This document shows, one piece after another, positions 1 to 64,000 of a stretch of DNA of 64,000 nucleotides. The DNA is from Kordiimonas sp. (lineage in GTDB: Bacteria > Pseudomonadota > Alphaproteobacteria > Sphingomonadales > Kordiimonadaceae): the NCBI RefSeq assembly GCF_048260245.1, contig NZ_JBLXGZ010000011.1, positions 960 through 64,959 on the forward strand, read 5' to 3'. The translations under genes were made by a program, and so were the position numbers. Positions within the stretch are counted from its first letter, which is position 1. Each line of letters opens with the position of its first letter. The notes beneath the pieces were generated by a model, which searched no databases, was not told where the DNA came from, and saw only the letters and a list, made by a program, of their open reading frames with translations.

Positions 1-287
1 GCGACAGCGCCCCGAAGTGGATAGTTGACCGAGGCGGCGAGCATGGCGGGGGCGGTGGCCTCCGAGGCGCTGGCTTCAAAATGCACATCAAGCGATTCGA
101 GCAGTTCATTGGCGTCGGCGAAGACATCCATCAGATGGCTGATTGGCGAGCCTTGATACCCGCCAACATAAGCCACGCCCGATTGCAGAAGCGCCTTTGT
201 TACAGCCAGAATGCCTTCTCCGCGAAAGACTTCGCCTGCCTGTGCTTCCAGCTTTAGAACTTCGGACTTGAAAGAGCGCTCTGCCAT
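1..287 (-). CDS. N-terminal part of a thiamine-diphosphate-dependent 2-oxoacid:ferredoxin oxidoreductase of the indolepyruvate ferredoxin oxidoreductase (IorA-like) family; continues past the left window edge
   Basis: Own translation of the minus strand from ATG 287-285: MAERSFKSEVLKLEAQAGEVFRGEGILAVTKALLQSGVAYVGGYQGSPISHLMDVFADANELL...SVNYPLRGAV. The frame is open to base 1; it is absent from the ORF track because no stop lies in the window. It starts 4 nt after the cyclase stop, so it is probably co-transcribed. Confidence 0.55.
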   Translation of the reverse strand, partial: MAERSFKSEVLKLEAQAGEVFRGEGILAVTKALLQSGVAYVGGYQGSPISHLMDVFADANELLESLDVHFEASASEATAPAMLAASVNYPLRGAV

Positions 288-291
288 CGTT

Positions 292-1074
292 TTATCCTGC
301 CACCAGAGCCAGCACGCGCAGCGGACTGCCTGAGCCTTCGCTGATTTTAAGCGGAGCGGCAACAATCACGGCACCGGTTGGGGGCAGTTGATCGAGGTTC
401 TCCAGACACTGAAGCCCGTATTTGCCGGCGCCGTGCAAAAGAGTGTGTGCTGGATACTGCGGTTCAAGCAGGTGCGCTTGCCCGGCATCCGTGCCGATCG
501 TCTCCACACCAAAGCCGATGATGTCGCGCTTTTCGATCAGGAAGCGCACGGCTTCTGTTGACGGTCCAGGCGTATGTGCGCCGTCCTCATACCTGTTGGT
601 ATAGGCATCCACATCGCGTTTTGACCAATCCGTCCGGAATAAAACCCAGGTGCCGGCAGGAATTTCACCGTGTGCGGCTTCCCAGGCCTCAATATGAGAA
701 ACTTCCAGAAGGAAATCAGGATCTGCCGCTGCTTCGACCGAACAGTCAATCACAACAGCCGCGCCAATAAAGTCTGCAGGGGGCAGGAGGTCAACGGTAT
801 TGTCCTCAAGGTCCTTGCCAGATATCCAGTGTGCCGGTGCGTCGAAGTGTGTACCGGTGTGTTCGCAAACCGTGAAGTTGCTCCAGTACCAGGCAACGCC
901 GCGTTCGTCATAACGAGAAATCACCTCGCGGGAGAATTTCGCGCATTGCCCAAACTGTGGTGGCAGCTCGAGGACCGGTGTTTCCTCGGACAACATCTGG
1001 GTCAGATCGATGACACGAATAGCACCTGATGCGATATCCGTTGCGAATTGCGCTAAGGTTTGTTTGCTGGACAT
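292..1074 (-). CDS. cyclase family protein (kynurenine-formamidase-like metal hydrolase fold)
   Basis: 260-aa ORF. The HxGTHxDxPxH signature of the putative cyclase family is present as CEHTGTHFDAPAHW. Confidence 0.85.
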   Translation of the reverse strand: MSSKQTLAQFATDIASGAIRVIDLTQMLSEETPVLELPPQFGQCAKFSREVISRYDERGVAWYWSNFTVCEHTGTHFDAPAHWISGKDLEDNTVDLLPPADFIGAAVVIDCSVEAAADPDFLLEVSHIEAWEAAHGEIPAGTWVLFRTDWSKRDVDAYTNRYEDGAHTPGPSTEAVRFLIEKRDIIGFGVETIGTDAGQAHLLEPQYPAHTLLHGAGKYGLQCLENLDQLPPTGAVIVAAPLKISEGSGSPLRVLALVAG

Positions 1075-1118
1075 AGCCCCTCCTTTGGCTCATTGATGAC
1101 AAAAGAGTGTCGAATAAA

Positions 1119-1134
1119 ACTTGCATATGCAAGT
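1119..1134. promoter_or_regulatory. perfect 16-bp palindrome ACTTGCATATGCAAGT, candidate MarR operator
   Basis: The sequence equals its own reverse complement. It is centred in the 86-bp gap between the divergent cyclase (start 1074) and MarR (start 1161) genes. Confidence 0.6.
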
Positions 1135-1160
1135 AATATTTTCAGTGGAGACCAAGCTGT

Positions 1161-1625
1161 ATGGTGAAGGACCGACGCCCTTATGGGGATCCGGGAAGCG
1201 ATTTATTTCAGGTCGAGGCTTACCCTTTTTACCTGCTCAATCGGGCTGTAAGCCGGTACAATGTTGTCATTGAAGCCGAACTGCGTAGCATTGATATCGA
1301 TATACCTTCTTGGCGCGTATTGATGATCCTGGGTGAACAGTCACCGCTGGCAGTTGGGCAGGTGGCCCGTTCCGCTGTGATTAATCTGTCGACAATGATG
1401 CGCGTGATTGAACGCATGGAAAAGGCTGGCTTGGTCAGCACGCAACCTGCCGAAGAGGACCGAAGGGTTACGGCGATTTCATTGACCGAGGCCGGGCGTG
1501 CCAAGTTGGTGGCGGCGCGTGAAGCAACGGCGCCGATCTACCGGAAGCTTATCAGGGGTTTTTCCGCCGGGGACTTTTCTCGCCTGTTGACGTTGCTCAA
1601 TCGGCTTCACGACAATCTGGCCTGA
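1161..1625 (+). CDS. MarR family transcriptional regulator
   Basis: 154 aa. The winged-helix stretch SPLAVGQVARSAVINLSTMMRVIERMEKAGLVSTQPAEEDRRV and the overall length are typical of MarR. GGAG lies upstream of the ATG. Confidence 0.85.
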   Translation: MVKDRRPYGDPGSDLFQVEAYPFYLLNRAVSRYNVVIEAELRSIDIDIPSWRVLMILGEQSPLAVGQVARSAVINLSTMMRVIERMEKAGLVSTQPAEEDRRVTAISLTEAGRAKLVAAREATAPIYRKLIRGFSAGDFSRLLTLLNRLHDNLA

Positions 1626-1773
1626 TCAGCTTGCCAACGCTAAAATGTTTAAACCGGCGCATAATGAAATTGTCTGAAAAGCAACGGTTATGTCTATTTC
1701 TAGTCATTGAAGGCACATATTCCCCAGAGGTAGGCTCAGACATCGTCATGGTTTCCAGCAAGGAGAATTGCGC

Positions 1774-2271
1774 GTGATAGCCAAGGTTTTGAAAAAAATT
1801 GCATTCGCTGTCGTACTCTGGAGCGGTGCGCTTGCGCTACTCGCGCCGGTACAGGCTGACGCCATGCAAACCCCGACTGAACTCACGCAAATGTTTAGCT
1901 GGTGGAACAAGGCTTTCAAGACGGAGGGTGGTTTCACTCGTGAAGGTTTCGCGCGCCATTTCACCGAAGACGGCGCGATTATGATTGATGGGCACATGCG
2001 TGTGCAGGGACTAGACAATCTCGTTGCACATTTTCAGGGCATCCAGAGCCGTACCGACAGTGTTGAAATTGTACTGCCTTTCAAAGAAGAATTCCGGTCT
2101 GGTGACAAAATATTCACCTACCACTTGATCAAATCTGTCGCAGGGGAACAGCAAAACCTCACGCACGCGATGGGATATGCCGAGGTGAGAGACGGTAAAA
2201 TCTCGCTGATTCATCTGGTCCGCAGTGCTGAGTCTGACCGCAATGCCGTCAATGCAATATTTGATAACTGA
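1774..2271 (+). CDS. secreted NTF2/SnoaL-fold protein of unknown function
   Basis: The ORF track starts at TTG 1768. I prefer GTG 1774, which lies 8 nt after AAGGAG (1760-1765). The N-terminus MIAKVLKKIAFAVVLWSGALALLAPVQADA looks like a Sec signal. The mature part is about 135 aa and is a clear paralogue of 15694-16173 (shared MF-WWN-AFK-EG-FT, IIDG, RIFTYH, VRDGKIS blocks). Confidence 0.65.
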   Translation: MIAKVLKKIAFAVVLWSGALALLAPVQADAMQTPTELTQMFSWWNKAFKTEGGFTREGFARHFTEDGAIMIDGHMRVQGLDNLVAHFQGIQSRTDSVEIVLPFKEEFRSGDKIFTYHLIKSVAGEQQNLTHAMGYAEVRDGKISLIHLVRSAESDRNAVNAIFDN

Positions 2272-2329
2272 GAACGGCGCCATTAAAGGCCTGATTCTTA
2301 AAAAGATATAACCCAAGAAAGGAAAGCAA

Positions 2330-3631
2330 ATGCGTGGCATTAACTTGCGCCATGGCCTCATGTCGGCCCTGATTGCGACTATGTCGACAACGGCTTTTTC
2401 CGCAGCTTCCCATGCCGCTGAACTGATAGCGCTGGTCGGCGGAAATGTTATTGATGTCGAAAGCGGCAAAACTATCAAAAATGCGACAGTGCTGATCGAA
2501 GATGAGCGTATCAGCCAAATTGGTGCGCGCAATGACGTCAGCATCCCCGATGGCGCTGAAGTGGTTGAGATGACCGGTAAGTATTTGGCGCCGGGTCTGA
2601 TCAACATGCACACACATTTCACACTGGTTCTCCCGGGCACGCAGGCAATGGCTTTGCAGCACGAAACCGAGGCGGAGATGGCTTACCGCGCTGCGGAAAA
2701 CGCACGTAAATCGCTGCTTGCCGGCACAACAACGGTACGCACACCCGGTGAAGACAAGCATGTCTCCCTCGCGCTGAACAAAGCCATCAAGATGGGCTAT
2801 GAGATTGGCCCGCGGATCTTCAGTGCCGGTATCCCGGTAACGCCAACGGGTGGGCACAGTGGCGATCTTGTCCTCAATGGTGTCGATGGTCCAACCGAGG
2901 TCGCCAAACATGTGCGCCGGCAAATCCTTGCAGGGGCAACCTGGATCAAATTGATGAGCACCCGTGGTTTGGCAGACCCGCACGGTGCTATCGCGTCGTC
3001 TGACCTCACCGTGGAGGAGATGACGAAAGCCGTTGAAATTGCGCACGGACACGGCGCAAAGGTCACAGCGCATTGTTCCAATAAAACAGCGGCGCTGCAG
3101 GCCCTTGAGGCAGGTGTTGACAGTTTTGAGCATGGTTACTTCTTCGATGAAGAAACATACAGAGCGATGAAGAAGGCAGATGCATGGTATATCCCCACCA
3201 TCGTGGTGAGCCAGAAAGGTGCTATGGAATTCTTTGAGAAGATCGGTTCGCCGCAGTGGTATCTGGACCGTGCCGCCCAAGTTGGCGAACAGCATTGGAA
3301 GTCATTGCAGACCGCGATCAAGATGGGCGTGAATATCGCGATGGGGAGTGACCAGTTCCCCTATGAGCCAAACGAGGGAACAGTAGCATCGATCCGCGAG
3401 ACAGAGCTTTACGTGGAAGCGGGAATGACACCTGCACAGGCACTGCGCACAGCAACACTTAACCCGGCCCGACTGTTGGGAGCGGATAAGGATGTCGGCT
3501 CGCTCAAGGCAGGCAAATACGCAGACATTCTGGTTCTCACAGAAAACCCGCTGGAAGACATTCGGGCGCTGCGCACTTTGGGCATGGTCCTGAAAGGTGG
3601 CGAAGTCGTTCGTAACGACTGGGCTCAGTAA
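2330..3631 (+). CDS. secreted amidohydrolase-superfamily metallohydrolase
   Basis: 433 aa. GGAAAG RBS; signal-like N-terminus ending TTAFSAASHAAE; HxH metal motif INMHTHF; C-terminal GSLKAGKYADILVL block typical of amidohydrolases. Confidence 0.85.
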   Translation: MRGINLRHGLMSALIATMSTTAFSAASHAAELIALVGGNVIDVESGKTIKNATVLIEDERISQIGARNDVSIPDGAEVVEMTGKYLAPGLINMHTHFTLVLPGTQAMALQHETEAEMAYRAAENARKSLLAGTTTVRTPGEDKHVSLALNKAIKMGYEIGPRIFSAGIPVTPTGGHSGDLVLNGVDGPTEVAKHVRRQILAGATWIKLMSTRGLADPHGAIASSDLTVEEMTKAVEIAHGHGAKVTAHCSNKTAALQALEAGVDSFEHGYFFDEETYRAMKKADAWYIPTIVVSQKGAMEFFEKIGSPQWYLDRAAQVGEQHWKSLQTAIKMGVNIAMGSDQFPYEPNEGTVASIRETELYVEAGMTPAQALRTATLNPARLLGADKDVGSLKAGKYADILVLTENPLEDIRALRTLGMVLKGGEVVRNDWAQ

Positions 3632-3678
3632 CCTCGCTCTTTCCAAGCCGCAATAGCCCCTCCGGCAGTTGCAGGTTT

Positions 3679-3713
3679 CCCGCAGGCTTTTTCCCAAGCC
3701 TGCGGGATTTTTT
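3679..3713 (+). terminator. Rho-independent terminator after the amidohydrolase gene
   Basis: Stem CCCGCAGGC (3679-3687) pairs with GCCTGCGGG (3698-3706). It is followed by ATTTTTTAT. Confidence 0.8.
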
Positions 3714-3732
3714 ATGTGTAAAGTCAGAGCGC

Positions 3733-3770
3733 ATAAAAAATGCCGCACCTCGGGGAAGGAGTGCGGCATT
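3733..3770 (-). terminator. Rho-independent terminator after the RidA gene
   Basis: On the minus strand, AATGCCGCAC (3770-3761) pairs with GTGCGGCATT (3748-3739) and is followed by TTTTTATGC. It lies 30 nt after the RidA stop. Confidence 0.8.
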
Positions 3771-3799
3771 CTACCACGGGAGGTGGGAGGGAAGAGTGT

Positions 3800-4207
3800 C
3801 TAGGCAGCAATCATTGCCGTGACTTCCACTTCAATCAGGAAGCCGGGCATTGCAAGGGCAGCGACGCCCAGCAAGGTATTGGCGGCAGGCATGCTGTCAC
3901 CATAAAAAGCCGCAATTGCGGGGCCAACCACATCCAGTTTATCGGGGCTGTAGTCAACCACATACGTACGCATGCGGACGACGTCGGCGGGTGTGGCTCC
4001 CGCAGCGGCAAGGACTTCCTTAAGGTTTTTAAAGACCTGATCACACTGCACAGCCAGGTCATCCTCGCCGACAAGGTTATGGTCTTTGTCCCAGGCTACT
4101 TGTCCGGCACAGTGTATTGTCTTCGCTGCGCTGGATGCAACTGCGTGAGAGAAGCCGAACTGTACGGTTTCATACATGCTGGCGGGGTTAATGATTTCTC
4201 TGTTCAT
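3800..4207 (-). CDS. RidA/YjgF/L-PSP family enamine/imine deaminase
   Basis: The track start at 4258 would overlap the upstream VOC gene. The internal ATG 4207 is preceded by AAGGAA and gives 135 aa (MNREIINPASMYETVQFGFSHAV...GFLIEVEVTAMIAA), the normal RidA length. Confidence 0.85.
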   Translation of the reverse strand: MNREIINPASMYETVQFGFSHAVASSAAKTIHCAGQVAWDKDHNLVGEDDLAVQCDQVFKNLKEVLAAAGATPADVVRMRTYVVDYSPDKLDVVGPAIAAFYGDSMPAANTLLGVAALAMPGFLIEVEVTAMIAA

Positions 4208-4223
4208 GGGAGTTCCTTTAGTT

Positions 4224-4763
4224 TCAGGCTTGTGCTTTGGTTCCGTAGGGATAAACACCGGTTTCAGCCATGAAGCCTTGTTCCGCGTATTCCATCAGTT
4301 CCATGTAATTACCGAAAGGATCCCGTAGGTACTGTGCCCGCGACCCCACTGTTGGCCCTTCATCCATGACGATAGGCCCGGCCATGGCGGTACAACCCTC
4401 TTTTTCCAGATAGGCGACGGCTTTTTCGATATTCTCGACTTTAAAGGCAAGGTGATGGCCACCGATATCGCAGTTGCGAGGGGGGGCAGACCGCTGATTT
4501 TCGCCTCTTTCATATTCAAAAAGTTCGATCATGAGATTGGATGCCAGTTTTAACATGCAGATCGAAAGTCGTGCGCCTTTGACGTCTACATGAGCTTCGG
4601 TCCAGTCGCGACCATCTTCCATTTCCGGTATTTCGTCAGCATCAAATGGCCCCATGCGATACGCGATCTCGGCACCGAACACTTTGCAGTAGAAGTCGAC
4701 AGCCTTGTCCAGATTGGCAACGGTGATGGACACATGGTCCACATGGCAATATCCAGGGATCAT
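4224..4763 (-). CDS. VOC (glyoxalase/bleomycin-resistance/extradiol dioxygenase) superfamily protein
   Basis: 179 aa with two VOC-like modules (HVSITVANLDKAVDFY and GGHHLAFKVENIEKAVAYL). GGGAGGAAAA RBS. Confidence 0.8.
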   Translation of the reverse strand: MIPGYCHVDHVSITVANLDKAVDFYCKVFGAEIAYRMGPFDADEIPEMEDGRDWTEAHVDVKGARLSICMLKLASNLMIELFEYERGENQRSAPPRNCDIGGHHLAFKVENIEKAVAYLEKEGCTAMAGPIVMDEGPTVGSRAQYLRDPFGNYMELMEYAEQGFMAETGVYPYGTKAQA

Positions 4764-4788
4764 ATTTTCCTCCCGAAACGAGTTGAAG

Positions 4789-6147
4789 TTAAAGCAGGTT
4801 GATCAGGAAAACGGCCCCGATGACGGCGGGCACCACGAAGCGGATCAGGAACAACCACACCCGGAATAAAAGTGTGTCCCCCACCTGCAGCTCATCCAGA
4901 AGGCTCACCTTTCCGAGGCCCCAGCCAGCAAGCACGGCCATACAGATACCGCCAAGCGGCATGAGGATGTTTGAGACCAGATAGTCCAGCAGGCCAAAGA
5001 TTGTTTTTTCTTCGAACAAGGGAATGAAGGACAGCGGATAGACATGAGCCCATATGTTGTTGGAGAAAACAGTCAGGAGGCCAAGCAGCCAAAGAAGTGC
5101 CGACGCTATAATGGTCAGCCGGACCCGGCTCATCGACGTCAGATCTTCAAGGCACGCGACGATGGTCTCAAGCAATGTGATGGCTGATGTCAGGGCTGCC
5201 ACGGACAGCAGCAGAAAAAACAATGGCCCAAAGATCAATCCCCCCGGCATTTGCCCAAAGGCGACGGGAAGTGTTGCGAAGATCAGGCCCGGTCCTTCTG
5301 CGGGAGACAGGCCGTGTGCGAAAACGATTGGGAAAATTGCCAGCCCGGCAAGTAGCGCCACGCCACCGTCCGCTGCGGCTACAATAACGGCAGACCGAAT
5401 GAGCGGGGTCTTTTTGTCCATATAGGAGGCGATGGTCATCAACACCCCGACACCAACACCGAGAGAGAAAAAGGCCTGACCGACAGCCATCAGTACAATG
5501 GTGGGTGTCAGCGTGGAAAAGTCTGGCGTGAATAGGAAGGACAGAGCTTTTTCCATGTTGCCATAGAGAAAGGCATATCCAAGCAGAACGCCAAGAATGA
5601 TAAAGAGCCCGGGTGTCATCCAGCCAAGCATTTTCTCAAGGCCATTTTTGACACCAAATGCCACGGTGGCAGCGGTTACCGCAATGAAGACCGCCTGATA
5701 AAACATCATCCGTGTGGGATCGGCCAGCATGTTGCTCAAATTGCTTGCCGCTGTGGCTGTGTCTGATACCTGCCCGTCCGGTGTGAGGGACGTTATGAAA
5801 TAATCCACTGTCCAGCCGGCAACAACACTGTAAAAGCTAAGCGCAATGAAAACGGCGGTAACAGCCAACCATCCGTAGGACCGCCACTTTGGCGAGACTC
5901 CTTCGGCTCTAGCCAGGACATCCATACTGCGCACGACGCCTTGGCCGCCGCGGCGGCCGATCACGAATTCGGCGATCAGGGCGGGTAGCGCCACACAGGT
6001 TAAGGCAAGCACATAGACCAGGATGAAGGCGCCGCCGCCATTTTCGCCTGCAACATAAGTGAATTTCCAGATGTTGGAGATCCCGATGGCGCTGCCGATG
6101 GCTGCTGCCAGAAAATACAGTTTCGAGGTCCATTTACGTTGTTGCAT
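4789..6147 (-). CDS. sodium-dependent transporter, neurotransmitter:sodium symporter (SNF) family
   Basis: Signature AIGSAIGISNIWKFTYVAGENGGGAF and many hydrophobic segments. I moved the start from 6279 to ATG 6147 (MQQRKWTSKLYF...) because the 44 extra residues are not family-like. Confidence 0.9.
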   Translation of the reverse strand: MQQRKWTSKLYFLAAAIGSAIGISNIWKFTYVAGENGGGAFILVYVLALTCVALPALIAEFVIGRRGGQGVVRSMDVLARAEGVSPKWRSYGWLAVTAVFIALSFYSVVAGWTVDYFITSLTPDGQVSDTATAASNLSNMLADPTRMMFYQAVFIAVTAATVAFGVKNGLEKMLGWMTPGLFIILGVLLGYAFLYGNMEKALSFLFTPDFSTLTPTIVLMAVGQAFFSLGVGVGVLMTIASYMDKKTPLIRSAVIVAAADGGVALLAGLAIFPIVFAHGLSPAEGPGLIFATLPVAFGQMPGGLIFGPLFFLLLSVAALTSAITLLETIVACLEDLTSMSRVRLTIIASALLWLLGLLTVFSNNIWAHVYPLSFIPLFEEKTIFGLLDYLVSNILMPLGGICMAVLAGWGLGKVSLLDELQVGDTLLFRVWLFLIRFVVPAVIGAVFLINLL

Positions 6148-6365
6148 CTTGTTTCCTGCAGTTTCGGGCGGGTTTGGGCACGAATGTTTCAGGTGGCGGC
6201 AGGCAACAGATATGTTGCTGATGGCACCCGATGCCTGCGTTTGAAGCCATATATCCCCCAAGGCCCGATATTCAAACACACCGGATGGTCGGGCTGGGCT
6301 TATGTTATTTCAATGACAATCAGTTGCGAAAACCATTGCATTGTGTGCAACAGTCTCGGCATGGC

Positions 6366-7271
6366 TCAGGCCAGTTCATTATTGAAATAGGATTGCAGGT
6401 ATTTCAGGCACTCCCGCGCTGCAATTGGCAACACACGTCCAAGGCGCGTCACAATTTCGGCAGAGGTGTTGGACAGGCTGTTACTTGCCAGCGGTATGGA
6501 AACCAGTTGGCCGGTTTTCAGTTCCTTCAATATTGCGATGTCGGGCAGGATAGTGGCCCCGTTTGTAGTCATTGCCATGTTTTTAAGAATGAGCAGGGAA
6601 TTGGAGGTCACTGTCGGCGAGATGACAACCTTCTCTTTCAGGGCTGCCTGATCAATGATCTCGCGTATCCGAAAATTCTTGAGCGGCAAGGCGCAGTTGC
6701 ACCCACTTAATTGCTCCAGCGTCAGGCTCTTGTTGTTGGCGAGCTTGTGGTCGGCTGCCATGACGGCCTTGAGGGGCTGGTCATAAGCTTTCTGGACAGA
6801 AATTTTCGGCGATGGCGGACAATCAAAGACCATCCCGATGTGGGCTTCGTCTTCTTCAACCATCGACAGCACCTGATTGGTGCCAGACACCCGGATGTCG
6901 AGCTGTATTTCAGGGTAGCGCGTGCTGAAGGCCTGCATGCTTTCAGACAGCAGGTCGCTGACATATCCTTCGCCCATCGATATTGTGACCGTGCCGCGCC
7001 TGAGGCCGCGAATGTCATTCAAATGAGAGGAAAGCATTTCTTTTTGGGTCAGGTCTTCCCGGTAGTAGCGCACCACCATTTCACCGGCTTCTGTTAGTTT
7101 GGCCGTGCCGCGCCCGCGTTCCAGCACTCCCACACCCAGTTCATCTTCCAGCGTGGCGATCTGGCGGCTGACTGACGATGGCGCAACATTCATCTTCTCG
7201 CTCGCGGCGCGCATCGAGCCACACTGCGCCACTTCATAAAGATAACGAAGTCGGGAAAGACTAAGATGCAT
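6366..7271 (-). CDS. LysR family transcriptional regulator
   Basis: N-terminal HTH LRYLYEVAQCGSMRAASEKMNVAPSSVSRQIATLE. I moved the start to ATG 7271, which is preceded by GGAGG. It is divergent from the DapA-like operon. Confidence 0.9.
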   Translation of the reverse strand: MHLSLSRLRYLYEVAQCGSMRAASEKMNVAPSSVSRQIATLEDELGVGVLERGRGTAKLTEAGEMVVRYYREDLTQKEMLSSHLNDIRGLRRGTVTISMGEGYVSDLLSESMQAFSTRYPEIQLDIRVSGTNQVLSMVEEDEAHIGMVFDCPPSPKISVQKAYDQPLKAVMAADHKLANNKSLTLEQLSGCNCALPLKNFRIREIIDQAALKEKVVISPTVTSNSLLILKNMAMTTNGATILPDIAILKELKTGQLVSIPLASNSLSNTSAEIVTRLGRVLPIAARECLKYLQSYFNNELA

Positions 7272-7447
7272 GGAGCGGCCTCCCTTACTTTGTAGTTTGC
7301 GCAAAAAGCAACATAATCTGTTATTCATTGTAGTTGGAGAACGTTGGTCGGACCAGTAAAAATTATTCCGTTAACGCCTCTGCCTGAGATCACTGAAATT
7401 TTCCAGATACTTAGCGGAAGTGAAAAAGAAAAACGGGGAATTCCGGT

Positions 7448-8365
7448 ATGGACAGAACTTTTATTGACTGGCGCGGTTACATTCCAGCCATTACGACGCC
7501 GTTCAATCAGAAGGGTGCGTTTGATCCTGGTATGCTAGATGCTCTATTGGCTTGGCTACACCAAGAAGGAATGCATGGTGTTGTGGTAGCCGGCACAACC
7601 GGCGAATGGTTTTCGATGACCGTGGAAGAGAAAAAATTACTCTACAAAACCACCGGTGCGGCCATGGCTGGCAAGATGACTATCATCGCGGGCTGTAACG
7701 CCTTTACCGCAGAACAAGCCATCGCATCGGCACATGTTGCTGCAGATTGTGGTTTTGATGGCATCCTGCTTACCCCGCCTCCCTACGTAAAGCCGGCTCC
7801 TCGGGAAATTTATGCCTTTTATGCTGACGTGTGCGAGCAAAGCCCGCTGCCTATCTGTGTGTATAATTGGCCGCCCGGTACCGGTGTTGACATGGATCTA
7901 GACCTGCTGGAGCTGATTTGCGCGCTTGATAAGGTTGTCGCATTGAAAAACTCGACCGGTAGTGCTGCAAAGTATCTGGAAGTTGCCCAGGCGCTGCACA
8001 CCAAAGTGCGTGTTTTCGGAGCACCGATGAACGAAGCTGGCGCCAACATGCTCGAGAGTGGCCTTTCCGACGGTCTCATGGGCAGTGGCGGCGTGTTGGG
8101 CCGAAATCAACCGGCCTTTTTTGATGAACTCTGGGCTGGAAACCGAAGCAAAGCGCTGGCTTACGGGGCGATGGACCGCCGGGTCATGGAAGATTGGTTT
8201 GATGTAAACTATATCGCTCGTTTCGGTTCGGCTCAGGCCATCATGAAAACGGCGCTCAATCTGCAAGATCTCCCCGGCGGGTTGCCCAGAAGGCCTATCC
8301 TGCCATTGCTGGACAATGAAGTTGACATTATCCGGGGGACATTGACAGACTTGGGTATACTATAA
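7448..8365 (+). CDS. dihydrodipicolinate synthase/N-acetylneuraminate lyase (DapA) family class I aldolase or deaminase
   Basis: 305 aa. VVAGTTGEWFSM (GTTGE motif), Schiff-base lysine context VVALKNSTGS, and LTPPPY. Confidence 0.85.
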   Translation: MDRTFIDWRGYIPAITTPFNQKGAFDPGMLDALLAWLHQEGMHGVVVAGTTGEWFSMTVEEKKLLYKTTGAAMAGKMTIIAGCNAFTAEQAIASAHVAADCGFDGILLTPPPYVKPAPREIYAFYADVCEQSPLPICVYNWPPGTGVDMDLDLLELICALDKVVALKNSTGSAAKYLEVAQALHTKVRVFGAPMNEAGANMLESGLSDGLMGSGGVLGRNQPAFFDELWAGNRSKALAYGAMDRRVMEDWFDVNYIARFGSAQAIMKTALNLQDLPGGLPRRPILPLLDNEVDIIRGTLTDLGIL

Positions 8366-8408
8366 GCGGAATTTGATTTCCCAAAGTAACCCGATACTGA
8401 TTTGCCCT

Positions 8409-9608
8409 ATGGAAAAATATGACGTTCTGATAATTGGTGGCGGGTTAGTGGGGTGCGCCAGTGCCTGGCACCTTGCTGATGCCGGTGCGTCTGTCCTTCT
8501 GGCGGAAAAGGGTGAAATCAATCGTCTTGCCTCCGGGCAGAATGCAGGATCGCTGCACTTTCAGCTTGAACACCGCCTGATTGAACATGGCGACGCCATG
8601 GCGGAACAGTTCGCCCAGATCATTCCCCTTAACAAACTTGCCGCCGAACTTTGGGCTAGGCTTGAGACAGACCTTGGTGAAGGCCTTGAGGTTGTGATGA
8701 AGGGCGGCATCATGGCCGCGATGACCGACGAAGAAGTTCTCCTGCTGAAGAAGAAGTTCGCCATGGAATCCCGGCACGGTATGCAGACCGAGCTGTTAAC
8801 GCGGGATGAAGCGAAAAACCTGGCGCCATATCTGACGGATAAAATTCTTGCCGCTGCCCATTTCCCGGATGAAGGACATGCGAACCCGAGGCTGGTAACG
8901 CCTGCATACGCTCGCGCGGCAAGCCGTGCCGGTGCGGATATCAAAACCAGATGCGAGGTAATCTCTATCCAGCGACAGCATGGCTGCTGGACAACCACGA
9001 TTCGGGATGAAGCAAGCGGCGAGTTGCAGGAAGTTGTGGTTGACAAAATCCTGAATGCTGCGGGCGCATGGGCCGGGCATAGTGCTCTTATGGCAAACAT
9101 TCACATGCCGGTGTTTCCCGTGCCGCTGATGATGAACGTGACCGAGCGCACGGGCCCCTGGTTACCGCATTTGTTACAGCGTGCGGGTGCCCGGTTGTCC
9201 ATGAAGCAGGTTGCCTCGGGCAATTTGCTGATAGGCGGTGGCTGGTCGTCGCGGTTTGTCTACAAGAATGGCCAGCCCGACTTAAACAGGCGCCCTGAGT
9301 TGATTGAACGCAATGTAGTCAGGAATTTGGAACTTGCTGCGGGTCTTGTCCCCGATGTGGCCCCGCTACACCTGCTAAGATGCTGGACCGGCGTGGTCGG
9401 CGTGACGTCCGATCAGTTGCCGCTTCTAGGTGAGGTCGGTGGTTTCCCGGGCTATTATATTGCAACAGGCGGGTCCGGTTTTACCCTCGGGCCGGTGTAT
9501 GCCAAATTGATTGCCGAACTCATGACTGAGGGTCGGTCAAGCTACGATATATCACTCTATAGCCCCAGCAGGTTTGGCCATATCAATGGCTTCATGACGG
9601 GAAAATAA
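8409..9608 (+). CDS. FAD-dependent oxidoreductase (DAO family; beta-subunit-like of HcnC/opine oxidase B/D-hydroxyproline dehydrogenase type)
   Basis: Dinucleotide fold YDVLIIGGGLVGCASAWHLA. I moved the start to ATG 8409; the track starts at TTG 8373. Confidence 0.85.
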   Translation: MEKYDVLIIGGGLVGCASAWHLADAGASVLLAEKGEINRLASGQNAGSLHFQLEHRLIEHGDAMAEQFAQIIPLNKLAAELWARLETDLGEGLEVVMKGGIMAAMTDEEVLLLKKKFAMESRHGMQTELLTRDEAKNLAPYLTDKILAAAHFPDEGHANPRLVTPAYARAASRAGADIKTRCEVISIQRQHGCWTTTIRDEASGELQEVVVDKILNAAGAWAGHSALMANIHMPVFPVPLMMNVTERTGPWLPHLLQRAGARLSMKQVASGNLLIGGGWSSRFVYKNGQPDLNRRPELIERNVVRNLELAAGLVPDVAPLHLLRCWTGVVGVTSDQLPLLGEVGGFPGYYIATGGSGFTLGPVYAKLIAELMTEGRSSYDISLYSPSRFGHINGFMTGK

Positions 9609-9611
9609 CCG

Positions 9612-9926
9612 ATGGCGAAACGTGTAACAGATCATGTCACCCGGTCCGGTCAGGTTACTGTCCACTTGAACGGAAAAGATGTCACGGCCTATGAGGGCGA
9701 AACGGTGGCGGCGGTTCTTATGCTGTCTGCCGGACGTGCAACGGGCGTAGATCCACTTGGCAAACCCCGGGCCCCATTCTGCAATATGGGGGTTTGCTAT
9801 GACTGTATGGTTGATATTGCCGCGAGCGGCGACGTTTCGCGTTCTCGCAAATTGCGCGCCTGCATGACGCCGGTTACGGACGGCATGGTCGTTGTCACAT
9901 CTGCGCCTGAGGTGAAGAAGCCCTGA
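9612..9926 (+). CDS. small (2Fe-2S)-binding subunit (HcnA/opine oxidase-associated type)
   Basis: 104 aa with a Cys cluster (PFCNMGVCYDCMVDI...LRACM). It sits between the two flavoprotein genes, 3 nt after the upstream stop. Confidence 0.7.
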   Translation: MAKRVTDHVTRSGQVTVHLNGKDVTAYEGETVAAVLMLSAGRATGVDPLGKPRAPFCNMGVCYDCMVDIAASGDVSRSRKLRACMTPVTDGMVVVTSAPEVKKP

Positions 9927-11398
9927 TGAATTCTGATGAGAGCAATATGACACGCGAAGTTTACGACGTAGCAATCATTGGTGCCGGGCCGGCTGGCCTT
10001 GCCGCAGCGTCTGAACTGGTCAGTGCTGGCGTGCACATTGTGGTTCTTGATGAGCAACAGCGTCCAGGCGGTCAGATATTGCGTCAGCCTCCGTCCGGCT
10101 TCAACGTCACGAACTGGCTCAAGGGACCATTATATAGTGGTCTGAAAAATCTGTTGTTTGACATGGAACAACACCCCGGGGTCGAGTGGCATTTTGCAAC
10201 GACCGTCAGCGGTATTACCCAGTCGGGACCAGAGTTATTCGAAGTTTGGCATCAAGGGCCGGAAGGGCTTGCAGGAATTCTGGCGCGCCGGGTTCTGGTG
10301 GCAACGGGCGCTTACGAGAGGCCGTTAGCTTTTCCGGGCTCAACAGTGCCCGGGGTCATGGGGGCTGGTGCCATTCAGACCCTGCTGAAAAGCCAGCAGG
10401 TACTCGGTGGCGACAGCTTTGTTTTCGCGGGCGCCCATCCTTTGCAGCTGGTTGTGGCCGAGCAGGTATTGGCAGCGGGTGGCCATATTGAAGCCGTTGT
10501 TTTTGCCCAGCCCTTTTCCCGCAGCCTTTCCATACTAAAGTCCCCATTTTTGCCTCTCATGCACGGGCGGACATTTATGGCGGCCCTGAAGTCTTTCCGT
10601 GCGCTGAGAAAAGCCGGTGTACCGGTGCTCTTCGGCCAGACTGTATCGAGAGCTTACGGTGTGGATGCCCTGGAGAGGATCGAGGTATGCCCGGTTACGC
10701 CTGATGGGAGGCTCAAATCAGAAGGGGCCCAGCATTTCACCGCTGATACTCTGGGCCTTTGCTACGGCTTTCAGGTGTCGTCTGAGTTGGCCAGACAAGT
10801 GGGAGCAGAGACCTTTTGGGGTGGTGACACCGCCGGGGGCTGGTTGGTTAGCCATGACCGCTGGGGTGAAACCAGTGTCGTCGGCCTTTTTGCGGCGGGC
10901 GAGACAACAGGCATGGCCGGGGCCGATGCGGGCGTGGCGGAAGGACACATTGCAGGCATTGGCCTGCTGCGGTCGCTGGGGAAACGGGATGACCGCGCAT
11001 GCAACGCGGATGCACGGGGCCACCGAAAGCGGCTGGGTCATTATCAGAGGTTTGCGACTTATCTGCGCAGCTTTTCAGAGCTGCCTGAGCATTTGGTGGC
11101 GGGCATGATGACGCCGGAGAGTTATATATGTCGGTGTGAAACGGTCAGTTGTGCAGAGCTCAGCACTGTGCTGCATGAGAATAAACATCTTGCAGACGCG
11201 GGCAGTATCAAACTACTGAGCCGGGTTGGGATGGGGCGGTGTCAGGGACGGCTTTGTTATGCAAATTTTGCTGATATGGTGCGCAGCGAAACCGGAAAGA
11301 CAGAGGCTGATATTGGTCCGTTTCAAGCCCGTTGGCCTGCAAAGCCACTGGTGATCGGTGATATACTGGCAGATGAGGAAAACCCCGGGAACAACTAA
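9926..11398 (+). CDS. FAD/NAD(P)-binding oxidoreductase with a BFD-like [2Fe-2S] domain (HcnB/opine oxidase A type alpha subunit)
   Basis: YDVAIIGAGPAGLAAA Rossmann motif. Cys pairs CRCETVSC and GRCQGRLC. The start overlaps the upstream stop (TGATG). Confidence 0.8.
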   Translation: MNSDESNMTREVYDVAIIGAGPAGLAAASELVSAGVHIVVLDEQQRPGGQILRQPPSGFNVTNWLKGPLYSGLKNLLFDMEQHPGVEWHFATTVSGITQSGPELFEVWHQGPEGLAGILARRVLVATGAYERPLAFPGSTVPGVMGAGAIQTLLKSQQVLGGDSFVFAGAHPLQLVVAEQVLAAGGHIEAVVFAQPFSRSLSILKSPFLPLMHGRTFMAALKSFRALRKAGVPVLFGQTVSRAYGVDALERIEVCPVTPDGRLKSEGAQHFTADTLGLCYGFQVSSELARQVGAETFWGGDTAGGWLVSHDRWGETSVVGLFAAGETTGMAGADAGVAEGHIAGIGLLRSLGKRDDRACNADARGHRKRLGHYQRFATYLRSFSELPEHLVAGMMTPESYICRCETVSCAELSTVLHENKHLADAGSIKLLSRVGMGRCQGRLCYANFADMVRSETGKTEADIGPFQARWPAKPLVIGDILADEENPGNN

Positions 11399-11416
11399 TC
11401 CCCGGGGTCCGTTTTA
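11383..11416. terminator. bidirectional hairpin terminator between convergent genes
   Basis: CCCCGGG (11383-11389) pairs with CCCGGGG (11401-11407). A T-run follows on the plus strand (TCCGTTTTA) and on the minus strand (TTTTCCTC). Confidence 0.45.
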
Positions 11417-11430
11417 TGATTGTCAGGTGT

Positions 11431-13290
11431 CTATTTTTCGGCTGAAGCGGCTTGCTTTTGTCTGACCCACGCCATGACCGACTCTTCCATCGATTTCAGC
11501 GAGATGCTGCCATGGCGAAGTGCCGCAAAATGGAACTCCCGGATGTCGAACTTTTCACCCAGCATCTTTCGGGCCTTTTCCCTGACCTCAATAATGCGGT
11601 TCATGCCGACCTTGAAGGCCGTAGCTTGGCCGGGTACGGCAAGATACCGGTCCACTGCACGATAATTTGCCTCGGGCGGGCTGGAGGTGTTTTCGTTCAG
11701 GTAGTCAACGGCCTGTTCACGGCTCCAGCGCTTGTAATGCAAACCACTATCTACTACGAGACGGCACGCACGCCATAGCTCGCCGGCTAAACGACCAAAG
11801 TCGGAATAGGGGTCTTTGTAGAAGCCAAGCTCCCGTGCATAGCTTTCCGCATAAAGCGCCCAGCCTTCTGTCAGGGCTGTATTGGACCACCAGATCTCAT
11901 AAGTCCGAATCTTAGGGATTTCGGGCAGGCTGTTGATCAGCGAATATTGCATGTGGTGGCCGGGGATGCCCTCATGAAACATAAGCGCTTCCATATCCAC
12001 CTTTGAGACGCCACTCATGTCGTAGAGATTCACGTAGATCGTGCCAGGGCGTTTTCCGTCTGCGCTGCCGCTTTCGTAGAAGGCGCCAGGGGAGGATTTT
12101 TCCCGGTATTCCTCAAAGCGTTTGATCACCAGATTGCTGGGCGGCCGATAAGGCAGGATTTCATCCATCCGCTGCGACATCCGTTCCAGCGTATCGCGCG
12201 CGGCCGCCAGATAGCCGTTTCTTCCTTCATCCGTGTTCTCAAAATAGAATTGTTTGTCTTCTTTAAGGAAAGTGAAGAATTCGTTGAGAGTGCCCTTAAA
12301 GCCAACTTTTGACATGATTTTGAGCATCTCGCCGTGGATGCGGTCAACTTCAGACAAGCCGAGTTGGTGCACTTCCTCAGGCGTCATGTCGGTCGTCGTA
12401 AACTGGCGGATCAGAAATTGATAAAACTTATCACCGCCCGGCAGGTTCCAGACGCCATAGTCGTCATCAGCAAGCGGTTTTTGTTCTTCCAGTGCTGTTA
12501 TCAGGTCGCGGTAAGCCGGGCCAAAGTCAGTTTTCAGCGCGGCTTCGGCATCTGAAATCAGTGTGGCTTTGTGGTCTGCAGGAATGTCAAGCAAGCCGAT
12601 CTTCCGTTTGAAATCGGAAAACACCACATTGTCCATGCTGCTTTCCGCGTCGAACGGTCTGCCGCTGATGGATTGTTCCGCTCCGCCGATCAGACGCGGA
12701 ATAAGATGCTTGGGCAGATAAATGCCCTTGTCCTGACGAAGTTTGATCTGGTCGATGAGTTGGTCGATTGGCGTGGCGACAGTTTTTACGCGGTTGATAT
12801 AAGCCTGAGCATCTTCAACGCTGCCGATGCCGTGGTAGTTGACCAGCGTGCCAACGATCAATACATGCAACCCGACAATCTGGTTCAACGGATAGAGGTT
12901 GTCACGCCAGCCGTGGCGTTCGATCCGCAGTTTCAGCTCTTCTTCGAGGACGCGGTAGTTGAACTGTCCGTCGGCATCAAGGCTGTCATAATCGAAATCT
13001 GTATGGAGCTTTTGCAGGGACTGCCAAAGAAACGCTAGGTCCGCGTTTTTGGCGTCTACCGATATGTCGTCCCACTCGGCATGGATGCCGGGTTCACCCT
13101 GTTGGCTTTGCAGCATAGGGCTAACAGCCAGATTTTGCTGGTATATTTCTCCTAAGAAACTTAGGAGCCGCTCGGATTCTGCTTGTACAGATATGTCTGC
13201 GGTGGCCTGGTCTGGTGCTGCGATTACCTGTGGTGGCTGAAGGCCACCAAGAAAGGCAGCTGTGCTCAGCAGAAGCAGGTGCTTTTTCAT
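11431..13290 (-). CDS. secreted DUF885 family protein (putative metallopeptidase-like)
   Basis: 619 aa. Signal peptide MKKHLLLLSTAAFLGGLQPPQVIAAP. The HEGIPGHHMQ motif is characteristic of DUF885. Confidence 0.8.
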   Translation of the reverse strand: MKKHLLLLSTAAFLGGLQPPQVIAAPDQATADISVQAESERLLSFLGEIYQQNLAVSPMLQSQQGEPGIHAEWDDISVDAKNADLAFLWQSLQKLHTDFDYDSLDADGQFNYRVLEEELKLRIERHGWRDNLYPLNQIVGLHVLIVGTLVNYHGIGSVEDAQAYINRVKTVATPIDQLIDQIKLRQDKGIYLPKHLIPRLIGGAEQSISGRPFDAESSMDNVVFSDFKRKIGLLDIPADHKATLISDAEAALKTDFGPAYRDLITALEEQKPLADDDYGVWNLPGGDKFYQFLIRQFTTTDMTPEEVHQLGLSEVDRIHGEMLKIMSKVGFKGTLNEFFTFLKEDKQFYFENTDEGRNGYLAAARDTLERMSQRMDEILPYRPPSNLVIKRFEEYREKSSPGAFYESGSADGKRPGTIYVNLYDMSGVSKVDMEALMFHEGIPGHHMQYSLINSLPEIPKIRTYEIWWSNTALTEGWALYAESYARELGFYKDPYSDFGRLAGELWRACRLVVDSGLHYKRWSREQAVDYLNENTSSPPEANYRAVDRYLAVPGQATAFKVGMNRIIEVREKARKMLGEKFDIREFHFAALRHGSISLKSMEESVMAWVRQKQAASAEK

Positions 13291-13315
13291 TCCAAATCCT
13301 TTCCGGTTAAGAAAG

Positions 13316-13342
13316 AGCCACCGGCCCTTAAGGCCGGTGGCT
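13316..13342 (-). promoter_or_regulatory. intercistronic GC hairpin (attenuator or partial terminator) between the TonB-dependent receptor and DUF885 genes
   Basis: AGCCACCGGCC (13316-13326) pairs perfectly with GGCCGGTGGCT (13332-13342) around a 5-nt loop. On the minus strand it is followed by CTTTCTT. Confidence 0.6.
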
Positions 13343-13376
13343 GTATCGTGCCGACTAAATCTCTATAGCAGAGATA

Positions 13377-15635
13377 TTAGTTGGTTTTGAAGGACAGTCG
13401 GATACCGACGGTCCGTACTGATGGCTCGACAAACAGGCCGCCGACAAAGGCCTTTTGGTATGCATTGGTGTAATAGTTGTTGTCGAAGACGTTCTCGACG
13501 TAGGCGACAATGCTGTACTGATCGTTGCCCATGCCAACACGGACGTTGGTGCTGTTATAGTCCGGCACTTCGTATGGGAAACCCGACTTGATCAGATAGT
13601 CTTTGTTCGAAACGGTGTCACCACGGTAGAACCACTCAGCGCGGATGTAGCCTTCATAGTCGCCCACAACCGGGAAGGTATACTCTGCATCACCGCTCAG
13701 TGTCCATTTGGGTGAGTTCGGGATGGTGTAACCGTCCAGCGTGTAGTTCTGACCTTCAATGTAAGAAACGAAGTTCTCGTATTTGGCGTTGAGGTAACCG
13801 ATGGACGCACCCATGGTCAGGTTCTCGGTTACGAGGCCGGTGAACTCGGCTTCGACACCATAGCTGCGAGCTGAATCGGCGTTTTCAATGCCGGTGACAA
13901 AGGCAATGTCCCCGTTCTCATTGATGATGCCATCCTGGAATTCAGTCTGCAGGTCTTTCCACTTCATATAGAAGGCAGCAATATTCATCCGCAGGCGACG
14001 GTCCAGCAATTCTGACTTCAGGCCCGCTTCAAAGTTCCAGAGTGTTTCAGGATCGTAGGTTTTATCCGGCAGCAATTGATTGGTTTGCACGCCACCTGAC
14101 TTGAAGGCTTTGGATACGGTCGCATAAGCTGTTGTATTGTCATTGATGCTATAGCCAACAGAAACCTTGGGTGAGATGTCTGAGAAAGAGGCTGTTTCAT
14201 CCACAGAGTCAGAGATGATGCCGCCGGACACATTCACTTGAACACTGTCGATTTTCTCATGTGTCCAGCGCAGGCCGCCTGTTACAGAAAGACGGTCTGT
14301 CAGGTGATAGGTTGCTTCACCAAACACGGCCACACTGGTTGTTTTGCCGTTGGTCTGGGTCTCGGTTACAGTGGTGCCTTCAGGAAGACCGAATGCGTTT
14401 TCGGCTCCGGCATAGGTATATTGCTCAACATTTCCCTTGTCGCGTGCCAGCAAACCGCCGATCACCCATTCGAGGTCAGAAGAACCGGTGGACTGCAAAC
14501 GCAACTCCTGGCTCAGCGACGTGCGGTACAGGTCCTTGGTTTCATACCAGCCATCAACGCTGCCGCCATCGATATCGCCGGCGAGGAAGCCTTTGGAATC
14601 CATGTAGCCGGTGATACTGGTCAGGGTTATTTCGTCGAAGTCGTAGGCGACTTTACCGGTCGTGTACCAGAAGTGGGTACCAACCTCCTGCGGGCGGTTG
14701 AAGTTTACCTTGTCGCGGTTTTCAGGATAGAAGCCCACCCCATCCGGATCTGGTTGACCGTTCAGGTAACCAAAGAGGGTGTTGCCTGCAAACTCGGAAA
14801 AGACACCGGACGGCACGCCTTCGCGCATGCCGGAGACCTCGTCTGTGACACTGACATTTACGTCCACAGTCAGTCTATCGGTTGGAGTGTAACGAATCGC
14901 AGTACGGCCGTTGATATATTCAGAGTCGTTACCACCGCCAATAGGATTGATATTCTCAATGTTACCGTCCGTTTTGGTCCACTTCATGTTGCCACGAATA
15001 GCCAATACGTCTTGTACGATCGGTACGTTGATGATGGCTTCAACGTCTTTCGTATCGAAACTGGAGTAACCGATTTTCGCCTGTGCGAAGAGATCATTGT
15101 CAGGCTTCTTGGTGGTGACGTTGATGGCCCCACCAACGGCATTCCGCCCAAAATAGGTGCCTTGCGGCCCCCGCAGGACCTCAATTCGTTCGATGTCCAT
15201 CATTGGCGGGTTTACAGAGCCGCCACCAACGCTGAAATCGTCAAGATAGAAAGCTACAGTGCTTGGACGAACATCCTGATCAACGCTGAGAAAGTTCGTG
15301 ATACCCCGGATGCTGATAGATTTCCGGTCACGGCCACCACTCGAGATGAAGCTGACGTTTGGCGTGCGCGACAGGTAGTCGTCTACACCCTGAAAGTTGT
15401 TCCGTTCAATGGCGGTCGATGTGAAAGCAGATACGCTGACAGGCACGTCCTGCAGGCTTTGCTCACGGCGCTGAGCCGTTACGGTGATTTCCTCCAGAGA
15501 AAATTCTGTCTTGGGCTCAGCAGACTGAGCGTAAACAGAAGGTGCAATCAGAGATAACCCCAGCGCTGTGGTCGCGAGCAGGGTGTGGCTTTTGCTGGAT
15601 GCGGCCGCCGTGATTGAGCGTGAAGTCTTACTCAT
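13377..15635 (-). CDS. TonB-dependent receptor
   Basis: 752 aa. Signal peptide; plug region EEITVTAQRREQSLQDVPVSVSAF...RIEVLRGPQGTYFGRNAVGGAINV; long beta-barrel with alternating aromatic residues. Confidence 0.9.
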   Translation of the reverse strand: MSKTSRSITAAASSKSHTLLATTALGLSLIAPSVYAQSAEPKTEFSLEEITVTAQRREQSLQDVPVSVSAFTSTAIERNNFQGVDDYLSRTPNVSFISSGGRDRKSISIRGITNFLSVDQDVRPSTVAFYLDDFSVGGGSVNPPMMDIERIEVLRGPQGTYFGRNAVGGAINVTTKKPDNDLFAQAKIGYSSFDTKDVEAIINVPIVQDVLAIRGNMKWTKTDGNIENINPIGGGNDSEYINGRTAIRYTPTDRLTVDVNVSVTDEVSGMREGVPSGVFSEFAGNTLFGYLNGQPDPDGVGFYPENRDKVNFNRPQEVGTHFWYTTGKVAYDFDEITLTSITGYMDSKGFLAGDIDGGSVDGWYETKDLYRTSLSQELRLQSTGSSDLEWVIGGLLARDKGNVEQYTYAGAENAFGLPEGTTVTETQTNGKTTSVAVFGEATYHLTDRLSVTGGLRWTHEKIDSVQVNVSGGIISDSVDETASFSDISPKVSVGYSINDNTTAYATVSKAFKSGGVQTNQLLPDKTYDPETLWNFEAGLKSELLDRRLRMNIAAFYMKWKDLQTEFQDGIINENGDIAFVTGIENADSARSYGVEAEFTGLVTENLTMGASIGYLNAKYENFVSYIEGQNYTLDGYTIPNSPKWTLSGDAEYTFPVVGDYEGYIRAEWFYRGDTVSNKDYLIKSGFPYEVPDYNSTNVRVGMGNDQYSIVAYVENVFDNNYYTNAYQKAFVGGLFVEPSVRTVGIRLSFKTN

Positions 15636-15693
15636 CGTTTCCTCTCTTTCATCCTATTCGGATCGTATTGGTTTTGTTGTTGGTGCCGGTAAG

Positions 15694-16173
15694 CTATTTC
15701 TCGGCGCGTTCGCGAAGGCTGAGCTCCCGCGCGGCGTCTTCGTTCATATTGACGAAGTTTATTTTTGAGATTTTCCCATCACGTACCACCACATAGCCCA
15801 TGACATAACCGGTGCTGTCCTGACCTTGGTGGTGCACAAGTTCCTTGTGGTAAGTGAAGATACGATCTCCCTGGCGGAAGCTTTCGATAGGCGGCATTTT
15901 TATAATGACGCTCTCGACCGAACCCTGAATTCGGTTGAAGTTGCGGGATAGCTCTTTCAGGCCGGTTGCTCTAACCGAACCATCAATGATCATGACCGCA
16001 TCGTCAGTGAAATGTTTGCCAAAAGCTTCCGGGGTGAAACTGCCTTCAATTTTGAAGGCTTCATTCCACCAGTTGAACATTTCAACCATAATATTTGAAG
16101 AAGACTGATTGGCCGTCGCGGGAGTTGCATACAGTAACGCTGAGACGAAAACTAAAGAAAAAAACTTTCTCAT
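15694..16173 (-). CDS. secreted NTF2/SnoaL-fold protein, paralogue of 1774-2271
   Basis: 159 aa. Signal peptide MRKFFSLVFVSALLYATPATA. Roughly half of the aligned residues are identical to the 1774-2271 product by eye. It is the first gene of the receptor/DUF885 operon. Confidence 0.65.
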   Translation of the reverse strand: MRKFFSLVFVSALLYATPATANQSSSNIMVEMFNWWNEAFKIEGSFTPEAFGKHFTDDAVMIIDGSVRATGLKELSRNFNRIQGSVESVIIKMPPIESFRQGDRIFTYHKELVHHQGQDSTGYVMGYVVVRDGKISKINFVNMNEDAARELSLRERAEK

Positions 16174-16224
16174 ATCAAAACCCCTAACGGCTTAATAAAT
16201 AGTCGGAGAAAACTATCTATATTT

Positions 16225-16239
16225 CCTCAAATATTGAGG
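16225..16239. promoter_or_regulatory. short inverted repeat CCTCAA-ATA-TTGAGG upstream of the NTF2/receptor operon
   Basis: 6-bp perfect arms, located about 50-65 nt upstream of the start at 16173. It is short and sits in AT-rich DNA, so it may be chance. Confidence 0.25.
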
Positions 16240-16650
16240 TTGTATTTAAACACGTCGGCAATCTGTCGACTTTTAGGGATATTGCGCGAGCTGTTGTCAG
16301 AGAGATTTAGAATATCTGACTTTATCAACTCAATCACAAACCCCCCGGTTGCCTGTTATGGTACGAATGAGTTGCTAATTGTTTCAATAACATTGCGTAG
16401 CGATTAATGTTGTCTTTTGCGCACTCTGCGGCTGACAGGCTGACGCTAAATGCTGCTTTTCTTGGGTGGTGCCATTCGGCAAGGTCAGGACGCAAGCGGC
16501 AGCCCCCAACGGCGGCGTGCTGTGCCGCTAGTGTGCATTGAATTCGCTGTAGTGGGCCCCGGATCTTCTTCAGTATGCGTGGCGTAGAAGCAGAACGCCT
16601 CGCGGCCAGACAACCTGACGCAGAAAAGTTAAGATGAAGGCAGGGGGTTG

Positions 16651-17646
16651 TTATTTGGTCCGGCTGAATACGGGGCGCTTGGCCGCGCGGGTGTACTCGT
16701 AAGCGAGGCGCTGAACAATGGCGGCGGCCGGTTCAATCTTGTGAACGTTGCCAACGCCGTGTCCGGCGGACCAAACGTCGCGCCATGCTTTGATCTTGCC
16801 CTGAGAGTCAGCAAAGTCTGGGCCATCCTTGTGGCCGGGATTATCCGGGTTTATACCCATGCGTTTAAGACTGGCCTTAAGATAATATGCTTCAGCGCCA
16901 GACAGCGCGCTTGTGAGGATGAGGTCTTCAAACTCTGCGGCGAGCAACATTGATTTATAGTCTTCTCCGGCCATGCTTTCTTCCGCCGCGATAAAGCCGG
17001 TGCCCACATAGGCGAGGTCGGCACCAAGTATTTCCGCGGCACGTACGGCCTCTCCGTTTGATATGCTGCCTCCAAGGATAAGGGGCCCGTCAAAAAAGGC
17101 GCGGACGGCCGTCACGAAAGCGAAGGCTGACATGGCTCCCGTGTGGCCTCCAGCGCCAGCTGAGACAAGCACAAGCCCGTCAGCGCCAGCCTGCAGTGCT
17201 TTCTTCGCATAAGGCACGTTATTAACGTCAGCAAACACAAGCCCGCCATAGGCGTGCACCACATCGGTTATAGCGCCAGGGCTGCCGAGCGCGGTAATGA
17301 CGACAGGCGGTTGGTATTTTTTCACAAGCTCTAGCTCAGCCTTCAGCCGGTCATAGGAGCGATGCGCAACCATATTAGCCGCGAAAGGCCCGATGGGAGC
17401 GTCTGGTTCGGATTCAAGCCAACGAGAGCGTGTCTGGGTGATCGTACTCAGCCATTCATCCAGGTCGTCGATTGTGCGGGCGTTCGGGAAAGGAAGGCTT
17501 GCCATAACCCCTGCGCGCATGGCCGCTAACACAAGGTCCGGGCCGGAGACCAGAAACATCGGCGCGGCGACGACGGGTAATAGCATATTTGTCGTCAAGT
17601 GATTAAAGCGATCACGTACTGGTTGGCTGGAAGCGTTCAGGCGCAT
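16651..17646 (-). CDS. nitronate monooxygenase (NMO/2-nitropropane dioxygenase) family FMN oxidoreductase
   Basis: 331 aa. LPVVAAPMFLVSGPDLV and GGSISNGEAVRAAEILGADLAYVGTGFIAAEES are typical of the family. Confidence 0.85.
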   Translation of the reverse strand: MRLNASSQPVRDRFNHLTTNMLLPVVAAPMFLVSGPDLVLAAMRAGVMASLPFPNARTIDDLDEWLSTITQTRSRWLESEPDAPIGPFAANMVAHRSYDRLKAELELVKKYQPPVVITALGSPGAITDVVHAYGGLVFADVNNVPYAKKALQAGADGLVLVSAGAGGHTGAMSAFAFVTAVRAFFDGPLILGGSISNGEAVRAAEILGADLAYVGTGFIAAEESMAGEDYKSMLLAAEFEDLILTSALSGAEAYYLKASLKRMGINPDNPGHKDGPDFADSQGKIKAWRDVWSAGHGVGNVHKIEPAAAIVQRLAYEYTRAAKRPVFSRTK

Positions 17647-17664
17647 TGTGTTCTCACGATTCTA

Positions 17665-17683
17665 TGACTTTCATAAAAATACC
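17665..17683 (+). promoter_or_regulatory. island motif copy a: TGACTTTCATAAAAATACC
   Basis: Matches the 19-bp consensus TTACTTKCATAAARATACC. It lies in the NMO/HCCA-isomerase divergent gap. Confidence 0.6.
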
Positions 17684-17733
17684 TATATTAGGCATAGCCG
17701 GAGCATCTCTGTTTGGCAATCGCTGTTCACATG

Positions 17734-17752
17734 TTACTTGCAAAATAATACC
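17734..17752 (+). promoter_or_regulatory. island motif copy b: TTACTTGCAAAATAATACC
   Basis: Second copy in the same gap, 45-63 nt upstream of ATG 17797. Confidence 0.6.
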
Positions 17753-17796
17753 AATACTCTATCTTACCAGGCAGGTTGCTGTTTTGGGAGGAAGGC

Positions 17797-18390
17797 ATGC
17801 GTTCGGAACTGATTTTTTATTTCGATTTTTCGTCGGCCTATTCATATATCGCCCAAGCTCGGATCGACGCGGTGTTTGCCGATGTTGATGCAGATATCCG
17901 CTGGCGGCCAATCTTGTTGGGAGCAATTTTCCGAGAAAACGGCTGGGTGCCGGTAAGCCCTGGCTCCCCCAAGGGTGACTATACTTTCCGTGATGTGGAA
18001 CGGACTGCACGGCTCGCGGGTCTTGAATTCGGTTGGCCGAAGATTTTTCCGTTTAACGGCATGCTGGCCGCTCGGCTGTTTTATGCTCTGGATAGCGTGG
18101 ATGCTGTGGCTTTTGCGCGGGCGGTGTTCCACGCGGCTTATGTATCTGGCCAGGATGTCACAAACCCGGCCGTGCTGGAGGGGCTGGTGGGCGATCTTGG
18201 TCTTGATTGTGCCGCGGTGACGGCACGTAGCGAGCTTGAGGAGGTGAAAGCCCGGCTCAGGGATGAAACGACGGCTGCGATGAAGGCAGGTGTTTTTGGT
18301 GCACCGAGTTTTGTTGTGAACGGGGAGGTCTTCTGGGGGGCCGACAGGATGACGGATGCCCGGGATTGGGCCGCAAGCGGCGGCTGGTAG
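17797..18390 (+). CDS. 2-hydroxychromene-2-carboxylate isomerase family protein (DsbA-like/GST-kappa fold)
   Basis: I moved the start to ATG 17797 after GGGAGGAAGG. LIFYFDFSSAYSY and VFGAPSFVVNGEVFWGADRM are hallmark blocks of the family. Confidence 0.85.
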   Translation: MRSELIFYFDFSSAYSYIAQARIDAVFADVDADIRWRPILLGAIFRENGWVPVSPGSPKGDYTFRDVERTARLAGLEFGWPKIFPFNGMLAARLFYALDSVDAVAFARAVFHAAYVSGQDVTNPAVLEGLVGDLGLDCAAVTARSELEEVKARLRDETTAAMKAGVFGAPSFVVNGEVFWGADRMTDARDWAASGGW

Positions 18391-18407
18391 CGAACGGAGA
18401 CATGTAA

Positions 18408-19646
18408 ATGGCGAATGATATATTTATCCTTGGTGGGCACCAGACTGATTTTGCGCGGAATTGGGCGCGCGAAGGCCTCGAGCTTATGGATATGTTTCGC
18501 GAAACGCTGGAACAGGGGCTGGCGGCAGCCGCTCTTGACGCGGCTGAAGTTGATGCGGCCCATGTGGGTAACTTTACCGCTGAGCTTTTCTGCAATCAGG
18601 GCCATTTGGGCGGTTTTCTTGCCGAAGCCGTGCCGGCAATGAGCGGTATCCCCGCTGGCCGGCATGAGGCCGCCTGTGCATCCAGCAGTATCGCTACCCT
18701 AGCGGCAACCGCTGAGATAGAGGCCGGGCGCTACGATATTGTTGCCGTGCTGGGTATTGAGATGATGCGCAACGTACCAGGTGATCAGGCGGCCCAATAT
18801 ATCGGCGGCCCTGCCATGTGGTCTGGCCATGAATGTCTGGACGTGAAATATCCATGGCCGCATATGTTTGCCCGTCTCGGGGACGAGTATGACCGGCGTT
18901 ACGGACTGAAGCATGAGCATCTGGCGGGCATCGCTGAAATTAACTATGCTAACGCGAAACGAAACCCCAATGCGCAAACCCGGGGCTGGGAGTTTAACGA
19001 TAAAAGTTTTACCGAGGACAGCGAGGCCAACCCGGTGATCGACGGTCGTATTCGCCGGCAGGACTGTGGTCAGGTCTCAGACGGCGCCGCTGTCGTGTTT
19101 CTTGCCAGTGAAAAGGGTGCGCGGGCCTACTGCCGTAAACGTGGTTTGGATATCGCTGCCCTGCCGCGTATCCGGGGCTGGGGCCATACCGTGGCCCCGA
19201 TCTCATTCGACGCGAAGCTTCGGGAAGGGCAGCAAGCCAACTCACCGTATATCTTTCCGCATGTTCGGGGGGCTATTGAGGCTGCGTTTGGACGTGCCGG
19301 GCTTTCTGGTGTGGCGGAATTGGACGCAATTGAGACCCACGACTGTTTCACGACCACGGAATATATGGCGATCGACCATTTTGGTATTACGGCGCCCGGC
19401 GAAAGCTGGAAGGCGGTGGAAGACGGTACCATTGCGTTTGATGGCCGCCTGCCGGTGAACCCCAGCGGCGGACTTATCGGGCTGGGCCACCCGGTTGGTG
19501 CCACCGGTGCGCGCATGCTTCTCGATGCATCCAGGCAGGTTGCGGGAAAAGCCGGTGATTATCAGGTAGATGGTGCGGGCACAGTTGCAACGCTCAATAT
19601 TGGCGGGAGTGCTACGACCACGGTGTCCTTCATCGTTGGTCGGTGA
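18408..19646 (+). CDS. SCP2/SCP-x-type thiolase-like protein
   Basis: 412 aa. Nucleophile context EAACASSSIA, HDCF motif (IETHDCFTTTE) and NPSGGLIGLGHPVGATG. Confidence 0.8.
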   Translation: MANDIFILGGHQTDFARNWAREGLELMDMFRETLEQGLAAAALDAAEVDAAHVGNFTAELFCNQGHLGGFLAEAVPAMSGIPAGRHEAACASSSIATLAATAEIEAGRYDIVAVLGIEMMRNVPGDQAAQYIGGPAMWSGHECLDVKYPWPHMFARLGDEYDRRYGLKHEHLAGIAEINYANAKRNPNAQTRGWEFNDKSFTEDSEANPVIDGRIRRQDCGQVSDGAAVVFLASEKGARAYCRKRGLDIAALPRIRGWGHTVAPISFDAKLREGQQANSPYIFPHVRGAIEAAFGRAGLSGVAELDAIETHDCFTTTEYMAIDHFGITAPGESWKAVEDGTIAFDGRLPVNPSGGLIGLGHPVGATGARMLLDASRQVAGKAGDYQVDGAGTVATLNIGGSATTTVSFIVGR

Positions 19647-19661
19647 CGCCTCTCAGGCATT

Positions 19662-19696
19662 GGTGGGAGGGCTGCGGTGGGTTGCAGCCCTCCACC
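19662..19696. terminator. GC-rich hairpin between convergent genes; no clear U-tract
   Basis: GGTGGGAGGGCTGC (19662-19675) pairs with GCAGCCCTCCACC (19684-19696) with one bulged G and an 8-nt loop. Confidence 0.5.
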
Positions 19697-19699
19697 ATA

Positions 19700-21385
19700 T
19701 TACAGCAAGCCCCGCAGTTCGCTCCGGATCACCTTGTTCATACTGTTACGCGGTAACGTGTCGCCAAGCACCAATTGCTCGGGCCATTTGAATTTGGCGA
19801 CACCGCATTCAGCGAGATACGAGGTAAGTTCCGCCAGTGTCAGGGTTTCACCTGCGTTGGTGACAACTACAGCGGCGACCTTTTCTCCCATCACCCGGTC
19901 ACTAAAGCCGACGACCGCAGCTTCCGAAACAAGGGGATGGTCGGTGATTACATGATCCAATTCCTCGGGTGAGATGTTCATGCCCCCGCGGATGATCAGT
20001 TCCTTGCGGCGGCCAACAAAACGGTAAAAACGATTATCTTCCCCTCCGATCTCAAACAGGTCGCCGGTGCGGAAATATCCCTCATTATCAAAGACACCTT
20101 CGGTTTTAGCGGCGTCGCCCAGATAACCGTCAAATACATTGGGCCCAGTGATTAAAAGCTCACCGGCGATACCCGGTTCGGTGATCTCGCGGTCATCCGC
20201 CTGCCAGTCTACCAGTTTGGTACGGCAGCGGTTGGCAAACCGGTTGCTCCAGTTGATCTCAGGGCGCCCAAAACGCGGGAACAGTGTGGCCCGGACCTCG
20301 GGGTCCGGTATGTCGCTCGGCCCGCCGACCAGCCCGGCACCTTCGTTGGAACCGTAGAAATTGACAATCTCCACATCAAATAAATCCTTGAAACCCTTTG
20401 TCATGGAGGGGCTGAGCGGGGCTGAGCCTGACGCAATATAATCGACATGGCTCAGATCCACGGTCTTGTGCAGTTCCGTGTGTTGCAAAAACATATTGAG
20501 GACCGCAGGCGGCGCAATGGTATAGGCCACCTTCTCCGCAACAATTTGGGAGAGGAAAACCTGCAGGTCAAAGGGGTGGTGCATGACAAGGCAGGCTTTT
20601 GCCATGGGCCAGTAATACAGGAACCCTGAGATTGCCCCCATGTTGGTCAGCGGGAAGGGATTGAGCATAACCGCCCCGTCCCTGACGGGCGCAGCGTCAG
20701 CCACGGCGCCGACCTGACTGGTCCAGTGGTTGTGATGGCGCGGCACACCCTTGGGCACGCCGGTTGTGCCTGATGTCCAGCATATGGTGAAGATCTCGTT
20801 GGGCGAAATATCGGGGCGTGTGACGGTGGGGACGTCTTCATCAGCGTCGATAGTGGGAAAAAAGAGCAGGGCAACGTGTGTCCCCTTGGTTTGGCTGTTG
20901 TCTTCAAACGCCAAAATGGTGGTATCTGCCCCGAACGCCGCCGTGCGGTCCGCCAGATGATCTACACCCCGGAAAGCGGTAACGGTCAGATAGGCCCTGG
21001 CCTTCGTTACCTCTGCAGCGCGGGCCAATTCAAATCGGCCGTATTGCATTGGCATGGGGCTGATGATGGCGCCAAGCCGGTCAGTCGCGATATAGGCGAT
21101 GACAAGTTCCGCAATGTTGGGCAATTGCACGATGATCACATCACCGGTGCCGACGCCGTTTTCTGATAAAGTGCTGGCAAGACGGTCCGCAAGGCGTGAA
21201 ACCTGAGCATATGTCAGCCGACACGGTGCGCCTGCGACAAGGTCCTTGCGGTTAGGCGGATCAATCAGGGCAAGGCGGTCCGGCGCATCGTTGACCGCAT
21301 CGGCGATCAGGCTAGCGAAGGTGGTGTCACCCCACCAGCCGCGGTCTGTATACTGTTTGACGGTTTCGCTGTCAGTTGATCGCAT
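19700..21385 (-). CDS. AMP-dependent acyl-CoA synthetase/ligase
   Basis: 561 aa. AMP-binding motif TSGTTGVPKGV, YRTGDL-like FRTGDLF, and C-terminal NSMNKVIRSEL. Confidence 0.85.
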   Translation of the reverse strand: MRSTDSETVKQYTDRGWWGDTTFASLIADAVNDAPDRLALIDPPNRKDLVAGAPCRLTYAQVSRLADRLASTLSENGVGTGDVIIVQLPNIAELVIAYIATDRLGAIISPMPMQYGRFELARAAEVTKARAYLTVTAFRGVDHLADRTAAFGADTTILAFEDNSQTKGTHVALLFFPTIDADEDVPTVTRPDISPNEIFTICWTSGTTGVPKGVPRHHNHWTSQVGAVADAAPVRDGAVMLNPFPLTNMGAISGFLYYWPMAKACLVMHHPFDLQVFLSQIVAEKVAYTIAPPAVLNMFLQHTELHKTVDLSHVDYIASGSAPLSPSMTKGFKDLFDVEIVNFYGSNEGAGLVGGPSDIPDPEVRATLFPRFGRPEINWSNRFANRCRTKLVDWQADDREITEPGIAGELLITGPNVFDGYLGDAAKTEGVFDNEGYFRTGDLFEIGGEDNRFYRFVGRRKELIIRGGMNISPEELDHVITDHPLVSEAAVVGFSDRVMGEKVAAVVVTNAGETLTLAELTSYLAECGVAKFKWPEQLVLGDTLPRNSMNKVIRSELRGLL

Positions 21386-21409
21386 GTGCTTCCCCTCCCG
21401 TGTGATTTA

Positions 21410-21428
21410 TTACTTGCATAAAGATACC
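21410..21428 (+). promoter_or_regulatory. island motif copy c: TTACTTGCATAAAGATACC
   Basis: Lies 25-43 nt upstream of the ligase start (opposite strand) and about 120-140 nt upstream of the tandem HxlR gene. Confidence 0.6.
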
Positions 21429-21550
21429 ATTAAGGAGCGCCGTTCAAATGTCAACAAGGCTCAGCGTATCTGCCGGCAAACTGCGGCCAATCCGCTGGTG
21501 GCCTAGACTAACAGGCGAATATAGGTATTATCGGCGAACGGACGCAGCTG

Positions 21551-22546
21551 ATGTTTTGCTGGTCTCCATCAATAACGGGGTGTTTTGTGGCGGAAACAAA
21601 ATTTATTCGCACATGTTCTATCTGGCGGGCTCTTGGAGTAGTGGGTGATTTCGCCACGCTGCTAATTCTCGAATCGATCTGGCAGGGCGCCCGGCGGTTC
21701 AGCGAAATTCAAAGCCGTACCGACATGTTGAAGGCGCTGCTGAGTGGCAGGCTAAAGCAATTAGTGGCAAATGGTCTTCTTGTGAAAGTGGCCTATACGG
21801 ATACGCCCAAGCGTTATGAATACCGCATGACGGAGAAATGCCGGGAGTTATACTGGACGGCACTTATGATGCTGCGGTGGGAAAAGCGCTGGAGTTCTGG
21901 ACACGCAAAAACCAGCGTGATTTTGACCCACAAGGGCTGCGGCCAGGAATTCGACCCCATACCAAGCTGCAGTGATTGTGAAAAAGAGATTTTTGCCCGT
22001 GATGTGACGTGGCAAGAGGGGCCGGGGGTCGGCTGGATGGCGCCAACCTATAGCCGGCGCCGCCAAGGTGAAGGGCGCCAGGCGGCGGGTGAGCGCACAA
22101 GCCTGTTTCATGAAATTGCCCTTGTGACTGGTGATCGCTGGGCTGGGCTTATTCTGCGCTCCGTCTTTACAAGGCTGCGCAAATTCGACGAGATCCGTAA
22201 GGATACGGGCATTGCGACCAATATTTTATCTGACAGGTTAAACCAGTTGGTGGAAAGCGGTTTTCTGTTCACGCATGCCTATCAGGACGCTCCCAAGCGC
22301 TATGAATACCGGCTGACCGATAAGGGCTGGGATTATTATCCTGTGTTGCTGATGCTGCTGCAGTGGGGTGACAAATGGTATGCGTCCCCGGAGGGTCCGC
22401 CCTTGTTGCTGAATCATAAACTATGCGGTCATGAGCTGACACCAACGGTTAATTGCTCAGCCTGTGGTGGCGTGATTTCGCCTGATGACGTCAGCTACAC
22501 GCTGGTGGAAGGTGCTAAAAAGGCGCCGTCCTTGGCTGAAGGATAG
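21551..22546 (+). CDS. fused tandem HxlR-type winged-helix transcriptional regulator (two HxlR modules in one chain)
   Basis: 331 aa. Module 1 is CSIWRALGVVGDFATLLILESIWQGARRFSEI...TPKRYEYRMTEKCRELY. Module 2 is IALVTGDRWAGLILRSVFTRLRKFDEI...APKRYEYRLTDKGWDYY. Each module is followed by H-x2-C-x9-C-x2-C. The start is uncertain: ATG 21551 or GTG 21587. Confidence 0.8.
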   Translation: MFCWSPSITGCFVAETKFIRTCSIWRALGVVGDFATLLILESIWQGARRFSEIQSRTDMLKALLSGRLKQLVANGLLVKVAYTDTPKRYEYRMTEKCRELYWTALMMLRWEKRWSSGHAKTSVILTHKGCGQEFDPIPSCSDCEKEIFARDVTWQEGPGVGWMAPTYSRRRQGEGRQAAGERTSLFHEIALVTGDRWAGLILRSVFTRLRKFDEIRKDTGIATNILSDRLNQLVESGFLFTHAYQDAPKRYEYRLTDKGWDYYPVLLMLLQWGDKWYASPEGPPLLLNHKLCGHELTPTVNCSACGGVISPDDVSYTLVEGAKKAPSLAEG

Positions 22547-22559
22547 GCGCGCTAAAAAG

Positions 22560-22578
22560 TAACTTTCAAAAACATACC
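22560..22578 (+). promoter_or_regulatory. island motif copy d: TAACTTTCAAAAACATACC
   Basis: Lies 40-58 nt upstream of ATG 22618, the first gene of the seven-gene operon. Confidence 0.6.
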
Positions 22579-22617
22579 ATTGGTGCTAGGGTCTTCTGAC
22601 TGACAGGGGAGCCTAGT

Positions 22618-23529
22618 ATGTCATCAAGCGCGTCGTTGCATCATCGTAGCGTCATTATTACCGGGGCTGGTAAAGGCCTTGGTCGGGCTTTTGCTCACGA
22701 TCTTGCGCAGCGCGGCTGCCGGGTTGTCGTGAATAATCGTGCTCATGAAGGCGTGCCCAGCGCTGCGGAATCCGTGGCTTCTGAAATTCATTCGGCAGGC
22801 GGCGACGCGGTAGCCGATCACAGTGACATGCAGGATGCAGGCGTTGGTGAGGCATTGGTCAACACTGCTTTGGCGCATTATGGCGCTATCGATGGCCTCA
22901 TACTGAATGCTGGTATCACGGGTCCTGCTGCAAAGGTGGCCGACAGCAGTTTTGTCGACCTAAGGTCTGTTTTTGAAACTAACTTCTTCTCTGCCGTTTC
23001 GATTGTGATGGCGGCGCTTCCCAGCTTGCGAAAATCGACAGATGCCAGAGTAGTGTTTGTCGCATCTACTGCAGGCCTGTATGGCGTGCGGGGGCGCGCG
23101 CCATATGCAGCGTCCAAGGCGGCGATGGTTGCTTATGCCCTGACCTTGGCGGCGGAGCTCAAGCGGGAGGGTGTGGGGGTAAACATCCTTGTGCCCTACG
23201 CGGAAACCCAAATGACCGCCGGGCTGGGTGATAGTGGGCTGGACCTGAGCCCCGCTCTGGTGGCGCCCGTTACAAGCTGGCTGATGTCGCCAGAGTGCCA
23301 TGCAAGTGGCGAGATATGGGTTTCGGGCGGCGGATACGTCAGGCGGGCGCGCATGGAGGAAGGCCTGGGGGCCGCATTGCCAACGGATGGCTGCGACCCT
23401 GTGGCGTGGCTTGCGGCAAACGCGCATCAAGCAGGCGACATGCAGGCAGGCAGGGGTTTCCCCGGTGCCGAGGCTGCGTTCACTGATCTGATGACGCGCC
23501 TGCAGGCTGCACGGGGAGGTGCAGCGTGA
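22618..23529 (+). CDS. SDR family oxidoreductase (3-hydroxyacyl-CoA-dehydrogenase-like)
   Basis: 303 aa. ITGAGKGLGRAFA cofactor motif and catalytic YAASKAA. Confidence 0.85.
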   Translation: MSSSASLHHRSVIITGAGKGLGRAFAHDLAQRGCRVVVNNRAHEGVPSAAESVASEIHSAGGDAVADHSDMQDAGVGEALVNTALAHYGAIDGLILNAGITGPAAKVADSSFVDLRSVFETNFFSAVSIVMAALPSLRKSTDARVVFVASTAGLYGVRGRAPYAASKAAMVAYALTLAAELKREGVGVNILVPYAETQMTAGLGDSGLDLSPALVAPVTSWLMSPECHASGEIWVSGGGYVRRARMEEGLGAALPTDGCDPVAWLAANAHQAGDMQAGRGFPGAEAAFTDLMTRLQAARGGAA

Positions 23530-24584
23530 GCTACCGCGTTATTCAATGGGCGACGGGGGCCATGGGCAAGACTTGCTTGCGCGCAGTGATTGATCATCCT
23601 GACCTCGAGCTTGTCGGGTTATATGTTTATAATGCCAAAAAGGCGGGTGTTGACGCGGGCGATATCGCTCACCGCGAGAAAACTGGTGTGCTGGCGACAC
23701 GGGATATAGATGACATTCTGGCACTTGAAGCCGATGTGGTGATTTTTGCGCCCATGCTGCAGCCGCCGTATATAAGCCATGATGCCACCATCATGCAGTT
23801 GTTGGCATCAGGCAAAAACGTTATCAGTATCAACGGCCAAAGCTATCCCGTGCATTGGGGGGGCGAGCACGCGGGCAAGTTTGATACAGCCTGCAAATCG
23901 GGCAGCAGCACGCTGCTTGGGGGTGGGCTGAACCCTGGATTTATTGTCGAGCGTATCGCCGCAGCCGCAACAGGCATATGCACCCGGCTTGACCGTGTCA
24001 AGGTTCAGGAAATTGTGCATTGTCAGGCGATGCGGAGCCCGGCGTATGTTTTTGATATGCTTGGTTTCGGCGCTGACGCGGGCAGCATTGATCCCAATAA
24101 TAGGGGGTGGGCACCGGCCGAGTTGCTGAACGGATTGTATAGCGAAGTTGTCGCGGGCTTCGTGGCCCGCCTGGGGCAGAAACTCGACCGGGTTGAGACC
24201 GCTCACCGTATGCTACCAGCCAGCAAGGATATTGAGATCGCGGCAGGGCAAATTCGCGCAGGCACAGTAAGCCACACACAGTGGTGTTGGCATGGCATTG
24301 TCGGTGGCCAGCGGCTTTTCACCTTACAAATCGACTGGATCATGGAAACCGCGCATCTGGAAAATCCGAACCAGCCTATTTGGCAGGTGTCGGTGTCAGG
24401 CGACCCCATGGTTGATATCCGCATAGACCTTGACCGCCGCGAGGGGGACAGCTTCAAGACGTCACCTGAACAATACGGCGTGGCGGGCTCTGTACTCAAT
24501 TCAATCCCGGCGCTTGTGAACGCGCCACCGGGGCTGATGCTGATGCCTTCAGCTCCATCATTCCAAAGCCACATGGCACCCTGA
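23526..24584 (+). CDS. NAD(P)-binding oxidoreductase of the dihydrodipicolinate-reductase-N-terminal-like (amine dehydrogenase) family
   Basis: 352 aa. N-terminus RVIQWATGAMGKTCLRAVIDHPDLELVGLYVY resembles DapB-like Rossmann proteins. GTG start overlaps the upstream stop (GTGA). Confidence 0.6.
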   Translation: MSYRVIQWATGAMGKTCLRAVIDHPDLELVGLYVYNAKKAGVDAGDIAHREKTGVLATRDIDDILALEADVVIFAPMLQPPYISHDATIMQLLASGKNVISINGQSYPVHWGGEHAGKFDTACKSGSSTLLGGGLNPGFIVERIAAAATGICTRLDRVKVQEIVHCQAMRSPAYVFDMLGFGADAGSIDPNNRGWAPAELLNGLYSEVVAGFVARLGQKLDRVETAHRMLPASKDIEIAAGQIRAGTVSHTQWCWHGIVGGQRLFTLQIDWIMETAHLENPNQPIWQVSVSGDPMVDIRIDLDRREGDSFKTSPEQYGVAGSVLNSIPALVNAPPGLMLMPSAPSFQSHMAP

Positions 24585-24605
24585 ATACACGTGAGGGAGA
24601 AACAG

Positions 24606-26081
24606 ATGACTGCCACACTGGTCAACACGGTCGAGACCACCATCAAGCCCAACGAACACCCCTATATGAACGGTGCCTGGACACCGGTGCATGCAGAATA
24701 TGATGCTACGGATATGCAGGTGATTGGTGATATTCCAACAGACATTGCCGGGGTATATGTGCGCAATAGTGAAAACCCGGTGCATGACCCTATCGGAAAG
24801 TACCACCCTTTCGACGGTGACGCTATGCTACACATGATGCGTTTCCGAGACGGTAAGGCCGAATATCGCAACCGTTTTGTGCGTACCGATGGTTTTATCG
24901 CAGAAGCTGACGCTGGCCATGCGCTTTGGGCAGGCATTGCGGAAAACCCGAAAAAATCCCTGCGGCCGGGATGGGGCGCGCAGGGTGCACTGAAGGATTC
25001 CTCGTCAACTGATGTGGTAATCCATGCGGGCAAGGTGTTGTCTACCTTCTATCAATGCGGTGAGGGATACAGGCTCGACCCCTACACACTGGAGGGTTTA
25101 GGCAAGGAAGGCTGGGTGCCGGCAGATGGTATTTCCGCTCACCCCAAGGTAGACGAAGCGACCGGCGAGATGCTGTTTTTCAATTATTCAAAGAATGCCC
25201 CGTTCATGCATTATGGTGTGGTGGGTGCAGATAATGAGCTCAAGCATTATATCCCGGTGGAATTGCCCGGCCCGCGTCTGCCGCACGACATGGGGTTTAC
25301 CGAAAATTATTCGATCCTCGGCGACTTTCCCCTGTTCTGGGACCCTGAAGGGCTAAAACATGGTTTTCACACCAGCCGCTTTTTCCCTGATATGCCGTCG
25401 CGATTTGCCATAATCCCGCGGTTTGGCGACGTATCAGATATCAAATGGTTTGAGGCTGCGCCCACCTATATGCTGCACTGGATGAACGCCTACGAAGAAG
25501 GTGACGAGGTCGTGCTGGACGGTTATTTCCAGGAAGAGCCTTATCCAAAACCACTGGAAGGATTACCGCCAGGGGCCGGGTTGATGATGGCCTTTCTGGA
25601 TGAACATTCCTTCAAGCCAAAACTGCACCGCTGGCGCTTCAATCTGAAAACCGGTGAGACAAAGGAAGAACGTCTGGATGACCGCATTCTTGAGTTCGGT
25701 TCCTTCAACCAGAAGATTGCGGGCAGGCGTGGTCGCTACCTCTATAGCACGACAACAAGGCCGGGTTGGTTCCTGTTTACGGGGGTGGTCAAACATGACC
25801 TCGACACCGGTAAAAGCTGGTCATGCGATTTTGGCAAGGGCCGCTTTGGCAGCGAGGCGCCGTTTGTGCCGCGACTGAACGCCAAAACCGAAGATGATGG
25901 CTATCTGATCAGCTTTATCACAGACATGGTTGAAGACCGGTCCGAGTGTGTGTTGCTGGATGCTCAGCACGTTGAGGCTGGCCCTGTGTGCCGCATTATC
26001 CTGCCGCACCGTATTTCAAGCGGTACCCACGCCTGTTGGGCCAATGACAGTGACATAGAAAACCCGGGCGGCCATGCCTGA
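24606..26081 (+). CDS. carotenoid oxygenase family protein (carotenoid/apocarotenoid/stilbene-cleaving dioxygenase type)
   Basis: I moved the start to ATG 24606 after GAGGGAGAAA. NGAWTPV...HPFDGDAMLH, and four His contexts (SAHPKVD, LPHDMGFTENY, YMLHWMNAYE, SSGTHACW) match the four-His iron site of the family. Confidence 0.9.
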   Translation: MTATLVNTVETTIKPNEHPYMNGAWTPVHAEYDATDMQVIGDIPTDIAGVYVRNSENPVHDPIGKYHPFDGDAMLHMMRFRDGKAEYRNRFVRTDGFIAEADAGHALWAGIAENPKKSLRPGWGAQGALKDSSSTDVVIHAGKVLSTFYQCGEGYRLDPYTLEGLGKEGWVPADGISAHPKVDEATGEMLFFNYSKNAPFMHYGVVGADNELKHYIPVELPGPRLPHDMGFTENYSILGDFPLFWDPEGLKHGFHTSRFFPDMPSRFAIIPRFGDVSDIKWFEAAPTYMLHWMNAYEEGDEVVLDGYFQEEPYPKPLEGLPPGAGLMMAFLDEHSFKPKLHRWRFNLKTGETKEERLDDRILEFGSFNQKIAGRRGRYLYSTTTRPGWFLFTGVVKHDLDTGKSWSCDFGKGRFGSEAPFVPRLNAKTEDDGYLISFITDMVEDRSECVLLDAQHVEAGPVCRIILPHRISSGTHACWANDSDIENPGGHA

Positions 26082-26119
26082 AGGACAATGAGCCTGCAGT
26101 ATAATGGGGGAGAGTATCA

Positions 26120-26917
26120 ATGGGTTCTGTAAGTTTGCCTGAGTTACTGGCATATGACTTTCTTGTGCTGATCGGCTGTATGCTGCTGCTGTGGCTTATT
26201 TCGATACGGCTAGGCGATGTATCGTTTGTGGACAGCTTTTGGGCCGCCGGGTTTGTGGTGGTCGCCGCGTTTGCCTATTGCTTCGCAGGGGGAGACGGCG
26301 CGCAGAGGCAGCTCGTGTTGATCGTCACGGCGGTATGGGGGTCAAGGCTGGCGCTTTACCTGTTCTGGCGGTGGCGGCATGACGGGCCGGACGCACGTTA
26401 TGTCGCGATGGTTGCCAGAGTGAAGGGCAGCGTTCCCTTGTTCACCCTGAAGAACGTTTTCCTGCTGCAGGGCGTGATGCTTTGGATTGTCTCCCTGCCG
26501 ATCCAGTTTGTGATGGCGGCCCCGGCGGGGGCAATGCTGGGAAGCCTCGCACTTGCCGGTGGCATCCTTGCGGCTATCGGCATTTTCTTCGAGACAGTGG
26601 GTGATTGGCAGATGGCACGGTTTCGGGCCGACCCTGCCAACAAAGGGCAGGTGATGGACCGGGGCCTGTGGCGCTACACCCGGCATCCCAACTATTTTGG
26701 CGACGCCTGTGTTTTCTGGGGGCTGTATTTGGTCGCACTTGAGGTTGAACACGGCATGTGGTCGGTGTTTGGCCCGCTTCTGTTGACCTGGACGCTGGTA
26801 AAATGGTCGGGCGCCGCCCTGCTGGAGCGGCGGCTTTCGCGCTCAAAGCCTGGCTATGAGGCTTATCTTGCGCGCACCAGCAGCTTTATTCCCTGGTTTC
26901 CAAAGAAGGGTAAGTAG
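26120..26917 (+). CDS. DUF1295 family membrane protein (steroid-5-alpha-reductase/ICMT-like fold)
   Basis: 265 aa and multi-pass hydrophobic. RYTRHPNYFGDACVFWGL block. Confidence 0.8.
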   Translation: MGSVSLPELLAYDFLVLIGCMLLLWLISIRLGDVSFVDSFWAAGFVVVAAFAYCFAGGDGAQRQLVLIVTAVWGSRLALYLFWRWRHDGPDARYVAMVARVKGSVPLFTLKNVFLLQGVMLWIVSLPIQFVMAAPAGAMLGSLALAGGILAAIGIFFETVGDWQMARFRADPANKGQVMDRGLWRYTRHPNYFGDACVFWGLYLVALEVEHGMWSVFGPLLLTWTLVKWSGAALLERRLSRSKPGYEAYLARTSSFIPWFPKKGK

Positions 26918-26918
26918 A

Positions 26919-27461
26919 ATGCAGTATGACGATAAAGCCATCCGTGCGTTGCTTGACAAAAAGGCGATCGAAGAGGTGCTTGTACGCTATTGCCGTGGTG
27001 CTGACCGGGGTGATGCCGACCTGATTGCAAGCGCCTACCACGACGACGCAGTGGAAGATCACGGCGGCACCTTTCTGGGGTCTGCCCGTGACTATCTTGA
27101 CCTCTTGCGCAAAGTACTGCCTGCGGCCGGCCGCATGAGCCATGCCATTACCAACATGCTGGTGGAGCTTGAGGATGACACCCAAGCTACAAGCGAGTGT
27201 TACATCCTGACTTTCTCCCGGCGTGGTGAGGGAGAGGACGGTTACGACAGCCTCACAATGGCGCGCCTCATTGACAAGTTTGAAAAGCGTGACGGGGAAT
27301 GGCGCATTGCCCATCGTCGGTTGGCGTGGGAATGGAACCATGAAATGCCCATCCGCGAAACCTGGGGCCGGGGTATGATTGCCCCTGACCCGGATAGCCT
27401 GATACGCGGCGGCAAGGTGCCGGATGATATTCTCTATAATTTCAGTTTCGGGAGGGATTAA
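26919..27461 (+). CDS. NTF2-fold protein, SnoaL_4-like
   Basis: I moved the start to ATG 26919, 1 nt after the upstream stop. KKAIEEVLVRYCRGADRGDADLIASAYHDDA...RDGEWRIAHRRLAWEWN. Paralogue of 28213-28740. Confidence 0.75.
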   Translation: MQYDDKAIRALLDKKAIEEVLVRYCRGADRGDADLIASAYHDDAVEDHGGTFLGSARDYLDLLRKVLPAAGRMSHAITNMLVELEDDTQATSECYILTFSRRGEGEDGYDSLTMARLIDKFEKRDGEWRIAHRRLAWEWNHEMPIRETWGRGMIAPDPDSLIRGGKVPDDILYNFSFGRD

Positions 27462-28195
27462 TGGACATTGAAGGCTGTGTTGCCCTGGTGACGGGAGGTA
27501 ACCGGGGGATCGGTTTGGGCTTTGTGTCCGAGTTGGTCAGGGCAGGAGCCAAAAAGGTGTATGTCGGCTGCCGATCACTGGCTGACGGTGAGGCCATTGC
27601 AGCTACTGACCCCGAGTATCTTGTTGCCCTTGAGCTTGATGTGACAAATGCGGATCAGGTTGCTGCCGCCGCTGCCAAATGCACGGACGTGTCGCTGTTG
27701 GTTAATAATGCTGGGGCTTTCCTCAATCAGCGGCTGATTAGAGCGGACACCATGGATGCGATGCGTACCGAGATGGAGGTCAATTATTTCGGTGTCGTGG
27801 CGATGTGCCGTGCGTTTGCGCCCGTGCTCAAGTCGAACGGCGGGGGTGCCATTGTGAATGTGCTGTCGGCGGGCGGTATTGTCGCTGTGCCGGGCATGGG
27901 CGGCTACAGCCCGTCAAAATTCGCGTCGCGGGCAGCAAGTACCTGTATGCGTGCGGAACTGGCGGGGCAGGGTACCACCATATCGGCGTTGATTGTCGGC
28001 TCGGTTGATACCCGCATGGCGGCACATATCAAGCGGGATAAATCCTCACCGGAGGCCATTGGTCGTGCGGGTATCGCGGCCGCAAAATCCGGCGTTGAAG
28101 AAATGGACACTGACGCGCACGCCATGGAAGTGCGCGCTGCGCTGCACCGTGACCCGAAGGGGTTGGCGGACGCAATGGCGGCGGCGGTTCGCTAG
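27461..28195 (+). CDS. SDR family oxidoreductase
   Basis: 244 aa. ALVTGGNRGIGLGF and catalytic YSPSKFA. The start overlaps the upstream stop (TAATG). Confidence 0.85.
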   Translation: MDIEGCVALVTGGNRGIGLGFVSELVRAGAKKVYVGCRSLADGEAIAATDPEYLVALELDVTNADQVAAAAAKCTDVSLLVNNAGAFLNQRLIRADTMDAMRTEMEVNYFGVVAMCRAFAPVLKSNGGGAIVNVLSAGGIVAVPGMGGYSPSKFASRAASTCMRAELAGQGTTISALIVGSVDTRMAAHIKRDKSSPEAIGRAGIAAAKSGVEEMDTDAHAMEVRAALHRDPKGLADAMAAAVR

Positions 28196-28212
28196 AGAAG
28201 GAATTATTATTT

Positions 28213-28740
28213 ATGGCTAATACAGTTGAGACCATGCTTGCCAAGCAGGATATCCGTGATGTGCTGACCAATTATGCCCGTGCGGTCGACCGGGCTGACG
28301 CACCACTGTTGAAATCTTGCTATCACGCGGATGCGATTGAAGAACACGGCAATACTTACACAGGTCCTGCACATGCTTATGCGGACGGTGCGGCGGAGCG
28401 GTTGATGAAGCTCAAGCACCCGATGGCGCACTATGTTTGCAATATCCATGTCGACCTTGATCTTGAGGCGGGTGTGGCATTTGTGGAAAGTTACCTGCTG
28501 ACTTTCGCCCGGTTCGACAAGGGGCAAGAGCCATGGGACACGCTCACCGGCGGGCGTATTGTTGACCGGTTTGAATGTCGGGATGGTGAGTGGAAAATTG
28601 CCCACCGTAAAATGGCGTTTGACTGGAACCGCGATATGCCTGTAGCCGAGGGTTGGTGCCTTGGCCTCTTCAAGCCGGAAGACCCGCGGGTGATCATGGG
28701 GACACGGGGAAGCGCCGATCTTTCATATCAGCGTTTTTAA
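28213..28740 (+). CDS. NTF2-fold protein, SnoaL_4-like
   Basis: 175 aa. KQDIRDVLTNYARAVDRADAPLLKSCYHADA...RDGEWKIAHRKMAFDWN. Confidence 0.75.
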   Translation: MANTVETMLAKQDIRDVLTNYARAVDRADAPLLKSCYHADAIEEHGNTYTGPAHAYADGAAERLMKLKHPMAHYVCNIHVDLDLEAGVAFVESYLLTFARFDKGQEPWDTLTGGRIVDRFECRDGEWKIAHRKMAFDWNRDMPVAEGWCLGLFKPEDPRVIMGTRGSADLSYQRF

Positions 28741-28770
28741 CCCGCCCTGGTCCGCAGCGAGTATGCTGGC

Positions 28771-29193
28771 TCAGCGTTCAAGGTCGGCAACAAGGTTGTC
28801 CCAGACTGCGCTGGACCTGGCGGCCTTCGCCGCTTTGAGCACATCATAATCAAAATAGTCGCGCCAGCGCCGCACCTTGCCGTCCTCGAATTCCATGACA
28901 CCCATGTAAGGCATACGGACAGTAATGCCTTCCGGGTCGGTATATTCGTCAATACCCTCAATCATCAGGGTATCGCCGACTTCAAACGCGCGGATGATAC
29001 GCCAGCGAATATCTGACTGGCCTTTGCCGAATTTAAGCAGGAAACGCTCGACATTGTTGCGCCCCTCAAGGGGCGGTGTCCCAACATGGTAGTGATAAAC
29101 GACATCCGGGTGCAGGTGGTCTAGCACAGCTTCGACATCATCGACCTTCCAGGCGTTGATAACGGCGTCAAGCGTTGCACGATGGTTGCTCAT
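28771..29193 (-). CDS. NTF2-fold protein, limonene-1,2-epoxide-hydrolase-like
   Basis: 140 aa with no signal peptide. C-terminal block FEDGKVRRWRDYFDY resembles the LEH family. Paralogue of 31326-31808. Confidence 0.6.
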   Translation of the reverse strand: MSNHRATLDAVINAWKVDDVEAVLDHLHPDVVYHYHVGTPPLEGRNNVERFLLKFGKGQSDIRWRIIRAFEVGDTLMIEGIDEYTDPEGITVRMPYMGVMEFEDGKVRRWRDYFDYDVLKAAKAARSSAVWDNLVADLER

Positions 29194-29258
29194 ATCTTTC
29201 CTTCCTTAGCGAGGTTGTGAGGTGTGCCGTTTTCCGTTGGCATAGCTTCTGTCTTTTG

Positions 29259-29277
29259 TTACTTTCATAACAAAACC
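29259..29277 (+). promoter_or_regulatory. island motif copy e: TTACTTTCATAACAAAACC
   Basis: Lies in the divergent gap between 28771-29193 (-) and the ligase gene (+), 106-124 nt upstream of ATG 29383. Confidence 0.6.
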
Positions 29278-29382
29278 TTATAGGGCGTGGGGCACTGCGT
29301 CAATTGAGAAGATGTGCGGCATAAGCCTATATATTTTCGGTATAAGCCTCGAATGGACAATGACGTTGGGGAGGATAAAAGT

Positions 29383-31233
29383 ATGATAAAGCAACTTGAT
29401 TTAGGGTCTATTCCTTACCGCTCAATCGACCTGCCGGCGGTCGATATCAGCCGTGTGGAACGCCCGGACGGGACCTTGATCCTTGAAAACAATATCGCCC
29501 TGCCGCCTTTCGATCCCCTGTTATATGGTCACCTGAAAAGACAGGCATCTGCGCAGCCAACAAAAACTGCACTGGCAGAGCGAAACCGGGAGACAGGTGA
29601 GTGGCGCTGCCTCAGCTTTGCGGAGATGTTTGCTTATGTATGTTCGGCCGCGCAGGGGCTGCTCAATCTGGGTGGCGGCCCTGACCGGCCATTGATGATC
29701 CTGTCCGGTAACAGTATAGCCCATGCGCTGATGCGGTTTGGCGCCATTGTCGCTGGTGTGCCGGTATGCCCGGTGAGCGAAAACTATGCGCTGATGCCCG
29801 GAAGCCATGACCGGTTGAAACATGTGTATCAACTGGTGAAGCCTGGTATTTTGTTTGCGGAAGGCGGCGCGCCCTTTAATGCGGCTCTTTTATCGCTGGG
29901 GCTTGATGGTCAAACGGTGATCAGCGCCGATCCAGACGGTCTACCCGTGCCGGGACTTAAACTTGAAACCCTGTTAAACACGGTGCCAGCGCCGGACCTT
30001 GAGACACACATCCTCAGCCGTGACCCGGACCAGCACGCAGCCTATATGCTGACCTCGGGCTCCACTGGCCGGCCAAAGGCGGTGGTCCACAGCCAGCGTA
30101 TGGTATTGACAAGCCTGTTTCAGGCGTATGCCGTATTGGGCGAGGCCATGGGCTGGCAGGATCGTTTGCTGGACTGGCTGCCCTGGAGTCATGTCTCAGG
30201 CGCGACCAACTTGACGGGCGCTACAGTTTTTGGCGGTAGCTTTTATGTCGATGACGGTAAACCCGCGCCGGGCCTTTTTGAGAAAACCCTTCGTAATCTT
30301 AAAGATCTCTCCGTGCCGTACTTCGCCAATGTGCCCTTTGGCTATGCGATGCTGGTGGATGCACTGGAGGCAGATGCCGACCTGAGGCGTGCTTTTTTCA
30401 AGAATCTGCATCTTATGCTTTATGGTGGGGCTGGCTTGCCGCAAGCGACGTATGAGCGCCTTCAGTCGATGGCTGTCGAAGAAGTAGGGGCCAGAATATT
30501 CATTACCACTGGTTACGGCGCTACTGAAACGACATCGGGATGCATGGCAATTTTCTTTGATAGCCATATGGTTGGCGTTGGCCTGCCGTTGCCGGGTCTT
30601 ACTGTCAAGTTGGTGCCGGCGGGAGATGCGTTTGAGGTGCGAATGAAGGGCGACAATGTGATGTCGGGCTATCTCGATGACCCGGCTCAAACGTCTAAAA
30701 GTTTTGACGAGGAGGGCTTCTACCAACTTGGTGACAAGTTAAATTTTCATGAACCAGACAATATCGCGGCAGGCTTATATTTTGCTGGGCGACTGGCGGA
30801 GGAGTTCAAGTTAGGGACAGGGTCCTGGGTATCGGGCGGCAGGGTGCGCGGTGGGCTGATTGCGGCGCTGTCGCCACTGGTTAGTGATCTTATTCTTTGC
30901 GGCGAAGGGCGTGATGAACTGGCAGTTTTGGCGGTGCCGAACGCCTTGGGGCTCGCGGGCCTCGCTGGAGGTGAGGTGGCTGGGAACCCGCTGGAAAATA
31001 TTGCCATCAGGCGGGCGATGTCCGGGAAGCTGCAAAGCTGGAACGCTGCCAACCCCGGGAAATCAACGCGTATCGGGCGCTTTGCCTTTCTTGAAAAACC
31101 GCTCAGTGCTGACTGTCACGAGGTTTCGGATAAAGGCACGATCAACCAAGCGGCTGCTATCCGCAACCGAGCGGAGGAAGTGGAGCAGCTATACGCAGAT
31201 AGTCCGGGCGAATTTGTTTTGGCTTGTGACTGA
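29383..31233 (+). CDS. AMP-binding acyl-CoA synthetase, feruloyl-CoA-synthase-like
   Basis: I moved the start to ATG 29383 after GGGGAGGATAAAAGT. LTSGSTGRPKAV motif, GYGATETT, and a long N-terminal region like Fcs-type ligases. Confidence 0.8.
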   Translation: MIKQLDLGSIPYRSIDLPAVDISRVERPDGTLILENNIALPPFDPLLYGHLKRQASAQPTKTALAERNRETGEWRCLSFAEMFAYVCSAAQGLLNLGGGPDRPLMILSGNSIAHALMRFGAIVAGVPVCPVSENYALMPGSHDRLKHVYQLVKPGILFAEGGAPFNAALLSLGLDGQTVISADPDGLPVPGLKLETLLNTVPAPDLETHILSRDPDQHAAYMLTSGSTGRPKAVVHSQRMVLTSLFQAYAVLGEAMGWQDRLLDWLPWSHVSGATNLTGATVFGGSFYVDDGKPAPGLFEKTLRNLKDLSVPYFANVPFGYAMLVDALEADADLRRAFFKNLHLMLYGGAGLPQATYERLQSMAVEEVGARIFITTGYGATETTSGCMAIFFDSHMVGVGLPLPGLTVKLVPAGDAFEVRMKGDNVMSGYLDDPAQTSKSFDEEGFYQLGDKLNFHEPDNIAAGLYFAGRLAEEFKLGTGSWVSGGRVRGGLIAALSPLVSDLILCGEGRDELAVLAVPNALGLAGLAGGEVAGNPLENIAIRRAMSGKLQSWNAANPGKSTRIGRFAFLEKPLSADCHEVSDKGTINQAAAIRNRAEEVEQLYADSPGEFVLACD

Positions 31234-31250
31234 CAAAGCAGTGTTCAGGC

Positions 31251-31280
31251 ATAAAAAAGCCCCGCACAGAGATGCGGGGC
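31251..31280 (-). terminator. Rho-independent terminator for the minus-strand NTF2 gene
   Basis: GCCCCGCA (31259-31266) pairs with TGCGGGGC (31273-31280). On the minus strand it is followed by TTTTTTAT. Confidence 0.7.
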
Positions 31281-31296
31281 GTAAGGCGAAAAACCC

Positions 31297-31321
31297 GGGG
31301 GCCAGACCCCCCTGAATTTTT
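31297..31321 (+). terminator. Rho-independent terminator for the plus-strand ligase gene
   Basis: GGGGG (31297-31301) pairs with CCCCC (31307-31311), followed by CTGAATTTTT. The stem is short. Confidence 0.5.
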
Positions 31322-31325
31322 ACGC

Positions 31326-31808
31326 CTAATGTTTTTCAAGAGCTGGGCTGTCGATTTCACGGATCCCCATTTGGCCGAGTAACTGAGCCCGGTCATAATA
31401 TTCGCGCCATTCCTGTACATGGCCGTCCTTGATTACAAGTACGCCGACCACTGGCACAGCACCGTGTAGATCACCGATGTTGAAATCGTCTACCCTTTCC
31501 AGGAAAACGACGTTTCCGTTTACGGCAACATTCTTGAGTGTCAGTTCCAGACGGGTTGCGCCGTTCAATACCGCGCCGATATGAGTGCGCAGCATTTCAC
31601 GGCCCTGAATGGGGTCAATCATCACCGAATGCAGCACGCCGTCTTCGGCGAACAATTCAGCGATGCGATTGACGTCGAGGTCGTTCCAGGCCTGGACCAT
31701 CGCATTTGCGACCTCCAGTGCGCCGGTTTCTTCATCAGATTGCGCGCAGACCTGAGGGCTGGCAGCGAGGAGCAGCCCGATTGCTGCGGTTTTGAGACTT
31801 TTGATCAT
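31326..31808 (-). CDS. secreted NTF2-fold protein, limonene-1,2-epoxide-hydrolase-like
   Basis: The track start at 31943 overlaps the receptor gene. ATG 31808 gives MIKSLKTAAIGLLLAASPQVCAQSDEE (signal peptide) and 160 aa. The block IKDGHVQEWREYYD is LEH-like. Confidence 0.65.
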   Translation of the reverse strand: MIKSLKTAAIGLLLAASPQVCAQSDEETGALEVANAMVQAWNDLDVNRIAELFAEDGVLHSVMIDPIQGREMLRTHIGAVLNGATRLELTLKNVAVNGNVVFLERVDDFNIGDLHGAVPVVGVLVIKDGHVQEWREYYDRAQLLGQMGIREIDSPALEKH

Positions 31809-31836
31809 GATTATACTCCGGGGTTTGGAAGGAGAG

Positions 31837-31871
31837 GGCGGGCCTGTGGACACTACCGTGCCAGGCCCGCC
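31837..31871 (-). promoter_or_regulatory. intercistronic 10-bp perfect hairpin between the receptor and secreted NTF2 genes
   Basis: GGCGGGCCTG (31837-31846) pairs with CAGGCCCGCC (31862-31871) around a 15-nt loop. There is no U-tract. Confidence 0.6.
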
Positions 31872-31878
31872 GACATAT

Positions 31879-34203
31879 TTAGAAATCCAGCGAGAGTTCG
31901 AAACCGTAGGTCCGCGGGGTTCCAAGGGTGGACACTTCATCACCCAAAAAGGCGATGATGTTCGTGCGGTATAAGGTGTTGGTCAGGTTTTTGCCCCAGA
32001 CCGAGAAAGTCCAATTGGCGTCTGCCGGGCTGAGGCTGATGCGGGCATCAAGAAGGCCGTAACTATCCTCATACTGGAAGTTGTCCGGCAGCCAATATAG
32101 TTTGCCTTGCTGGGAGTAGTTGACCCGCATGCTGAGCGCATCACTCATGTCCATGAAGTCGGTGGTCAGCTCTGCGCCCACATTAAACTGATAGTTTGGT
32201 GTACGCTGTAGGTTGCCGCCTGAATTATCCAGGCCGTTGCCGTCAATGAAGTCCTTATACTCGGTATCGAGCAAAGTGCCCGCTGCCCATAGGAATAGCG
32301 CATCGGTTACGACAAACTGCAACTCGGTCTCGACGCCGCGGATCGTCGCATCCGCGGCATTATCGGTGATGTTGCAAAGGCAACCGTCATCGGTCTGGGT
32401 AACCTGAAGGTTTTTGTAGTCCATGGAGAAAGCGGCGGTGTTGAGCCGGGCCCGGCCGTCGAGAAATTCCCACTTCATGCCAAGCTCGAAACTGGTCACT
32501 GTCTCCGGATCATAGGCGATCTGCGCAGCGGTGGCATTGGCGGGCGTGTCTTCAAACCCGCCCCCTTTATACCCTTTGGCCGCACTGGCGTAGAGCATGA
32601 TGTCCGTGGTTGGTGTGAACTCTAGTATCGCTTGTGGTGTAACCTCGCTCCAGCTTTCGCCATAGTCGGTGGTGAAACTTTCACCTTCAAGCAAACCGAC
32701 AATCGGGGTCAGGGAGACGGGGTCGTCAGGGTTGAACTGGTCGCCGGTCTCGATCGCGGTGCCGGTGACAGTACCGGTTTTTTTGTCATGAGAGTAACGC
32801 ACGCCTGCGGTCAGCTTCCAGGCTTCGGCAAACTGATAGCCAGCTTGCGCAAAGGCAGCATAGTTGGTTGTTTTACCCACGTTGTCCCAATGGGATTCGC
32901 CGGAGATAGTGGGTAGCGGGAACGGAATTTCGCCCCAATATTTGTCGAACTTGTCCACTTTGTCATGCTGGAAATAGGCGCCGACGATCCAGTCGAACTT
33001 GCTATCGGCATAATCGCTGGTGAGCCTGAGTTCCTGACTGATCTGTTTAATGTCTTCTTCTTCGTTCACAGGGAACGAGAATGCGAACGGGCTGATTACA
33101 CCAAACCCGCTGTCCGGTCCTGCGCCCGATTGATCATACACACCTGTCGCGTCACCACTGCGGTACCCTGTGATACTGGTCAGGACCATGTCGTCACCCA
33201 ACGGCTTTTCCATATTCAGGGTGATACTGAAGGCTTCACGGTCATGGCCCTGGGGGGTGTCAAAACTGTCCCCTTTGTAGCGCGGGTGCTCAGGCAGACT
33301 TTCGCGGATATCAAGTCCTCCCTCACGGTTTGCGGCAATAAAGGCACGGGTGGTGCTCCATGGATTGGCGCCGGGGTTGTTCGGGTCAGGGATAGCGACC
33401 CGATGAATACCGTTGGAGCTGTCTTTCATATAATCGATGATCAGGCGCGCCTGAAAATCGGAATCGTCCGGTGTGAACATCAACTGACCGCGCATCTGGA
33501 TAGAATCAAGATTGTCCAAGTCCCGCTCATGCAACACATCACGGTTATATCCGTCATGGTGACGTGCCTGAAAAGAGAAGCGTCCGGAAACGCTGTCGCT
33601 CAAGCCGCCAGTGACGTAGCCTGACGCATGCACGGCATTATAGTTACCGTAGCCGAACGTCATGTGCGCCACCCCTTCTTGCTGCGGCTTTGCCGTGATG
33701 ATGCTGATAGCGCCACCAACAACATTTCGTCCCAGAAGTACACCTTGCGGTCCGCGAACAACCTCTACGCGCTCAATGTCGTAAAAATCTGCGTTCAGTA
33801 GTCCGGAGCGGCCAACATAAACGTCATCGACAAAAATGCCGATCGATTGGTCGGCTGATGGCGCGTCAAGGCGAGTGTTGGTAATGCCCCGGATGTTGAA
33901 CTCCTGATCGAGTGGCGAATTCTCAGTGTAAGAAAGTGACGCCACGCTGCGCGCTAGGTCAGAGTAGTTATAGATACGATCTTTTTCGAGAGTGGCGCCT
34001 GTTACTGCCGATACCGCCAGAGCACTATCTTGCAGCCCAACCTCCCGACGTTGGGACGTGATGACAATTTCCTCCAGTCTGGAGACTGTTTCGGCGTCTT
34101 GTTCAGCGATTCCGGTATCTGCGGTTTGGCCTGCGTAAGTGGCTGACGAGGCGAGCAGAGCCGTCATGACCGCAACAAAAGATGTTGCTGTTTTATAATG
34201 CAT
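31879..34203 (-). CDS. TonB-dependent receptor
   Basis: I moved the start to ATG 34203 after GGAAGGAAACAGAC. Signal peptide MHYKTATSFVAVMTALLASSATYAG; plug EEIVITSQRREVGLQDSALAVSAV; terminal ELSLDF with C-terminal Phe. Confidence 0.9.
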   Translation of the reverse strand: MHYKTATSFVAVMTALLASSATYAGQTADTGIAEQDAETVSRLEEIVITSQRREVGLQDSALAVSAVTGATLEKDRIYNYSDLARSVASLSYTENSPLDQEFNIRGITNTRLDAPSADQSIGIFVDDVYVGRSGLLNADFYDIERVEVVRGPQGVLLGRNVVGGAISIITAKPQQEGVAHMTFGYGNYNAVHASGYVTGGLSDSVSGRFSFQARHHDGYNRDVLHERDLDNLDSIQMRGQLMFTPDDSDFQARLIIDYMKDSSNGIHRVAIPDPNNPGANPWSTTRAFIAANREGGLDIRESLPEHPRYKGDSFDTPQGHDREAFSITLNMEKPLGDDMVLTSITGYRSGDATGVYDQSGAGPDSGFGVISPFAFSFPVNEEEDIKQISQELRLTSDYADSKFDWIVGAYFQHDKVDKFDKYWGEIPFPLPTISGESHWDNVGKTTNYAAFAQAGYQFAEAWKLTAGVRYSHDKKTGTVTGTAIETGDQFNPDDPVSLTPIVGLLEGESFTTDYGESWSEVTPQAILEFTPTTDIMLYASAAKGYKGGGFEDTPANATAAQIAYDPETVTSFELGMKWEFLDGRARLNTAAFSMDYKNLQVTQTDDGCLCNITDNAADATIRGVETELQFVVTDALFLWAAGTLLDTEYKDFIDGNGLDNSGGNLQRTPNYQFNVGAELTTDFMDMSDALSMRVNYSQQGKLYWLPDNFQYEDSYGLLDARISLSPADANWTFSVWGKNLTNTLYRTNIIAFLGDEVSTLGTPRTYGFELSLDF

Positions 34204-34319
34204 GTCTGTTTCCTTCCCCATGGTGTCCCGGCGCCGCCTTCCCTGCCGCGCCCCCTTGCTGGTCGTTTGATCCGAAAGGGGTGGGAGCCTCCGGTTATCA
34301 CGTTAAGCGCGATATAGTA

Positions 34320-34338
34320 GGTATGTCAATGCAAGTTT
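34320..34338 (-). promoter_or_regulatory. island motif copy f: AAACTTGCATTGACATACC (minus-strand reading)
   Basis: Lies 117-135 nt upstream of the receptor start at 34203 and is oriented with that gene. Confidence 0.6.
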
Positions 34339-34410
34339 ATATAGGAGTGGGTAAATAGAAAAATATCGGCTTATTAATAACATTAATAGGTCTTGTCGTG
34401 AGGGTTCTAA

Positions 34411-34429
34411 TTAGTTTTATAAAAATACC
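34411..34429 (+). promoter_or_regulatory. island motif copy g: TTAGTTTTATAAAAATACC
   Basis: Lies in the 570-bp receptor/thiolase divergent gap. Confidence 0.5.
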
Positions 34430-34543
34430 AAAGGTTGAAAGGAAACCTACAGCGTCGTCGGAAGTGCTTGAAAATCAGCAGCTATTTGTCTGCGAACAAT
34501 CGCCAAAGTAGCGTTTTTCTATTTGTTGGTATTGACCCTAGCA

Positions 34544-34562
34544 TAAATTGCATACCGATACC
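34544..34562 (+). promoter_or_regulatory. island motif copy h: TAAATTGCATACCGATACC
   Basis: Same gap, 212-230 nt upstream of ATG 34774. Confidence 0.5.
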
Positions 34563-34681
34563 ATAAATGCCGAATGCCGGGTAAATCCGTTGGTGGCGAT
34601 CCTCGTGGAAGCTAAAAATAGGAAAAAAATATCGATTCTTTGTCAGGGTCAGAGTCATTGACAGCGCGGTTTTGCCTCAAT

Positions 34682-34700
34682 AGTATTGTTAAGCAAGTTA
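34682..34700 (-). promoter_or_regulatory. island motif copy i: TAACTTGCTTAACAATACT (minus-strand reading)
   Basis: Same gap, 74-92 nt upstream of ATG 34774. This is the weakest of the nine copies. Confidence 0.45.
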
Positions 34701-34773
34701 TGTAGCAGCTGACCATTAGCTGGCCATGGCCGGTGCCGTTCCGGGCCGCGCTTATCAAGGTCCGGAGAACTTT

Positions 34774-35979
34774 ATGTCCCCAGTATTTATCCTAGACGCC
34801 CTTCGTACACCCCGCGGCAAAGCCCGGCACGGCGGGGGCCTGAGCACCACAAAGCCGGTCGATATGGTGGCGACTTTGTTACGAGCGGTAGAAAAGAGAA
34901 CCGCCTTCCCGACAGGCAGGGTAGAAGATGTCTTGCTGGGATGTGTAACCCAGATCGGAGATCAGGGAGGCAACGTGGCGCGCACGGCGGTGTTGGTGGC
35001 TGACTGGCCTGCCAAGGTGCCCGGCTTGATGATTAATCGCTTTTGTACATCAGGTCTGGATGCGGCGGTGCTTGCCGGTGCCAAGCTATCGTCAGGCATG
35101 AATGATATCATAATCGCGGGCGGTGTTGAAGCGATGTCGCGGGTGCCGATCCTGTCCGATAATGGTGCGTATTATGCCGACCCGGATATTGCTGCCCGTG
35201 CGCCTTTTGTGCCGTTGGGAATCGCGGCTGATCTTGTTGCGAGCCTGGACGGTATTTCGCGACAAGAGGCCGATGCATATGCCGTCTTGACGCAGGCACG
35301 TGCGGCTGATGCGCGGTCAAAGAGCTATTTCACCAAATCGCTGATCGCGGTGCCTTCACCGGACGGTGGCGCGCCGTTCACCGAGGATGAAACCATACGT
35401 GACGGTGTGACAGCTGAAAGCCTTGCTGCTCTTGAACCATCCTTTGATGGCATAGGCGCAGGCCACTACGACAGATTGGCGCTTGCCCGGTTTAACGAGG
35501 TTGGCGCGGTCCGGCATATTCATACGCCGGGTAACTCTCCCGCGATGGCGGACGGAGCCTCTTTGCTGCTGATGGCAAACCAGCAGGCTGTTCAACACCA
35601 TGGGTTCAAGCCCAGGGCGCGGCTGCGGTCGGTCGCAAATACCAGCGTTGATCCTGTGCTGATGCTGACAGGTGGCATAGAGGCTTCAAAAATTGCCCTG
35701 ACCCGCGCGGGCATGACGGCTGCGGATATTGATTTGGTGGAATTTAACGAGGCGTTTGCCGCGGTTACCATCAAGTTTATCCGTGACATGGGCTTTAAAG
35801 AAGATCAGGTGAATGTGAATGGCGGTGCCATTGCGCTTGGCCACGCAATGGGGGCGACGGGTACCAGTTTGATCGGCACCGTGCTCGATGAGTTGGAGCG
35901 CCGTGGCCTCTCAACCGGTCTGGTGGCAATCTCCGGCGGGGCTGGTGTGGGCACCGCGGTCATTATCGAGCGCGTGTAG
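34774..35979 (+). CDS. thiolase family protein (acetyl-CoA C-acyltransferase type)
   Basis: I moved the start to ATG 34774 after GGAGAAC (MSPVFILDALRTPRGKAR). Nucleophile context NRFCTSGLDA, NEAFAAV, and GGAIALGHAMGATG. The usual C-terminal CxGGGxG reads ISGGAGVG (see findings). Confidence 0.85.
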   Translation: MSPVFILDALRTPRGKARHGGGLSTTKPVDMVATLLRAVEKRTAFPTGRVEDVLLGCVTQIGDQGGNVARTAVLVADWPAKVPGLMINRFCTSGLDAAVLAGAKLSSGMNDIIIAGGVEAMSRVPILSDNGAYYADPDIAARAPFVPLGIAADLVASLDGISRQEADAYAVLTQARAADARSKSYFTKSLIAVPSPDGGAPFTEDETIRDGVTAESLAALEPSFDGIGAGHYDRLALARFNEVGAVRHIHTPGNSPAMADGASLLLMANQQAVQHHGFKPRARLRSVANTSVDPVLMLTGGIEASKIALTRAGMTAADIDLVEFNEAFAAVTIKFIRDMGFKEDQVNVNGGAIALGHAMGATGTSLIGTVLDELERRGLSTGLVAISGGAGVGTAVIIERV

Positions 35980-36150
35980 GAAAAGCTGATTTGAGCGACA
36001 AAGGCGCGTGTCATTGTGGCTTCTTCGCAATAGCTGAGCAGTAAAAACCGAAAATTAGGTCACAGTGTCCGCTTTTCACCATAATTGTTGTCAAAACTCA
36101 TGGAAGCCCTGACAGTCGGGGCAAGAGCTCAGCAAATCTTGGGGGACATC

Positions 36151-39100
36151 ATGCGCCGTTATCTCGCCAGCCTTTTCATTGCTATTATTCTGTCTTCAGG
36201 GGCCATGTTCAGTGCGCCTGCGATTTTTGCGCAGGATGTTCCCGCGATCGAGAGCCACACTACAGAAGCCGACAGGTTTTTAACGCGTGCGGAAGACCTG
36301 AAGGCACGGCTTGGAGAGTTGCAGGCTGAGGCGAAAATTGATGACATGAGCCTGCTGGAAGTGCTGGCGCACAAAGGTCTTGAAGAAAACGTCGCCGATT
36401 TTGTGAAGTCAAACCGGATCGAGCTTGAGTTAGCCGCTGATCCAGCGTCAGCCGTGGCATGGCTGAAGGCATCAGGGGCGCTGAGTAAAGTTGAACGCGA
36501 GGAAGACGCGTTGGCCGCAGCGTGGAAGGCCTATGACCTTGCGGAAAAGGATGGCATCAAAGCGCAAGCGCTGGATGCCCTTGCCATGCATGCGCGAGAT
36601 GCAGGTCGCGGTCAGCATGCTCTCGCCATTTTGGAATACGCCTTGTCATTACAAGACAGCAAGGACAGGCGCGCGCACCGCGATGCAGTGCAGGGGCAAT
36701 TTACCCTGCGGGTCATCGACGTTGCCATAGACGTGGAGGCATTTTCGCCCACGGTTTGTCTGGTACTGTCGGAACAGCTGGCAACGGGCACTGCCGCAAA
36801 GGTGGAAGATTATCTGAGGCTACCATCCGGTTTTGACGCCAGCCTGCGCGCCAATGGCAACCGAATCTGTGTGACAGGACTTACGTACGGGCAGGAATTC
36901 AAGGTCACGGTGCTTGCGGGTCTCATGGGCACGGATGGCAGTCGTCTTTATAATGACATCACTCGAACCGTCACGGTGCCGAACAGGGAGCCGCGCGTCA
37001 ATTTTGGCAATGGCACCTATGTGCTGCCGCGTATGGGTGATGAGACGGTCCCCTTGAAGACAGTAAACATGAGCGCCGTAGACCTGAAGCTTTACCGCGT
37101 GTCCGATCGTGGCCTGGTGCCGCTCCTCAACAGCGGTGTCAAAAGCGACGCACTTTATGAATGGAGTGAAGGCCGCCTTGGTGGAGAATATGGCAGGCTT
37201 GTGTGGGAAGGCGCGATGGATGTCGAAAACATTCCCAACAAGGATGTAACCACACTTGTGCCCGTGCGGGACCTTATTGATGACAAGGGGCCGGGCATGT
37301 ATGCGCTTGTTGCCTCAGACCCGGCGGAAGATGAGAACCGGCGCTACCGGTATGAGCATCAGGCTCAGTGGCTCCTGATTTCCGACCTTGGCATGATGAC
37401 CCTGTCGGGGGATGACGGCTTGCATGTGTTCATGCATTCGCTCGAAACCGCAAAGGCGCTTCGCGGCGTGAACCTGAAGCTTGTGGCGCGCGACAACAGC
37501 ATCCTCAAAACGCTTGATACTGATCGCAGCGGCCATGCCGTCTTCGCACCTGCACTACTACGCGGTAAAGGCGGCGCAAGCCCGGCTGCCATTGTGGCTG
37601 AAACCGACAAGGGCGATTACGCCTTCCTCACATTGGACGGTCCTGCGCTAGACCTCAGCGACCGGGGCACGGACGGACGCAAGGCGTCTGGCCCGCTTGA
37701 TGCCTATATGTTTACCGAACGCGGGGTCTACCGCCCCGGCGAGACGGTGCATCTCTCCGCCCTGTTGCGGGACACCCGGGCCATGGCCGTGCCAGGGCTT
37801 CCCCTGACCTTCAAGGTTTTCCGGCCCGACGGGATGGAGGCTGAGAAGACAACCCTCAAGGGTGATCGTTTGGGCGGTTACGCTTATGACCTAACACTCT
37901 CGTCCGGTGCCCGTACGGGCCTTTGGCGGGCGGCTTTGTTCGCGGATGATGACGACAAAAGTATTGGCGAAGTGCGCTTCTCGGTCGACGAGTTTGTGCC
38001 CGAGCGCTTAAGCGCGACCCTGGATACCGCAGTGAAACAGGTGTCAGGTGACGCGCCTGTAGAAACCACGGTGCAGGCGGATTTCCTCTATGGTGCACCG
38101 GGGGCGGATCTCGCCGGCACGTTGGAAGTACAGCTTGAACGCGATCCGCAGCCTTTCCCGGATTATAAGGCCTATGACTTCGGTCTTGTACAGGAGGAGT
38201 ATAAACCGGCACCAGCGACACAGCAGAGTTTTGTTACAAATGAGACTGGCAGTGCTCAGGTTGCGGTCAGTTTCGCCCAGTTGCCGGACACCAGCCAGCC
38301 ATTGCGCGCACGGTTAAAGGCAGAGGTGGTTGATGTGGGCGGCCGTCCGGTGGCCGACACGGTTTTCCTACCGGTGAGACAGTCCCCTGTAATGTTGGGC
38401 GTGAAGACCAAAAATGCAGAGAGTTTTGACGAAGGTGAGCCGGCTAACATCGATGTGGTTGCGCTTTCCGCAGATGGACAGCCGCTCGGTGGCCATGGTC
38501 TGACCGTCGTGTGGGTGCGCGAACATTACCAGTATAACTGGTATCGGCTTGATGGTATGTGGCAGTTTCGCAGCACTAGCGTTGACGAGGTAATCGCGGA
38601 GCAGGAACTGTCAACCGGAACAGACGGCATGCTTTCACTCGAGCGCATGCTGGGCAATGGTCGTTACCGGGTTGATGTATTTGCCCACGACGACGAGGCG
38701 GCAAGCAGCACGCGGTTCCACGTCGGCTGGTGGTCGGCTGGCACCTCACCCGACGTGCCGGACGCGCTTGAGCTCACACTTGAGAGCTCCGCATTGAAGG
38801 CCGGTGATCGGTTACGCGGTTTTGTAAAGGCGCCATTTGAAGGCCGCGCACTTATTACTATCGTTAACGACCAACTGGTCGAACACAAACTCATCACCCT
38901 TGAGAGAAATGGCAGCGCCTTCGATTTTAAGGTCGCTGCTGAATGGGGGCCGGGGGCTTATGTGCTGGCAACCGCGCTCAGGCCCGATGCGGGTGAAGTT
39001 TCGCGCCTGCCGGTGCGGGCGACGGGACTTGCGTGGTTCTCGGTTGGGCGCACAGGCCATGTTGCAAAGCTTGAGATCGACGCGCCCGAAGTGGCGCTGC

Positions 39101-41403
39101 CGGGCAAAGCGGTAAAGCTGCCGATCCGTGTCAAAGGCGGTAAACCGGGTGAGGAGATGAAAGTTATCCTCGCCGCGGTGGATGAAGGCATCCTGAATAT
39201 TACGCGCTTTAAAAGCCCCAACCCGGACGCGTTTTATTATGGCCAGCGCGCTTTCTCAATGGACCTACGCGATGTATATGGTCGCTTGATACGGTCGGAA
39301 GAAGGCAGGCGTGGCTCCTTGCGCACGGGCGGTGATACCATGATGGTGACAGGTGCCCGCCTGACCGCTGAAGAACGCGCAGTTGATAACCTGTTTGCGG
39401 CTATCACGCGCACCGCCCGCACCGTGGCCGTTATCCGCCGTGATATCACCTTGGCGGAAGACGGTACGGCCACCGTTGAGCTGGACCTGCCGGATTTTGC
39501 CGGTCGACTGCGGCTGATGGCTGTGGCGTACGGGGCAACCATGGTCGGCGTTGGCGAAAGCGCGCTCACCGTGCGAACGCCAATTGTGGCAGAACTGATT
39601 TTGCCGCGTTTCCTGGCACCCGGTGACACGGCAGAGGCAACTTTGAGCGTGCAGAACCTCTCTGGAGCGACATCTGATGTGCAAGTCTCGCTGATGAGCG
39701 ATGGCTCGGCCATCGAACTTGCAGCAGGCACGGAAAACAGCTTAACGCTGGCACACAAGGAACGCCGGGATATCCCGGTTACGCTTCGCGGCCTGGTTCC
39801 GGGCGACGCGGGCCTGCACCTGACACTGGTTCGCAGCGGCGCGGAGGACATAAAACGCGATTGGGGCATCACAGTGCGCGCCGCATGGCCCTATTCAACA
39901 CAGCGCGAAAGCGAAGGCATTGCCCCCGGCGAGACAATGGAAATTGCAGCCACTGACATGGAGGCGTTTTACCAACAGACAGTGTCGGGGCAGCTTACTC
40001 TGTCGTCGCGCCCAAACCTTGAAGCTGACCGCATGATGCGTGCCCTGAATTTGTACGCTTACTGGTGTACGGAGCAGACCGTCTCGCGCGCCATGCCCGC
40101 ACTCAATCATTCACCGCTGTCGAAGCTCTATGATTTACCCATGAGTAAGACGGAGGCGGACGGCGCCGTAGAACGCGCACTTGTGGCGCTGCTTGACCGG
40201 CAAAAGGGCGATGGTAGCTTCGGTGTCTGGTCGCTCATGGGCAACAGAGATGCATGGCTAGATGCCTATGTCACCGACTTCCTGCTGCGTGCGGGTGAGG
40301 CTGGGTATACCGTGCCGGACGCGACCACCAGACTGTCGCTGAGGCGGCTTAAAAGCATAGCAGACCGCCATGGGCGCGGCCATATTGAGGCGCAAGCCTA
40401 TGCGCTTTATGTGCTGGCCCGCGTGGGCGACGTGTCTGCCAGTGAAGTGCGCTATTTTGCCGACCAATTTGCCAGCAAACTGCGTACACCTCTCGCACGC
40501 GCGCAGGTGGCAGCAGCGTTGAGCCATGTCGGTGAGCAGCAAACCGCTGAAGCCATGTTTGCAAGGGCTTACAAAAGCGCAAGGACCGAGGGCTATCATG
40601 CGGACTATGGCACCCGGATGCGGGACCAGGCGGCCTTCGCGGCCTTGCTGGCGGAGGTGATGCCAGACGCGCCTTACATGGCAGAATTAGCAGACCTGCT
40701 GGAGCGTGAGGTTGCCTATGAAGGCTGGCTCAGCACGCAGGAAATGGCCTGGATCGCCCGTGCGGCTGCTGCGTTTGCTGTTGAGGGGGATGGTCAGCTT
40801 TCAGCCACGCTGAACGGTGACGACAGGGTCAGCGCTGCCAGGGGTCTGTGGACGGGCAGCATTGGTAGCGACCTGCCCGATGGTGCATTGACGGTCACCA
40901 ATACGGGCAACAGTGCGATCCGGGCGGTGAAAACAGTGCGCGGTATTCCGGTAGCAGCACCAGAGCCAGTGGCAGAAGGTATGCGTATCAGCCGCGCCTA
41001 TTTCACCATGGACGGCAAGCCGGTGGACATGGCTGCTCTCAAGCGAAACGACCGTGTTGTGGTGTTGATCGAAGGTGTGGCCACGGCTGCGGCGGTGCGC
41101 GATACGCTTGTGGTGGATATGCTGCCGGCAGGGCTTGAGATCGAGACAACGGATGTCTCCTCTTTTGCGTTTCTGCCCACGCTTTCGTCCACCGAGTTTA
41201 CCGATGCCCGTGACGACCGTTTTGTCGGCGTGATCAAGCTTGGGCAATGGGGCGATTGGCGTAAGAATCGTTTCCGCCTTGCCTATGTCGTGCGGGGGAT
41301 TACGCCGGGGGACTATGTCATGCCCGGGGCATTCGCCGAAGACATGTACAAGCCTGAATTTCACACGCAAGGGCCGGTAAGTCGTATACGGATTGTGAAA
41401 TAG
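36151..41403 (+). CDS. bacterial alpha-2-macroglobulin family protein (YfhM type)
   Basis: About 1750 aa. Start placed at ATG 36151 (MRRYLASLFIAIILSSGAMFSAPAIFAQ signal peptide; the track starts at 36085). Thioester motif CTEQ is present, and the gene is followed directly by pbpC. Confidence 0.9.
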   Translation: MRRYLASLFIAIILSSGAMFSAPAIFAQDVPAIESHTTEADRFLTRAEDLKARLGELQAEAKIDDMSLLEVLAHKGLEENVADFVKSNRIELELAADPASAVAWLKASGALSKVEREEDALAAAWKAYDLAEKDGIKAQALDALAMHARDAGRGQHALAILEYALSLQDSKDRRAHRDAVQGQFTLRVIDVAIDVEAFSPTVCLVLSEQLATGTAAKVEDYLRLPSGFDASLRANGNRICVTGLTYGQEFKVTVLAGLMGTDGSRLYNDITRTVTVPNREPRVNFGNGTYVLPRMGDETVPLKTVNMSAVDLKLYRVSDRGLVPLLNSGVKSDALYEWSEGRLGGEYGRLVWEGAMDVENIPNKDVTTLVPVRDLIDDKGPGMYALVASDPAEDENRRYRYEHQAQWLLISDLGMMTLSGDDGLHVFMHSLETAKALRGVNLKLVARDNSILKTLDTDRSGHAVFAPALLRGKGGASPAAIVAETDKGDYAFLTLDGPALDLSDRGTDGRKASGPLDAYMFTERGVYRPGETVHLSALLRDTRAMAVPGLPLTFKVFRPDGMEAEKTTLKGDRLGGYAYDLTLSSGARTGLWRAALFADDDDKSIGEVRFSVDEFVPERLSATLDTAVKQVSGDAPVETTVQADFLYGAPGADLAGTLEVQLERDPQPFPDYKAYDFGLVQEEYKPAPATQQSFVTNETGSAQVAVSFAQLPDTSQPLRARLKAEVVDVGGRPVADTVFLPVRQSPVMLGVKTKNAESFDEGEPANIDVVALSADGQPLGGHGLTVVWVREHYQYNWYRLDGMWQFRSTSVDEVIAEQELSTGTDGMLSLERMLGNGRYRVDVFAHDDEAASSTRFHVGWWSAGTSPDVPDALELTLESSALKAGDRLRGFVKAPFEGRALITIVNDQLVEHKLITLERNGSAFDFKVAAEWGPGAYVLATALRPDAGEVSRLPVRATGLAWFSVGRTGHVAKLEIDAPEVALPGKAVKLPIRVKGGKPGEEMKVILAAVDEGILNITRFKSPNPDAFYYGQRAFSMDLRDVYGRLIRSEEGRRGSLRTGGDTMMVTGARLTAEERAVDNLFAAITRTARTVAVIRRDITLAEDGTATVELDLPDFAGRLRLMAVAYGATMVGVGESALTVRTPIVAELILPRFLAPGDTAEATLSVQNLSGATSDVQVSLMSDGSAIELAAGTENSLTLAHKERRDIPVTLRGLVPGDAGLHLTLVRSGAEDIKRDWGITVRAAWPYSTQRESEGIAPGETMEIAATDMEAFYQQTVSGQLTLSSRPNLEADRMMRALNLYAYWCTEQTVSRAMPALNHSPLSKLYDLPMSKTEADGAVERALVALLDRQKGDGSFGVWSLMGNRDAWLDAYVTDFLLRAGEAGYTVPDATTRLSLRRLKSIADRHGRGHIEAQAYALYVLARVGDVSASEVRYFADQFASKLRTPLARAQVAAALSHVGEQQTAEAMFARAYKSARTEGYHADYGTRMRDQAAFAALLAEVMPDAPYMAELADLLEREVAYEGWLSTQEMAWIARAAAAFAVEGDGQLSATLNGDDRVSAARGLWTGSIGSDLPDGALTVTNTGNSAIRAVKTVRGIPVAAPEPVAEGMRISRAYFTMDGKPVDMAALKRNDRVVVLIEGVATAAAVRDTLVVDMLPAGLEIETTDVSSFAFLPTLSSTEFTDARDDRFVGVIKLGQWGDWRKNRFRLAYVVRGITPGDYVMPGAFAEDMYKPEFHTQGPVSRIRIVK
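40066..40077 (+). other. thioester motif CTEQ of the alpha-2-macroglobulin
   Basis: TGT ACG GAG CAG lies in frame in the context YAYWCTEQTVSRA, matching the CxEQ thioester signature. Confidence 0.8.
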
Positions 41404-41406
41404 CCC

Positions 41407-43512
41407 GTGCTGGCAGGCCTATGGGCATACCGGAAGTGGGGCATCATGGGGCTGGTGGGGGTCATCCTCGCCTTTTTCATCGGCCTGCGCGTAATGGACC
41501 GTCTTTATCCGCCTGAACTGTCGCGTTATCACACTACGTCAGGTGAGGTACATGCCGCCGATGGGCGCCTTATGAGGCTTTTCACGGTTGAAGACGGTAT
41601 TCTCCGCCGCGCCGCGCATATTGAAGATGTGGACCCGCTCTATCTTCATATGCTGGTCGCCTACGAGGACAAGCGGTACTATGAGCATGGCGGCATTGAC
41701 TATCTCGCGCTTGCCCGGGCTTTGTGGCAGGCGGTCAAACATGGCGAAGTTGTCTCGGGTGCCTCAACGCTGACGATGCAAACAGCGCGCCTGCTGGAGC
41801 CGAGGCCACGGACCGTCAGGTCCAAACTGATTGAGATGTTTCGGGCGTGGCAGCTTGAACGCCGCTTTTCCAAGCGCGAAATACTTGAGATATACCTCAC
41901 CCTTGCGCCCTTCGGCGGCAATATTGAGGGGGTCAAGGCGGCCGCATACGCCTATTTGGGTCACGACGGCACACGGCTGACAGCCGACGAAGCAGCGCTT
42001 TTGGTTATTCTGCCGCAATCGCCAACGCGGCTAAGGCCTGACCGTCATGCGGACCGCGCGAAGACAGCGCGCAACAAGGTGCTGAACCGGGTAGCGGCGG
42101 ACATTGGCCTTGACGCCAGGGTGCATGACCTTGCGCTCAGGGCACCGGTGCCAGACAACCGTCATCATCTCACAATCGTTGCACCCCATCTCGCTGCTCG
42201 GTTGCGCATGGGCGGGCTGAAGGGCGTGGCGGTGACGCCGGTTGACTACGGCTTGCAGACAGAACTTGAGCGGCTTGTCAAAGTGCGCGCCGGTGCCGTG
42301 CATAAGCGCGCCAGTGCGGCCATTCTGGTGGTGGAAAACCGGTCGCGCCATGTGCTGGCCTATGTGGGTTCGGCCGGCATAGATGCACCCTCCCGGCTTG
42401 GGTATGTGGACATGGTAAGCGCCTTGCGTTCGCCCGGTTCCACCTTGAAACCGTTTATCTACGGCATGGCGTTTGATCGCGGGCTTGCCCATGCCGAAAC
42501 CCGTGTGCGCGATGAAGAACGCCGCTTTGGCAGCTATGCGCCCAGTAACTTCATGGACCGGCACTATGGTGATGTTTCCATTCGTGAGGCGCTTGTACGC
42601 TCGCTGAATGTACCTGCGGTTGCTGTTCTGGACCGGCTGGGGCCGGTGGCTTTCGCGGCGGAGATGCGCAGTGCCGGGGTGGTATTTCGCCTGCCGGGGA
42701 ACGAACCGCCAGGTCTGGCAGTGGCCCTCGGTGGGGTCGGCATGTCCCTTGAGGGGCTGGCACAATTATATACCGCGCTCGCGAGCGATGGTCTTGTGCG
42801 GCCCCTTGTGTATGAATTGAGCAAACCTCCCGTGCTGCCTGCCACTGGCGAAATACTGACGGCGCACGCGCGGTTGACGCTGTCGAATATCCTGTCTGCC
42901 GCCCGCCCGCCGGAGGACCGTTTGCCGGATGCGTATCATAGCCGCGCACGACCTCTGGCTTATAAAACCGGCACCAGCTATGGCTTTCGCGATGCGTGGG
43001 CCATTGGCTATGACGCTGATTTTACGGTGGCGGTATGGGTTGGCCGCGCTGACGGCACGCCGCTACCGGGCCATTTTGGCGCTAGCACGGCAGCGCCTAT
43101 TCTTTTTGATGTGTTTGACCGTTTGCCTGCCTCCGCTGCGCCCGAATGGGCAACCGGTTCGGGTGACCGGCGCAGTTTCAAGGACTTACCCCCTGCGCTT
43201 AAATATTTTGACGCCCCGGAACGACTGATGCTGGCAGGCGCGGGTGAGCAGCGATTGAGCATAAAATTCCCGCTGGATGGTAGCGTGATTGAGATACAGA
43301 AAGCCGATATGGTGCTATCTCTTAGCGCACATGGCGGTGCCCGCCCTCTGCAGTGGTTCGTGGATGGCAGACCACTCAAGACGAACCGCTGGTCCCGACA
43401 GGCCAGCTTTCGCCTTGAGAGCGAGGGGTTTTACCAGATCACAGTTGCGGATGCTGTCGGCCAAACCGCACATGCCCGTATTCGGGCTGCCCTACGCCCG
43501 CCTTCGCGTTAG
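41407..43512 (+). CDS. pbpC: penicillin-binding protein 1C (bifunctional transglycosylase/transpeptidase)
   Basis: 701 aa with a GTG start 4 nt after the A2M stop. Glycosyltransferase block EDKRYYEHGGID. Transpeptidase motifs STLK, SLN and KTGTS. Confidence 0.9.
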   Translation: MLAGLWAYRKWGIMGLVGVILAFFIGLRVMDRLYPPELSRYHTTSGEVHAADGRLMRLFTVEDGILRRAAHIEDVDPLYLHMLVAYEDKRYYEHGGIDYLALARALWQAVKHGEVVSGASTLTMQTARLLEPRPRTVRSKLIEMFRAWQLERRFSKREILEIYLTLAPFGGNIEGVKAAAYAYLGHDGTRLTADEAALLVILPQSPTRLRPDRHADRAKTARNKVLNRVAADIGLDARVHDLALRAPVPDNRHHLTIVAPHLAARLRMGGLKGVAVTPVDYGLQTELERLVKVRAGAVHKRASAAILVVENRSRHVLAYVGSAGIDAPSRLGYVDMVSALRSPGSTLKPFIYGMAFDRGLAHAETRVRDEERRFGSYAPSNFMDRHYGDVSIREALVRSLNVPAVAVLDRLGPVAFAAEMRSAGVVFRLPGNEPPGLAVALGGVGMSLEGLAQLYTALASDGLVRPLVYELSKPPVLPATGEILTAHARLTLSNILSAARPPEDRLPDAYHSRARPLAYKTGTSYGFRDAWAIGYDADFTVAVWVGRADGTPLPGHFGASTAAPILFDVFDRLPASAAPEWATGSGDRRSFKDLPPALKYFDAPERLMLAGAGEQRLSIKFPLDGSVIEIQKADMVLSLSAHGGARPLQWFVDGRPLKTNRWSRQASFRLESEGFYQITVADAVGQTAHARIRAALRPPSR

Positions 43513-45030
43513 TTAGTCCACCCGGATCAGGCGAAACCCGACAAGCTTATGTCGGGCTTCAAAGGCCATCTCCTGCCGCAATTGCATGGCCAACAGGACC
43601 GGGACCGTGAGGTTGGTCGCGCCGCGTATCACGCCGCTTTGGCAATTTTGCTGAACGGGTGCGGCACCAAATTCGGGACTCCAGCAATCATCCACCCATT
43701 CGGCAACATTGCCCAGCATGTCATATAACCTGAAGCTGTTGGGGGCGGCTCTGCCCACCGGAAAGGTGGCGTCTGCGCCAATACGGTCATCACAGTCCAG
43801 ACAGGACTGGAATGCTTTTTCAAAGGCCGCTTTCTGAGCTGTGATCTGGCTATTGCGACCGCGAGCCATATATGCCCATTCCACTTCACTGGGCAAGCGC
43901 CACTTGCCTGTCCCACCCGCCGCCCGCCATGCGGCGTTCAGCCATGCGGTGTAAGTGTCTATATCTGTGCGGGTGACATTGATCACGGGGCGGTTAAGCC
44001 GTCCCCACCCCTCATCATTTGGCCCGTCAGCGGTGCAGGTGCCAGAGCGAACGCATGCGTCCCACATCTCGAAGGTTACTTCATAGGTCATGGCGGTAAA
44101 AGGGGCGGTGATCTCAAAAGTTTTTGGTGCAGCCAGCTTGCCAGGGCTGATTTGCGGCCGGTAGACAAAAAAACCGGCAGGAATATTAACAGTGGGGCCC
44201 GACAGCGCCCTCAAGGGCTCGCGAGTGCGCGCGACATTCAGTGCTTTTTGAGCTTCCCCCCGATAGGTTCCCATGGGATAGCGGGTCAGAAAGCCTTGCA
44301 GCGCAATAACGGAGCCATCAGTGCTGGCGCGGGTAAAGGCGAGAGTCTGTTCGCGCTCGGATGCCTGCAGGACATAGGTTCCGCGCGGATATGAGGCCCG
44401 ATAGTTTTGGTAGCTCTCCACCGTATTTTGCTGCCTGGCTTCGCGGAAGGCGGCTAGGTCGGCGCTGCGTTCTGCATCCACGCTAAACCTGCCTTGCGGC
44501 CAATAGTGTAAATAGCGCAGGTAGGATATTTCGGCGTTGACTTCCTTGGCACGCCGATAGCTGAGGAAGTCCGCCTGCTCCACGTTGGTGCTGGCCGGAT
44601 AAGCGTCACGAAACGCGGCGTAGGCAAAAATGGTGTGCTGGCCTTGTGCATAGTCGAAAGCTGTTTTCTCAGATGCGCCAAATGCTTTGACGGCGTCCTC
44701 AATGGACGCTTTCAATTTTATGGCTTCCTCTGCTGCTGCGCCCACACCGTGAAAGCCCAGATAGCGTTCTATCAGGTCGCTTGCACGCTCATATTGGCCG
44801 CTGCCATAAGCGGCTTGAGCAGCCAGATAATAATATTCCTGATTGCGGCGGTTTTCTTGCAGCAGCGACTGGAGGATTTCGTCGGCAAGGCGGAAGCGTC
44901 CGGCTTCAATGGCCTCGATCGCTCCTTCAAGTGAAGGGGCCACATGCGGCTCTGCCACTTCCGTCTCGGCCGGGTCCGCCATTGCGATTAGAATAAAACT
45001 CAGCGTTATCAGCGCTATATATCTGATCAT
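43513..45030 (-). CDS. secreted protein with four YPxGxY-type repeats and a C-terminal FGE-sulfatase (SUMF1/EgtB/PvdO) domain
   Basis: Signal peptide MIRYIALITLSFILIAMA (ATG 45030; the track gives GTG 45042). FGE-domain blocks WRLPSEVEWAYMARG, FRLYDMLGNVAEWVDDCW and VIRGA. Confidence 0.8.
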   Translation of the reverse strand: MIRYIALITLSFILIAMADPAETEVAEPHVAPSLEGAIEAIEAGRFRLADEILQSLLQENRRNQEYYYLAAQAAYGSGQYERASDLIERYLGFHGVGAAAEEAIKLKASIEDAVKAFGASEKTAFDYAQGQHTIFAYAAFRDAYPASTNVEQADFLSYRRAKEVNAEISYLRYLHYWPQGRFSVDAERSADLAAFREARQQNTVESYQNYRASYPRGTYVLQASEREQTLAFTRASTDGSVIALQGFLTRYPMGTYRGEAQKALNVARTREPLRALSGPTVNIPAGFFVYRPQISPGKLAAPKTFEITAPFTAMTYEVTFEMWDACVRSGTCTADGPNDEGWGRLNRPVINVTRTDIDTYTAWLNAAWRAAGGTGKWRLPSEVEWAYMARGRNSQITAQKAAFEKAFQSCLDCDDRIGADATFPVGRAAPNSFRLYDMLGNVAEWVDDCWSPEFGAAPVQQNCQSGVIRGATNLTVPVLLAMQLRQEMAFEARHKLVGFRLIRVD

Positions 45031-45125
45031 TCCGCGTCCCACTTCACTTAGCGTGTTTTACCACATAAAACTTATGCGAAATTCTAGGGTGAAAGTGCAG
45101 CGGGATGCTAGATATATCGCTTCAC

Positions 45126-46124
45126 TTACCGGCTGATCTTGCCAAGCAACCGCAATCGGCTGATACCGCCGTCGGGGTATATGTTGATGCGCACATGACT
45201 GATGGTACCTGTGCCCGCAACGGGCCGGAAATGATGCTCAGCGTCGGCCTTAAGGGGTTGCCGGTCAAGAAGTTCATGCCAGAACTGACTTTGCACCGGC
45301 AGGCTGTCTTCTGTGCCGCCCGCCACAAGCGCGCCCTGAAGCGAGATCTGGCCGGGGTAATTGCCTTTGAAAAAAGCGGTGTCGACGATAATGTCTTCAA
45401 TAATGCCCGCATGGCCCAGCGCCAAAATTGCCCAGTCGTTACCCGGCTCGCGGCGGCGGCGGGTTTCCCAACCGTCACCCATGTTAAGGCCCTTGCCCGG
45501 CAAGGTGATGTTCGAGAGAGCGCCAAAATGTTCGTCATTGGCGACAATGCCGCGCCCGCCGTTTTCCATCGCCAGCAAATCGATGCGGGTATCCGCGTCA
45601 AAGCCAGCCCAGTCCTTGTGCATCAGGCCATACACGCGCAGGCGGGCCACACCACCGTCCGGGTAGATATTCAGGCGGATATGGGTCCAGGGCGTCTTGC
45701 TCTCGCAGGCCACATGATGGTGGCTGTTACCCTTAAGGCTCATAGAGGCGACCACTTCGGTCCAGACCGCGCCTGAGCCGGGCACATCTTCATTTGAGAT
45801 GCACGCGTCGATGCTGGTGGCAGGCGGGAAGTTGCCGGTGAAATGGCTTGTGTCGATGTCAAATCCCTTGATGGTGCCGGGCGCGCCAAGGCGGATGACA
45901 GCATGGTCATAGCCTGTGCCGCGCTTACGGCGGCTTTCCCAGCCGTCCATCCACTTGCCGTTTTCGTCATATTTTCCGGGGATGAACACAGCATCTGCGG
46001 GGTCGATCAACCGGGCCTTATCGGCAAAAAAGTCATCGCTTGCGAAGGTAACTTTGGCACCGAGGCGCGGGTTCGCGAGGTTGATGCAGTTGCGTGTGAA
46101 GGCTGGAGGTACGGTGTCAGACAT
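45126..46124 (-). CDS. alc: allantoicase
   Basis: I moved the start to ATG 46124, 16 nt after the uraD stop. Two allantoicase repeats (FASDDFFADKARLI...GWESRRKR and NDEHFGALSNI...GWETRRRR). Confidence 0.9.
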   Translation of the reverse strand: MSDTVPPAFTRNCINLANPRLGAKVTFASDDFFADKARLIDPADAVFIPGKYDENGKWMDGWESRRKRGTGYDHAVIRLGAPGTIKGFDIDTSHFTGNFPPATSIDACISNEDVPGSGAVWTEVVASMSLKGNSHHHVACESKTPWTHIRLNIYPDGGVARLRVYGLMHKDWAGFDADTRIDLLAMENGGRGIVANDEHFGALSNITLPGKGLNMGDGWETRRRREPGNDWAILALGHAGIIEDIIVDTAFFKGNYPGQISLQGALVAGGTEDSLPVQSQFWHELLDRQPLKADAEHHFRPVAGTGTISHVRINIYPDGGISRLRLLGKISR

Positions 46125-46140
46125 GGGTTGGTTCTCTCTT

Positions 46141-46656
46141 TCAACCTGCCAAAGCTTCAAGCCGTAAGCGGGCTATCTTGTGAATTTCATTGATGGCGGT
46201 CTTGAACTCACGTTCGCGGTTATGGTTTAGCCGCGCGCCAAAGGCCGCCAGAATGCTGTGGCGGTTGTGCCCCTTCACTGCGATGATGAAGGGGAAACCA
46301 AATTTGTTTTTGTAGGCTTTGTTCAGGCTCTGGAACTCGTTGAACTCTGCGGGTGTGCAGGCATCAAGCCCGGCGCCGGATTGCTCAGCTTTTGATTCGG
46401 CGGTCAGTTCCCCGCGAACGGCGGCCTTGCCGGCTAGGTCCGGGTGAGCGCAAATCAGGCGTTCCTGTTGTTCCTCACTGGCGGCGTTCACTACGTCAGC
46501 CATTACGCTGTGAAGCCCGTCCACGCTATTGAGGTTTTTGTCGCCACGCTTGGCCCACGCGCCCTCCGCCACCCAGCGGGAGTGCTCGTAAATGCTGCCA
46601 TAAAGCTCAAGGAATTGCTCATGGCTCAGGTCGCATGGGCGCTCCCTCAGTATCAT
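46141..46656 (-). CDS. uraD: 2-oxo-4-hydroxy-4-carboxy-5-ureidoimidazoline (OHCU) decarboxylase
   Basis: 171 aa. LYGSIYEHSRWVAEGAW, ICAHPDLAGK and SKAEQSGAGL blocks. The ATG overlaps the puuE stop (ATGA). Confidence 0.85.
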   Translation of the reverse strand: MILRERPCDLSHEQFLELYGSIYEHSRWVAEGAWAKRGDKNLNSVDGLHSVMADVVNAASEEQQERLICAHPDLAGKAAVRGELTAESKAEQSGAGLDACTPAEFNEFQSLNKAYKNKFGFPFIIAVKGHNRHSILAAFGARLNHNREREFKTAINEIHKIARLRLEALAG

Positions 46657-47573
46657 CTGCCGTCTCCCTCATAGGGGTGGTGCTCACGCCAGTGCCGCGC
46701 GATGTCCACCCGGCGGCAGAACCAGACATCCTTGAAACTGCGTGCATATTCAAAAAACCGCTCCAGCGCGCGGATTCGCCCCGGCCGGCCAATCAGGCGA
46801 CAATGCAGGCCAATGCTCATCATCTTGGGGCTGTCTGCGCCCTCGGCATAAAGCGTATCAAACGCGTCGCGCACGTAGGAGAAAAACTGGTCCCCCGAAT
46901 TGAAGCCCTGCACGGATGCAAAGCGCATGTCATTGACATCCAGTGTATAGGGCACAACCAGATGCGCGCCATTTTCCATACGTGACCAGAAGGGCAGGTC
47001 ATCGGAATAATCGTCTGCGTCATAAAGAAAACCACCATGCTCAGCTACCAGCCGGCGGGTGTTGGGGCTGGTGCGGCCGGTATACCAGCCTGCCGGTGCC
47101 TCGCCGGTGACCTCAGTGATGATACGCACGGCCTCCCTGATATGCTCGCGCTCCACCTCTTCCGGCATATTCTGGTAATTGATCCACTTAAACCCGTGGG
47201 AGCAGATTTCATAGCCGCGATCCGTGAAGGCTTTGGCCATCTCGGGGTAGCGTTTCAATGCTTCGGCGACCGCGAAGATGGTGACGGGGATGTCGTATTT
47301 CCCGAACAGGCGCAACAGCCGCCACACACCCGCGCGGCTGCCGTATTCATAAACGGATTCCATGCTCATGTGCCGCGCGCCTTCAATAACAGGGGCGCTG
47401 ACAATCTCTGAGAGGAAGGTTTCCGCGCCTGCATCGCCGTGCAGCACGCAGTTTTCACCGCCTTCTTCATAATTCAGTACGACCTGCACCGCGATGCGCG
47501 CGCCACCGGGCCAGTTTGCATGCGGCACGTGTTCGCCGTATCCTTTCAGGTCGCGCGGGTAATTGTCCGTCAT
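46653..47573 (-). CDS. puuE: allantoinase PuuE (polysaccharide deacetylase fold)
   Basis: 306 aa. PRDLKGYGEHVPHANWPGGARIAVQVVLNYEEGGE is typical of PuuE. Confidence 0.9.
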   Translation of the reverse strand: MTDNYPRDLKGYGEHVPHANWPGGARIAVQVVLNYEEGGENCVLHGDAGAETFLSEIVSAPVIEGARHMSMESVYEYGSRAGVWRLLRLFGKYDIPVTIFAVAEALKRYPEMAKAFTDRGYEICSHGFKWINYQNMPEEVEREHIREAVRIITEVTGEAPAGWYTGRTSPNTRRLVAEHGGFLYDADDYSDDLPFWSRMENGAHLVVPYTLDVNDMRFASVQGFNSGDQFFSYVRDAFDTLYAEGADSPKMMSIGLHCRLIGRPGRIRALERFFEYARSFKDVWFCRRVDIARHWREHHPYEGDGR

Positions 47574-47594
47574 TGTCTCGCTTTCATGCTTTTG

Positions 47595-48302
47595 TCAGCT
47601 GGCACGCGCCATGCCGAAAATCTGGTGCAGATCATCGCCGCCTGCAGCGCGCTCAAACCTGAGGGTCGCTTCAATGTCGTTCAGGTGGTGTGTCAGTATT
47701 TCCTGTGCGGCCACAATGTCGCGTCGCTCCAGCGCGTCCACAAGGCGGGTATGTTCATCTCCTGTGCAGCTTTGCACTGATTGGCCGTGTCGACCATATA
47801 GTGTGATAATGAGTGAACTTCTGAACACCAGTTGCTCAAGGAAATGATACATCGGTGTGTTACCCGCGAGCTTTGCCACATGCAGGTGAAACTCTCCCGT
47901 CAGGCGTATCCAGCGCGCGATATCAGCTTTTGCCAGTGCGTCTCTCTCCTGTGCCAGATGGCCCCGCAGGTTTTTGATATCGTTCGTGTCGGCAACTTCT
48001 GACGCGCGGGCGAGAAGGGCGGCCTCCACCGTGTGACGTGCTTCAAAAACCTGCTGCGCTTCATCGGGGCTGGGTGAAGCGATTACCGCCCCCTTGTTCT
48101 TTTGCAGCTCCACAATATTGTCGCGAGAAAGCAGCAGGAAGGCGCGGCGCACAGTTGTGCGGCCAACGCCAAAGACACCGCATAGCGACTCTTCCGTCAG
48201 CTTGGTGCCAGGCGCAAGGCGTTGCTCCAGTACGCTGTCACGTACCCGCTGGCAGATGTCCTCTTCCGTCAGGGCAGCTTCTTTCGGTTTCTGTCTTGTC
48301 AT
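47595..48302 (-). CDS. GntR family (FadR/FCD subfamily) transcriptional regulator
   Basis: 235 aa. N-terminal wHTH LAPGTKLTEESLCGVFGVGRTTVRRAFLLL and an all-helical C-terminal domain. It heads the minus-strand purine operon. Confidence 0.85.
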   Translation of the reverse strand: MTRQKPKEAALTEEDICQRVRDSVLEQRLAPGTKLTEESLCGVFGVGRTTVRRAFLLLSRDNIVELQKNKGAVIASPSPDEAQQVFEARHTVEAALLARASEVADTNDIKNLRGHLAQERDALAKADIARWIRLTGEFHLHVAKLAGNTPMYHFLEQLVFRSSLIITLYGRHGQSVQSCTGDEHTRLVDALERRDIVAAQEILTHHLNDIEATLRFERAAGGDDLHQIFGMARAS

Positions 48303-48320
48303 CGTCTGGTTCCTGATTCC

Positions 48321-48349
48321 CTTGGTAACACTCTTTTTTTGCTACCAAG
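48321..48349. promoter_or_regulatory. inverted repeat CTTGGTA-N15-TACCAAG upstream of the GntR gene
   Basis: 7-bp perfect arms at 48321-48327 and 48343-48349, located 19-47 nt upstream of the GntR start. Confidence 0.4.
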
Positions 48350-48456
48350 CGTCCTTCCGGGTTTTACCGCAACCCAGAAACAAACTCAGCGGCGGGCGTG
48401 CAGTTTTGGCGCAACCGGAAAGCTTCGTTATCGCTGAATTCTGGCCTATGACGACG

Positions 48457-48470
48457 AATTGTCAACAATT
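48457..48470. promoter_or_regulatory. palindrome AATTGT-CA-ACAATT, candidate GntR-type operator upstream of uraH-xdh
   Basis: 6-bp perfect arms with a GT...AC core as in FadR-subfamily GntR sites. It lies 96-109 nt upstream of ATG 48566. Confidence 0.45.
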
Positions 48471-48565
48471 TAGTATCTATTTTGTTGATGATATTCTTTA
48501 CAAAGCTGGTTGCTTCCGTCAGGGTGAAAGTGGAGATTTCTCAAACCAATCCACGGGGCGTATGT

Positions 48566-48922
48566 ATGGGACGGTTAACCACCCATGTGCTGGACACCGC
48601 AAACGGTTGTCCGGGAGAGGGCATTCAGATCAGGCTGTATCGGCTGGCAGAAGACGGTAGCGAGCAGTTGCTGTGTGAGGCGGTCACCAACGACGACGGT
48701 CGGGTGGACGGCCCGATCCTTGAGGGTGCCGACTTCACCGTAGGGACATATCTGCTTGAGTTCGCGGCGGGGGATTATTTTCGCGCGCGCGGCACGATGC
48801 TGCCGGAGCTTGCTTTTCTGGATGTTGTGCCCATCCGCTTTGGCCTTGCCGACGCGGGCGCGCACTATCATGTGCCTCTGTTAATTTCGCCATACGGCTA
48901 CAGCACCTACCGGGGAAGCTGA
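48566..48922 (+). CDS. uraH: 5-hydroxyisourate hydrolase (transthyretin-like)
   Basis: I moved the start to ATG 48566 ([20 protein letters not shown]). 118 aa with the C-terminal YSTYRGS signature. Confidence 0.9.
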
Positions 48923-48923
48923 T

Positions 48924-50402
48924 ATGACGGAGACGGTCAGATTCCTTCTCGACGGTGAGTATTATGAGCTCACAAACCCGGACCCGACAACGACGGTGCT
49001 GAATTTCCTGCGTTATGAACTGGCGCGCACCGGCACCAAGGAGGGCTGCGCCGAGGGAGACTGCGGTGCCTGCACAGTGGTGCTGGGCGAGTTGGTAGAC
49101 GGGCATATTCGCTACCGGGCAGTCAACGCCTGCATCCTGTTTGTGCCCACGCTTGACGGCAAGGAGTTGATCACAGTTGAAAGCCTGAGGGCAAAGGACG
49201 GCACTTTGCATCCGGTCCAGCAGGTTCTTGTCGATACCCATGGATCGCAGTGCGGTTTCTGCACGCCCGGTTTTGTCATGTCGCTCTATGCGCTGTATGA
49301 AGAAGGCGGCGCCAGGGACCGCGCCCACATCAATGATGCACTGGCGGGAAACCTGTGCCGCTGCACCGGGTATGGGCCGATCGTTGAAGCGGGGCTACGC
49401 ATGGAGCAAATGCGCGTGCCTGTGGACGCGAATGTGTTGAAGGACCGTATTGATGCGCTCAGGTCGCTCAAGCGGCATGACACATTGAAACTCAGCGTCA
49501 AGGACAAGCTTACCGGGAACCAGAAATATTATTTCGCACCCGTAAGTATTGACGATTTGGCCGATATTTCTTTGGCTTATCCAGATGCGACGTATCTGGC
49601 AGGCGGCACGGATGTTGGCCTGTGGGTGACAAAACAGCACCGCGAACTGGCGCAGATTATCTATATCGGTGACGTGGAAGAATTGAAGCATACCCACGTT
49701 ACCGACCGATCGGTTGAAATTGGGGCCGGAGCTTCCTTTACCGATGCGATAGATGTACTGGCCCGCTATTATGGCGACATGGGGCAGATCATCCGCCGGG
49801 TTGGTTCGGTCCAGATCAGGAACAGCGGAACCCTAGGCGGCAATATTGCCAATGGCTCCCCTATTGGCGACAGCATGCCAGCGCTGATTGCTGCGGGGGC
49901 CATGCTTACGCTACGCATGGGCTCACTTGAACGCACCATGCCGCTTGAGGACTATTTCATCGGTTATGGCAAACAGGACTTGCAACCGGGTGAATTTGTT
50001 GCCCGTATTTCGGTGCCGTTGCCGGCTGAGAATTTACGCTACCGTGCTTATAAAATCTCCAAACGTTTTGATCAGGATATCTCGGCTATTTGCGCTTGTT
50101 TCGGTTTCGAAATAAAATCTGGTATGGTTGAGCATGTCCGCATTGCCTATGGCGGCATGGCCGCGACACCCAAGCGTGGGCTGAAGGCTGAGCAGGCGCT
50201 CGTCGGTAAGGCGTGGAATACGGAAAATGTGGAAGCCGCGGTAGCTGCCTTGGCAGAAGATTTCGCCCCCATCAGTGACATGCGTGCCAGCGCGGACTAC
50301 CGCATGATGACTGCACAAAACCTGCTCAGGAAAGCCTTTATTGAACTGACTGCAGACGCCGACACCCGCCTTGTCGGTGACAGGGAGCTTGCGCATGCCT
50401 GA
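48924..50402 (+). CDS. xdhA: xanthine dehydrogenase small subunit (2Fe-2S plus FAD)
   Basis: 492 aa. CAEGDCGACTV and GSQCGFCTPGF iron-sulfur motifs, followed by an FAD-binding domain. Confidence 0.9.
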   Translation: MTETVRFLLDGEYYELTNPDPTTTVLNFLRYELARTGTKEGCAEGDCGACTVVLGELVDGHIRYRAVNACILFVPTLDGKELITVESLRAKDGTLHPVQQVLVDTHGSQCGFCTPGFVMSLYALYEEGGARDRAHINDALAGNLCRCTGYGPIVEAGLRMEQMRVPVDANVLKDRIDALRSLKRHDTLKLSVKDKLTGNQKYYFAPVSIDDLADISLAYPDATYLAGGTDVGLWVTKQHRELAQIIYIGDVEELKHTHVTDRSVEIGAGASFTDAIDVLARYYGDMGQIIRRVGSVQIRNSGTLGGNIANGSPIGDSMPALIAAGAMLTLRMGSLERTMPLEDYFIGYGKQDLQPGEFVARISVPLPAENLRYRAYKISKRFDQDISAICACFGFEIKSGMVEHVRIAYGGMAATPKRGLKAEQALVGKAWNTENVEAAVAALAEDFAPISDMRASADYRMMTAQNLLRKAFIELTADADTRLVGDRELAHA

Positions 50403-52755
50403 TCTCAGCAGCAGGGGTGGTCCTGTGCTCTCTGAAATCCCTGTCCCCTCTGAAATCAAGGGGGCGGTTCATAAGGAACTGAGGCACGACAGCGCCCACA
50501 AGCATGTCTCGGGTGAGGCGGTTTATATCGACGATATGCCGGAACCCAAGGACCTGCTGCATATCTATGTCGCCATGTCGGAAAAGGCCCATGCACGTGT
50601 AACATCCCTCGATTTGTCGTCCGTACGCAAAGCCAGAGGTGTGGCGCTTGTGATCAGTGCGGAAGACATCCCTGGCCATAATGATGTCAGCCCGTTCGCG
50701 GGTGATGACCCGCTCTTTGCCGATGGCCTTGTGGAATATATCGGTCAGCCGATTTTTGCCGTCGCTGCTACCAGCATCGCCGCCGCGCGCGCCGCGGCCA
50801 GCCTGGCGGCGGTTGACTATGACGAGTTGCCCGCGCTGACGACCATTGATGATGCTATGGCGGCGGAAAGTGCGATTGAACCCGCGCAAACCATGGCGCA
50901 GGGTGATGCCCGGGCCGCGCTTGAGAAGGCGAAGTATCGTCTGAAAGGCAGCTTCCGTATTGGCGGGCAGGACCATTTTTACCTTGAAGGCCAGATTGCT
51001 TTTGCCGCGCCACAGGAAGATGGCGATGTGCATGTCTTCTCGTCGACCCAGCACCCGAGCGAGGTGCAACATCTGGTGGCCCACGTGCTCGGCAAGCCAA
51101 CCAATGCGGTGACGGTTGAGGTCAGGCGCATGGGCGGCGGTTTTGGCGGCAAGGAAACCCACCCCGCCATGTTCGCTGCGATGGCGGCCCTTGTGGCGGT
51201 GAAAACCGGCCGCCCGGCCAAACTGCGGCTGGACCGCGATGACGATATGATCATGACCGGCAAGCGCCATGATTTCCGCTATGGCTATGATATCGGCTAT
51301 GACGACGATGGGCGTATCACAGGGGCGGCGATTGACCTGGCCTCGCGCTGTGGTAGGTCGACCGACCTGTCGCCCGCGATCAACGACCGCGCCATGTTCC
51401 ACACCGACAACTGCTATTATCTTGGCGATATCGAGATCACCTCGCACCGCTTGAAAACGCACACTGCCTCCAACACCGCTTTCCGCGGTTTTGGCGGGCC
51501 GCAGGGTATGCTGGGGATCGAGCATGTGATTGACCAGATTGCCCATGCGCTGGGAAAAGACCCGATCGACGTACGCCGCGCGAACCTCTACGGCACGGAT
51601 GGCCGTAATACTACACCGTTTGGCATGGTGGTTGAAGACAACATCGCTCCTGAACTGATTGACGCGCTGGCGGAAAGTGCAGGCTATCAGGCGCGGCGCT
51701 CAGCGATACGAGAATTTAACGCATCCAGCCCCTACCTGAAGAGAGGTATCGCACTGACGCCGGTCAAATTTGGCATCAGCTTCACCACTACGCATCTCAA
51801 TCAGGCTGGTGCTTTGGTGCATGTTTATGCCGATGGCAGCGTGCACCTGAACCATGGCGGCACCGAGATGGGGCAAGGGCTATTTGTCAAGGTTGCCCAG
51901 GTGGTGGCAGAAGAATTCCAGATTGATGTGGACCATATCAAGATCACGGCGACAACAACGGCGAAGGTGCCCAATACGTCGGCCACGGCGGCGTCCTCAG
52001 GCTCTGACCTTAACGGCATGGCGGCACTGGATGCAGCGCGGCGCATCAAGGCGCGGCTGGTGGATTTTGCGGCTAATAAATATGGTTGCCCCAAGGACCG
52101 GGTCACCTTTCGCAACAACAATGTTTATGTGGATAACCGGGAAATACCGTTCGCGCAGTTAACGCGCGAGGCGTATCTGGGCCGGGTGTCGTTGTCGTCC
52201 ACGGGTTTCTACAAGACGCCAAAGATCCATTATGATCGCAGCAAACACAAGGGCCGGCCCTTCCTGTATTTCTGTTACGGGGCGGCGGTGTCGGAGGTCA
52301 CCGTTGATACGCTGACGGGGGAATATAAGGTCGAGCGGGTCGACATCCTGCATGACACTGGCCGGTCGCTCAACCCTGCGATCGACAAGGGGCAGATCGA
52401 AGGTGGGTTCATTCAGGGCATGGGTTGGCTGACCACTGAAGAGCTCGTGTATGACAAGAGCGGTCGCCTGCACACGCACGCGCCGTCCACCTACAAAATC
52501 CCTGCCTGCAGCGACCGACCGGAACAGTTTAATATCGAGCTGTATGCCGAGGGCCGGAATGTGGAAGCCACGATCCACCGGTCAAAAGCCGTGGGAGAGC
52601 CGCCGTTCATGCTGGCGAATTCGGTGTTCCTCGCGCTGGCTGACGCTGTGTGTGCCGCGTCGGACTATAAAGTGCGGGTGATGATGAATGCGCCTGCCAC
52701 GCCGGAGGAAGTGCTGAAAGCGGTGGTGAAGGCGAAAAGCAAGGCGCGCGACTGA
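50395..52755 (+). CDS. xdhB: xanthine dehydrogenase molybdopterin-binding subunit
   Basis: I moved the start to ATG 50395, overlapping the xdhA stop by 8 nt (ATGCCTGA). GGGFGGKE, FRGFGGPQG and AVGEPPF blocks. Confidence 0.9.
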   Translation: MPDLSSRGGPVLSEIPVPSEIKGAVHKELRHDSAHKHVSGEAVYIDDMPEPKDLLHIYVAMSEKAHARVTSLDLSSVRKARGVALVISAEDIPGHNDVSPFAGDDPLFADGLVEYIGQPIFAVAATSIAAARAAASLAAVDYDELPALTTIDDAMAAESAIEPAQTMAQGDARAALEKAKYRLKGSFRIGGQDHFYLEGQIAFAAPQEDGDVHVFSSTQHPSEVQHLVAHVLGKPTNAVTVEVRRMGGGFGGKETHPAMFAAMAALVAVKTGRPAKLRLDRDDDMIMTGKRHDFRYGYDIGYDDDGRITGAAIDLASRCGRSTDLSPAINDRAMFHTDNCYYLGDIEITSHRLKTHTASNTAFRGFGGPQGMLGIEHVIDQIAHALGKDPIDVRRANLYGTDGRNTTPFGMVVEDNIAPELIDALAESAGYQARRSAIREFNASSPYLKRGIALTPVKFGISFTTTHLNQAGALVHVYADGSVHLNHGGTEMGQGLFVKVAQVVAEEFQIDVDHIKITATTTAKVPNTSATAASSGSDLNGMAALDAARRIKARLVDFAANKYGCPKDRVTFRNNNVYVDNREIPFAQLTREAYLGRVSLSSTGFYKTPKIHYDRSKHKGRPFLYFCYGAAVSEVTVDTLTGEYKVERVDILHDTGRSLNPAIDKGQIEGGFIQGMGWLTTEELVYDKSGRLHTHAPSTYKIPACSDRPEQFNIELYAEGRNVEATIHRSKAVGEPPFMLANSVFLALADAVCAASDYKVRVMMNAPATPEEVLKAVVKAKSKARD

Positions 52756-53579
52756 TGGTCTCGCGTGATCAATATACGGGTCAATATACGGGGCCTAAGG
52801 TGGCCGGTGTACTTGTCACAGTGGCGGAGACAAAGGGTTCCGCCCCGCGGGAGGCAGGTGCGACGATGTGGGTCACGGATACCGGTGCTGAGGGTACCAT
52901 CGGTGGTGGCAACCTTGAGTATCAGGCAATACAGCAGGCACGTAAACTGCTAGCCGACACGGAAAAAACGCGCATTGCACAAACCTATCCGCTGGGCCCG
53001 TTGCTGGAGCAATGCTGTGGTGGGTCAGTGGTTTTGACACTCGAGAAAATGAATGCGGACCGCGCGCGCGCAAGTCGGGATGCGGCGCTTCATGAACGTG
53101 TCAGATATCCGCTGTATATGTTTGGCGCCGGGCATGTGGGCAAGGCAGTATATGCTGCGCTGAAACCTTTGCCCTTTAATGTATACTGGGTGGATGCACG
53201 GGAAGATGAATTCCCGCCGGTGACAGAACCGCACGTGATCACAGATCATGCAAGCGACCCGGTCGATGTGGTGAAAAATGCAGTCGCGCAAGCGCTTTAC
53301 CTAATCTTTACCCATAGCCACCAACTTGATTATGAGATCACGAAGGCGGTACTGGCGCGGGGGGATGCGCTTTATTGCGGGCTTATCGGTTCGAAGACAA
53401 AACGGGCGCGGTTTGAGAATCGCTTGCTGCGCGAAACTGCGGTGGGCGAGAGTGCCCTGAGCGTCCTGACCTGCCCCATTGGGGTGCCGGGGGTCAACGG
53501 CAAGGAGCCGGAAATTATCGCGGCCAGTGTCGCGGCGGAGCTGCTGCAGCGGCGTAAAAGCCAGGATCAGAAGGGCTAG
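52755..53579 (+). CDS. xdhC: xanthine dehydrogenase accessory protein XdhC
   Basis: 274 aa. VAETKGSAPREAGATMWV and GTIGGGNLEY blocks. The start overlaps the xdhB stop (TGATG). Confidence 0.85.
   Translation: MVSRDQYTGQYTGPKVAGVLVTVAETKGSAPREAGATMWVTDTGAEGTIGGGNLEYQAIQQARKLLADTEKTRIAQTYPLGPLLEQCCGGSVVLTLEKMNADRARASRDAALHERVRYPLYMFGAGHVGKAVYAALKPLPFNVYWVDAREDEFPPVTEPHVITDHASDPVDVVKNAVAQALYLIFTHSHQLDYEITKAVLARGDALYCGLIGSKTKRARFENRLLRETAVGESALSVLTCPIGVPGVNGKEPEIIAASVAAELLQRRKSQDQKG
52769..52792 (+). repeat. perfect 12-bp tandem duplication TCAATATACGGG x2 inside the xdhC 5' end
   Basis: Copies at 52769-52780 and 52781-52792. They encode the duplicated QYTG-QYTG. Confidence 0.9.
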
Positions 53580-53583
53580 GAAC

Positions 53584-55185
53584 ATGGATATTGCCGGTTT
53601 AACGGTCATCGGCCAGACCTCAGGCGAGGCGGCTGACATCCTAAGCGAAGCGGCGCTGACATTTGTCGCGGCAGTTGAAGAGAAATTTGGTGCCAGGCGG
53701 CGTGAGCTGATGGCCTCGCGCGCGGCGTTTCAGAAGCGGCTGGATGCGGGGCATTTGCCTGATTTTCTGCTGGAAACAGCTGATATCCGCGCGAGCGAAT
53801 GGCACGTTCGCCCGGCGCCTGCGCCCCTGCTTGATCGCCGTGTGGAAATTACCGGCCCCGTTGACCGCAAGATGGTCATCAATGCACTCAACTCGGGCGC
53901 CAACTGCTTCATGGCGGATTTTGAAGACAGCTCCACCCCCACATGGGCCAACATGATGGCGGGGCAGGTGAACCTGCGTGACGCCGCCTGCGGCACTATC
54001 AGCTACACAAACCCGGCAAACGGCAAACGGTATGAACTGGGCGAGGAGACCGCGACCCTGATCGTGCGCCCACGCGGTTTGCACATGGAGGAAAAACATG
54101 TGCGTATGGGCGGCAAGCCTGTCTCAGCCGGGTTCTTCGACTTTGCCTTGTTCCTGTTCCACAGCGCCAAAGAACAATTGTCGCGCGGCGTAGGTCCCTA
54201 TTTTTACCTGCCCAAGCTGGAACACCACCTTGAAGCAAGGCTATGGGAAGATGTGATCGCTTTTTCAGAAGATTATATCGGGCTGGAACGTGGCGCCGTA
54301 CGGGTGACCGTGCTGATTGAGACCATCACCGCCGCCTTCCAGATGGATGAAATCCTCTATGAGCTCAGGGATCATATTGTTGGTCTCAATTGCGGGCGCT
54401 GGGACTATATCTTCAACTTTATCAAGCGTTTTGCGCGGCGTCCTGATTTTATCCTGCCGGACCGCGCGCAGGTTGGTATGGACAAACACTTTCTGTCATC
54501 CTACAGCCAGCTCTTGATCAAGACCTGCCACCGGCGCGGCGCTCACGCCATGGGTGGCATGGCTGCGCAGATCCCGATCAAGAATGACACCGCGGCCAAC
54601 GAGGCAGCCATTGCCAAGGTGAAAGCTGACAAGGAACGTGAAGCGAAAAACGGTCACGACGGCACGTGGGTCGCCCATCCAGACCTTATCCCGACCGCTC
54701 GTTCAGTATTTGACATAGTAATGCCGGGCCCCAATCAGCTTTTTAACTTGCGCGATGATGTGGTCGTTACGGCCGCGGACCTTCTGGCTGTGCCGGAAGG
54801 GATTATTACCGACGAAGGTGTGCGAAGCAATATATCCGTGGGTTTGATGTATCTTTCTGCGTGGATTGACGGCATGGGCTGTGTGCCTATTCATAACCTG
54901 ATGGAAGACGCAGCGACGGCGGAGATTTCGCGGACCCAGCTTTGGCAATGGCGCACGCATGGTGCCAAGCTGGAGCATGGCCGCGTGATTGACGCCGCCT
55001 ATCTGGATCAGATTACCGATGAGGAAGTGTCCAAGCTTAAAGCGCAGGACTTTGCCGGCAGCGCTCGCCTTGAGGATGCCGCCGACCTGTTCCGTTGCAT
55101 GGTGATGGATGAAGAGTTGGAAGAATTCCTTACACGCCCTGCCTACGAGCTGGTGCTTGAATATGAACCCCGGGACGACGCCTGA
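53584..55185 (+). CDS. aceB: malate synthase A
   Basis: I moved the start to ATG 53584; the product is 533 aa. DRRVEITGPVDRKMVINALNSGANCFMADFEDSSTPTW is typical of malate synthase A. Confidence 0.9.
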   Translation: MDIAGLTVIGQTSGEAADILSEAALTFVAAVEEKFGARRRELMASRAAFQKRLDAGHLPDFLLETADIRASEWHVRPAPAPLLDRRVEITGPVDRKMVINALNSGANCFMADFEDSSTPTWANMMAGQVNLRDAACGTISYTNPANGKRYELGEETATLIVRPRGLHMEEKHVRMGGKPVSAGFFDFALFLFHSAKEQLSRGVGPYFYLPKLEHHLEARLWEDVIAFSEDYIGLERGAVRVTVLIETITAAFQMDEILYELRDHIVGLNCGRWDYIFNFIKRFARRPDFILPDRAQVGMDKHFLSSYSQLLIKTCHRRGAHAMGGMAAQIPIKNDTAANEAAIAKVKADKEREAKNGHDGTWVAHPDLIPTARSVFDIVMPGPNQLFNLRDDVVVTAADLLAVPEGIITDEGVRSNISVGLMYLSAWIDGMGCVPIHNLMEDAATAEISRTQLWQWRTHGAKLEHGRVIDAAYLDQITDEEVSKLKAQDFAGSARLEDAADLFRCMVMDEELEEFLTRPAYELVLEYEPRDDA

Positions 55186-55212
55186 GCGGCGCAAGCGAAA
55201 GAGCAGTACCCC

Positions 55213-56403
55213 ATGGAATTTGATATTACACCCTGGCTGAACCTTGCGATCCGTTGGCTGCATTTCATCACTGGCATCGCGTGGATAGGCTCCAGCTTCT
55301 ATTTTGTCTGGCTCGACAACCATCTTGAAGAGCCAAAGGAGAAAAAGAAGGGCATGTCGGGTGAGCTATGGTCGGTGCATGGTGGTGGCTTTTACCACAA
55401 GCAGAAATATGCTGTTGCGCCTGAACAGATGCCGGAAAAGCTGCACTGGTTCAAATGGGAAGCCTATTTCACATGGATGAGCGGATTTGCCTTGCTTGCA
55501 GTCATCTATTATCTGGGTGCGGACCTGTTCCTGATCGACAGGTCCAAGATGGAACTGAGCCAGCTACAAGCCATTGGCATCAGCCTTGCCTTCATCGTGG
55601 GGGGCTGGTTTTTTTATGACGGCCTTTGCCGTTCGCCTTTGGGCAAAAACAACAAGCTAACGGGTATCATCTGGTTCCTCAGCCTGACAGCGGCAGCTTA
55701 TGCGCTGACGCATATTTTCTCCGACCGGGCGGCCTTCATCCATGTCGGGGCGATGGCAGGCACTGCGATGGCGGCCAATGTTTTCATGGTCATTATCCCG
55801 AACCAGAAAAAGGTTGTCGCGGCGCTGACCTCAGGCGAGGCACCCGACCCGCGTCTGGGCCAGATTGGCAAGCAGCGCAGTTTGCACAATAATTACATGA
55901 CCCTGCCGGTCCTCTTTCTGATGATCTCCAACCACTATCCGATGACGTTTGCAAACCCCTACAGCTGGCTCATCCTTGCGGGCATCGGGCTTGTAGGGGT
56001 GATGGTGCGGCATTTCTTCAACCTGCGTCATAGGGGAAAAAACAGCCCTGGCCTTGTGTTTGCAGCGGTCGCCTTGTTTATCCTGATTGCTATGTTCGCC
56101 GCCGATGCGGAGAAAGCGTCCCGCGCCCGGTTTGCACAAGTGGCAGCGTCATTTTCTCAAGTTCAGGCCATCATTGGCAAACATTGCACCTCATGCCATG
56201 CCGCTACGCCAACACATGAAAGTTTTGACGAAGCCCCGGGTGGTGTGATGCTGGACAAGCCGGAACTGATCCAGCAGCACGCCCGGCGGATCATGGAGCA
56301 GACGGTCAAAGCGGACATCATGCCGCTTGGCAACGAGACCGGCATGACCGACGAGGAGCGTGCCCTGATCGGCAAGTGGATTGAAGACGGAGCCAAGCGG
56401 TGA
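55213..56403 (+). CDS. puuD: urate hydroxylase PuuD (membrane cytochrome c urate oxidase)
   Basis: 396 aa. N-terminus WLNLAIRWLHFITGIAWIGSSFYFVWLDNHL, several TM segments, and a C-terminal heme c motif CTSCH. Confidence 0.85.
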   Translation: MEFDITPWLNLAIRWLHFITGIAWIGSSFYFVWLDNHLEEPKEKKKGMSGELWSVHGGGFYHKQKYAVAPEQMPEKLHWFKWEAYFTWMSGFALLAVIYYLGADLFLIDRSKMELSQLQAIGISLAFIVGGWFFYDGLCRSPLGKNNKLTGIIWFLSLTAAAYALTHIFSDRAAFIHVGAMAGTAMAANVFMVIIPNQKKVVAALTSGEAPDPRLGQIGKQRSLHNNYMTLPVLFLMISNHYPMTFANPYSWLILAGIGLVGVMVRHFFNLRHRGKNSPGLVFAAVALFILIAMFAADAEKASRARFAQVAASFSQVQAIIGKHCTSCHAATPTHESFDEAPGGVMLDKPELIQQHARRIMEQTVKADIMPLGNETGMTDEERALIGKWIEDGAKR

Positions 56404-56912
56404 GCAAGCGCACCCTTGATATCGAGCCACTGACAGCGGCGGCATTCGCGCCATACGGTGATGTGATTGAGGCATCGGCCACTGCGCGGCAGATACCCAT
56501 CAACTATGGCAACACCATACGTTTCCACGACCTCGCGAAGCTTGAGCTGACCAGCGGCGGCGGCCAGGCAGGGGTCAGCATCTTTCGCTCGACACCCTTA
56601 CCGTTGCCGATCACGGTAAAGGTGATGGAATATCATCCGAAGTCCTCGCAGGCATTTGTGCCGCTTTCAGCCAATCCTTATTTAGTGGTGGTCGCAGAAA
56701 AAGGTGACTTTGACGCGGGCAAACTGCGAGCCTTCAGGGCAGAGCCCGGGCAGGGCATAAACTATTACGCCGGTACGTGGCATCACTTCAGCCTTGCGCT
56801 GAATGAGGTGAGCGACTTTCTGGTGATTGACCGTATTGCTGATGATGAAAACTGTATTGAACACCAACTAAGCCATACAGAACAAGTCGCCCTTACGCTT
56901 CCGATAGCGTGA
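56400..56912 (+). CDS. allA: ureidoglycolate lyase
   Basis: 170 aa with a GTG start overlapping the puuD stop (GTGA). PLTAAAFAPYGDVIE, VSIFRS and MEYHPKSSQAFVPL blocks. Confidence 0.85.
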   Translation: MSKRTLDIEPLTAAAFAPYGDVIEASATARQIPINYGNTIRFHDLAKLELTSGGGQAGVSIFRSTPLPLPITVKVMEYHPKSSQAFVPLSANPYLVVVAEKGDFDAGKLRAFRAEPGQGINYYAGTWHHFSLALNEVSDFLVIDRIADDENCIEHQLSHTEQVALTLPIA

Positions 56913-58596
56913 TCAGGCCGATTTTTGCGAAAGCAACAATAACAACCGCAATTTTGGCGGGCGAGGCTTTCAGCTTTGTTGCCAGATTAGCCACGGTCAG
57001 TCCCGGTGTCCCTTCAATAATCCGGAGGAGTTTTCCAGCTGATGGGGCGCTCGGCAGTACCTGTTTCGCATAATCAAACATCTGAAGCTTCAAGGCTTCC
57101 GCATAGCGCATGGCCAGATCGTTACCCAGAGGAGTTATTCTGGTGTTCATGGCGACAACATGCGTTGGATAGGCGGCGAAGGCCTTATAGGGGTCCATGC
57201 GAGCCGGGGCTGCCTTTGGCGCGTTTGACGGGAGATATCTATCGGCGCTTTGCTGGCGTATCGATCCTAGCTCAGTCCAGAGCGCCTGATATTGTTTATA
57301 AATCACACTCCAGTCAAACGTGGCGCGCGCATAGGTGCGACCAAAGTTTCCCATTTTTTGTCGTAGCGACGGGTCGTTGACGAGGTCACGGAAGCTCGTC
57401 GTAAGACTTGCCTGGTCCAGAGCTATGGTTTGGCATGCGTATCCGCTGTAGCGGTCATAGCTGTCTGTCCGCGCCTCATGGCGCGCTGCCAGCCTATGTA
57501 CCTCGTCGTCCACAAGGGTCCATGTCGGAATACGGAACCCTGCTTTGCCATTGGGCACGGTGTCCTTGTATCCATCCCAATCACTGACGACGACGGGCAG
57601 ACCTGCCGCCATCGCTTCGATGGGGGTAATGCCAAAGGTTTCCTGAAAATTGTCGGCCAGTGACGCGAAGATATCTGCTGCCGCCCAACTCGCGTTTCTG
57701 GCTGCGGTGTCTTTTCCATCGGTAAAGACACAACGTACACTGGGACAGATGGCTTTTGGGGTCGACTTGTAGGCTTGTTTGATTGCATCGTTGGCAAACC
57801 AGCCACATTGGATCAAAACGAGCTTTTTTCCAGTTTCCCTGGCGACATTTTCCAGCGCCAGCATCATGGCATGAGGGTGCGCCTTTGCATGGTATGACAG
57901 GCGTCCGACATATAGTATGGCGATCTCGTCATCCTGAATTTGAAGCGCCTTGCGCGCAACTTTTTTGTCATTGTCGTCAAAGACAAAATCATCACATTGA
58001 ATACCAAGGGGGATTACCGGCAATTGCGGTAAAACCGGTTCAATGTTTTTTCCGAAACGCCAGCGCAACAGATCCATCTGTGCCTCAAGGATTGTATCAA
58101 CCGTACTTTTGACGGCATTTGACGTGCATATTAGCGCATCCCATGGCATGACCGGCGCACTCAGCATGGCGGAAATGGCATCCATGGCGCCGTGACTGGC
58201 GGTGGTATGGGTGACGCCGCATATGCTGAATGCGTCTGGCCCCACACGCAGGCGCTGATTGGCATAGGTATCGAGGTTTGGACCCGGAATATATAGCGTG
58301 CCAGTGTTCTTCAGCAGGTCTGGCCGGTGCGTTGGGTACCACTGTGTCTTGACGGAAGAATTGATCGAATTTACGAGGCTGCTGAAAACTTTCGCTGATC
58401 GTTCGCTTGGGCTAAAGCAAGACAGTGGTTGCGCGCCCGCATGTGCAATAGCTGCCCGCAGGAAGCTGTTCCCCGCTGCCTGCCGCCCCATAATTTTGTC
58501 GCCTGTGACAACATATCCATCAGGCTCAAAGTAAATCGTGGCATGTGCGGCAGTTTGCATAAGGCAGTGTCCTGTTGACGGAAAAGTCTGCTGCAT
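56893..58596 (-). CDS. glycosyltransferase family 4-like (GT-B, group 1) protein with extended N- and C-terminal regions
   Basis: 567 aa; an alternative start is ATG 58560. E-x7-E region ETFGITPIEAMAAGLPVVVSDWDGY. The 3' end overlaps allA by 20 nt on the opposite strand. Confidence 0.75.
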   Translation of the reverse strand: MQQTFPSTGHCLMQTAAHATIYFEPDGYVVTGDKIMGRQAAGNSFLRAAIAHAGAQPLSCFSPSERSAKVFSSLVNSINSSVKTQWYPTHRPDLLKNTGTLYIPGPNLDTYANQRLRVGPDAFSICGVTHTTASHGAMDAISAMLSAPVMPWDALICTSNAVKSTVDTILEAQMDLLRWRFGKNIEPVLPQLPVIPLGIQCDDFVFDDNDKKVARKALQIQDDEIAILYVGRLSYHAKAHPHAMMLALENVARETGKKLVLIQCGWFANDAIKQAYKSTPKAICPSVRCVFTDGKDTAARNASWAAADIFASLADNFQETFGITPIEAMAAGLPVVVSDWDGYKDTVPNGKAGFRIPTWTLVDDEVHRLAARHEARTDSYDRYSGYACQTIALDQASLTTSFRDLVNDPSLRQKMGNFGRTYARATFDWSVIYKQYQALWTELGSIRQQSADRYLPSNAPKAAPARMDPYKAFAAYPTHVVAMNTRITPLGNDLAMRYAEALKLQMFDYAKQVLPSAPSAGKLLRIIEGTPGLTVANLATKLKASPAKIAVVIVAFAKIGLITLSEA

Positions 58597-58638
58597 ACTT
58601 CAACCAGAAGCCGCTGTTTGGCAAGACACATATGTGAC

Positions 58639-59271
58639 TTACGTGTTGGTGGCGGGGCGCCACATCAGCCACATCGGGGGGCAACCCGGCGCCGCTGTTA
58701 TTTCACGTTCGATTTCAAAACCATGGTTACGGTAGAAACCAATGTTCTGCGCCTTGGAGTTTTCCAGATAGGCGGGCATGCGGGCCTTATCAACCTCCGT
58801 GAGGGCTTCGCGCATGAGCTGTCCGCCCATGCCTTTTCCTTGCAACAGCGGATCAACCGCAATCGCAAATAAGTAGTAGTGCGGTGGGTAGGCGGCGCGG
58901 TGACGGCTCATGCAGGCGTCAATCGCCAACGAGTTCCGGAGACCGCGAACGCCGCCATGACGCAGGATCGTCTGCGCAAGCGCGACGTTGCCAAGGCCAT
59001 ATGTTTTTGGGGTTCCCGGTCTCAACCATAACGTTCCGGCCTGTGCATCCTGTGTGCAATGACCGAAGCCTCGTTTGAGATACAGGTGCCTTGCCATGAC
59101 CGTAAAGGCCGGCTTCATCGCCGCAATGCTGTTGAATGCCCAGAGATTCACCGCATCGTCCGCGAACCCGTCTGCGATAATGCGACCGATAAGGTTCGAA
59201 TCGCCAAGCCCTAGTGGGCGCACACCATGCTTGTTCATTACCTCTTGCTCCATAAAGTGAATGGTATTCAC
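58639..59271 (-). CDS. GNAT family N-acetyltransferase
   Basis: 210 aa. Acetyl-CoA motif LQGKGMGGQLMREAL and the C-terminal NIGFYRNHGFE. Confidence 0.75.
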   Translation of the reverse strand: MNTIHFMEQEVMNKHGVRPLGLGDSNLIGRIIADGFADDAVNLWAFNSIAAMKPAFTVMARHLYLKRGFGHCTQDAQAGTLWLRPGTPKTYGLGNVALAQTILRHGGVRGLRNSLAIDACMSRHRAAYPPHYYLFAIAVDPLLQGKGMGGQLMREALTEVDKARMPAYLENSKAQNIGFYRNHGFEIEREITAAPGCPPMWLMWRPATNT

Positions 59272-59338
59272 TTTATGGACGGTGCGTCAAGCCGCATGCA
59301 GTCTATCTCAGGCATGTTAGGCCTGCCGCGCGAGGCGT

Positions 59339-59557
59339 TTACGGCCTTCTGGCATCTTCAATCAGTTTGCGTGTATTTCGGTCCCGTACCACCATTATCG
59401 CCCAAACAGCGAGCACCACCCACATGATAAAGCCGGCGCCAAAAAGAGCGAGAACCCAAGCTAAAACCCAGATGATGGCGGCTAATATTGCCTGAAAAGG
59501 TTTACCGCACAGCAGTAGCGCTAGCGGGGGAATCAATAGTGCGATAAGATAAAGCAT
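59339..59557 (-). CDS. small two-TM membrane protein
   Basis: 72 aa. Two hydrophobic spans (LYLIALLIPPLALLLCG and ILAAIIWVLAWVLALFGAGFIMWVVLAVWAIMVV) followed by a basic tail. The family is not confidently recognised. Confidence 0.5.
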   Translation of the reverse strand: MLYLIALLIPPLALLLCGKPFQAILAAIIWVLAWVLALFGAGFIMWVVLAVWAIMVVRDRNTRKLIEDARRP

Positions 59558-59580
59558 GGCTTTTCCTGAAAATCCAACGG

Positions 59581-59796
59581 TCAGATTTTTGGAAGATCCT
59601 CTTCCAGAACACAGATCGACATGGCGTAGGATACCTCGCCTTCGTCTTCATCCCGGTAGACGACGCCCAAAAATTCCTCGCCAAGAACGACCTCAACTGA
59701 ATCGGGAGCCTTCGGCCGACGGACCAGTTTCAGCATGTTATTGTTAAACTTGGTCTGCAGATAAACCTGCAGCCGCGCGATTTCATTCGGGGTCAA
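59581..59796 (-). CDS. DUF3126 family protein
   Basis: The body EIARLQVYLQTKFNNNMLKLVRRPKAPDSVEVVLGEEFLGVVYRDEDEGEVSY matches my recollection of DUF3126. I propose a TTG start at 59796, 6 nt after AAGGAG (71 aa), rather than the track start at 59862. Confidence 0.6.
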   Translation of the reverse strand: MTPNEIARLQVYLQTKFNNNMLKLVRRPKAPDSVEVVLGEEFLGVVYRDEDEGEVSYAMSICVLEEDLPKI

Positions 59797-59900
59797 TGTA
59801 TGCTCCTTGCGACTCTGCTGTTTGCCAAGGTTTATCCAAGGCATGCAGCGCAATGCAAGCAAAACCGATGGCTTAAGGCGATAGATCGGAATTTTTAACC

Positions 59901-59915
59901 TTAAAGTCTTGTTAA
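59901..59915. promoter_or_regulatory. CtrA-box-like TTAA-N7-TTAA upstream of the Hpt gene
   Basis: TTAAAGTCTTGTTAA lies 51-65 nt upstream of ATG 59966. The context is AT-rich, so chance is possible. Confidence 0.3.
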
Positions 59916-59935
59916 TCTCATATATTTATTAACAA
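59909..59935. promoter_or_regulatory. 8-bp perfect inverted repeat TTGTTAAT-N11-ATTAACAA
   Basis: Arms at 59909-59916 and 59928-59935. It overlaps the CtrA-like box and lies 31-57 nt upstream of ATG 59966. Confidence 0.4.
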
Positions 59936-59965
59936 TACGTTCGAGGCGAAAATAGAAGAAGATTT

Positions 59966-60364
59966 ATGACCAGTGATCAAAGCGATTATTCTTACGCGGA
60001 AGACAAAGAGCTTGTGGACCAGTTCCTGAGCTGGACTGCTGACGCCGTGAAAGAACTGCGGGAGTTGACGGATTCGCTTGATGGCAGTGAGGGTCCCGAA
60101 TCTAGTGCTGCTGACAGAATATATGACCTCGCTCACAACGTGAAGGGCATGGGCAGTAGTTTTAATTACGATCTTATGACCACTGTTGGTACCTCTCTGT
60201 GTCGCTATATCAAAAATGGTGGTGACCGGCTGCGTCCACGCGCGATTGATGCGCATGTCCGTATCCTTGAAGTGGTGTTGGAAAATAAAATCAGGGGGGA
60301 TGGTGGCGAAAAAGGCCAGGCTCTCGAAAAACGACTCAACGAAATTATTGTTGAAGAGAGCTGA
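59966..60364 (+). CDS. single-domain histidine phosphotransfer (Hpt) protein
   Basis: 132 aa and all-helical. Phospho-His context IYDLAHNVKGMGSSFNYD matches the HxxKG Hpt signature. Confidence 0.65.
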   Translation: MTSDQSDYSYAEDKELVDQFLSWTADAVKELRELTDSLDGSEGPESSAADRIYDLAHNVKGMGSSFNYDLMTTVGTSLCRYIKNGGDRLRPRAIDAHVRILEVVLENKIRGDGGEKGQALEKRLNEIIVEES

Positions 60365-60460
60365 ATAAATACCTCTTTTTATCTGTTCACTTTATGTTCT
60401 TTTTGCTTGCCAGATCACATAGCCTTTGTAACCATACTTGCTGATTCGTAGCAGGGAGAG

Positions 60461-60973
60461 GTGAGGGTGACCAGCACAGCGATGGTGACACGGGGCGCAA
60501 TGCGGTTTCTTGTGGAATTGGGATATGCCCCACTGGCCGAAGTTTCCCTGACCAATGGCCGCAGGGCTGATATTGTCTCGCTGGACCGTGGCGGACGCTG
60601 CATTATTGTTGAGGTTAAATCCGGCCTGGCCGATTTTCGCAGCGACAATAAATGGCGCCAATATCTTGACTACTGCGAAGAGTTTTACTTTGCGGTTGAT
60701 ATGTCGTTTCCGCAGGAAGTCCTTGAGGAAAACAACAGCCTTCCCGGCCTCACGGGCGTCATCGTGGCAGATGCCTTTGGCGCGGAAATTATACGCCCGG
60801 CATGCGGCCGCACCGTCAATGCTGCCCGGCGCAGGGCTTTGGCGTTGAAAATGGCGAGGGTGGGCGCCATGCGATTGTCCGGAGGAGTATCTGGTATGGA
60901 TCGGGGGCAGGCAGCCGGGCGTCCAACACTGAATCCCGAAATGCCGGCCTCTTCGAGCAGAAACCATTTTTGA
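60461..60973 (+). CDS. MmcB family DNA repair protein (PD-(D/E)xK-like)
   Basis: LVELGYAPLAEVSLTNGRRADIVSLDRGGRCIIVEVKSGLADFRSDNKWRQYLDYCEEFYFAV. The exact start is uncertain: GTG 60461 or a downstream ATG. Confidence 0.75.
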   Translation: MRVTSTAMVTRGAMRFLVELGYAPLAEVSLTNGRRADIVSLDRGGRCIIVEVKSGLADFRSDNKWRQYLDYCEEFYFAVDMSFPQEVLEENNSLPGLTGVIVADAFGAEIIRPACGRTVNAARRRALALKMARVGAMRLSGGVSGMDRGQAAGRPTLNPEMPASSSRNHF

Positions 60974-63031
60974 TTAGTCGGCCTCTTTGATCACTTCGGT
61001 GTAGCCTTTCCAGCGTTCACGGCCGTCCTTGTTCTCCAGGGCGTTCTGTAGCGCGGCTACGGCACGGCGTTCGTATTTCAGTCCAGCTTCGCTGTTCAGA
61101 ATATCCATGGCCTTGTCGAAGCCAAGACCTGACCTGTGGGAGCGAGCCGAGACCATGCCCACAAAGGCATTCGCAACGGAGAGTATCCGCGCACCGGGCT
61201 CTATCTCTTCGCCTTTTCGGCCTTCTGGCTCACCGCTGCCGTCCCAATGCTCGCGCAGTTGCCGCAAGGTTGCTGCGACAGGGCCCTTAAAGTCCAGCCC
61301 GGCAACCAGCCCTGCCCCTTTCTGCATGCTATCGCGGACGAGAGAAAACTCTTCCTCACTGAGGGCACCCTGTTTGGTGAGAATTTCAGTGGGTACGAAA
61401 ATCTTGCCCAGATTGACCAGCTGCCCGGCGATCCGGATGCTCTCTGTTGCTTCGCTTTCCCACCCCATTTCTTGCGAGATAGTTGATGCAACATCTGCAA
61501 CACGCTCAGAGTGATGTTTGCTCCATGGGTCACGGGCATCGATAATTTGTGTAAGCGTGCTGACTAACTGTTTAAACAGCGTCTCTGACTGATCCTTGGC
61601 GGCAACGAGCGAGGAAATGTCCTGCATAACCAGCAGTGCACTCGCATGGTCGTCGGCCGCGGCCTGCAGCGGCAGCAACTGGGTTTGAAATATGCGTTCA
61701 CTGCCCTCGGCAGGAAGGCGAATCTGGAAATTTTTTGCTTCGCCCGCGGCTGCGCTTTTGGTTCCCTTGCGTATTTGCTCAGCAATTTCACTTGGGAAAG
61801 CGGTATCAAGGCGGCGGTCTTTCAAGTCGGTGACGGGCAGATTGATCACTTCGCCCATTTTCCGGTTGGCAAACCGGACCGTGAGGTCATCATCCAGAGC
61901 CGCGATCGCGTTTGGCTGGCTGTCGCTCACGGATTGCAGGAACCGGTTAAGACCCTGATTTTGTGCAGAGAGAGCTGCCTGTTCGCGGTAACTGGCTTCA
62001 AGGCGCCGCGATACACCGTGGCGCCAGCTCAGGATCAGCCCCGCCAGGACAAAGAGTGCAGCCAGCGAAAGCGTCACAATCAGGTTATTGCGCCGTGCAT
62101 TGATTTCGGCCAATGCTTCGGCGCCGCTGATGGTGCGTACGAGGATCCAGTTCACAGGTGCTGTCAGCTCGCGCCCGGTTACCAAGACATCTGTGCCCGC
62201 GTAATTTTTTTCAATGGCGAACGCGCCGGGTCGGCTGATCGCGAATGCTGCTGCGGGGTCGAGGCGGGGTTCTCCAACACGGCCACCCTCCGCGAGCGGG
62301 GTAAGCGGGGTGAGCAAGGGCCCTTCTCCGGGGGTGACGATATAGGTTTCAGCGGTGTCACTGGCAGCCCCGGGTTGCTGAAGCGTTTTAAGAAAGTCGC
62401 CATCTAGCGGCCGGGCTCCGATCACCCAGTTGATTCCCGGCGTGCTGCCGGCAAGGCCTTCATCCGTGGCGACCGGGGCGCCAAAAAGCACCAGCGGTGT
62501 TTTGTCTTCCAGCAGCGGCCCGAGCGCAATGAACGCCCCCCGCGACAGTGCGGGCCACTCTCCCGGACGCAGGACAGGCATACCACTTGTGGCGACCAGA
62601 GGCGAGCCGTCACTGCGCAGGATCGCGATGCCGGCGCGCTGTGGTCGTTTGATGTTTGCGGCCAATTGATCAATGGCCGTTTTTTCGTGAAAGCCCTGCC
62701 GCTCTGCGGCGGCTGACAGGAGTGCATAAACATAGCCGCGCTGCCCTTGGGCCGCCTCAGGCAAATCATCGAGGCTGCCGCCCGCATAAAGCTGAATGGT
62801 GGCATCGCCGGCAAGTTCTTCTACACTGGCAAGATAGCGGTTGAGCCATGCAGACACCTCTGTCGCACGGCTATCGGCAACAAGGTTAAGTCGGTCCTGC
62901 CAGCGTGCCATGTCTTGTTCGGCTTCTGATTCGGCAAACTTGAAAATTGCCAGAAAACCGATTGCTGCAATCACCAGAATGGCAATAGCTGTCAGCACCA
63001 CTGATTTGCTGTTACCCTTGTCGCCCACCAT
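60974..63031 (-). CDS. transmembrane signalling protein: TM, roughly 285-aa periplasmic domain, TM, PAS-like region, degenerate HD-GYP domain
   Basis: 685 aa. TM1 at about residues 11-31 and TM2 at about 317-335. The C-terminal domain aligns by eye to HD-GYP (KHHSERVA...LVNLGKIFVPTEILTKQG...REHWDGSGEPEG) with HD replaced by VN and GYP by GEP. AGGGGA RBS. Confidence 0.8.
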   Translation of the reverse strand: MVGDKGNSKSVVLTAIAILVIAAIGFLAIFKFAESEAEQDMARWQDRLNLVADSRATEVSAWLNRYLASVEELAGDATIQLYAGGSLDDLPEAAQGQRGYVYALLSAAAERQGFHEKTAIDQLAANIKRPQRAGIAILRSDGSPLVATSGMPVLRPGEWPALSRGAFIALGPLLEDKTPLVLFGAPVATDEGLAGSTPGINWVIGARPLDGDFLKTLQQPGAASDTAETYIVTPGEGPLLTPLTPLAEGGRVGEPRLDPAAAFAISRPGAFAIEKNYAGTDVLVTGRELTAPVNWILVRTISGAEALAEINARRNNLIVTLSLAALFVLAGLILSWRHGVSRRLEASYREQAALSAQNQGLNRFLQSVSDSQPNAIAALDDDLTVRFANRKMGEVINLPVTDLKDRRLDTAFPSEIAEQIRKGTKSAAAGEAKNFQIRLPAEGSERIFQTQLLPLQAAADDHASALLVMQDISSLVAAKDQSETLFKQLVSTLTQIIDARDPWSKHHSERVADVASTISQEMGWESEATESIRIAGQLVNLGKIFVPTEILTKQGALSEEEFSLVRDSMQKGAGLVAGLDFKGPVAATLRQLREHWDGSGEPEGRKGEEIEPGARILSVANAFVGMVSARSHRSGLGFDKAMDILNSEAGLKYERRAVAALQNALENKDGRERWKGYTEVIKEAD

Positions 63032-63189
63032 AATTCATCCCCTGCATCAATGGTTTCCCCTCCGTTGTAGCTTACTGACTGCGGGGTGGGAAGGCGATCT
63101 GTTCAAGGAAGTTACTTGGAACATCAAAGCCATCCCAGTATGTTAACGACTATGCCTTTGGGCTCAATCATTTTTCTACACGGTAATTT

Positions 63190-63885
63190 ATGCGTCGTCT
63201 TACTTGTCTCATACTGGTTTCGTTTTCTCTCATCCTACCGGCTCCGGGCTTCATGGTGGATGCCCAGGTCACACGCGGCCTTTTTGGCAGCATGGAAATC
63301 CGGTCTACCAATATGGCGAAATTCGCGAAATGGACCGAGATGTGGCGGCGATACAATTTGCCCCGGCAGACAGCAGGCGAACAAGATCAGTCAACGCAAA
63401 ACTTGTCTAAGGAGAGTTCCTGCCGGGGTTTGGCGCGCGTTCGGTGTAGCAGGGAAGCGTGGGACAATTTTATCGGGCAAAACAGGTCAACGCCGGAGAG
63501 AGAATTGCTCGACAAAGTGAATGCTTATATGAATCGGGCCTCCTATATCGTGGATCCGGTGAATTGGGGTATTCCGGATTACTGGGCAACGCCAGATGAG
63601 TTTTTTCTCAAGGATGGAGATTGCGAAGATTATGCGATCAGTAAGTATGTCACCTTGAAAAGGCTGGGCATCGCGCCGGATGCGATGCGGCTGGTTATCT
63701 TACAGGATGAAAACCTGAAAGTGGCACATGCGGTCCTTGCTGTTTCGTTGGGCGATAATATCTTTATTCTCGATAATCAGGTCGATGCGGTCTTGCCTCA
63801 CACCAAGATTTTGCATTACAGGCCTGTGTACTCGATCAACGAATCTGCATGGTGGCTGCACCGCATGATAAGCTTTTCAGGTTAA
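63190..63885 (+). CDS. bacterial transglutaminase-like cysteine proteinase (BTLCP, LapG-like), periplasmic
   Basis: 231 aa. Signal peptide MRRLTCLILVSFSLILPAPGFMVDA. Cys-His-Asp triad contexts DGDCEDYAISKY, KVAHAVLAV and FILDNQ. Confidence 0.85.
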   Translation: MRRLTCLILVSFSLILPAPGFMVDAQVTRGLFGSMEIRSTNMAKFAKWTEMWRRYNLPRQTAGEQDQSTQNLSKESSCRGLARVRCSREAWDNFIGQNRSTPERELLDKVNAYMNRASYIVDPVNWGIPDYWATPDEFFLKDGDCEDYAISKYVTLKRLGIAPDAMRLVILQDENLKVAHAVLAVSLGDNIFILDNQVDAVLPHTKILHYRPVYSINESAWWLHRMISFSG

Positions 63886-64000
63886 ATTAATAAATTATCC
63901 CCTAAGATACCGGGTCTCGGTAGTCGGGAGAAATCAGGCTGGGCAATCCAATTGAGTAAAGACGTTACAACGCTTGACCGGATGGTTGACTATGTAAAGC

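What the first reader, a model, noticed from the sequence alone, without database searches (positions are those of the whole stretch)
16651..35979. Catabolic island of unassigned substrate combining TonB-dependent uptake, a carotenoid-cleavage-type oxygenase, CoA activation and thiolysis, and five NTF2-fold proteins
Between 16.6 and 36.0 kb the genes are as follows. First come an NMO-family FMN enzyme, an HCCA-isomerase-like protein, an SCP2-type thiolase, an acyl-CoA ligase and the tandem HxlR. Next is a tightly packed seven-gene operon (gaps of 0-38 nt, several overlapping stop/start codons) encoding an SDR, a DapB-like dehydrogenase, a four-His carotenoid oxygenase, DUF1295, SnoaL_4, an SDR and SnoaL_4. 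Then follow an LEH-like NTF2 protein, a feruloyl-CoA-synthase-like ligase, a secreted LEH-like protein, a TonB-dependent receptor and a degradative-type thiolase. The mix suggests import of a bulky hydrophobic compound across the outer membrane, oxidative cleavage of a conjugated C=C bond, oxidation, CoA thioesterification and chain shortening. An apocarotenoid/isoprenoid or a stilbene/phenylpropanoid-type substrate would fit. Several expected partners are absent from the window: enoyl-CoA hydratase/aldolase, acyl-CoA dehydrogenase, ring-cleaving dioxygenase and P450. The abundance of NTF2-fold proteins (possible hydratases, isomerases or epoxide hydrolases) suggests chemistry not covered by textbook pathways. 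I do not recognise this gene order as any characterised cluster.
Basis: inference. Interest (0 to 1): 0.6.

Follow-up and report, generated by a model that had tools for sequence, protein, structure and literature searches.

The report
Conserved alkene-cleaving oxygenase breakdown regulon
Seventeen neighbouring genes in this marine Kordiimonas-like bacterium share one control site and are built around an iron oxygenase that cuts carbon-carbon double bonds; they probably import and break down an oily, non-phenolic polyene, plausibly carotenoid-derived, by a route I found described nowhere.

Summary
The gene list at 16651-35979 holds: 17 of 17 genes have the stated Pfam families. One correction: I count four NTF2-fold proteins, not five.

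The block is one regulon. A 19-nt site occurs 7 times (0.07 expected) and its strong copies occur nowhere else in the 3.9-Mb genome.

The oxygenase is the genome's only RPE65-family gene. It belongs to a tight clade (62-86% identity) spread over Alpha- and Gammaproteobacteria. The recurring core is a tandem HxlR regulator, the oxygenase, an SCP2-type thiolase, DUF1295 and a FadA-like thiolase. The full 17-gene form recurs in two other species of the genus and in Caulobacterales/Maricaulaceae.

It is not a lignostilbene dioxygenase. The phenol-binding Tyr101 and Lys134 are missing in 21 of 21 clade members and present in 8 of 8 true ones.

The partners suit an unsaturated, methyl-branched acyl chain: two C=C-reductase-like proteins, an MFE-2-type dehydrogenase, NTF2 dehydratase-like proteins, two ligases and two thiolases.

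The substrate is inferred only; carotenoid-derived polyene is the leading guess. Nine literature searches found no description.

This scan met the same regulon before on at least seven other genomes, with the same unchecked reading. This is a further instance, not a first sighting.

The parts
16651..17646 (-). NMO-family FMN protein, closest to FabK-type enoyl-thioester reductases
   Evidence: Pfam NMO 72.9 bits. Best solved relatives are enoyl-ACP reductase II at 72 bits; nitronate monooxygenases score 40-44 bits.
17665..17752 (+). Two operator copies (17665-17683 and 17734-17752) between the divergent NMO and DSBA/thiolase units
   Evidence: 28.0 and 26.4 bits.
17776..18390 (+). DSBA-fold protein (HCCA-isomerase-like), 17 nt upstream of the SCP2-type thiolase
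   Evidence: Pfam DSBA 122 bits. Found at 40% identity or more in only 1 of 80 related loci (L001), and also in L168 and L176.
18408..19646 (+). SCP2-type thiolase with a complete catalytic set
   Evidence: NF004936 638.6 bits, above the cut-off of 375. Best solved relative is the trypanosomatid SCP2-thiolase 4bi9 at 162 bits. The Cys nucleophile, the HDCF loop and the GHP motif align.
19700..21385 (-). Acyl-CoA ligase 1 (AMP-binding)
   Evidence: Pfam 208 bits. It is below every NCBIfam cut-off; the best is PRK06187 at 265 against 476.
21410..21428 (+). Operator copy between ligase 1 and the regulator gene
   Evidence: 27.1 bits; 0 mismatches to the consensus.
21551..22546 (+). Single-chain tandem HxlR regulator, the presumed reader of the operator
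   Evidence: Pfam HxlR with 2 stretches. Orthologues beside the oxygenase in other genomes show two HxlR stretches in 7 of 8 checked.
22560..22578 (+). Operator copy ahead of the seven-gene operon
   Evidence: 26.7 bits.
22618..23529 (+). SDR1, MFE-2-type (3R)-hydroxyacyl-CoA dehydrogenase-like
   Evidence: Best solved relative is 2et6 at 224.8 bits, followed by the dehydrogenase domains of fly, rat and human MFE-2.
22964..22982 (-). Operator copy inside the SDR1 coding region, inverted relative to the copy at 22560
   Evidence: 2 mismatches; 25.5 bits. A 31-nt inverted repeat joins 22554-22584 and 22958-22988.
23526..24584 (+). DapB_N-like NAD(P) oxidoreductase related to 2,4-diaminopentanoate and native amine dehydrogenases; role unexplained
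   Evidence: NF040740 99 bits against a cut-off of 400. Best solved relatives are 6g1h and 6g1m at about 77 bits, and amine dehydrogenases at 32-35 bits.
24591..26081 (+). Carotenoid-cleavage-type (RPE65 family) four-His iron oxygenase; the only one in the genome
   Evidence: Pfam 407 bits. Single PF03055 match in G000. Residues and tree.
26120..26917 (+). DUF1295 membrane protein with the fold of NADPH-dependent C=C reductases
   Evidence: Pfam 231 bits. AF2 pLDDT 92.9. VIA-align Z 14.4 to 4quv, 13.7 to 7c83 and 12.4 to 7bw1 over 201-231 residues; ICMTs align over 173 residues only.
26919..27461 (+). SnoaL_4 NTF2 protein a, dehydratase-like
   Evidence: Pfam 84 bits. AF2 pLDDT 82.6. Foldseek top hits are 3ef8, BaiE 7-alpha-dehydratases, LinA and scytalone dehydratase, E 8e-11 to 2e-7.
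27461..28195 (+). SDR2
   Evidence: Pfam 123 bits. NF006118 284 bits, above the cut-off of 279; the family carries only a generic name.
28213..28740 (+). SnoaL_4 NTF2 protein b, paralogue of a (40% identity)
   Evidence: Pfam 66 bits. Alignment A2.
28771..29193 (-). Cytoplasmic LEH/SnoaL_2-type NTF2 protein
   Evidence: Pfam SnoaL_2 67.6 and LEH 52.2 bits. Weak match of 37 bits to metagenomic limonene epoxide hydrolases.
29259..29277 (+). Operator copy between the LEH-like gene and ligase 2
   Evidence: 26.0 bits.
29314..31233 (+). Acyl-CoA ligase 2 (PRK12582-like)
   Evidence: NF009232 636.7 bits, below the cut-off of 777. Terminator-like hairpins at 31259-31314 on both strands.
31326..31808 (-). 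Secreted LEH-like NTF2 protein, downstream of the receptor gene
   Evidence: Pfam LEH 53.3 bits. Signal-like N-terminus when read from the Met at 31808.
31879..34221 (-). TonB-dependent outer-membrane receptor
   Evidence: Plug and barrel domains.
34320..34700 (.). Four operator copies (34320-, 34411+, 34544+, 34682-) in the 550-nt divergent region between the receptor and thiolase 2
   Evidence: 13.3, 26.5, 15.2 and 16.4 bits. The copy at 34682 overlaps the -10 element of the best sigma-70-like match, 34658-34686. That scan as a whole is not above chance.
34774..35979 (+). FadA-like thiolase 2 with Ser at the acid/base Cys position
   Evidence: NF006090 491 bits against a cut-off of 514. Best solved relatives are 3svk at 380 bits and M. 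tuberculosis FadA (Rv0859) at 371 bits. Active-site columns.

Best explanation
This is a self-contained catabolic regulon for an imported, lipophilic, non-phenolic unsaturated compound. The most plausible substrate is an isoprenoid polyene such as a carotenoid or apocarotenoid.

Proposed working (inferred unless marked):
1. The TonB-dependent receptor takes the compound across the outer membrane. The secreted NTF2 protein may carry or modify it in the periplasm.
2. The single four-His oxygenase cuts a C=C bond to give carbonyl products.
3. The membrane DUF1295 protein and the FabK-like FMN protein reduce conjugated C=C bonds.
4. Two ligases make CoA esters.
5. NTF2 dehydratase-like proteins add or remove water next to the carbonyl.
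6. The MFE-2-type dehydrogenase oxidises the 3-hydroxyacyl-CoA.
7. The SCP2-type thiolase (for 2-methyl-branched chains) and the FadA-like thiolase (for straight chains) release propionyl- and acetyl-CoA.

A chain that is already unsaturated needs no acyl-CoA dehydrogenase, which would explain why none is present. The tandem HxlR protein probably controls all nine transcription units through the 19-nt site. By analogy with its family it may respond to an aldehyde or other electrophile made by the pathway.

Shown here: gene content, the shared site, synteny, clade separation, active-site residues and folds. Not shown: any activity, the substrate, or the regulator-site pairing.
For: One regulon:
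- The site TTACTTKCAWAAAVATACC has 7 matches at up to 3 mismatches against 0.07 expected.
- All 11 weight-matrix hits of 12 bits or more in the 64-kb window lie between 17665 and 34700.
- In the 3.9-Mb genome the seven hits of 25 bits or more are all in the island, and the next best scores 19.4.
- Every promoter-bearing gap of the island holds at least one copy.

Conserved module:
- Oxygenase orthologues at 67-85% identity occur in at least 584 genome stretches.
- In the 80 best loci, at 40% identity or more, the SCP2-type thiolase is present in 44, DUF1295 in 29, thiolase 2 in 22 and NMO in 17.
- At looser cut-offs the tandem HxlR is present in 43, and it sits divergently within 300 nt of the oxygenase in 18.
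- 16 of the 17 genes recur in the same order in another species of the genus (L168).
- Elsewhere an MFS transporter, a third ligase or DUF1302/DUF1329 outer-membrane proteins sit beside the core.
- The site recurs in 31 of the 80 loci.

Not phenol-directed: Tyr101 and Lys134 are absent in 21 of 21 clade members and present in 8 of 8 above-cut-off lignostilbene dioxygenases (residue roles from PMC8191317). The clade is one side of a branch with support 100.

Partner functions:
- SDR1 is closest to the MFE-2 dehydrogenase.
- The SCP2-type thiolase has an intact HDCF loop.
- The NMO protein is closest to FabK.
- The DUF1295 model is closest to sterol and steroid C=C reductases, and UsgR, which its authors describe as DUF1295-similar, is a proven ene-reductase (PMC8597850).
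- The SnoaL_4 model is closest to BaiE and scytalone dehydratases.

Substrate likely exogenous: I found no rhodopsin (though the control genomes did not ring either) and no desaturase next to the single SQS_PSY match.
Against: - There is no expression, growth or enzyme evidence of any kind. No RNA run holds the stretch.
- The oxygenase is only about 28-31% identical to the curated-family members I fetched, so its bond and substrate cannot be read from homology.
- No aldehyde dehydrogenase, crotonase or MaoC hydratase is in the regulon or in the 50 window ORFs scanned. The carboxylate that the ligases need therefore has no obvious source, unless housekeeping enzymes or the SDRs supply it.
- Thiolase 2 has Ser at the acid/base Cys and may not be a normal thiolase.
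- The LEH-like proteins lack the Arg of the epoxide-hydrolase triad (triad recalled from memory).
- The DapB-like protein resembles amine dehydrogenases, which the model does not use.
- The weight matrix was built from the seven island sites, so its concentration there is partly circular. A reversed-matrix control gives 34 weak hits genome-wide against 40 real ones.
- The carotenoid guess rests on the nearest solved relative being a plant carotenoid 9,10-dioxygenase (229 bits) and on pathway logic, not on a test.
Confidence: 0.6

Rival explanations
1. The same regulon degrades a different unsaturated lipid, not a carotenoid derivative. Examples are isoprenoid quinone side chains, polyprenols, squalene-type or algal long-chain alkenes, aryl polyenes, or oxidised polyunsaturated fatty acids.
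For: Everything that supports a co-regulated alkene-cleaving catabolic unit fits this equally well. The substrate is not fixed by any result. DUF1302/DUF1329 and MFS partners in other genomes point only to a hydrophobic or acidic solute.
Against: In the cases I know from recall, RPE65-family enzymes act on conjugated or aryl-conjugated double bonds. The pairing of an SCP2-type thiolase with an MFE-2-type dehydrogenase points to methyl-branched chains, which narrows the field toward isoprenoids. The best solved relative is a carotenoid 9,10-dioxygenase.
Confidence: 0.22
2. The island degrades lignin-derived stilbenes or phenylpropanoids. The oxygenase would act as a lignostilbene or isoeugenol-type dioxygenase and the ligase/thiolase set would run a CoA-dependent side-chain shortening.
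For: NCBIfam's top row for the oxygenase is the lignostilbene family (224 bits). From recall, NTF2 proteins, SDRs and a GST-like fold also occur in sphingomonad lignin-dimer pathways.
Against: The score of 224 bits is far below the cut-off of 800. The 4-hydroxyl-binding Tyr101 and Lys134 are replaced in 21 of 21 clade members and kept in 8 of 8 true enzymes (PMC8191317). The clade is separated from lignostilbene dioxygenases with support 100. No aromatic-aldehyde dehydrogenase, demethylase or ring-cleavage gene is in the regulon. The hosts are mostly marine or freshwater oligotrophs.
Confidence: 0.06
3. The unit is not nutritional catabolism. It is a stress or detoxification regulon, or a lipid-remodelling one, switched on by reactive electrophiles or aldehydes through the HxlR-type regulator.
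For: From recall, HxlR-family regulators such as HxlR and HypR answer to aldehydes or oxidants. NCBIfam's only hits for the regulator are the redox-responsive RrpA and RrpB models, below their cut-offs. Ene-reductase-like proteins and SDRs are typical detoxifiers of enals.
Against: A dedicated TonB-dependent receptor, two CoA ligases and two thiolases point to uptake and carbon harvest rather than detoxification. In other genomes the core travels with further uptake proteins.
Confidence: 0.08
4. The block is a chance neighbourhood of several unrelated operons with no common pathway.
For: It comprises nine transcription units on both strands. Only the core (regulator, oxygenase, SCP2-type thiolase, DUF1295, thiolase 2) is widely conserved. 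Several members (the DSBA-fold protein, the DapB-like protein, SDRs, ligase 2, the receptor) occur in 1 to 12 of 80 loci.
Against: The 19-nt site marks every promoter region of the block and, in strong form, nothing else in the genome. 16 of the 17 genes recur in the same order in L168, and most recur in L001-L003, L040, L047, L048 and L054.
Confidence: 0.04

Closest known systems
Lignostilbene-alpha,beta-dioxygenase-initiated catabolism of lignin-derived stilbenes in Sphingobium sp. SYK-6 (PMC8191317; abstract and passages read)
   Same: A four-His RPE65-family iron oxygenase cuts an alkene as one step of a bacterial catabolic route. Phe59 and the four His are conserved.
   Different: Identity is 27.6-29.2%. 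The NCBIfam score is 224 against a cut-off of 800. Tyr101 and Lys134 are absent. The clade is separate. The partners are thiolases, ligases and C=C-reductase-like proteins, not enzymes for aromatic aldehydes and ring cleavage.
Carotenoid 9,10-dioxygenase (PDB 9m6z, 9m3e, 9luz; I recall this as the plant CCD1 type)
   Same: It is the highest-scoring solved relative (229 bits over residues 24-490) and has the same fold family.
   Different: The relation is distant. That enzyme is eukaryotic and makes apocarotenoids (recalled). Here the enzyme sits in a bacterial CoA-dependent catabolic regulon, and its bond specificity is untested.
8'-apo-carotenoid 13,14-cleaving dioxygenase family (NCBIfam NF052295)
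   Same: It lies on the same side of the midpoint-rooted quick tree as this clade (branch support 94). These are bacterial carotenoid-type enzymes.
   Different: The score is 223 bits against a cut-off of 675. Identity to seven above-cut-off members is about 29-31%. That family forms its own clade with support 100.
Branched-chain beta-oxidation pair: MFE-2 (3R)-hydroxyacyl-CoA dehydrogenase with an SCP2/SCPx-type thiolase (established knowledge of peroxisomal pristanate and bile-acid side-chain oxidation)
   Same: SDR1's best solved relatives are MFE-2 dehydrogenase domains. The thiolase is SCP2-type with the HDCF loop.
   Different: There is no hydratase-2 domain and no acyl-CoA oxidase or dehydrogenase. 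The pair is tied to an alkene-cleaving oxygenase, NTF2 proteins and an outer-membrane receptor.
NTF2-fold dehydratases: bile-acid 7-alpha-dehydratase BaiE and scytalone dehydratase
   Same: They are the top characterised structural neighbours of the SnoaL_4 model. This offers a candidate for the water addition or removal step that a crotonase would normally supply.
   Different: Identity is only 14-24%. I did not test whether catalytic residues correspond. Two paralogues are interleaved with SDRs in one operon.
HxlR/HypR-type winged-helix regulators
   Same: The HxlR Pfam domain is present, and the gene sits divergently beside the genes it would control.
   Different: Two HxlR modules are fused in one chain (7 of 8 orthologues), and the site is asymmetric and 19 nt long. 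Binding is untested.

Membership tests
RPE65 / carotenoid cleavage oxygenase superfamily | Full-length match to PF03055 above the gathering score | tested here: met
   407.2 bits against a cut-off of 27, covering profile positions 2-468 of 469.
RPE65 / carotenoid cleavage oxygenase superfamily | Four iron-binding histidines | tested here: met
   His is present in all four columns in the window protein and in all 35 aligned rows.
Lignostilbene-alpha,beta-dioxygenase (NF053778 / NF053780) | Score at or above the curated equivalog cut-off | tested here: not met
   224.1 bits against 800, and 196.5 against 650.
Lignostilbene-alpha,beta-dioxygenase (NF053778 / NF053780) | Tyr101 and Lys134, which hydrogen-bond the substrate's 4-hydroxyl (PMC8191317) | tested here: not met
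   The window has Ala and Tyr at these columns. The clade has A/M/V/T and Y/W/F in 21 of 21 rows. Eight of 8 above-cut-off family members have Tyr and Lys.
Lignostilbene-alpha,beta-dioxygenase (NF053778 / NF053780) | Phe59, which stacks on the phenol ring | tested here: met
   Phe is present in all 35 rows, so the column does not discriminate.
8'-apo-carotenoid 13,14-cleaving dioxygenase (NF052295) | Score at or above the curated cut-off, and placement inside the family's clade | tested here: not met
   223.3 bits against 675. The seven above-cut-off members form their own branch with support 100.
SCP2-type thiolase | Curated model above its cut-off, nucleophilic Cys, HDCF-loop Cys and GHP His | tested here: met
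   NF004936 scores 638.6 against 375. All three motifs align with the SCP2-thiolase 4bi9. The roles of the motifs are recalled from memory.
Degradative (FadA-type) 3-ketoacyl-CoA thiolase | Nucleophilic Cys, Asn of NEAF, His of GHP | tested here: met
   The NRFCTSG, FNEAF and ALGHAMG motifs are present.
Degradative (FadA-type) 3-ketoacyl-CoA thiolase | C-terminal acid/base Cys (CxG motif) | tested here: not met
   Ser stands where the solved relatives 3svk and Rv0859 have Cys. Of the 26 homologues from other loci, the 16 gammaproteobacterial or unclassified copies, the one L021 copy and two distant second copies keep Cys. The nine other alphaproteobacterial copies have His, Ser, Leu, Phe or Thr. 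The NF006090 score is 491 against 514.
Limonene-1,2-epoxide hydrolase | Asp-Arg-Asp catalytic triad (residues recalled from memory, not from a call) | tested here: inconclusive
   Pfam LEH scores 52-53 bits. In the 37-bit alignment to 5aif, the Arg of the chain's ERTD motif faces Gly, while the Asp residues and the WRDYFD motif are kept. The alignment is weak.
Membrane NADPH-dependent C=C reductases (steroid 5-alpha-reductase and sterol reductase fold) | Full-length structural match | tested here: met
   Z 14.4 over 231 residues (4quv), 13.7 over 212 (7c83) and 12.4 over 201 (7bw1). Foldseek probability is 0.99-1.00 for the first two and 0.57 for 7bw1, and its E-values are weak at 0.025-1.6. 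For helical bundles the tool warns that Z below about 13 can be non-specific.
Membrane NADPH-dependent C=C reductases (steroid 5-alpha-reductase and sterol reductase fold) | NADPH-binding and catalytic residues, as opposed to the SAM-binding residues of ICMT-type methyltransferases | not tested
   ICMTs also match (Z 11-12) over the C-terminal 173 residues. I made no residue-level comparison.
HxlR family regulators | HxlR winged-helix domain | tested here: met
   PF01638 scores 118 bits in two stretches.
FabK-type FMN enoyl-thioester reductase | Equivalog score | tested here: not met
   TIGR03151 scores 76.7 bits against 453. FabK proteins are only the nearest solved relatives.

The most novel reading that the evidence does not exclude
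The oxygenase works on CoA-bound intermediates, not only on the free pigment. With the two thiolases that sit in its operon in many genomes, it would form an oxygen-dependent bypass of the 3-methyl block that stops beta-oxidation of isoprenoid polyene chains. NTF2 hydratases or isomerases and two ene-reductases would replace the usual crotonase and acyl-CoA dehydrogenase steps. This would be a new biochemical solution that lets common aquatic bacteria fully mineralise carotenoids.
Probability: 0.12. Interest if true: 0.85.

Novelty: new variant of a known kind. Interest (0 to 1): 0.6.

Why it matters
From general knowledge, carotenoids and related polyenes are made in very large amounts by algae and plants, yet no complete bacterial pathway for consuming them is in the literature I could search.

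This regulon offers a concrete, compact and widely distributed candidate. It has a defined regulator and operator, one oxygenase per genome in this host, and culturable hosts (Kordiimonas, Maricaulis, Phenylobacterium, Zhongshania, Microbulbifer).

It also points to under-studied enzymology:
- an RPE65-family clade without the phenol-binding pair
- DUF1295 as a possible catabolic ene-reductase
- NTF2 proteins as stand-in hydratases
- a thiolase lineage that has lost its acid/base cysteine
- a single-chain double HxlR regulator

If the substrate turns out to be something else, the same tests would still assign a function to a gene set present in hundreds of genomes.

Tried and rejected
Expression. 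The look-up of sequencing runs listed no RNA holder. Four DNA runs of one 2011 study hold the stretch.

I built the synteny from the search for related loci and the fetch from genomes instead.

Regulon members elsewhere in the genome. The weight-matrix scan gave only weak hits outside the island, 19.4 bits or less. These were no more numerous than with a reversed matrix (40 against 34). I listed the ORFs around four of them, did not annotate them, and do not claim them.

Fused forms. A search among longer proteins gave three single-member clusters. They are a thiolase+RPE65 protein labelled Symbiodinium, an SDR+DUF1295+RPE65 protein, and one with unrelated domains. I treat these as merged gene models or contamination, not as evidence of fusion.

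Insertion site. I searched five genomes of the genus for the flanking receptor and PBP1C. The flanks are too poorly conserved to define an empty site. The species with the full island (G015) gave no PBP1C match at E 1e-100 or better.

Own carotenoid or retinal use. There is one SQS_PSY match with no amine-oxidase-type desaturase beside it. There was no rhodopsin match, but that model rang in no control genome either, so the blank is weak.

Lignin beta-1 analogy. The sequence search with SnoaL_4a at E 0.01 or better returned only Rv3472, a putative scytalone dehydratase and LinA. I cannot say whether a diarylpropane lyase structure is in that library.

Promoter scan. It found 16 sigma-70-like matches against 12.8 expected, which is not above chance.

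Tree. The careful treekit search did not finish in 300 s, so I report the quick tree. I left out row L184, an over-long ORF call at the same place as L202. L202's own ORF call (755 aa) is also over-long.

Literature. Nine searches found no paper on this cluster. 'Carotenoid oxygenase' with DUF1295 gave 0 papers, and with HxlR 0 papers. Supplementary files were not consulted and subscription-only papers are not covered, so a description could exist there.

Full report
WHAT IS THERE

In order they are:
- an NMO-family FMN protein (-)
- a DSBA-fold protein and an SCP2-type thiolase (+)
- an AMP ligase (-)
- a 331-aa protein with two HxlR modules (+)
- a seven-gene operon: SDR, DapB_N-like oxidoreductase, RPE65-family oxygenase, DUF1295, SnoaL_4, SDR, SnoaL_4. 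It has overlaps of 4 and 1 nt and gaps of 6, 38, 1 and 17 nt.
- an LEH/SnoaL_2 protein (-)
- a second ligase (+)
- a TonB-dependent receptor followed by a signal-bearing LEH-like protein (-)
- a FadA-like thiolase (+)

I have two corrections. Only four NTF2-fold proteins lie inside the coordinates. The last thiolase has Ser where the acid/base Cys should be.

The flanks are unrelated. On the left are an amidohydrolase, a LysR/DHDPS-like/DAO set, DUF885 and another receptor. On the right are alpha-2-macroglobulin with PBP1C, and a purine/urate catabolic cluster. None of the 50 window ORFs I scanned is a crotonase, MaoC hydratase, acyl-CoA dehydrogenase, aldehyde dehydrogenase or P450.

ONE REGULON

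- The repeat finder recovers it.
- The degenerate pattern has 7 matches at up to 3 mismatches against 0.07 expected. None of 100 shuffles reached 7.
- A weight matrix built from those seven sites gives 11 hits of 12 bits or more in the 64-kb window, all between 17665 and 34700. Nine are intergenic. One lies inside SDR1 and one weak copy lies inside the regulator gene.
- Each of the five promoter-bearing gaps holds at least one copy. The 550-nt receptor/thiolase gap holds four.
- Over the whole 3.9-Mb genome, the seven hits of 25 bits or more are all in the island, and the next best scores 19.4. Weak hits (40) are no more frequent than with a reversed matrix (34).

The matrix comes from the island's own sites, so the last result is partly circular. 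The shuffle test is not circular. I conclude that the island is a single regulon and, as far as this matrix can see, the whole of it.

CONSERVATION

The host is Kordiimonas-like. The window's PBP1C is 77% identical to that of K. aestuarii, and the next best hits are other Kordiimonas. The oxygenase is the genome's only PF03055 gene.

Relatives at 67-85% identity were found in at least 584 genome stretches, and the 80 best were kept. They come from:
- Caulobacterales and Maricaulaceae: Phenylobacterium, Maricaulis, Oceanicaulis, Marinicauda, Euryhalocaulis
- Sphingomonadales
- Gammaproteobacteria: Zhongshania, Microbulbifer, Simiduia, Bermanella, Arenicella

Presence of the window's proteins in those 80 loci, at 40% identity or more and 60% coverage or more:

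| Protein | Loci of 80 |
|---|---|
| SCP2-type thiolase | 44 |
| DUF1295 | 29 |
| thiolase 2 | 22 |
| HxlR | 18 |
| NMO | 17 |
| LEH (cytoplasmic) | 16 |
| ligase 1 | 14 |
| each SnoaL_4 | 13 |
| SDR1, DapB-like, SDR2 | 12 each |
| ligase 2, secreted LEH, receptor | 9 each |
| DSBA | 1 |

Many loci are cut short by contig ends, so these are lower bounds.

With looser cut-offs the tandem HxlR is present in 43 of 80. It sits divergently within 300 nt of the oxygenase in 18. The SCP2-type thiolase directly follows the oxygenase on the same strand in 18, thiolase 2 in 9 and DUF1295 in 22. Seven of eight regulator orthologues I checked show two HxlR stretches.

The gammaproteobacterial form is minimal: the regulator divergent from oxygenase, thiolase, thiolase. 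Other partners seen elsewhere are an MFS transporter next to the regulator, a third AMP ligase, and DUF1302/DUF1329 outer-membrane proteins.

The 19-nt matrix also hits 31 of the 80 loci, with 67 hits of 14 bits or more in 1.41 Mb. Many of these lie at regulator/oxygenase or ligase gaps. I ran no shuffle control on the loci. The genome control would predict roughly a dozen hits.

Within the genus, 9 of 24 other species sampled have a match. Two carry the full island:
- G002 (which is L001) at 86% identity
- G015 (L168) at 81%, with 16 of the 17 genes in the same order. Thiolase 2 would lie beyond the stretch I fetched.

Six others carry only the regulator, oxygenase, SCP2-type thiolase and a DUF1295-like gene. 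Thiolase 2 is added in two of them. Their identity is 62-67%.

In the quick tree the full-island oxygenases group with Euryhalocaulis (support 96), not with the other Kordiimonas copies. The full island has therefore probably moved horizontally. The direction is not resolved.

WHAT KIND OF OXYGENASE

It falls far below the curated cut-offs of all three NCBIfam equivalogs:

| Family | Score (bits) | Cut-off |
|---|---|---|
| lignostilbene dioxygenase | 224 | 800 |
| NOV2 type | 196 | 650 |
| 8'-apo-carotenoid 13,14-dioxygenase | 223 | 675 |

Among solved structures the best hit is a carotenoid 9,10-dioxygenase at 229 bits. Lignostilbene dioxygenase follows at 192 bits, and NOV1, ACO and VP14 score about 140-147 bits.

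[quoted passage not shown] It also states that Tyr-101 and Lys-134 hydrogen-bond the substrate's 4-hydroxyl.

I fetched eight proteins above the family cut-off from Sphingomonadaceae genomes and aligned them with 21 members of the window's clade and six other homologues.
- The eight have F/Y/K at exactly positions 59, 101 and 134.
- All 21 clade members keep Phe.
- None of the 21 keeps Tyr; they have A, M, V or T.
- None of the 21 keeps Lys; they have Y, W or F.
- The four His are invariant in all 35 rows.

A quick maximum-likelihood tree of 41 rows puts each of three groups on its own branch with support 100: the clade (21 rows), the lignostilbene enzymes (8) and the 13,14-apocarotenoid enzymes (7). 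The clade lies on the apocarotenoid side of the midpoint root (support 94).

So this is a distinct, uncharacterised clade. It is unlikely to act on 4-hydroxystilbenes or isoeugenol-type phenols.

THE PARTNERS

- SDR1: its best solved relatives are the (3R)-hydroxyacyl-CoA dehydrogenase domains of MFE-2 (225 bits for 2et6, then fly, rat and human).
- SCP2-type thiolase: it passes its curated model and aligns with the trypanosomatid SCP2-thiolase. The nucleophilic Cys, HDCF loop and GHP motif are all intact. From established knowledge, MFE-2 together with an SCP2-type thiolase is the pair that handles 2-methyl-branched acyl-CoAs.
- Thiolase 2: it resembles M. tuberculosis FadA (371 bits) but has Ser at the acid/base Cys. 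The gammaproteobacterial copies keep Cys. The nine other alphaproteobacterial copies have His, Ser, Leu, Phe or Thr. Eight of those nine have Met in place of the NEAF asparagine; L004, like the window, keeps Asn.
- NMO protein: it is nearer to FabK enoyl-thioester reductases (72 bits) than to nitronate monooxygenases (40-44 bits).
- DUF1295: a confident model (pLDDT 92.9) matches the sterol delta-14 reductase and steroid 5-alpha-reductases over its full length. Z is 14.4, 13.7 and 12.4 over 231, 212 and 201 residues. ICMT methyltransferases match only the C-terminal 173 residues. A fungal protein (UsgR) that its authors describe as similar to DUF1295 was shown to be an ene-reductase of an activated C=C bond (PMC8597850, passages read).
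- SnoaL_4: the model (pLDDT 82.6) is closest to a putative scytalone dehydratase, to BaiE bile-acid 7-alpha-dehydratases, to LinA and to scytalone dehydratase (E 8e-11 to 2e-7). These are NTF2 enzymes that remove or add HX next to a carbonyl.
- LEH-like proteins: they match limonene epoxide hydrolases weakly. The Arg of the recalled catalytic triad aligns with Gly.
- DapB-like protein: it resembles 2,4-diaminopentanoate and native amine dehydrogenases (77 bits). Its role is unexplained.
- Ligase 2: it has no close solved relative.

HOW IT MOST LIKELY WORKS

All steps below are inferred.
1. The receptor, and perhaps the periplasmic NTF2 protein, import a hydrophobic unsaturated compound.
2. The oxygenase cuts a C=C bond.
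3. Two reductase-like proteins remove conjugated double bonds.
4. The ligases form CoA esters.
5. NTF2 dehydratase-like proteins and the MFE-2-type dehydrogenase create 3-oxoacyl-CoAs.
6. The SCP2-type and FadA-type thiolases release propionyl- and acetyl-CoA.

A substrate that is already a polyene needs no acyl-CoA dehydrogenase, which fits the absence of one. Alternating 2-methyl and unbranched units, as in a carotenoid chain, would need exactly two kinds of thiolase.

The genome shows no obvious carotenoid or retinal pathway of its own (this evidence is weak), so the substrate is probably external.

The tandem HxlR probably controls everything through the 19-nt site. One copy overlaps the -10 element of the best promoter-like match before thiolase 2. 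That hints at repression, but the promoter scan is not above chance.

WHAT ARGUES AGAINST, AND THE RIVALS

No activity, induction or growth datum exists, and no RNA run holds the stretch.

The regulon contains no aldehyde dehydrogenase. The atypical thiolase 2, the triad-less LEH-like proteins and the amine-dehydrogenase-like protein are not accounted for.

My estimates for the readings are:

| Reading | Confidence |
|---|---|
| Polyene (carotenoid-type) catabolic regulon, the main reading | 0.60 |
| Another unsaturated lipid as substrate | 0.22 |
| Electrophile-stress regulon | 0.08 |
| Lignin-stilbene route | 0.06 |
| Chance neighbourhood | 0.04 |

The stilbene route is argued against by the residue test. 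The chance neighbourhood is argued against by the operator and the synteny.

KNOWN OR NEW

Nine full-text searches found no description. Subscription-only papers and supplements were not covered.

The scan itself has met this regulon before on other genomes. Examples are e1-4186652 in Maricaulis, e1-2591433 in Phenylobacterium, e1-5260574, e1-3056920, e1-5206026, e1-5275599 and e1-5140348. The reading and the verdict were the same each time. Those are unchecked AI notes and I do not count them as evidence.

What this window adds:
- a Kordiimonas instance, with both the minimal and the full form present within one genus
- a direct residue test against true lignostilbene dioxygenases
- fold evidence for DUF1295 and SnoaL_4
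- the FabK-like and MFE-2-like assignments
- the genome-wide confinement of the operator

I class it as a new variant of a known kind: an oxygenase-initiated, CoA-dependent catabolic cluster that is distinct from the lignostilbene pathways.

Noticed in passing
window 35932-35934; related loci: The thiolase that travels with the oxygenase keeps its acid/base Cys in gammaproteobacterial copies. In alphaproteobacterial copies the position is Ser (here and in L004), His, Leu, Phe or Thr. Eight of the nine other alphaproteobacterial copies have Met in place of the NEAF asparagine; L004, like the window, keeps Asn. This suggests a repurposed active site in one lineage.
   Followed up: partly
window 24591-26081; L168-L174; tree: The genus holds two oxygenase lineages. 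A minimal four- or five-gene module is at 62-67% identity. The full island's oxygenase groups with Maricaulaceae (support 96). This is consistent with horizontal transfer of the full island. In G015 the island does not lie next to a PBP1C homologue.
   Followed up: partly
window 22554-22584 and 22958-22988: The operator ahead of the seven-gene operon and an inverted copy 373 nt downstream, inside the SDR1 coding region, form a 31-nt inverted repeat that is 81% complementary. This could serve DNA looping or a roadblock.
   Followed up: no
window 13377-16173: A second pair of a TonB-dependent receptor and a small secreted protein lies just left of the island, outside the operator's range. The small protein gave only a sub-threshold PliI match.
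   Followed up: no
L176 (G026:C4:344500-364400): A relative in the same order carries a second, 46%-identical oxygenase next to NMO, a receptor, a DSBA-fold gene and a tandem HxlR gene. The window's island may therefore combine two older modules.
   Followed up: no
protein P0002: An 885-aa protein labelled 'fadA, partial [Symbiodinium sp. KB8]' joins thiolase domains to an RPE65 domain that is 53% identical to the window's oxygenase. It is probably bacterial DNA in an algal assembly, read as one gene.
   Followed up: no
window 45126-56912: A complete-looking purine/urate catabolic cluster: xanthine dehydrogenase subunits and XdhC, a Urate_ox_N-family (urate oxidase N-terminal) protein, OHCU decarboxylase, allantoicase, ureidoglycolate lyase, a GntR regulator and malate synthase.
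   Followed up: no
window 23526-24584: The DapB_N-like protein of the operon is related to 2,4-diaminopentanoate and native amine dehydrogenases. No nitrogen-containing substrate is otherwise suggested by the island.
   Followed up: partly

Follow-up and report, generated by a model that had tools for sequence, protein, structure and literature searches.

Redox and electrophile sensors of the HxlR/DUF24 family, such as HxlR, YodB, CatR and HypR of B. subtilis and QsrR of S. aureus, have ~105-145 residues, act as homodimers on (pseudo)palindromic operators, bind in adjacent major grooves and carry an N-terminal sensor cysteine (PMC7835342, PMC6798810). A different arrangement is found in MarA, SoxS and Rob, where one polypeptide brings two DNA-reading units and forms an asymmetric complex on a non-palindromic site of ~20 bp: the orientation of this marbox and its distance from the promoter matter, and class II marboxes overlap the -35 element in forward orientation (PMC6900184).

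Here we describe a gene island in a 64,000-nucleotide stretch of Kordiimonas sp. DNA (the window) that has HxlR/DUF24 as the nearest family of its regulator. The protein resembles the known members in having PF01638 in both of its repeats, in the fold of each repeat and in a cysteine, C22, spaced like Cys11 of HxlR; like them, it appears to be a local regulator of neighboring oxidoreductase and oxygenase genes. It differs from these homodimers in being one chain of ~320 residues with two diverged repeats, and the site associated with it lacks the dyad of their operators. A fused chain together with a motif without dyad therefore points to a variant rather than an ordinary HxlR member. With MarA, SoxS and Rob the likeness is one of logic only: our 19-bp site shows the same polarity and the same -35 overlap, but the proteins read DNA through AraC-type helix-turn-helix units rather than winged helices, the site sequences are unrelated, and MarA is an activator whereas the geometry of the sites described here favors repression. 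An AraC-family monomer with two helix-turn-helix units was considered for the regulator and rejected, the protein being HxlR-type by both Pfam and structure match.

A 19-bp motif repeated in one gene island

A preliminary description of the window had reported nine copies of a non-palindromic 19-mer. The repeated motif is genuine: each of the nine strings is present in the window letter for letter, with the claimed coordinates and strands, and the per-position counts are exact (A3, T5, T6, K7, A15, A17 and C18 in nine of nine copies; C8, A9, A11, T16 and C19 in eight of nine). The asserted lack of dyad symmetry is borne out for the 19-mer, every copy is intergenic in the map of open reading frames, and that map and the sequence view place at least one site in each divergent or 5'-side gap of the island and none in its convergent gaps. 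The flanking loci, said to be free of the motif, indeed hold no match over the other 47 kb of the window.

Scored with a position weight matrix (PWM) made from themselves, the nine sites reach 21-29 bits (13-27 bits in leave-one-out scoring). An external PWM of 166 sites, all from other genomes, gives 21-28 bits to eight of the nine and returns 11 matches of at least 12 bits in the window, against 0.36 in block-shuffled controls; all 11 fall between 17.6 and 34.7 kb. The pooled consensus, T-n-A-C-T-T-K-C-A-T-A-A-n-n-A-T-A-C-Y, consists of two conserved blocks spaced 5 nt apart, the centers of which are separated by ~10 bp.

Site 1 (TGACTTTCATAAAAATACC, 17665..17683, + strand; window PWM 28.3 bits, external PWM 26.4 bits) lies in the divergent NMO/DsbA gap and faces the DsbA gene, with the NMO start codon 18 nt away; it is kept in the related locus L001 (75% nucleotide identity). 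Site 2 (TTACTTGCAAAATAATACC, 17734..17752, +), 5' of the DsbA-like/thiolase operon, contains TTGCAA (motif positions 5-10), followed after a 16-nt gap by TATCTT (17760-17765); L001 keeps the motif as well as the CTATCTT block. The top scorer is site 3 (TTACTTGCATAAAGATACC, 21410..21428, +; 29.1 bits with the window PWM, 27.9 bits with the external one), in the divergent acyl-CoA ligase/regulator gap. The ligase start is 24 nt away, and the annotated regulator start, which is probably placed ~12 codons too far upstream, follows at 122 nt. On the minus strand nearby, the L001 footprint and the sequence view reveal a conserved TTGACA (~21450-21455), followed 17 nt downstream by a hexamer overlapping the block-2 complement. 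Site 4 (TAACTTTCAAAAACATACC, 22560..22578, +) stands in the gap separating the regulator from the SDR operon, its TTTCAA being followed after 17 nt by TAGGGT (22587-22592) with TGC just before; comparison with L001 leaves three conserved blocks in this region, namely the motif, TGCTAGGGT, and the SD with the ATG.

Site 5 (TTACTTTCATAACAAAACC, 29259..29277, +), in the divergent SnoaL/acyl-CoA synthetase gap, faces the synthetase gene (29314) and has its L001 counterpart at 17892(+). Three further sites score well with the external PWM: site 6 (AAACTTGCATTGACATACC, 34320..34338, -; 21.4 bits), which faces the TonB-dependent receptor (TBDR) gene 98 nt from its start and has recurring equivalents upstream of TBDR genes in other genomes; site 8 (TAAATTGCATACCGATACC, 34544..34562, +; 21.4 bits), which faces the thiolase gene from the TBDR/thiolase gap; and site 9 (TAACTTGCTTAACAATACT, 34682..34700, -; 23.4 bits), which lies 25 nt ahead of the thiolase start and faces away from it. 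Site 7 (TTAGTTTTATAAAAATACC, 34411..34429, +) is the weakest copy and marginal: off-consensus at C4 and C8, it scores 24.5 bits with its own window PWM and only 14.3 bits with the external one. The next-best match to the nine-site PWM, ahead of one at 14.2 bits, is a possible tenth site of uncertain status within an SDR gene (TTAGTTTCAAAAACAGACC, 22964..22982, -; 19.6 bits, or 13.5 bits with the external PWM), with a weak L001 counterpart at 11389(-).

By Pfam and NCBIfam assignments, the putative regulon (16651..35979) encodes an NMO-like reductase, a DsbA-like protein, two thiolases, two acyl-CoA ligases, two SDRs, a DapB_N-like dehydrogenase, an RPE65-type oxygenase, a DUF1295 protein, SnoaL/LEH proteins and the TBDR. 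The SDR operon runs in the order SDR, DapB_N-like, RPE65 oxygenase, DUF1295, SnoaL, SDR, SnoaL. The island is of a lipid- or terpenoid-type breakdown kind, and the motif is most likely the site through which the regulator would switch it on and off.

A single-chain regulator with two HxlR domains

The same assignments show one regulator in the island, a tandem (fused) HxlR-family protein of 331 aa (21551..22546, +) that matches PF01638 over two stretches (E = 1.5e-34). Its AF2 model (pLDDT 80.8, pTM 0.74) contains two winged helix-turn-helix units on one chain, each patterned H-H-H-H-beta-beta-H and flanked by helices alpha1 and alpha5, with predicted recognition helices at residues 61-73 and 223-235. 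Foldseek aligns it with single-domain HxlR members at TM 0.75-0.84 on the target, a profile search matches PA1607, PA1374, YodB, HypR, HxlR and QsrR, and each repeat superposes on the structures of PA1607, PA1374, YodB, HypR, HxlR-DNA and QsrR-DNA.

The two repeats have diverged and are joined by a disordered linker, over ~320 residues in total, and in each of them a small additional beta unit contains invariant His/Cys residues. C22, kept in repeat 1 only, is invariant in 86 sequences and replaced by Ser at the equivalent position of repeat 2. It precedes G32-D33 by 10 residues, as Cys11 precedes G21-G22 in HxlR (peptide from PMC7835342), and its alignment with the electrophile-sensing cysteine of the family makes a sensing role possible. 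We found at least 868 homologues (protein clusters) of the tandem protein, mainly in Alphaproteobacteria. Profile and structure searches returned no solved tandem HxlR structure, NCBIfam has no dedicated model, and we found no tandem HxlR described in the searchable literature.

Motif, regulator and genes across Alphaproteobacteria

We compared the island with 79 loci of other Alphaproteobacteria encoding a tandem HxlR of 53-65% identity. With the window matrix, these loci (1.4 Mb) contain 164 sites of at least 16 bits, against ~0.4 expected. All 167 matches, duplicates included, lie at most 400 nt from homologues of island genes (957 kb), and there is none in the 441 kb of other, non-island flank; confinement to the island is shown for the ~490 kb of non-island DNA that was sampled. 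The motif, regulator orthologues and gene set co-occur in Caulobacterales, Maricaulales, Hyphomonadaceae and Sphingomonadales, and although the order of the genes is shuffled among genomes, the sites remain at operon heads. Since the 80 genome loci were picked via the regulator gene, co-occurrence in them is partly by construction.

A metagenome scan that started from the motif is independent of this selection: 49 of its 120 matches lie beside island genes, a share that rises to ~48 of 56 on contigs of GC >=0.55, and one architecture among the matches has a tandem HxlR of no more than 41-44% identity. Motif, regulator and genes stay together across many Alphaproteobacteria.

In a Terricaulis-type lineage, block 2 takes a variant form (GGAS/AGAC) at equivalent gaps, and both recognition helices are substituted at their N-termini; this pattern belongs to one clade and has two exceptions (L067, L068). 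Three tandem-HxlR loci (L033, L045, L062) have no recognizable motif. Among the 49 metagenome contigs the tandem HxlR is visible in 23, many of the contigs being too short to show it, and several contigs of 8-11 kb with motif and island genes have no tandem HxlR within reach.

The latter contigs, and a protein-site link that is itself a prediction, would fit a different transcription factor encoded elsewhere, for instance a global regulator of lipid catabolism, with the tandem HxlR as a mere member of the regulon. We regard this as improbable: the tandem HxlR is the sole regulator of the window's island and accompanies the motif through three architectures, down to 41% identity; the empty non-island DNA next to the loci speaks against a global factor; and a non-palindromic, bipartite site suits a fused, heterodimer-like protein and few other types of bacterial factor.

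The sites are also strongly oriented. At least 132 of 172 cases are co-directional with the downstream gene, and the distance from site to start codon has its mode at 50-59 nt. Strict orientation and distance are commoner with activators than with repressors, an observation that counts against a repressor. Because a site heads the regulator's own transcription unit in 43 of 72 loci, the regulator is probably autoregulated.

Overlap with promoters

Alphaproteobacterial sigma-70 promoters follow the consensus CTTGAC-N17-CTATAT, with TTGACGS-N10-14-GCTANAWC in Caulobacter. Block 1 of the motif (CTTKCA) resembles the -35 hexamer and often coincides with it, a -10-like element following 16-17 nt on: 29% of sites carry [CT]TA in phase at motif positions 27-28, compared with a background of 1-2%, and counting both CTA and TAnnnT forms the phased share is ~30%. 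These -10-like elements differ between gene classes. The motif is set apart from a plain sigma-70 promoter by the conserved TAA..ATAC in the spacer, a near-invariant block 1 and its restriction to one gene set. Other layouts occur: in some reversed copies the block-2 complement forms part of the -10, so that these copies, read from sequence, cover the -10 and transcription start, and other sites abut the ribosome-binding site or form tail-to-tail pairs. A promoter scan of 17000-35000 found promoter-like matches in a total number not above chance, and we used its top match alone (10 of 12 positions), a candidate sigma-70-type promoter of the thiolase gene, TTGACA-17-TAGTAT (34658..34686, +), with a -10 overlapping the block-2 complement of site 9. 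As far as sequence can tell, motif and promoters are not independent of each other.

This qualifies two statements of the preliminary description. That the 19-mer does not have promoter geometry stands for the motif as a whole and fails for block 1, which takes the -35 position in many promoters; the misfit with -24/-12 spacing likewise stands for the whole motif, but the reverse complement of some copies does have GG-N10-GC spacing. A motif that is oriented relative to genes and close to start codons could be the promoter of an alternative sigma factor, either sigma-54 on the opposite strand (GGTAT-N5-TGCAAG) or a member of the sigma-70 family or ECF group. We consider this very improbable. 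The likeness to sigma-54 is limited to GG and GC 11 nt apart in the best copies read as reverse complement, where the would-be -12 C is present in 69% of sites (A in 31%) and the first -24 G in only 43%, and most such promoters would be directed opposite to the downstream gene; sigma-54 was rejected on these key bases and on orientation. The motif as a sigma-70 or ECF -35 plus -10 was rejected too, the blocks being 5 nt apart instead of the 16-18 nt needed and separate -10-like elements following the motif. Pfam and NCBIfam assignments show no sigma factor gene in the island.

The same orientation and proximity to start codons could also suit an RNA element in the 5'-UTR, bound by a protein or an sRNA; a dispersed repeat of REP/MITE type is a further reading. 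Neither is credible to us: an Rfam search up to E = 1 gave no match at the sites, folding gave no shared or significant secondary structure (z-scores -2.6 to +1.8, with the motif predicted unpaired), reversed copies and tail-to-tail pairs occur, some sites precede a -10-like element, which probably leaves them out of the transcript, and the matches are not dispersed over the non-island flanks or the rest of the window. Rfam, folding and distribution thus led us to reject both.

A more serious alternative keeps protein and site and makes the tandem HxlR an activator, or both activator and repressor, acting as a polar monomer with two helix-turn-helix units that would need one orientation and a fixed distance to touch RNA polymerase, in the manner of MarA, SoxS and Rob at class II marboxes. 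The strong co-directional bias, the sharp distance mode and the -35 overlap in the main promoter class favor it, as do MarA, a precedent for asymmetric and oriented sites (PMC6900184), and HxlR and HypR of the same family, which are activators (PMC7835342, PMC3351151). We still think it unlikely. With the -35 and most of a normal 16-17-nt spacer lying under the site, sigma region 4 would have little room; target promoters such as TTGACA-17-TAGTAT and CTTGCA-N17-CTA look strong alone; and reversed copies over the -10 and transcription start, copies abutting the SD and tail-to-tail pairs are typical of repression. If block 1 doubles as the -35, the orientation bias would follow from that alone.

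Discussion

The preliminary description had proposed the motif as the asymmetric operator of one dedicated regulator, with the tandem HxlR as candidate, and the comparative evidence supports this. The motif tracks regulator orthologues and gene set despite shuffling, a metagenome search from the motif returns to the same genes, a site commonly precedes the regulator's transcription unit, the lineage with a changed block 2 keeps its variant at equivalent gaps, and the sole regulator of the island is confidently predicted to be a two-domain single chain. We therefore favor, as a likely though predicted relationship, binding of the 19-bp motif by the island's fused HxlR protein, which probably acts as a repressor.

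In the mechanism that we propose, two non-identical HxlR/DUF24 winged helices on one polypeptide would form a single-chain pseudo-dimer. Its "subunits" having fused and diverged, each recognition helix would read its own half-site, ACTTKCA(TAA) or ATAC, and the motif would be asymmetric because the regulator consists of two diverged domains on a single chain; block centers about one helical turn apart would give a non-palindromic site with polarity. The operator would sit inside core promoters, most commonly with block 1 as the -35, and its occupancy would therefore exclude RNA polymerase, resulting in repression. Release may come from a signal related to the pathway, possibly via the invariant C22.

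More tentatively, and at somewhat less than even odds in our judgment, the tandem proteins could represent a widespread, uncharacterized fused-dimer HxlR/DUF24 family (at least 868 protein clusters) with diverged half-sites and a polar operator that doubles as -35 or -10, controlling a conserved, uncharacterized regulon for TonB-receptor-linked catabolism of a hydrophobic substrate through its RPE65-type oxygenase, CoA ligases, thiolases and SnoaL/LEH proteins, in which C22 may sense an aldehyde or other electrophilic cleavage product.

If confirmed, this would be a clean natural case of fusion and divergence converting an operator from palindromic to polar and bipartite. Single-chain HxlR sensors are an engineered imitation of such fusion, and we found no natural case described for the HxlR family. 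General principles of gene regulation would be unchanged. The predicted inducible promoter/operator pair could serve in biosensors once the effector is known. Confirmation would also define a regulon by its motif, its regulator and ~17 genes including an outer-membrane receptor, a regulon that belongs to a conserved, uncharacterized catabolic pathway common in marine and freshwater Alphaproteobacteria.

A polar 19-bp motif in one gene island

The island spans 16.6-36 kb, and Pfam and NCBIfam assignments place in it an NMO/FabK-like reductase, a DsbA-like protein, an SCP-x-type and a FadA-type thiolase, two acyl-CoA ligases, two SDRs, a DapB_N-like dehydrogenase, an RPE65-type (carotenoid/lignostilbene-class) oxygenase, a DUF1295 protein, several SnoaL/LEH-fold proteins and a TonB-dependent receptor (TBDR). 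The sole regulator encoded there is a 331-aa protein with two HxlR domains (tandem HxlR; 21551-22546(+)). GC content does not set the island apart from its flanks. Some mechanically called ORF starts look over-extended: the regulator ORF (21551) exceeds its homologues by about 12 codons, the LEH ORF (31326-31943) overlaps the TBDR gene and has a Pfam match starting only at residue 77, and the acyl-CoA synthetase ORF (29314) has a GTG start far upstream of the homology region. GC-rich hairpins with T-runs on both strands fill the convergent synthetase/LEH gap (31244-31314) and look like a bidirectional terminator; sub-threshold Rfam matches there (suhB/mmgR and anti-hemB) probably reflect nothing more than these hairpins. 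At the island edge, a 477-nt stretch without an ORF (16174-16650) separates a PliI-like gene from the NMO gene's 3' end.

The preliminary description listed nine copies of an asymmetric 19-bp motif, starting at 17665(+), 17734(+), 21410(+), 22560(+), 29259(+), 34320(-), 34411(+), 34544(+) and 34682(-) (sites 1-9). A string check against the window found every 19-mer verbatim on its strand, the per-position conservation counts were exact on recount, and a greedy ORF map with Pfam assignments agreed that all nine are intergenic. For sites 1, 3 and 9 the nearest start codon is 18-25 nt distant, and these three copies face away from it. A matrix built from the nine sites (window PWM) scored them at 21-29 bits, or 13-27 bits when each was left out in turn; the next-best match in the 64 kb reached 19.6 bits (22964-22982(-), within an SDR gene), and beyond these no score in the 64 kb exceeded 14.2 bits. 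With a matrix drawn only from other genomes' sites (external PWM), eight of the nine scored 21-28 bits and site 7 (34411) 14.3 bits; at 12 bits or more this matrix gave 11 window matches, all within 17.6-34.7 kb, compared with 0.36 in block-shuffled controls. The nine-copy motif is real and far above chance expectation, and site 7 is its sole doubtful copy. Two weaker matches lie within genes, one in the SDR gene (22964-22982(-); 13.5-19.6 bits, with a weak counterpart at 11389- in L001, the closest related locus) and one in the tandem HxlR gene (21773-21791(-); 12.1 bits); these could be auxiliary or looping sites, or chance.

The motif follows the island genes across relatives

Homologues of tandem HxlR are numerous (868 at E <1e-10), many of them full length and about 55-65% identical, with sources including Maricaulis, Phenylobacterium, Caulobacter, Hyphomonas, Hyphococcus and sphingomonads. 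We compared 80 genome loci encoding such relatives, each with 10-kb flanks; as they were picked via the regulator, co-occurrence of motif and regulator among them is partly by construction. The closest, L001, comes from an uncultured alphaproteobacterial MAG and is 75% identical in nucleotide sequence over 7.8 kb. Homologue mapping showed the same island gene set in heavily rearranged order, with the motif placed before operon-leading genes. Scanned with the window PWM, the remaining 79 loci, 1.4 Mb in total and with GC as high as 72%, gave 164 matches at 16 bits or more, against 0.4 in 60-nt block shuffles and 0.15 with column-permuted matrices. The confinement to the island proposed from the window held in this weight-matrix scan of related loci: before duplicate removal, all 167 matches had an island homologue within 400 nt, and the 441 kb of other DNA within the same loci contained no match. 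This specificity applies to the roughly 490 kb of non-island DNA that was sampled, as opposed to a whole genome. A dispersed repeat was rejected, as no copies occur outside island contexts in the window or in the flanks of the relatives' loci.

Metagenome contigs were searched with the motif itself (TNACTTKCATAACGATACB), independently of any regulator-based choice of loci, and at least 120 contigs matched. Among the 120 matches listed, 49 lay within 500 nt of an island homologue; almost all the rest were on AT-rich contigs (GC 0.22-0.45), where they are unsurprising because such a 19-mer is expected there by chance. At a contig GC of 0.55 or above, about 48 of the 56 listed matches adjoin island genes; GC-rich matches elsewhere fall mostly within long ORFs, and three intergenic ones have unrelated or unassignable neighbours. 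The search also yielded a further architecture, HxlR2< TBDR< [motif] NMO> RPE65> Lig1> (HxlR2 being the tandem HxlR gene), whose regulator is only 41-44% identical; this regulator is encoded beside the TonB receptor in metagenome loci L084, L089, L097, L100 and others. Separately, a second tandem-HxlR paralogue (37-39% identity) follows the NMO gene in many Phenylobacterium/Caulobacter loci, at about 18-19 kb in the locus (L010, L013, L019, L023, L032, L044, L051 and others).

Anatomy of the site and overlap with promoters

The pooled profile of 172 unique sites reads T1 A3 C4 T5 T6 K7 C8 A9 T10 A11 A12, A15 T16 A17 C18 Y19, with two weak positions between A12 and A15 and no dyad symmetry. The centres of block 1 (the ACTTKCA part) and block 2 (the ATAC part) are about 10 bp apart, and the blocks therefore lie in adjacent major grooves on one helix face. 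For at least 132 of the 172 sites, an island gene reading in the same direction starts within 300 nt, and many of the others are start-estimate artefacts. Counted from motif position 1, start codons cluster sharply at 50-59 nt, with a second mode at 80-89 nt.

What follows the motif varies by downstream gene class: GCTAGG or GCTAAC at positions 26-31 for DapB_N-type sites, GTGGATGATCG for SDR sites, ACTATGCRAGCT for ligase sites and GTCAAA for DUF1295 sites. A [CT]TA starting at position 27-28 occurs in 29% of all sites versus 1-2% at other offsets; this phasing yields CTTKCA-N17-CTAnnn, which we take to fit the alphaproteobacterial sigma-70 consensus. Comparison of the regulator/SDR gap between the window and L001 left exactly three conserved blocks, namely the motif, TGCTAGGGT (17 nt after TTTCAA) and the SD with ATG. 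In front of LEH genes, the gap between the end of the motif and the SD is 3-6 nt. The opposite strand of site 9 carries TTGACA-17-TAGTAT, the best sigma-70 match in 18 kb, whose -10 overlaps the complement of block 2; a generic sigma-70 scan showed no overall excess of matches in the region (13 versus 11.3 expected), so only this top match was used. At site 3 a conserved TTGACA occupies the corresponding position and faces the ligase gene. In the Maricaulaceae and the Terricaulis group, sites also form tail-to-tail pairs (L004 10992-11040; L005/L011 around 11022; L008 11018; L025/L036/L042 around 14190-14250), spaced from about 11 nt in the former to about 21 nt in the latter, which suggests that two regulator molecules may occupy one larger palindrome at some promoters.

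Just upstream of the regulator gene (21500-21540) lie conserved CCTAGACTA and GGTATTATCGG blocks, and a promoter scan there gave TAGACT-16-TATTAT. GGTAT matches only block 2, on the complementary strand, so the stretch may be the promoter of the regulator itself, carrying a half-site.

Other readings of the motif were rejected. A sigma-54 promoter on the opposite strand (GGTAT-N5-TGCAAG) was attractive at first for its GG-N10-GC spacing, but pooled base frequencies and orientation speak against it: 31% of sites have A in place of the would-be -12 C, only 43% have the first G of GG, and transcription would head away from the downstream gene at most sites. The whole motif is no sigma-70 -35/-10 or ECF promoter either, as only 5 nt separate its blocks and -10 elements that differ by gene class follow it. 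For the motif as a whole, the initial view that this spacing misfits both -35/-10 and -24/-12 geometry is thus borne out by the pooled profile and by orientation. As for an RNA element, there was no Rfam match at E up to 1, and folding revealed no shared fold among the sites.

A fused HxlR protein as the candidate reader

By sequence and fold, each repeat of tandem HxlR matches PA1607, PA1374, YodB, HypR, HxlR-DNA and QsrR-DNA; each matching chain spans one repeat only, and no fused form was among the solved structures matched. In a confident AF2 model (pLDDT 80.8, pTM 0.74), a disordered linker (162-183) connects two wHTH units, with predicted recognition helices at residues 61-73 and 223-235. 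After each of them comes a small three-stranded beta unit (121-156 and 285-320) whose invariant residues (H127/C130/C140/C143 and H289/C302/C305; alignments A1/A2) make it look like a zinc-knuckle-type insertion; PA1607, the closest solved single-domain relative, has no equivalents of these His/Cys residues in the alignment. C22 is invariant, its spacing to the G-D turn is that of Cys11 in HxlR, and repeat 2 has Ser at the equivalent position. HxlR/DUF24 proteins as a rule bind DNA as homodimers, dimerising via alpha1/alpha5, and sense electrophiles via a conserved N-terminal cysteine (PMC7835342), and MarR-type wHTH dimers recognise (pseudo)palindromes of 16-20 bp through adjacent major grooves (PMC6798810). 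A fused, diverged pseudo-dimer would thus be a natural reader of a non-palindromic bipartite site.

Tandem HxlR, the island's sole regulator, is also linked to the site by position and perhaps by covariation. In 43/72 loci a co-directional site heads the regulator's own presumptive transcription unit. Eleven loci have no canonical match, and eight of these, the Terricaulis-type group (L025, L029, L036, L038, L042, L058, L061, L067), carry a variant at equivalent gaps, GCTTGCAT-N4-GGAS/AGAC instead of ACTTKCAT-N4-ATAC; block 1 is retained and the ATAC of block 2 becomes GGAS/AGAC. Their regulators carry L60R/K61Q/A62S and T219S/A220G at the N-termini of both recognition helices. This pairing is suggestive only, since it concerns one clade with two exceptions, and for the same reason comparing canonical- and variant-lineage regulators gave no assignment of domains to blocks. 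In L033, L045 and L062, tandem-HxlR genes stand in a RPE65< DUF1295< HxlR2> context with no recognisable motif; these may be paralogues with other specificity.

Repression as the probable mode of action

The motif is probably the operator of tandem HxlR, embedded in core promoters, where binding of the protein would repress transcription. The case for repression is that the -35 and most of a spacer of normal length fall within the site, reversed copies lie over a -10/TSS, some copies abut the SD, tail-to-tail pairs occur, and target promoters are near consensus by themselves. The main rival, which we consider unlikely, is that tandem HxlR would be an activator, as MarA is at class II marboxes; MarA binds as a monomer, and its asymmetric complex overlaps the -35 in a defined orientation (PMC6900184). 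The strong polarity of the site would be explained if block 1 also serves as the -35 hexamer and part of a -10 is supplied by the complement of block 2. As to the effector, the precedent of the HxlR/DUF24 family leads us to speculate that an aldehyde or electrophilic product of the RPE65-type oxygenase is sensed at C22.

The searchable literature yielded no account of a naturally fused HxlR, nor of this gene cluster or regulon, and NCBIfam has no model for tandem HxlR. That a local winged-helix regulator has its operator in target promoters is a well-known principle; what is new here is the fused HxlR architecture with a proposed polar operator.

Follow-up and report, generated by a model that had tools for sequence, protein, structure and literature searches.

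A tandem HxlR/DUF24 protein as the candidate single-chain reader of an asymmetric motif in a catabolic gene cluster of Kordiimonas sp.

Ordinary MarR and HxlR regulators are symmetric dimers that bind palindromic DNA. YodB, QsrR, HypR, and CatR of the HxlR/DUF24 branch are repressors, and the QsrR operator is GTATA-N5-TATAC. In Staphylococcus aureus, SarS, SarU, and SarY each combine two winged-helix domains in one chain, in imitation of a dimer; to our knowledge, these proteins have neither metal-binding tails nor a comparably defined asymmetric operator. The winged-helix regulators IscR and NsrR hold Fe-S clusters through Cys3-His and Cys3-Asp ligand sets. In HxlR/DUF24 proteins such as YodB, HypR, and QsrR, the N-terminal Cys senses electrophiles and oxidants, and YodB binds the palindrome TACT-N7-AGTA with the two HTHs of its dimer in two consecutive major grooves, one in each (PMC8063818).

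The locus described here lies in a 64,000-nt stretch of Kordiimonas sp. DNA (contig NZ_JBLXGZ010000011.1, positions 960 to 64,959), hereafter the window. A 331-aa ORF at 21551–22546 (+ strand) had been proposed to fuse two HxlR modules and to read a non-symmetric motif repeated around it. With a probability of roughly 0.7, the protein is a single-chain pseudo-dimeric repressor from the HxlR/DUF24 branch of the MarR-type winged-helix superfamily that acts on an asymmetric operator and controls a catabolic regulon. The in silico basis of this reading is the architecture of the protein, the conservation of its putative metal ligands, the statistics of the motif, its co-occurrence with the regulator, and its position relative to genes.

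Architecture and spread of the tandem HxlR protein

Two stretches of the 331-aa ORF match the HxlR family (PF01638; 118.1 bits against a cut-off of 20.8) in the Pfam search that the original prediction had proposed. The halves align with each other over ~125 residues at an offset of 162, the two modules are ~32% identical, and both contain the block PKRYEYR(M/L)T(E/D)K; the two-module ORF and the shared (T/A)PKRYEYR(M/L)T(E/D)K-type block were thus recovered from the ORF list, Pfam, and internal alignment. In the AF2 model, module 1 (residues 22–116; 21614–21898, +) is composed of helices 22–31, 34–44, 50–57, and 61–73, a wing at 77–93, and a helix at 101–114. Module 2 (residues 186–278; 22106–22384, +), which spans the best Pfam HxlR stretch (193–278), is built of helices 187–194, 196–206, 212–219, and 223–235, a wing at 239–255, and a helix at 263–277, so that every helix and the wing of a wHTH are present in the second half, as had been anticipated. 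The residue found at position 13 is the first residue in all 120 closest homologues, and translation therefore probably starts at the GTG at 21587, which would give a protein of 319 aa.

The segment that joins the halves, W-x-EGPGVGWM-x3-YSRRRQ (residues 154–171; 22010–22063, +), was delimited in the homologue alignment and is the most conserved segment of the subfamily: W154, G157, P158, G159, G161, M163, Y167, and R169–R171 are invariant in 50 homologues, and relatives at 31–38% identity retain GPG(V/A)G and a basic R-x-x-R-R patch. This linker is predicted to be disordered (pLDDT <50 for residues 161–183); despite this, the full-length model (pLDDT 81.4, pTM 0.75) contains two complete wHTH-plus-beta units. 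Of the intramolecular dimer that had been expected from such a model, the two wHTH units are thus represented, and it is from the pTM of 0.75 that we infer the packing of the two halves against each other.

Module 1 carries the sole Cys at the N-terminal sensing position (C22, in IRTCSIWRAL), the module 2 equivalent being S184. In alignments, C22 corresponds to the N-terminal Cys of both PA1607 and PA1374 of Pseudomonas aeruginosa, and the alignment to HypR begins at HypR residue 14. The earlier statement that module 1 alone keeps this Cys holds for the protein itself, with a narrower scope than its wording implied: C22 is invariant in 120/120 close homologues, and position 22 is Cys in just 19/119 members of the wider family.

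Each module is followed by a small beta unit with a His-Cys3 set. Tail 1 (residues 117–158; 21899–22024, +) is three-stranded, is modeled with pLDDT 90–96, and contains H127, C130, C140, and C143 (nt 21929–21979); tail 2 (residues 279–320; 22385–22510, +; pLDDT 94–96 for residues 291–310) contains H289, C292, C302, and C305 (nt 22415–22465). The pattern H-x2-C-x9-C-x2-C and the spacing of 162 residues between the sets agree, to the residue and the nucleotide, with the initial description. The tail 1 ligands are invariant in 120/120 close homologues and retained in 114–116 of 119 diverse ones. In tail 2, H289, C302, and C305 are invariant among the close homologues, and position 292 varies in these 120 proteins (D in 62, C in 39, G in 9, H in 9); in the wider family position 292 is Cys in 109/119, and the four ligands are kept in 109–116/119. 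Both sets are 92–97% conserved among the 119 diverse homologues, and 111 of 150 representatives have two H-x2-C-x7–12-C-x2-C motifs.

These tails had been likened to a small zinc ribbon. In the high-confidence model the ligands are located at strand ends and turns, where H-x2-C-G and C-x2-C resemble zinc knuckles, and four near-invariant ligands in two such beta-turn knuckles on a three-stranded sheet bear out the structural side of that description. Membership in a zinc-ribbon family was not borne out: no curated zinc-ribbon model in Pfam scored above threshold (best Zn_ribbon_3, E = 0.19, 11.7 bits against a cut-off of 27), and a tail-profile search of PDB and Pfam gave only sub-threshold, knuckle-level matches, all of them to Zn-binding domains. 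The best sequence matches among solved structures are PA1607 (2f2e, E = 1e-17) and PA1374 (4gcv, E = 3e-17), which also rank first by fold. The PA1607-type phmmer alignment extends through the tail to residue 295, and in Foldseek the whole PA1607 chain aligns to one module plus its tail (141 columns, target length 142, TM 0.74), so that wHTH and a ~40-residue C-terminal extension align in both sequence and fold. The tail unit is a probable metal-bearing version of the PA1607-type C-terminal domain and not an independent ribbon domain. Each beta domain most likely holds a structural mononuclear Zn site of the zinc-knuckle type.

Homologues of the same length and architecture form 869 clusters at 90% identity; at 50% identity there are 259 clusters with E < 1e-30, nearly all of 300–340 aa, and the short proteins among 150 representatives look like fragments. 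The family is present in Caulobacterales, Sphingomonadales, and Actinomycetota, one member cluster bearing the name of the actinobacterium Aeromicrobium. In 231 of 238 cases, the best match for a half is the same-type half of another protein; for this reason, and in view of the broad spread, the duplication is counted as ancient. By these comparisons the tandem form is a conserved family trait. Searches of the literature on tandem HxlR proteins, HxlR in Caulobacter, and the motif sequence returned nothing relevant; the family appears to be large (hundreds of 50%-identity clusters in at least two phyla), and no characterized member was found.

The asymmetric motif and its candidate reader

The motif repeated around the regulator gene is a non-palindromic sequence of 21 bp, T-n-ACTT(G/T)CATAA-nn-ATAC-Y-n-A, with information peaks at TTGC and ATAC ~10 bp apart and a conserved, A/T-rich center; A17 is invariant and C18 is 92–93% conserved. 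The consensus pattern has 3 matches in the window against 0 expected. A position weight matrix (strong copies defined by a score of at least 18 bits) finds nine strong copies, the number given in the original prediction; all are intergenic and confined to some 17 kb (17.6–34.7 kb), and the rest of the 64-kb window contains no strong copy. Around these copies, Pfam and NCBIfam annotations outline a predicted regulon at 16651–35979.

At its left end, TGACTTTCATAAAAATACCTAT (17665–17686, +; 27.2 bits) lies between the NMO-like gene (16651–17646, −) and the DsbA-like and thiolase-like genes (17776–19646, +), and 42 nt separate TTACTTGCAAAATAATACCAAT (17734–17755, +; 26.5 bits) from the downstream ATG at 17797, the probable start of the DsbA-like gene. 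The copies said to lie directly upstream and downstream of the regulator gene are real. TTACTTGCATAAAGATACCATT (21410–21431, +; 27.3 bits) is 25 nt from the ATG (21385) of the divergent acyl-CoA synthetase gene (19700–21385, −) and 120–156 nt before the regulator start, an arrangement that is identical in one related locus (L001). TAACTTTCAAAAACATACCATT (22560–22581, +; 24.8 bits) is 14 nt past the regulator stop and 37 nt before the SDR gene at the head of a series encoding SDR, DapB_N-like, RPE65-type oxygenase, DUF1295, SnoaL, and SDR proteins (22618–28195, +). TTACTTTCATAACAAAACCTTA (29259–29280, +; 25.7 bits) precedes the ORF of a second acyl-CoA synthetase (29314–31233, +) by 34 nt. The last four copies share the region between the TonB-dependent receptor gene (31879–34221, −), which together with an LEH-like gene occupies 31326–34221 (−), and a thiolase gene (34726–35979, +): AAACTTGCATTGACATACCTAC (34317–34338, −; 25.9 bits) points to the receptor gene and is accompanied by TTAGTTTTATAAAAATACCAAA (34411–34432, +; 18.4 bits), TAAATTGCATACCGATACCATA (34544–34565, +; 20.2 bits), and TAACTTGCTTAACAATACTATT (34679–34700, −; 24.6 bits).

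A matrix built solely from the window copies gives 178 matches in 80 related loci; after refinement on these loci, in which the copies were then counted, 353 copies are found, against 0 in shuffles. Every one of the 80 loci has at least one copy and 75 have at least two, and in 66/80 a copy lies within 200 nt after the regulator gene. Related loci have these gene families around the regulator as well, with the motif upstream of them; its presumed targets include acyl-CoA synthetases, thiolases, SDRs, a carotenoid-cleavage-type oxygenase, DUF1295, NMO, and the TonB receptor. Co-orientation with a downstream conserved cluster gene is seen for 293/353 copies (83%), which stand 30–90 nt upstream of that gene, and medians of the motif-to-gene distance are about 35–86 nt across nine gene families holding 279 co-oriented copies. 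The best reading of this gene set is that it serves uptake and catabolism of a lipid- or isoprenoid-like substrate.

The motif also flanks relatives that are just 35–38% identical, in unrelated genomes of 44–61% GC (one relative is in a genome of 44% GC). Among the loci of distant relatives, L087 has six copies and others occur in L081 and L082; no such motif was found near the distant family member in L085. The operon of a 39%-identical paralogue of the regulator carries an AGAC variant of the right half, and both modules of this paralogue differ from those of the regulator. As to which module reads which half-site, there is a weak hint that the module 2 recognition helix, IA(T/S)NILS(D/N)RL, does not change where the left half-site does not. 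All-against-all clustering of the ORFs of the 80 loci revealed no second conserved regulator family, and no regulator was found among the small ORFs in the gaps of the window. The comparative evidence (80/80 loci, relatives of 35–38% identity, no other regulator) supports the proposal that this protein is the candidate reader; because the family always accompanies the motif before lipid-breakdown genes, it is very likely, from sequence, that the tandem HxlR protein reads the 21-bp motif.

Promoter overlap, alternatives, and proposed mechanism

The left half of the motif resembles a −35 element. TAnnnT occurs at motif positions 27–29 in 24% of sites, compared with mostly <1.5% per position in the flanks, and GCTA at position 26 occurs in 8%; a −10-like element in this position implies a 17-bp spacer after TTGCAT, although only about one quarter of sites have a −10-like hexamer at the right distance. 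At 22560–22581, TTTCAA-17 nt-TAGGGT can be read as −35/−10. A left half that doubles as a −35-like hexamer would explain the fixed orientation of the motif and points to repression, since protein bound over the −35 hexamer and spacer should block RNA polymerase. Whether the regulator represses its own gene in this window is uncertain, because no −10-like hexamer follows the copy at 21410 and the sole σ70-like match between that copy and the regulator start (21504–21531) is 75 nt farther downstream.

It is very improbable that another factor, for instance a regulator encoded elsewhere or a special sigma factor, reads the motif and that the tandem HxlR protein merely resides in the cluster and controls other targets. 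The −35-like left half is in favor of this, as the conservation may partly reflect promoter function, and so is the scarcity of copies within 300 nt upstream of the regulator itself (only 11/80 loci). Promoter function leaves A17 and C18 unexplained, since both sit in the spacer, where no σ70 element is known, and the low count upstream of the regulator is offset by 33 loci in which a co-directional acyl-CoA synthetase gene with the motif before it precedes the regulator gene. A different reader would also have to be reconciled with the lack of a further regulator family conserved in the 80 loci and with a motif that follows the HxlR family into distant relatives and unrelated genomes. A σ54 promoter on the reverse strand (TGGTAT-N-TGCAA) was considered and rejected: the spacing is GG-N9-GC and not GG-N10-GC, many copies have T for the G of GC, and such a promoter would point against the downstream genes. 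No Rfam match indicating an RNA element, in the long leader or elsewhere, was found in the whole window. That the ORF itself is an assembly or frameshift artefact fusing two ordinary HxlR genes has practically no weight, for nothing besides the internal repeat suggests it, whereas hundreds of independent assemblies, from isolates and metagenomes, have the same single ORF of 310–330 aa, the architecture is the same across homologue clusters, and the best-conserved segment of the subfamily is the one that joins the halves; the expectation of one continuous ORF is thereby upheld.

Given that the tandem protein is the probable reader, its mode of action and the role of its metal sites allow further alternatives. 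Binding as an activator in a class II manner, with the asymmetry orienting the protein toward RNA polymerase at a site overlapping the −35 region, is unlikely. The orientation bias favors it, as a purely steric repressor needs none, but the bias is already accounted for if the left half-site is the −35 hexamer, and single intergenic regions (34317–34700 in the window; L087) hold pairs and triplets of copies that face both ways. Neither TTGCAT nor TTTCAA matches TTGACA well, and a clear −10 is missing at many sites, as is typical of activator-dependent promoters; where TAnnnT is present at position 28, however, the operator center falls near −29, inside the core promoter, which is usual for repressors. 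Bacillus subtilis HxlR is labeled an activator in its PDB entry, against which stand the repressors YodB, QsrR, HypR, and CatR. YodB binds the azoR1 promoter at its palindrome (PMC8063818). It is quite unlikely that the His-Cys3 sites are sensors, whether as a redox-labile Zn-thiolate switch, a rubredoxin-like Fe site, or an Fe-S cluster, that respond to oxidants, iron, or oxygen. The ligand sets of IscR and NsrR, the Asp at the second ligand of tail 2 in 62/120 close relatives, and an oxygenase type in the predicted regulon (RPE65/CCO) that depends on O2 and iron would suit such a role, but the knuckles H-x2-C-G and C-x2-C have the geometry of mononuclear zinc ribbons and rubredoxins, the weak sequence matches are all to Zn-binding domains, and the predicted regulon is catabolic and does not concern redox or iron stress.

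In the preferred reading, of a pseudo-dimeric repressor with structural Zn sites, one ancient duplication would have fused two PA1607-like units, each consisting of a wHTH and a small C-terminal beta domain with a His-Cys3 site. The modules would pack like the subunits of an ordinary HxlR dimer, leaving the regulator monomeric, and one polypeptide would set two different recognition helices in adjacent major grooves of the 21-bp operator, while the conserved Arg-rich linker may touch its A/T-rich center. With the −35-like hexamer as the left half of the operator and the right half in the promoter spacer, the bound protein would block RNA polymerase. The genes so controlled would encode the TonB receptor, the carotenoid-cleavage-type oxygenase, two acyl-CoA synthetases, thiolases, SDRs, DUF1295, and the NMO-like reductase, and in most relatives the regulon would include the regulator's own operon. 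Release would be expected upon sensing of a pathway intermediate, for which an acyl-CoA, a free acid, and an electrophilic aldehyde that acts on the subfamily-invariant C22 are candidates.

A natural covalent pseudo-dimer with two reading heads would be a route from a symmetric regulator to directional, longer, and more specific recognition and, if real, a ready scaffold for the engineering of asymmetric operators. The predicted operator and regulon are unusually clear for a family without a characterized member. The regulon, which features a TonB-dependent receptor, a carotenoid/stilbene-cleavage-type oxygenase, and beta-oxidation-like enzymes, appears to be an uncharacterized uptake and catabolic pathway of marine and soil Alphaproteobacteria, so that confirmation would annotate regulator and pathway in many genomes. 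A bolder version, which we regard as rather improbable, is that of an overlooked, widespread family of single-chain repressors in which the modules and the Arg-rich linker read a continuous, directional operator with the −35 element inside it. Module 2 would read the universal ACTTGCATAA half and module 1 the variable nAC half, and C22, in the Caulobacterales/Sphingomonadales subfamily, would be alkylated by an electrophilic aldehyde from the regulon's own carotenoid-cleavage-type oxygenase, switching only one half of the pseudo-dimer.

Comparison with described regulators

Domain principle, fold, and operator relate this protein to different described systems. The likeness to SarS-type proteins, which belong to a different family (SarA), is limited to the principle of two wHTH domains per chain: the regulator has no SarA-family Pfam match, and SarS (1p4x) is a poor Foldseek match (TM 0.22–0.28, rmsd 15.7 Å). 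Like the tails, zinc ribbon and knuckle domains have two pairs of ligands, each with x2 spacing, on beta turns, with a Gly behind the second ligand of the first pair; they differ in the first ligand, which is His in the tails. PA1607 and PA1374, for which no characterization of function or operator was found, have the same N-terminal Cys and C-terminal extension as the units of the regulator, but are single modules with E and S at tail ligand positions in place of H and C; the PDB entry of PA1607 contains two chains.

The HxlR fold itself is well matched (Foldseek to YodB, HypR, HxlR, and QsrR, target-normalized TM 0.7–0.84). PF01638 and the wHTH fold are common to the regulator and to YodB, HypR/YybR, QsrR, and HxlR of Firmicutes, and module 1 keeps their sensing Cys position. 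The half-site of QsrR resembles the ATAC half of the motif. Where described members of the HxlR/DUF24 family have ~100–130 aa and act as homodimers on palindromes such as that of YodB, the protein described here carries two diverged modules in one chain, each with an additional His-Cys3 beta domain, and is accompanied by a non-palindromic motif with a conserved center.

Architecture of the tandem regulator

The regulator ORF at 21551–22546(+) encodes 331 aa and is matched twice by Pfam PF01638 (118 bits in total, cut-off 20.8), in agreement with the original prediction of two HxlR modules in one reading frame; NCBIfam holds no specific model for it and gives just weak matches to HxlR-like RrpA and RrpB. 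In a local self-alignment, residues 29–154 fall onto residues 191–316 at an offset of 162, and the anticipated block PKRYEYR(M/L)T(E/D)K is common to both modules. The His/Cys sets H127/C130/C140/C143 (nt 21929–21979) and H289/C292/C302/C305 (nt 22415–22465) lie where they had been placed, and the N-terminal Cys is indeed limited to module 1, S184 taking the place of C22 in module 2. The annotated ATG start (window 21551–21589) is probably wrong: residue 13 (GTG 21587) is the start of all 120 closest homologues (the best 120 of 869 clusters), which makes 319 aa the probable length of the real protein. The first 12 codons, including C3 and C11, have no counterpart in these homologues.

An AlphaFold2 model built from 50 homologues (mean pLDDT 81.4, pTM 0.75) gives each half four helices, a beta wing, a helix and then three strands, so that both carry the complete helix set and wing of the expected wHTH module; pLDDT below 50 is confined to residues 1–20 and 161–183. 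Strands 1 and 2 of each His/Cys tail end at ligands 1 and 3 (H127/C140 in tail 1, H289/C302 in tail 2). With 13% of the chain disordered, two independently floating halves should give a pTM below the observed 0.75, and this value suggests that the modules may pack in an intramolecular, dimer-like manner. The best Foldseek matches are PA1374 (4gcv) and PA1607 (2f2e), single-module HxlR proteins of Pseudomonas aeruginosa, followed by YodB, HypR, HxlR, and QsrR; SarS, a known two-domain winged-helix protein, matched weakly. The entire PA1607 chain aligns to one module plus its tail (141 columns, target length 142, TM 0.74). Though predicted to be disordered, the inter-module linker contains the segment that the subfamily conserves most strongly, W-x-EGPGVGWM-x3-YSRRRQ (residues 154–171, window 22010–22063); its GPG(V/A)G and basic R-x-x-R-R patch are retained in relatives of 31–38% identity. 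The linker may touch DNA or serve as a lid.

Seven of the eight ligand residues, H127, C130, C140, C143, H289, C302, and C305, do not vary among the 120 close homologues, nor does C22 within the block IRTCSIWRALE; the eighth, at position 292, is D (62), C (39), G (9), or H (9). In a set of 119 diverse members, the four ligands of both tails are kept in 109–116 and Cys stands at the C22 position in just 19, while two H-x2-C-x7-12-C-x2-C motifs occur in 111 of 150 representatives; judged from these counts, paired His-Cys3 sites are the hallmark of the family, C22 that of the subfamily. In alignments, C22 falls on the N-terminal Cys of PA1607 and PA1374, and the HypR alignment begins at residue 14 of that protein, its sensing Cys14. 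The N-terminal Cys position is a thiol-based sensing site in the HxlR family (PMC8063818). For the earlier suggestion that the tails look like small zinc ribbons, profile matches go no further than CxxC knuckles: Zn_ribbon_3 reached just E=0.19 on the whole protein, and a profile of 40 tails, whose sole invariant positions are H, C, C, and C, rose above noise solely in matches of CxxC-knuckle level to zinc ribbons, LIM, and CTCF fingers.

Family spread and origin

A search of 5.8 billion proteins (E<=1e-5) returned 869 clusters of homologues, the best 120 of which, the window's own protein excepted, show 53–65% identity; they are 310–395 aa long and are named, where at all, just as "HxlR family" or "winged helix-turn-helix" regulators. 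Among 1.84 billion 50%-identity representatives, an exhaustive HMMER search (E<=1e-30) found 259 proteins, nearly all of 300–340 aa and matching over their full length down to 31% identity; one cluster is from Aeromicrobium (Actinomycetota). That the ORF is an artefact, two ordinary genes joined by an assembly error or frameshift, is very improbable: a large family of the same length with full-length matches bears out the single tandem ORF, and on this comparative evidence the regulator is a family member. Relatives are encoded in 162 species genomes, the best 80 being Caulobacterales (Maricaulis, Oceanicaulis, Hyphomonas, Hyphococcus, Phenylobacterium, Caulobacter, and others) and Sphingomonadales. 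The closest is an alphaproteobacterial MAG (isolate M2405, SBGU01000013.1), whose regulator is 93% identical and whose gene order equals that of the window from the NMO-like to the LEH-like gene. When the 119 diverse members were cut in two, 231 of 238 halves best matched the same-type half of another protein, and the two halves within one protein were just ~32% identical, which points to one ancient duplication, each half having since been under its own constraint. Literature searches turned up no paper describing tandem HxlR proteins or the motif.

Predicted operator and regulon

A matrix scan at >=18 bits gives nine motif copies, the number claimed around the regulator gene, including the two that had been named, at 21410 and 22560. 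They start at 17665, 17734, 21410, 22560, 29259, 34411, and 34544 (+) and at 34317 and 34679 (−), all intergenic and within 17 kb around the gene; the other 47 kb of the window hold none at this threshold. The flanking genes encode an NMO/FabK-like reductase, a DsbA-like protein, a thiolase-like protein, two acyl-CoA synthetases, two SDRs, a DapB_N-like oxidoreductase, an RPE65-type (carotenoid or lignostilbene cleavage) oxygenase, DUF1295, SnoaL-like and LEH-like proteins, a TonB-dependent receptor, and a thiolase. Weaker motif-like sites lie inside the regulator gene (21770–21791, −, 14.9 bits) and inside the SDR gene (22961–22982, −, 16.7 bits), the latter recurring at 11386 of the 93%-identical locus L001. 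ATG 17797, preceded by GGGAGGAAGG, is the probable start of the DsbA-like gene, 7 codons past the TTG of the ORF list (window 17776–17797). A 66-codon ORF at 21448–21648(+), 17 nt past motif copy 21410, overlaps the regulator start in another frame, and a strong AAGGAG Shine-Dalgarno precedes its ATG by 8 nt; this ORF may encode a leader peptide or have arisen by chance. The window contains no Rfam families. At 36085–43512(+), a 1772-aa bacterial alpha-2-macroglobulin is directly followed by a PBP1C-type transglycosylase/transpeptidase, a classic A2M-PbpC pair unrelated to the regulator.

Across 80 related loci (1.42 Mb), 178 sites were found with a matrix built from the window's copies alone and 353 with the refined matrix, against 0 in shuffled sequence. 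The consensus, T-n-A-C-T-T-G-C-A-T-A-A-n-n-A-T-A-C-Y-n-A, shows no dyad symmetry; T5, T6, and A17 are all but invariant, and the strongest blocks, TTGC and ATAC, are ~10 bp apart, one helical turn. Its centre is A/T-rich and conserved, whereas the YodB box has a free N7 spacer (PMC8063818). All 80 loci have at least one copy and 75 at least two; a copy lies within 200 nt past the regulator stop in 66 of 80, as at 22560, and upstream of a co-directional acyl-CoA synthetase-regulator pair in 33 of 80. Only 5 of 353 copies are inside genes, and 293 are co-oriented with a conserved cluster gene; 279 of these belong to nine gene families, with median upstream distances of 35–86 nt. Gene-set synteny is strong across genera. 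Something other than the regulator might read the motif; clustering of all ORFs of the 80 loci yielded no second conserved regulator family.

Three distant relatives of 35–38% identity, drawn blindly from the representative list, adjoin CoA-dependent catabolic genes and are themselves flanked by the same motif: L087 (44% GC) with six intergenic copies of consensus ACTTGCATAAnAAGACT, L082 with one, and L081 with a divergent pair, the left half being constant and the right half ATAC, AGAC, or GTAC. A fourth relative, L085, on a GC-rich metagenomic contig, has no ACTTGCATAA motif copy, and the sites read by some family branches are therefore probably different. At L085 5736–8975, two tandem-HxlR paralogues enclose one SDR gene, and acyl-CoA synthetase, ADH, TauD, and thiolase genes adjoin. 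Caulobacter and Phenylobacterium loci encode a second tandem-HxlR paralogue, ~39% identical and without Cys at position 22, that closes a DUF1295-NMO operon preceded by the variant motif TAACTTGCATAGAAAGACTGTCAAA; the operon occurs in 16 loci and the second copy in 18 (L010, at 16290–19157, L013, L019, L023, L031, L043, and others).

Proposed mechanism and known systems

A TAnnnT element follows the motif at positions 27–29 in 24% of sites, compared with mostly <1.5% per position in the flanks, and GCTA stands at position 26 in 8%. With TTGCAT at motif positions 5–10, TAnnnT gives a 17-bp spacer, and copy 22560 reads TTTCAA-17-TAGGGT, then GGGGAG and the ATG of the SDR gene; the predicted operator would thus cover the −35 hexamer and spacer. 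Such a position favours repression over the alternative that the regulator is an activator, and would account for the fixed orientation of the motif. Promoter overlap is not uniform across copies: that at 21410, 25 nt from the ATG of the divergent synthetase, has no −10 behind it. A simple consensus scan places a promoter-like site for the regulator at 21504–21531. As proposed, the regulator would be a monomeric, pseudo-dimeric repressor, each module reading one half-site and the basic linker possibly the motif centre. It would hold two structural Zn sites, unless the metal sites are of the sensor type, and its release would be triggered by an intermediate of the pathway: an acyl-CoA or acid, or else an electrophilic aldehyde that targets C22. 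What the in silico analysis shows is the architecture and the motif association; we infer all other parts of the mechanism. The predicted operator and regulon are well-defined and testable.

By profile and fold, the regulator is a member of the HxlR family, whose defining mode, a homodimer on a palindrome, it departs from. SarS-type proteins already illustrate how one chain can hold two winged helices, but these are unrelated in sequence and match poorly in fold. The building block of the regulator is of the PA1607 type, although PA1607 and PA1374 carry E and S at tail ligand positions in place of its ligands.
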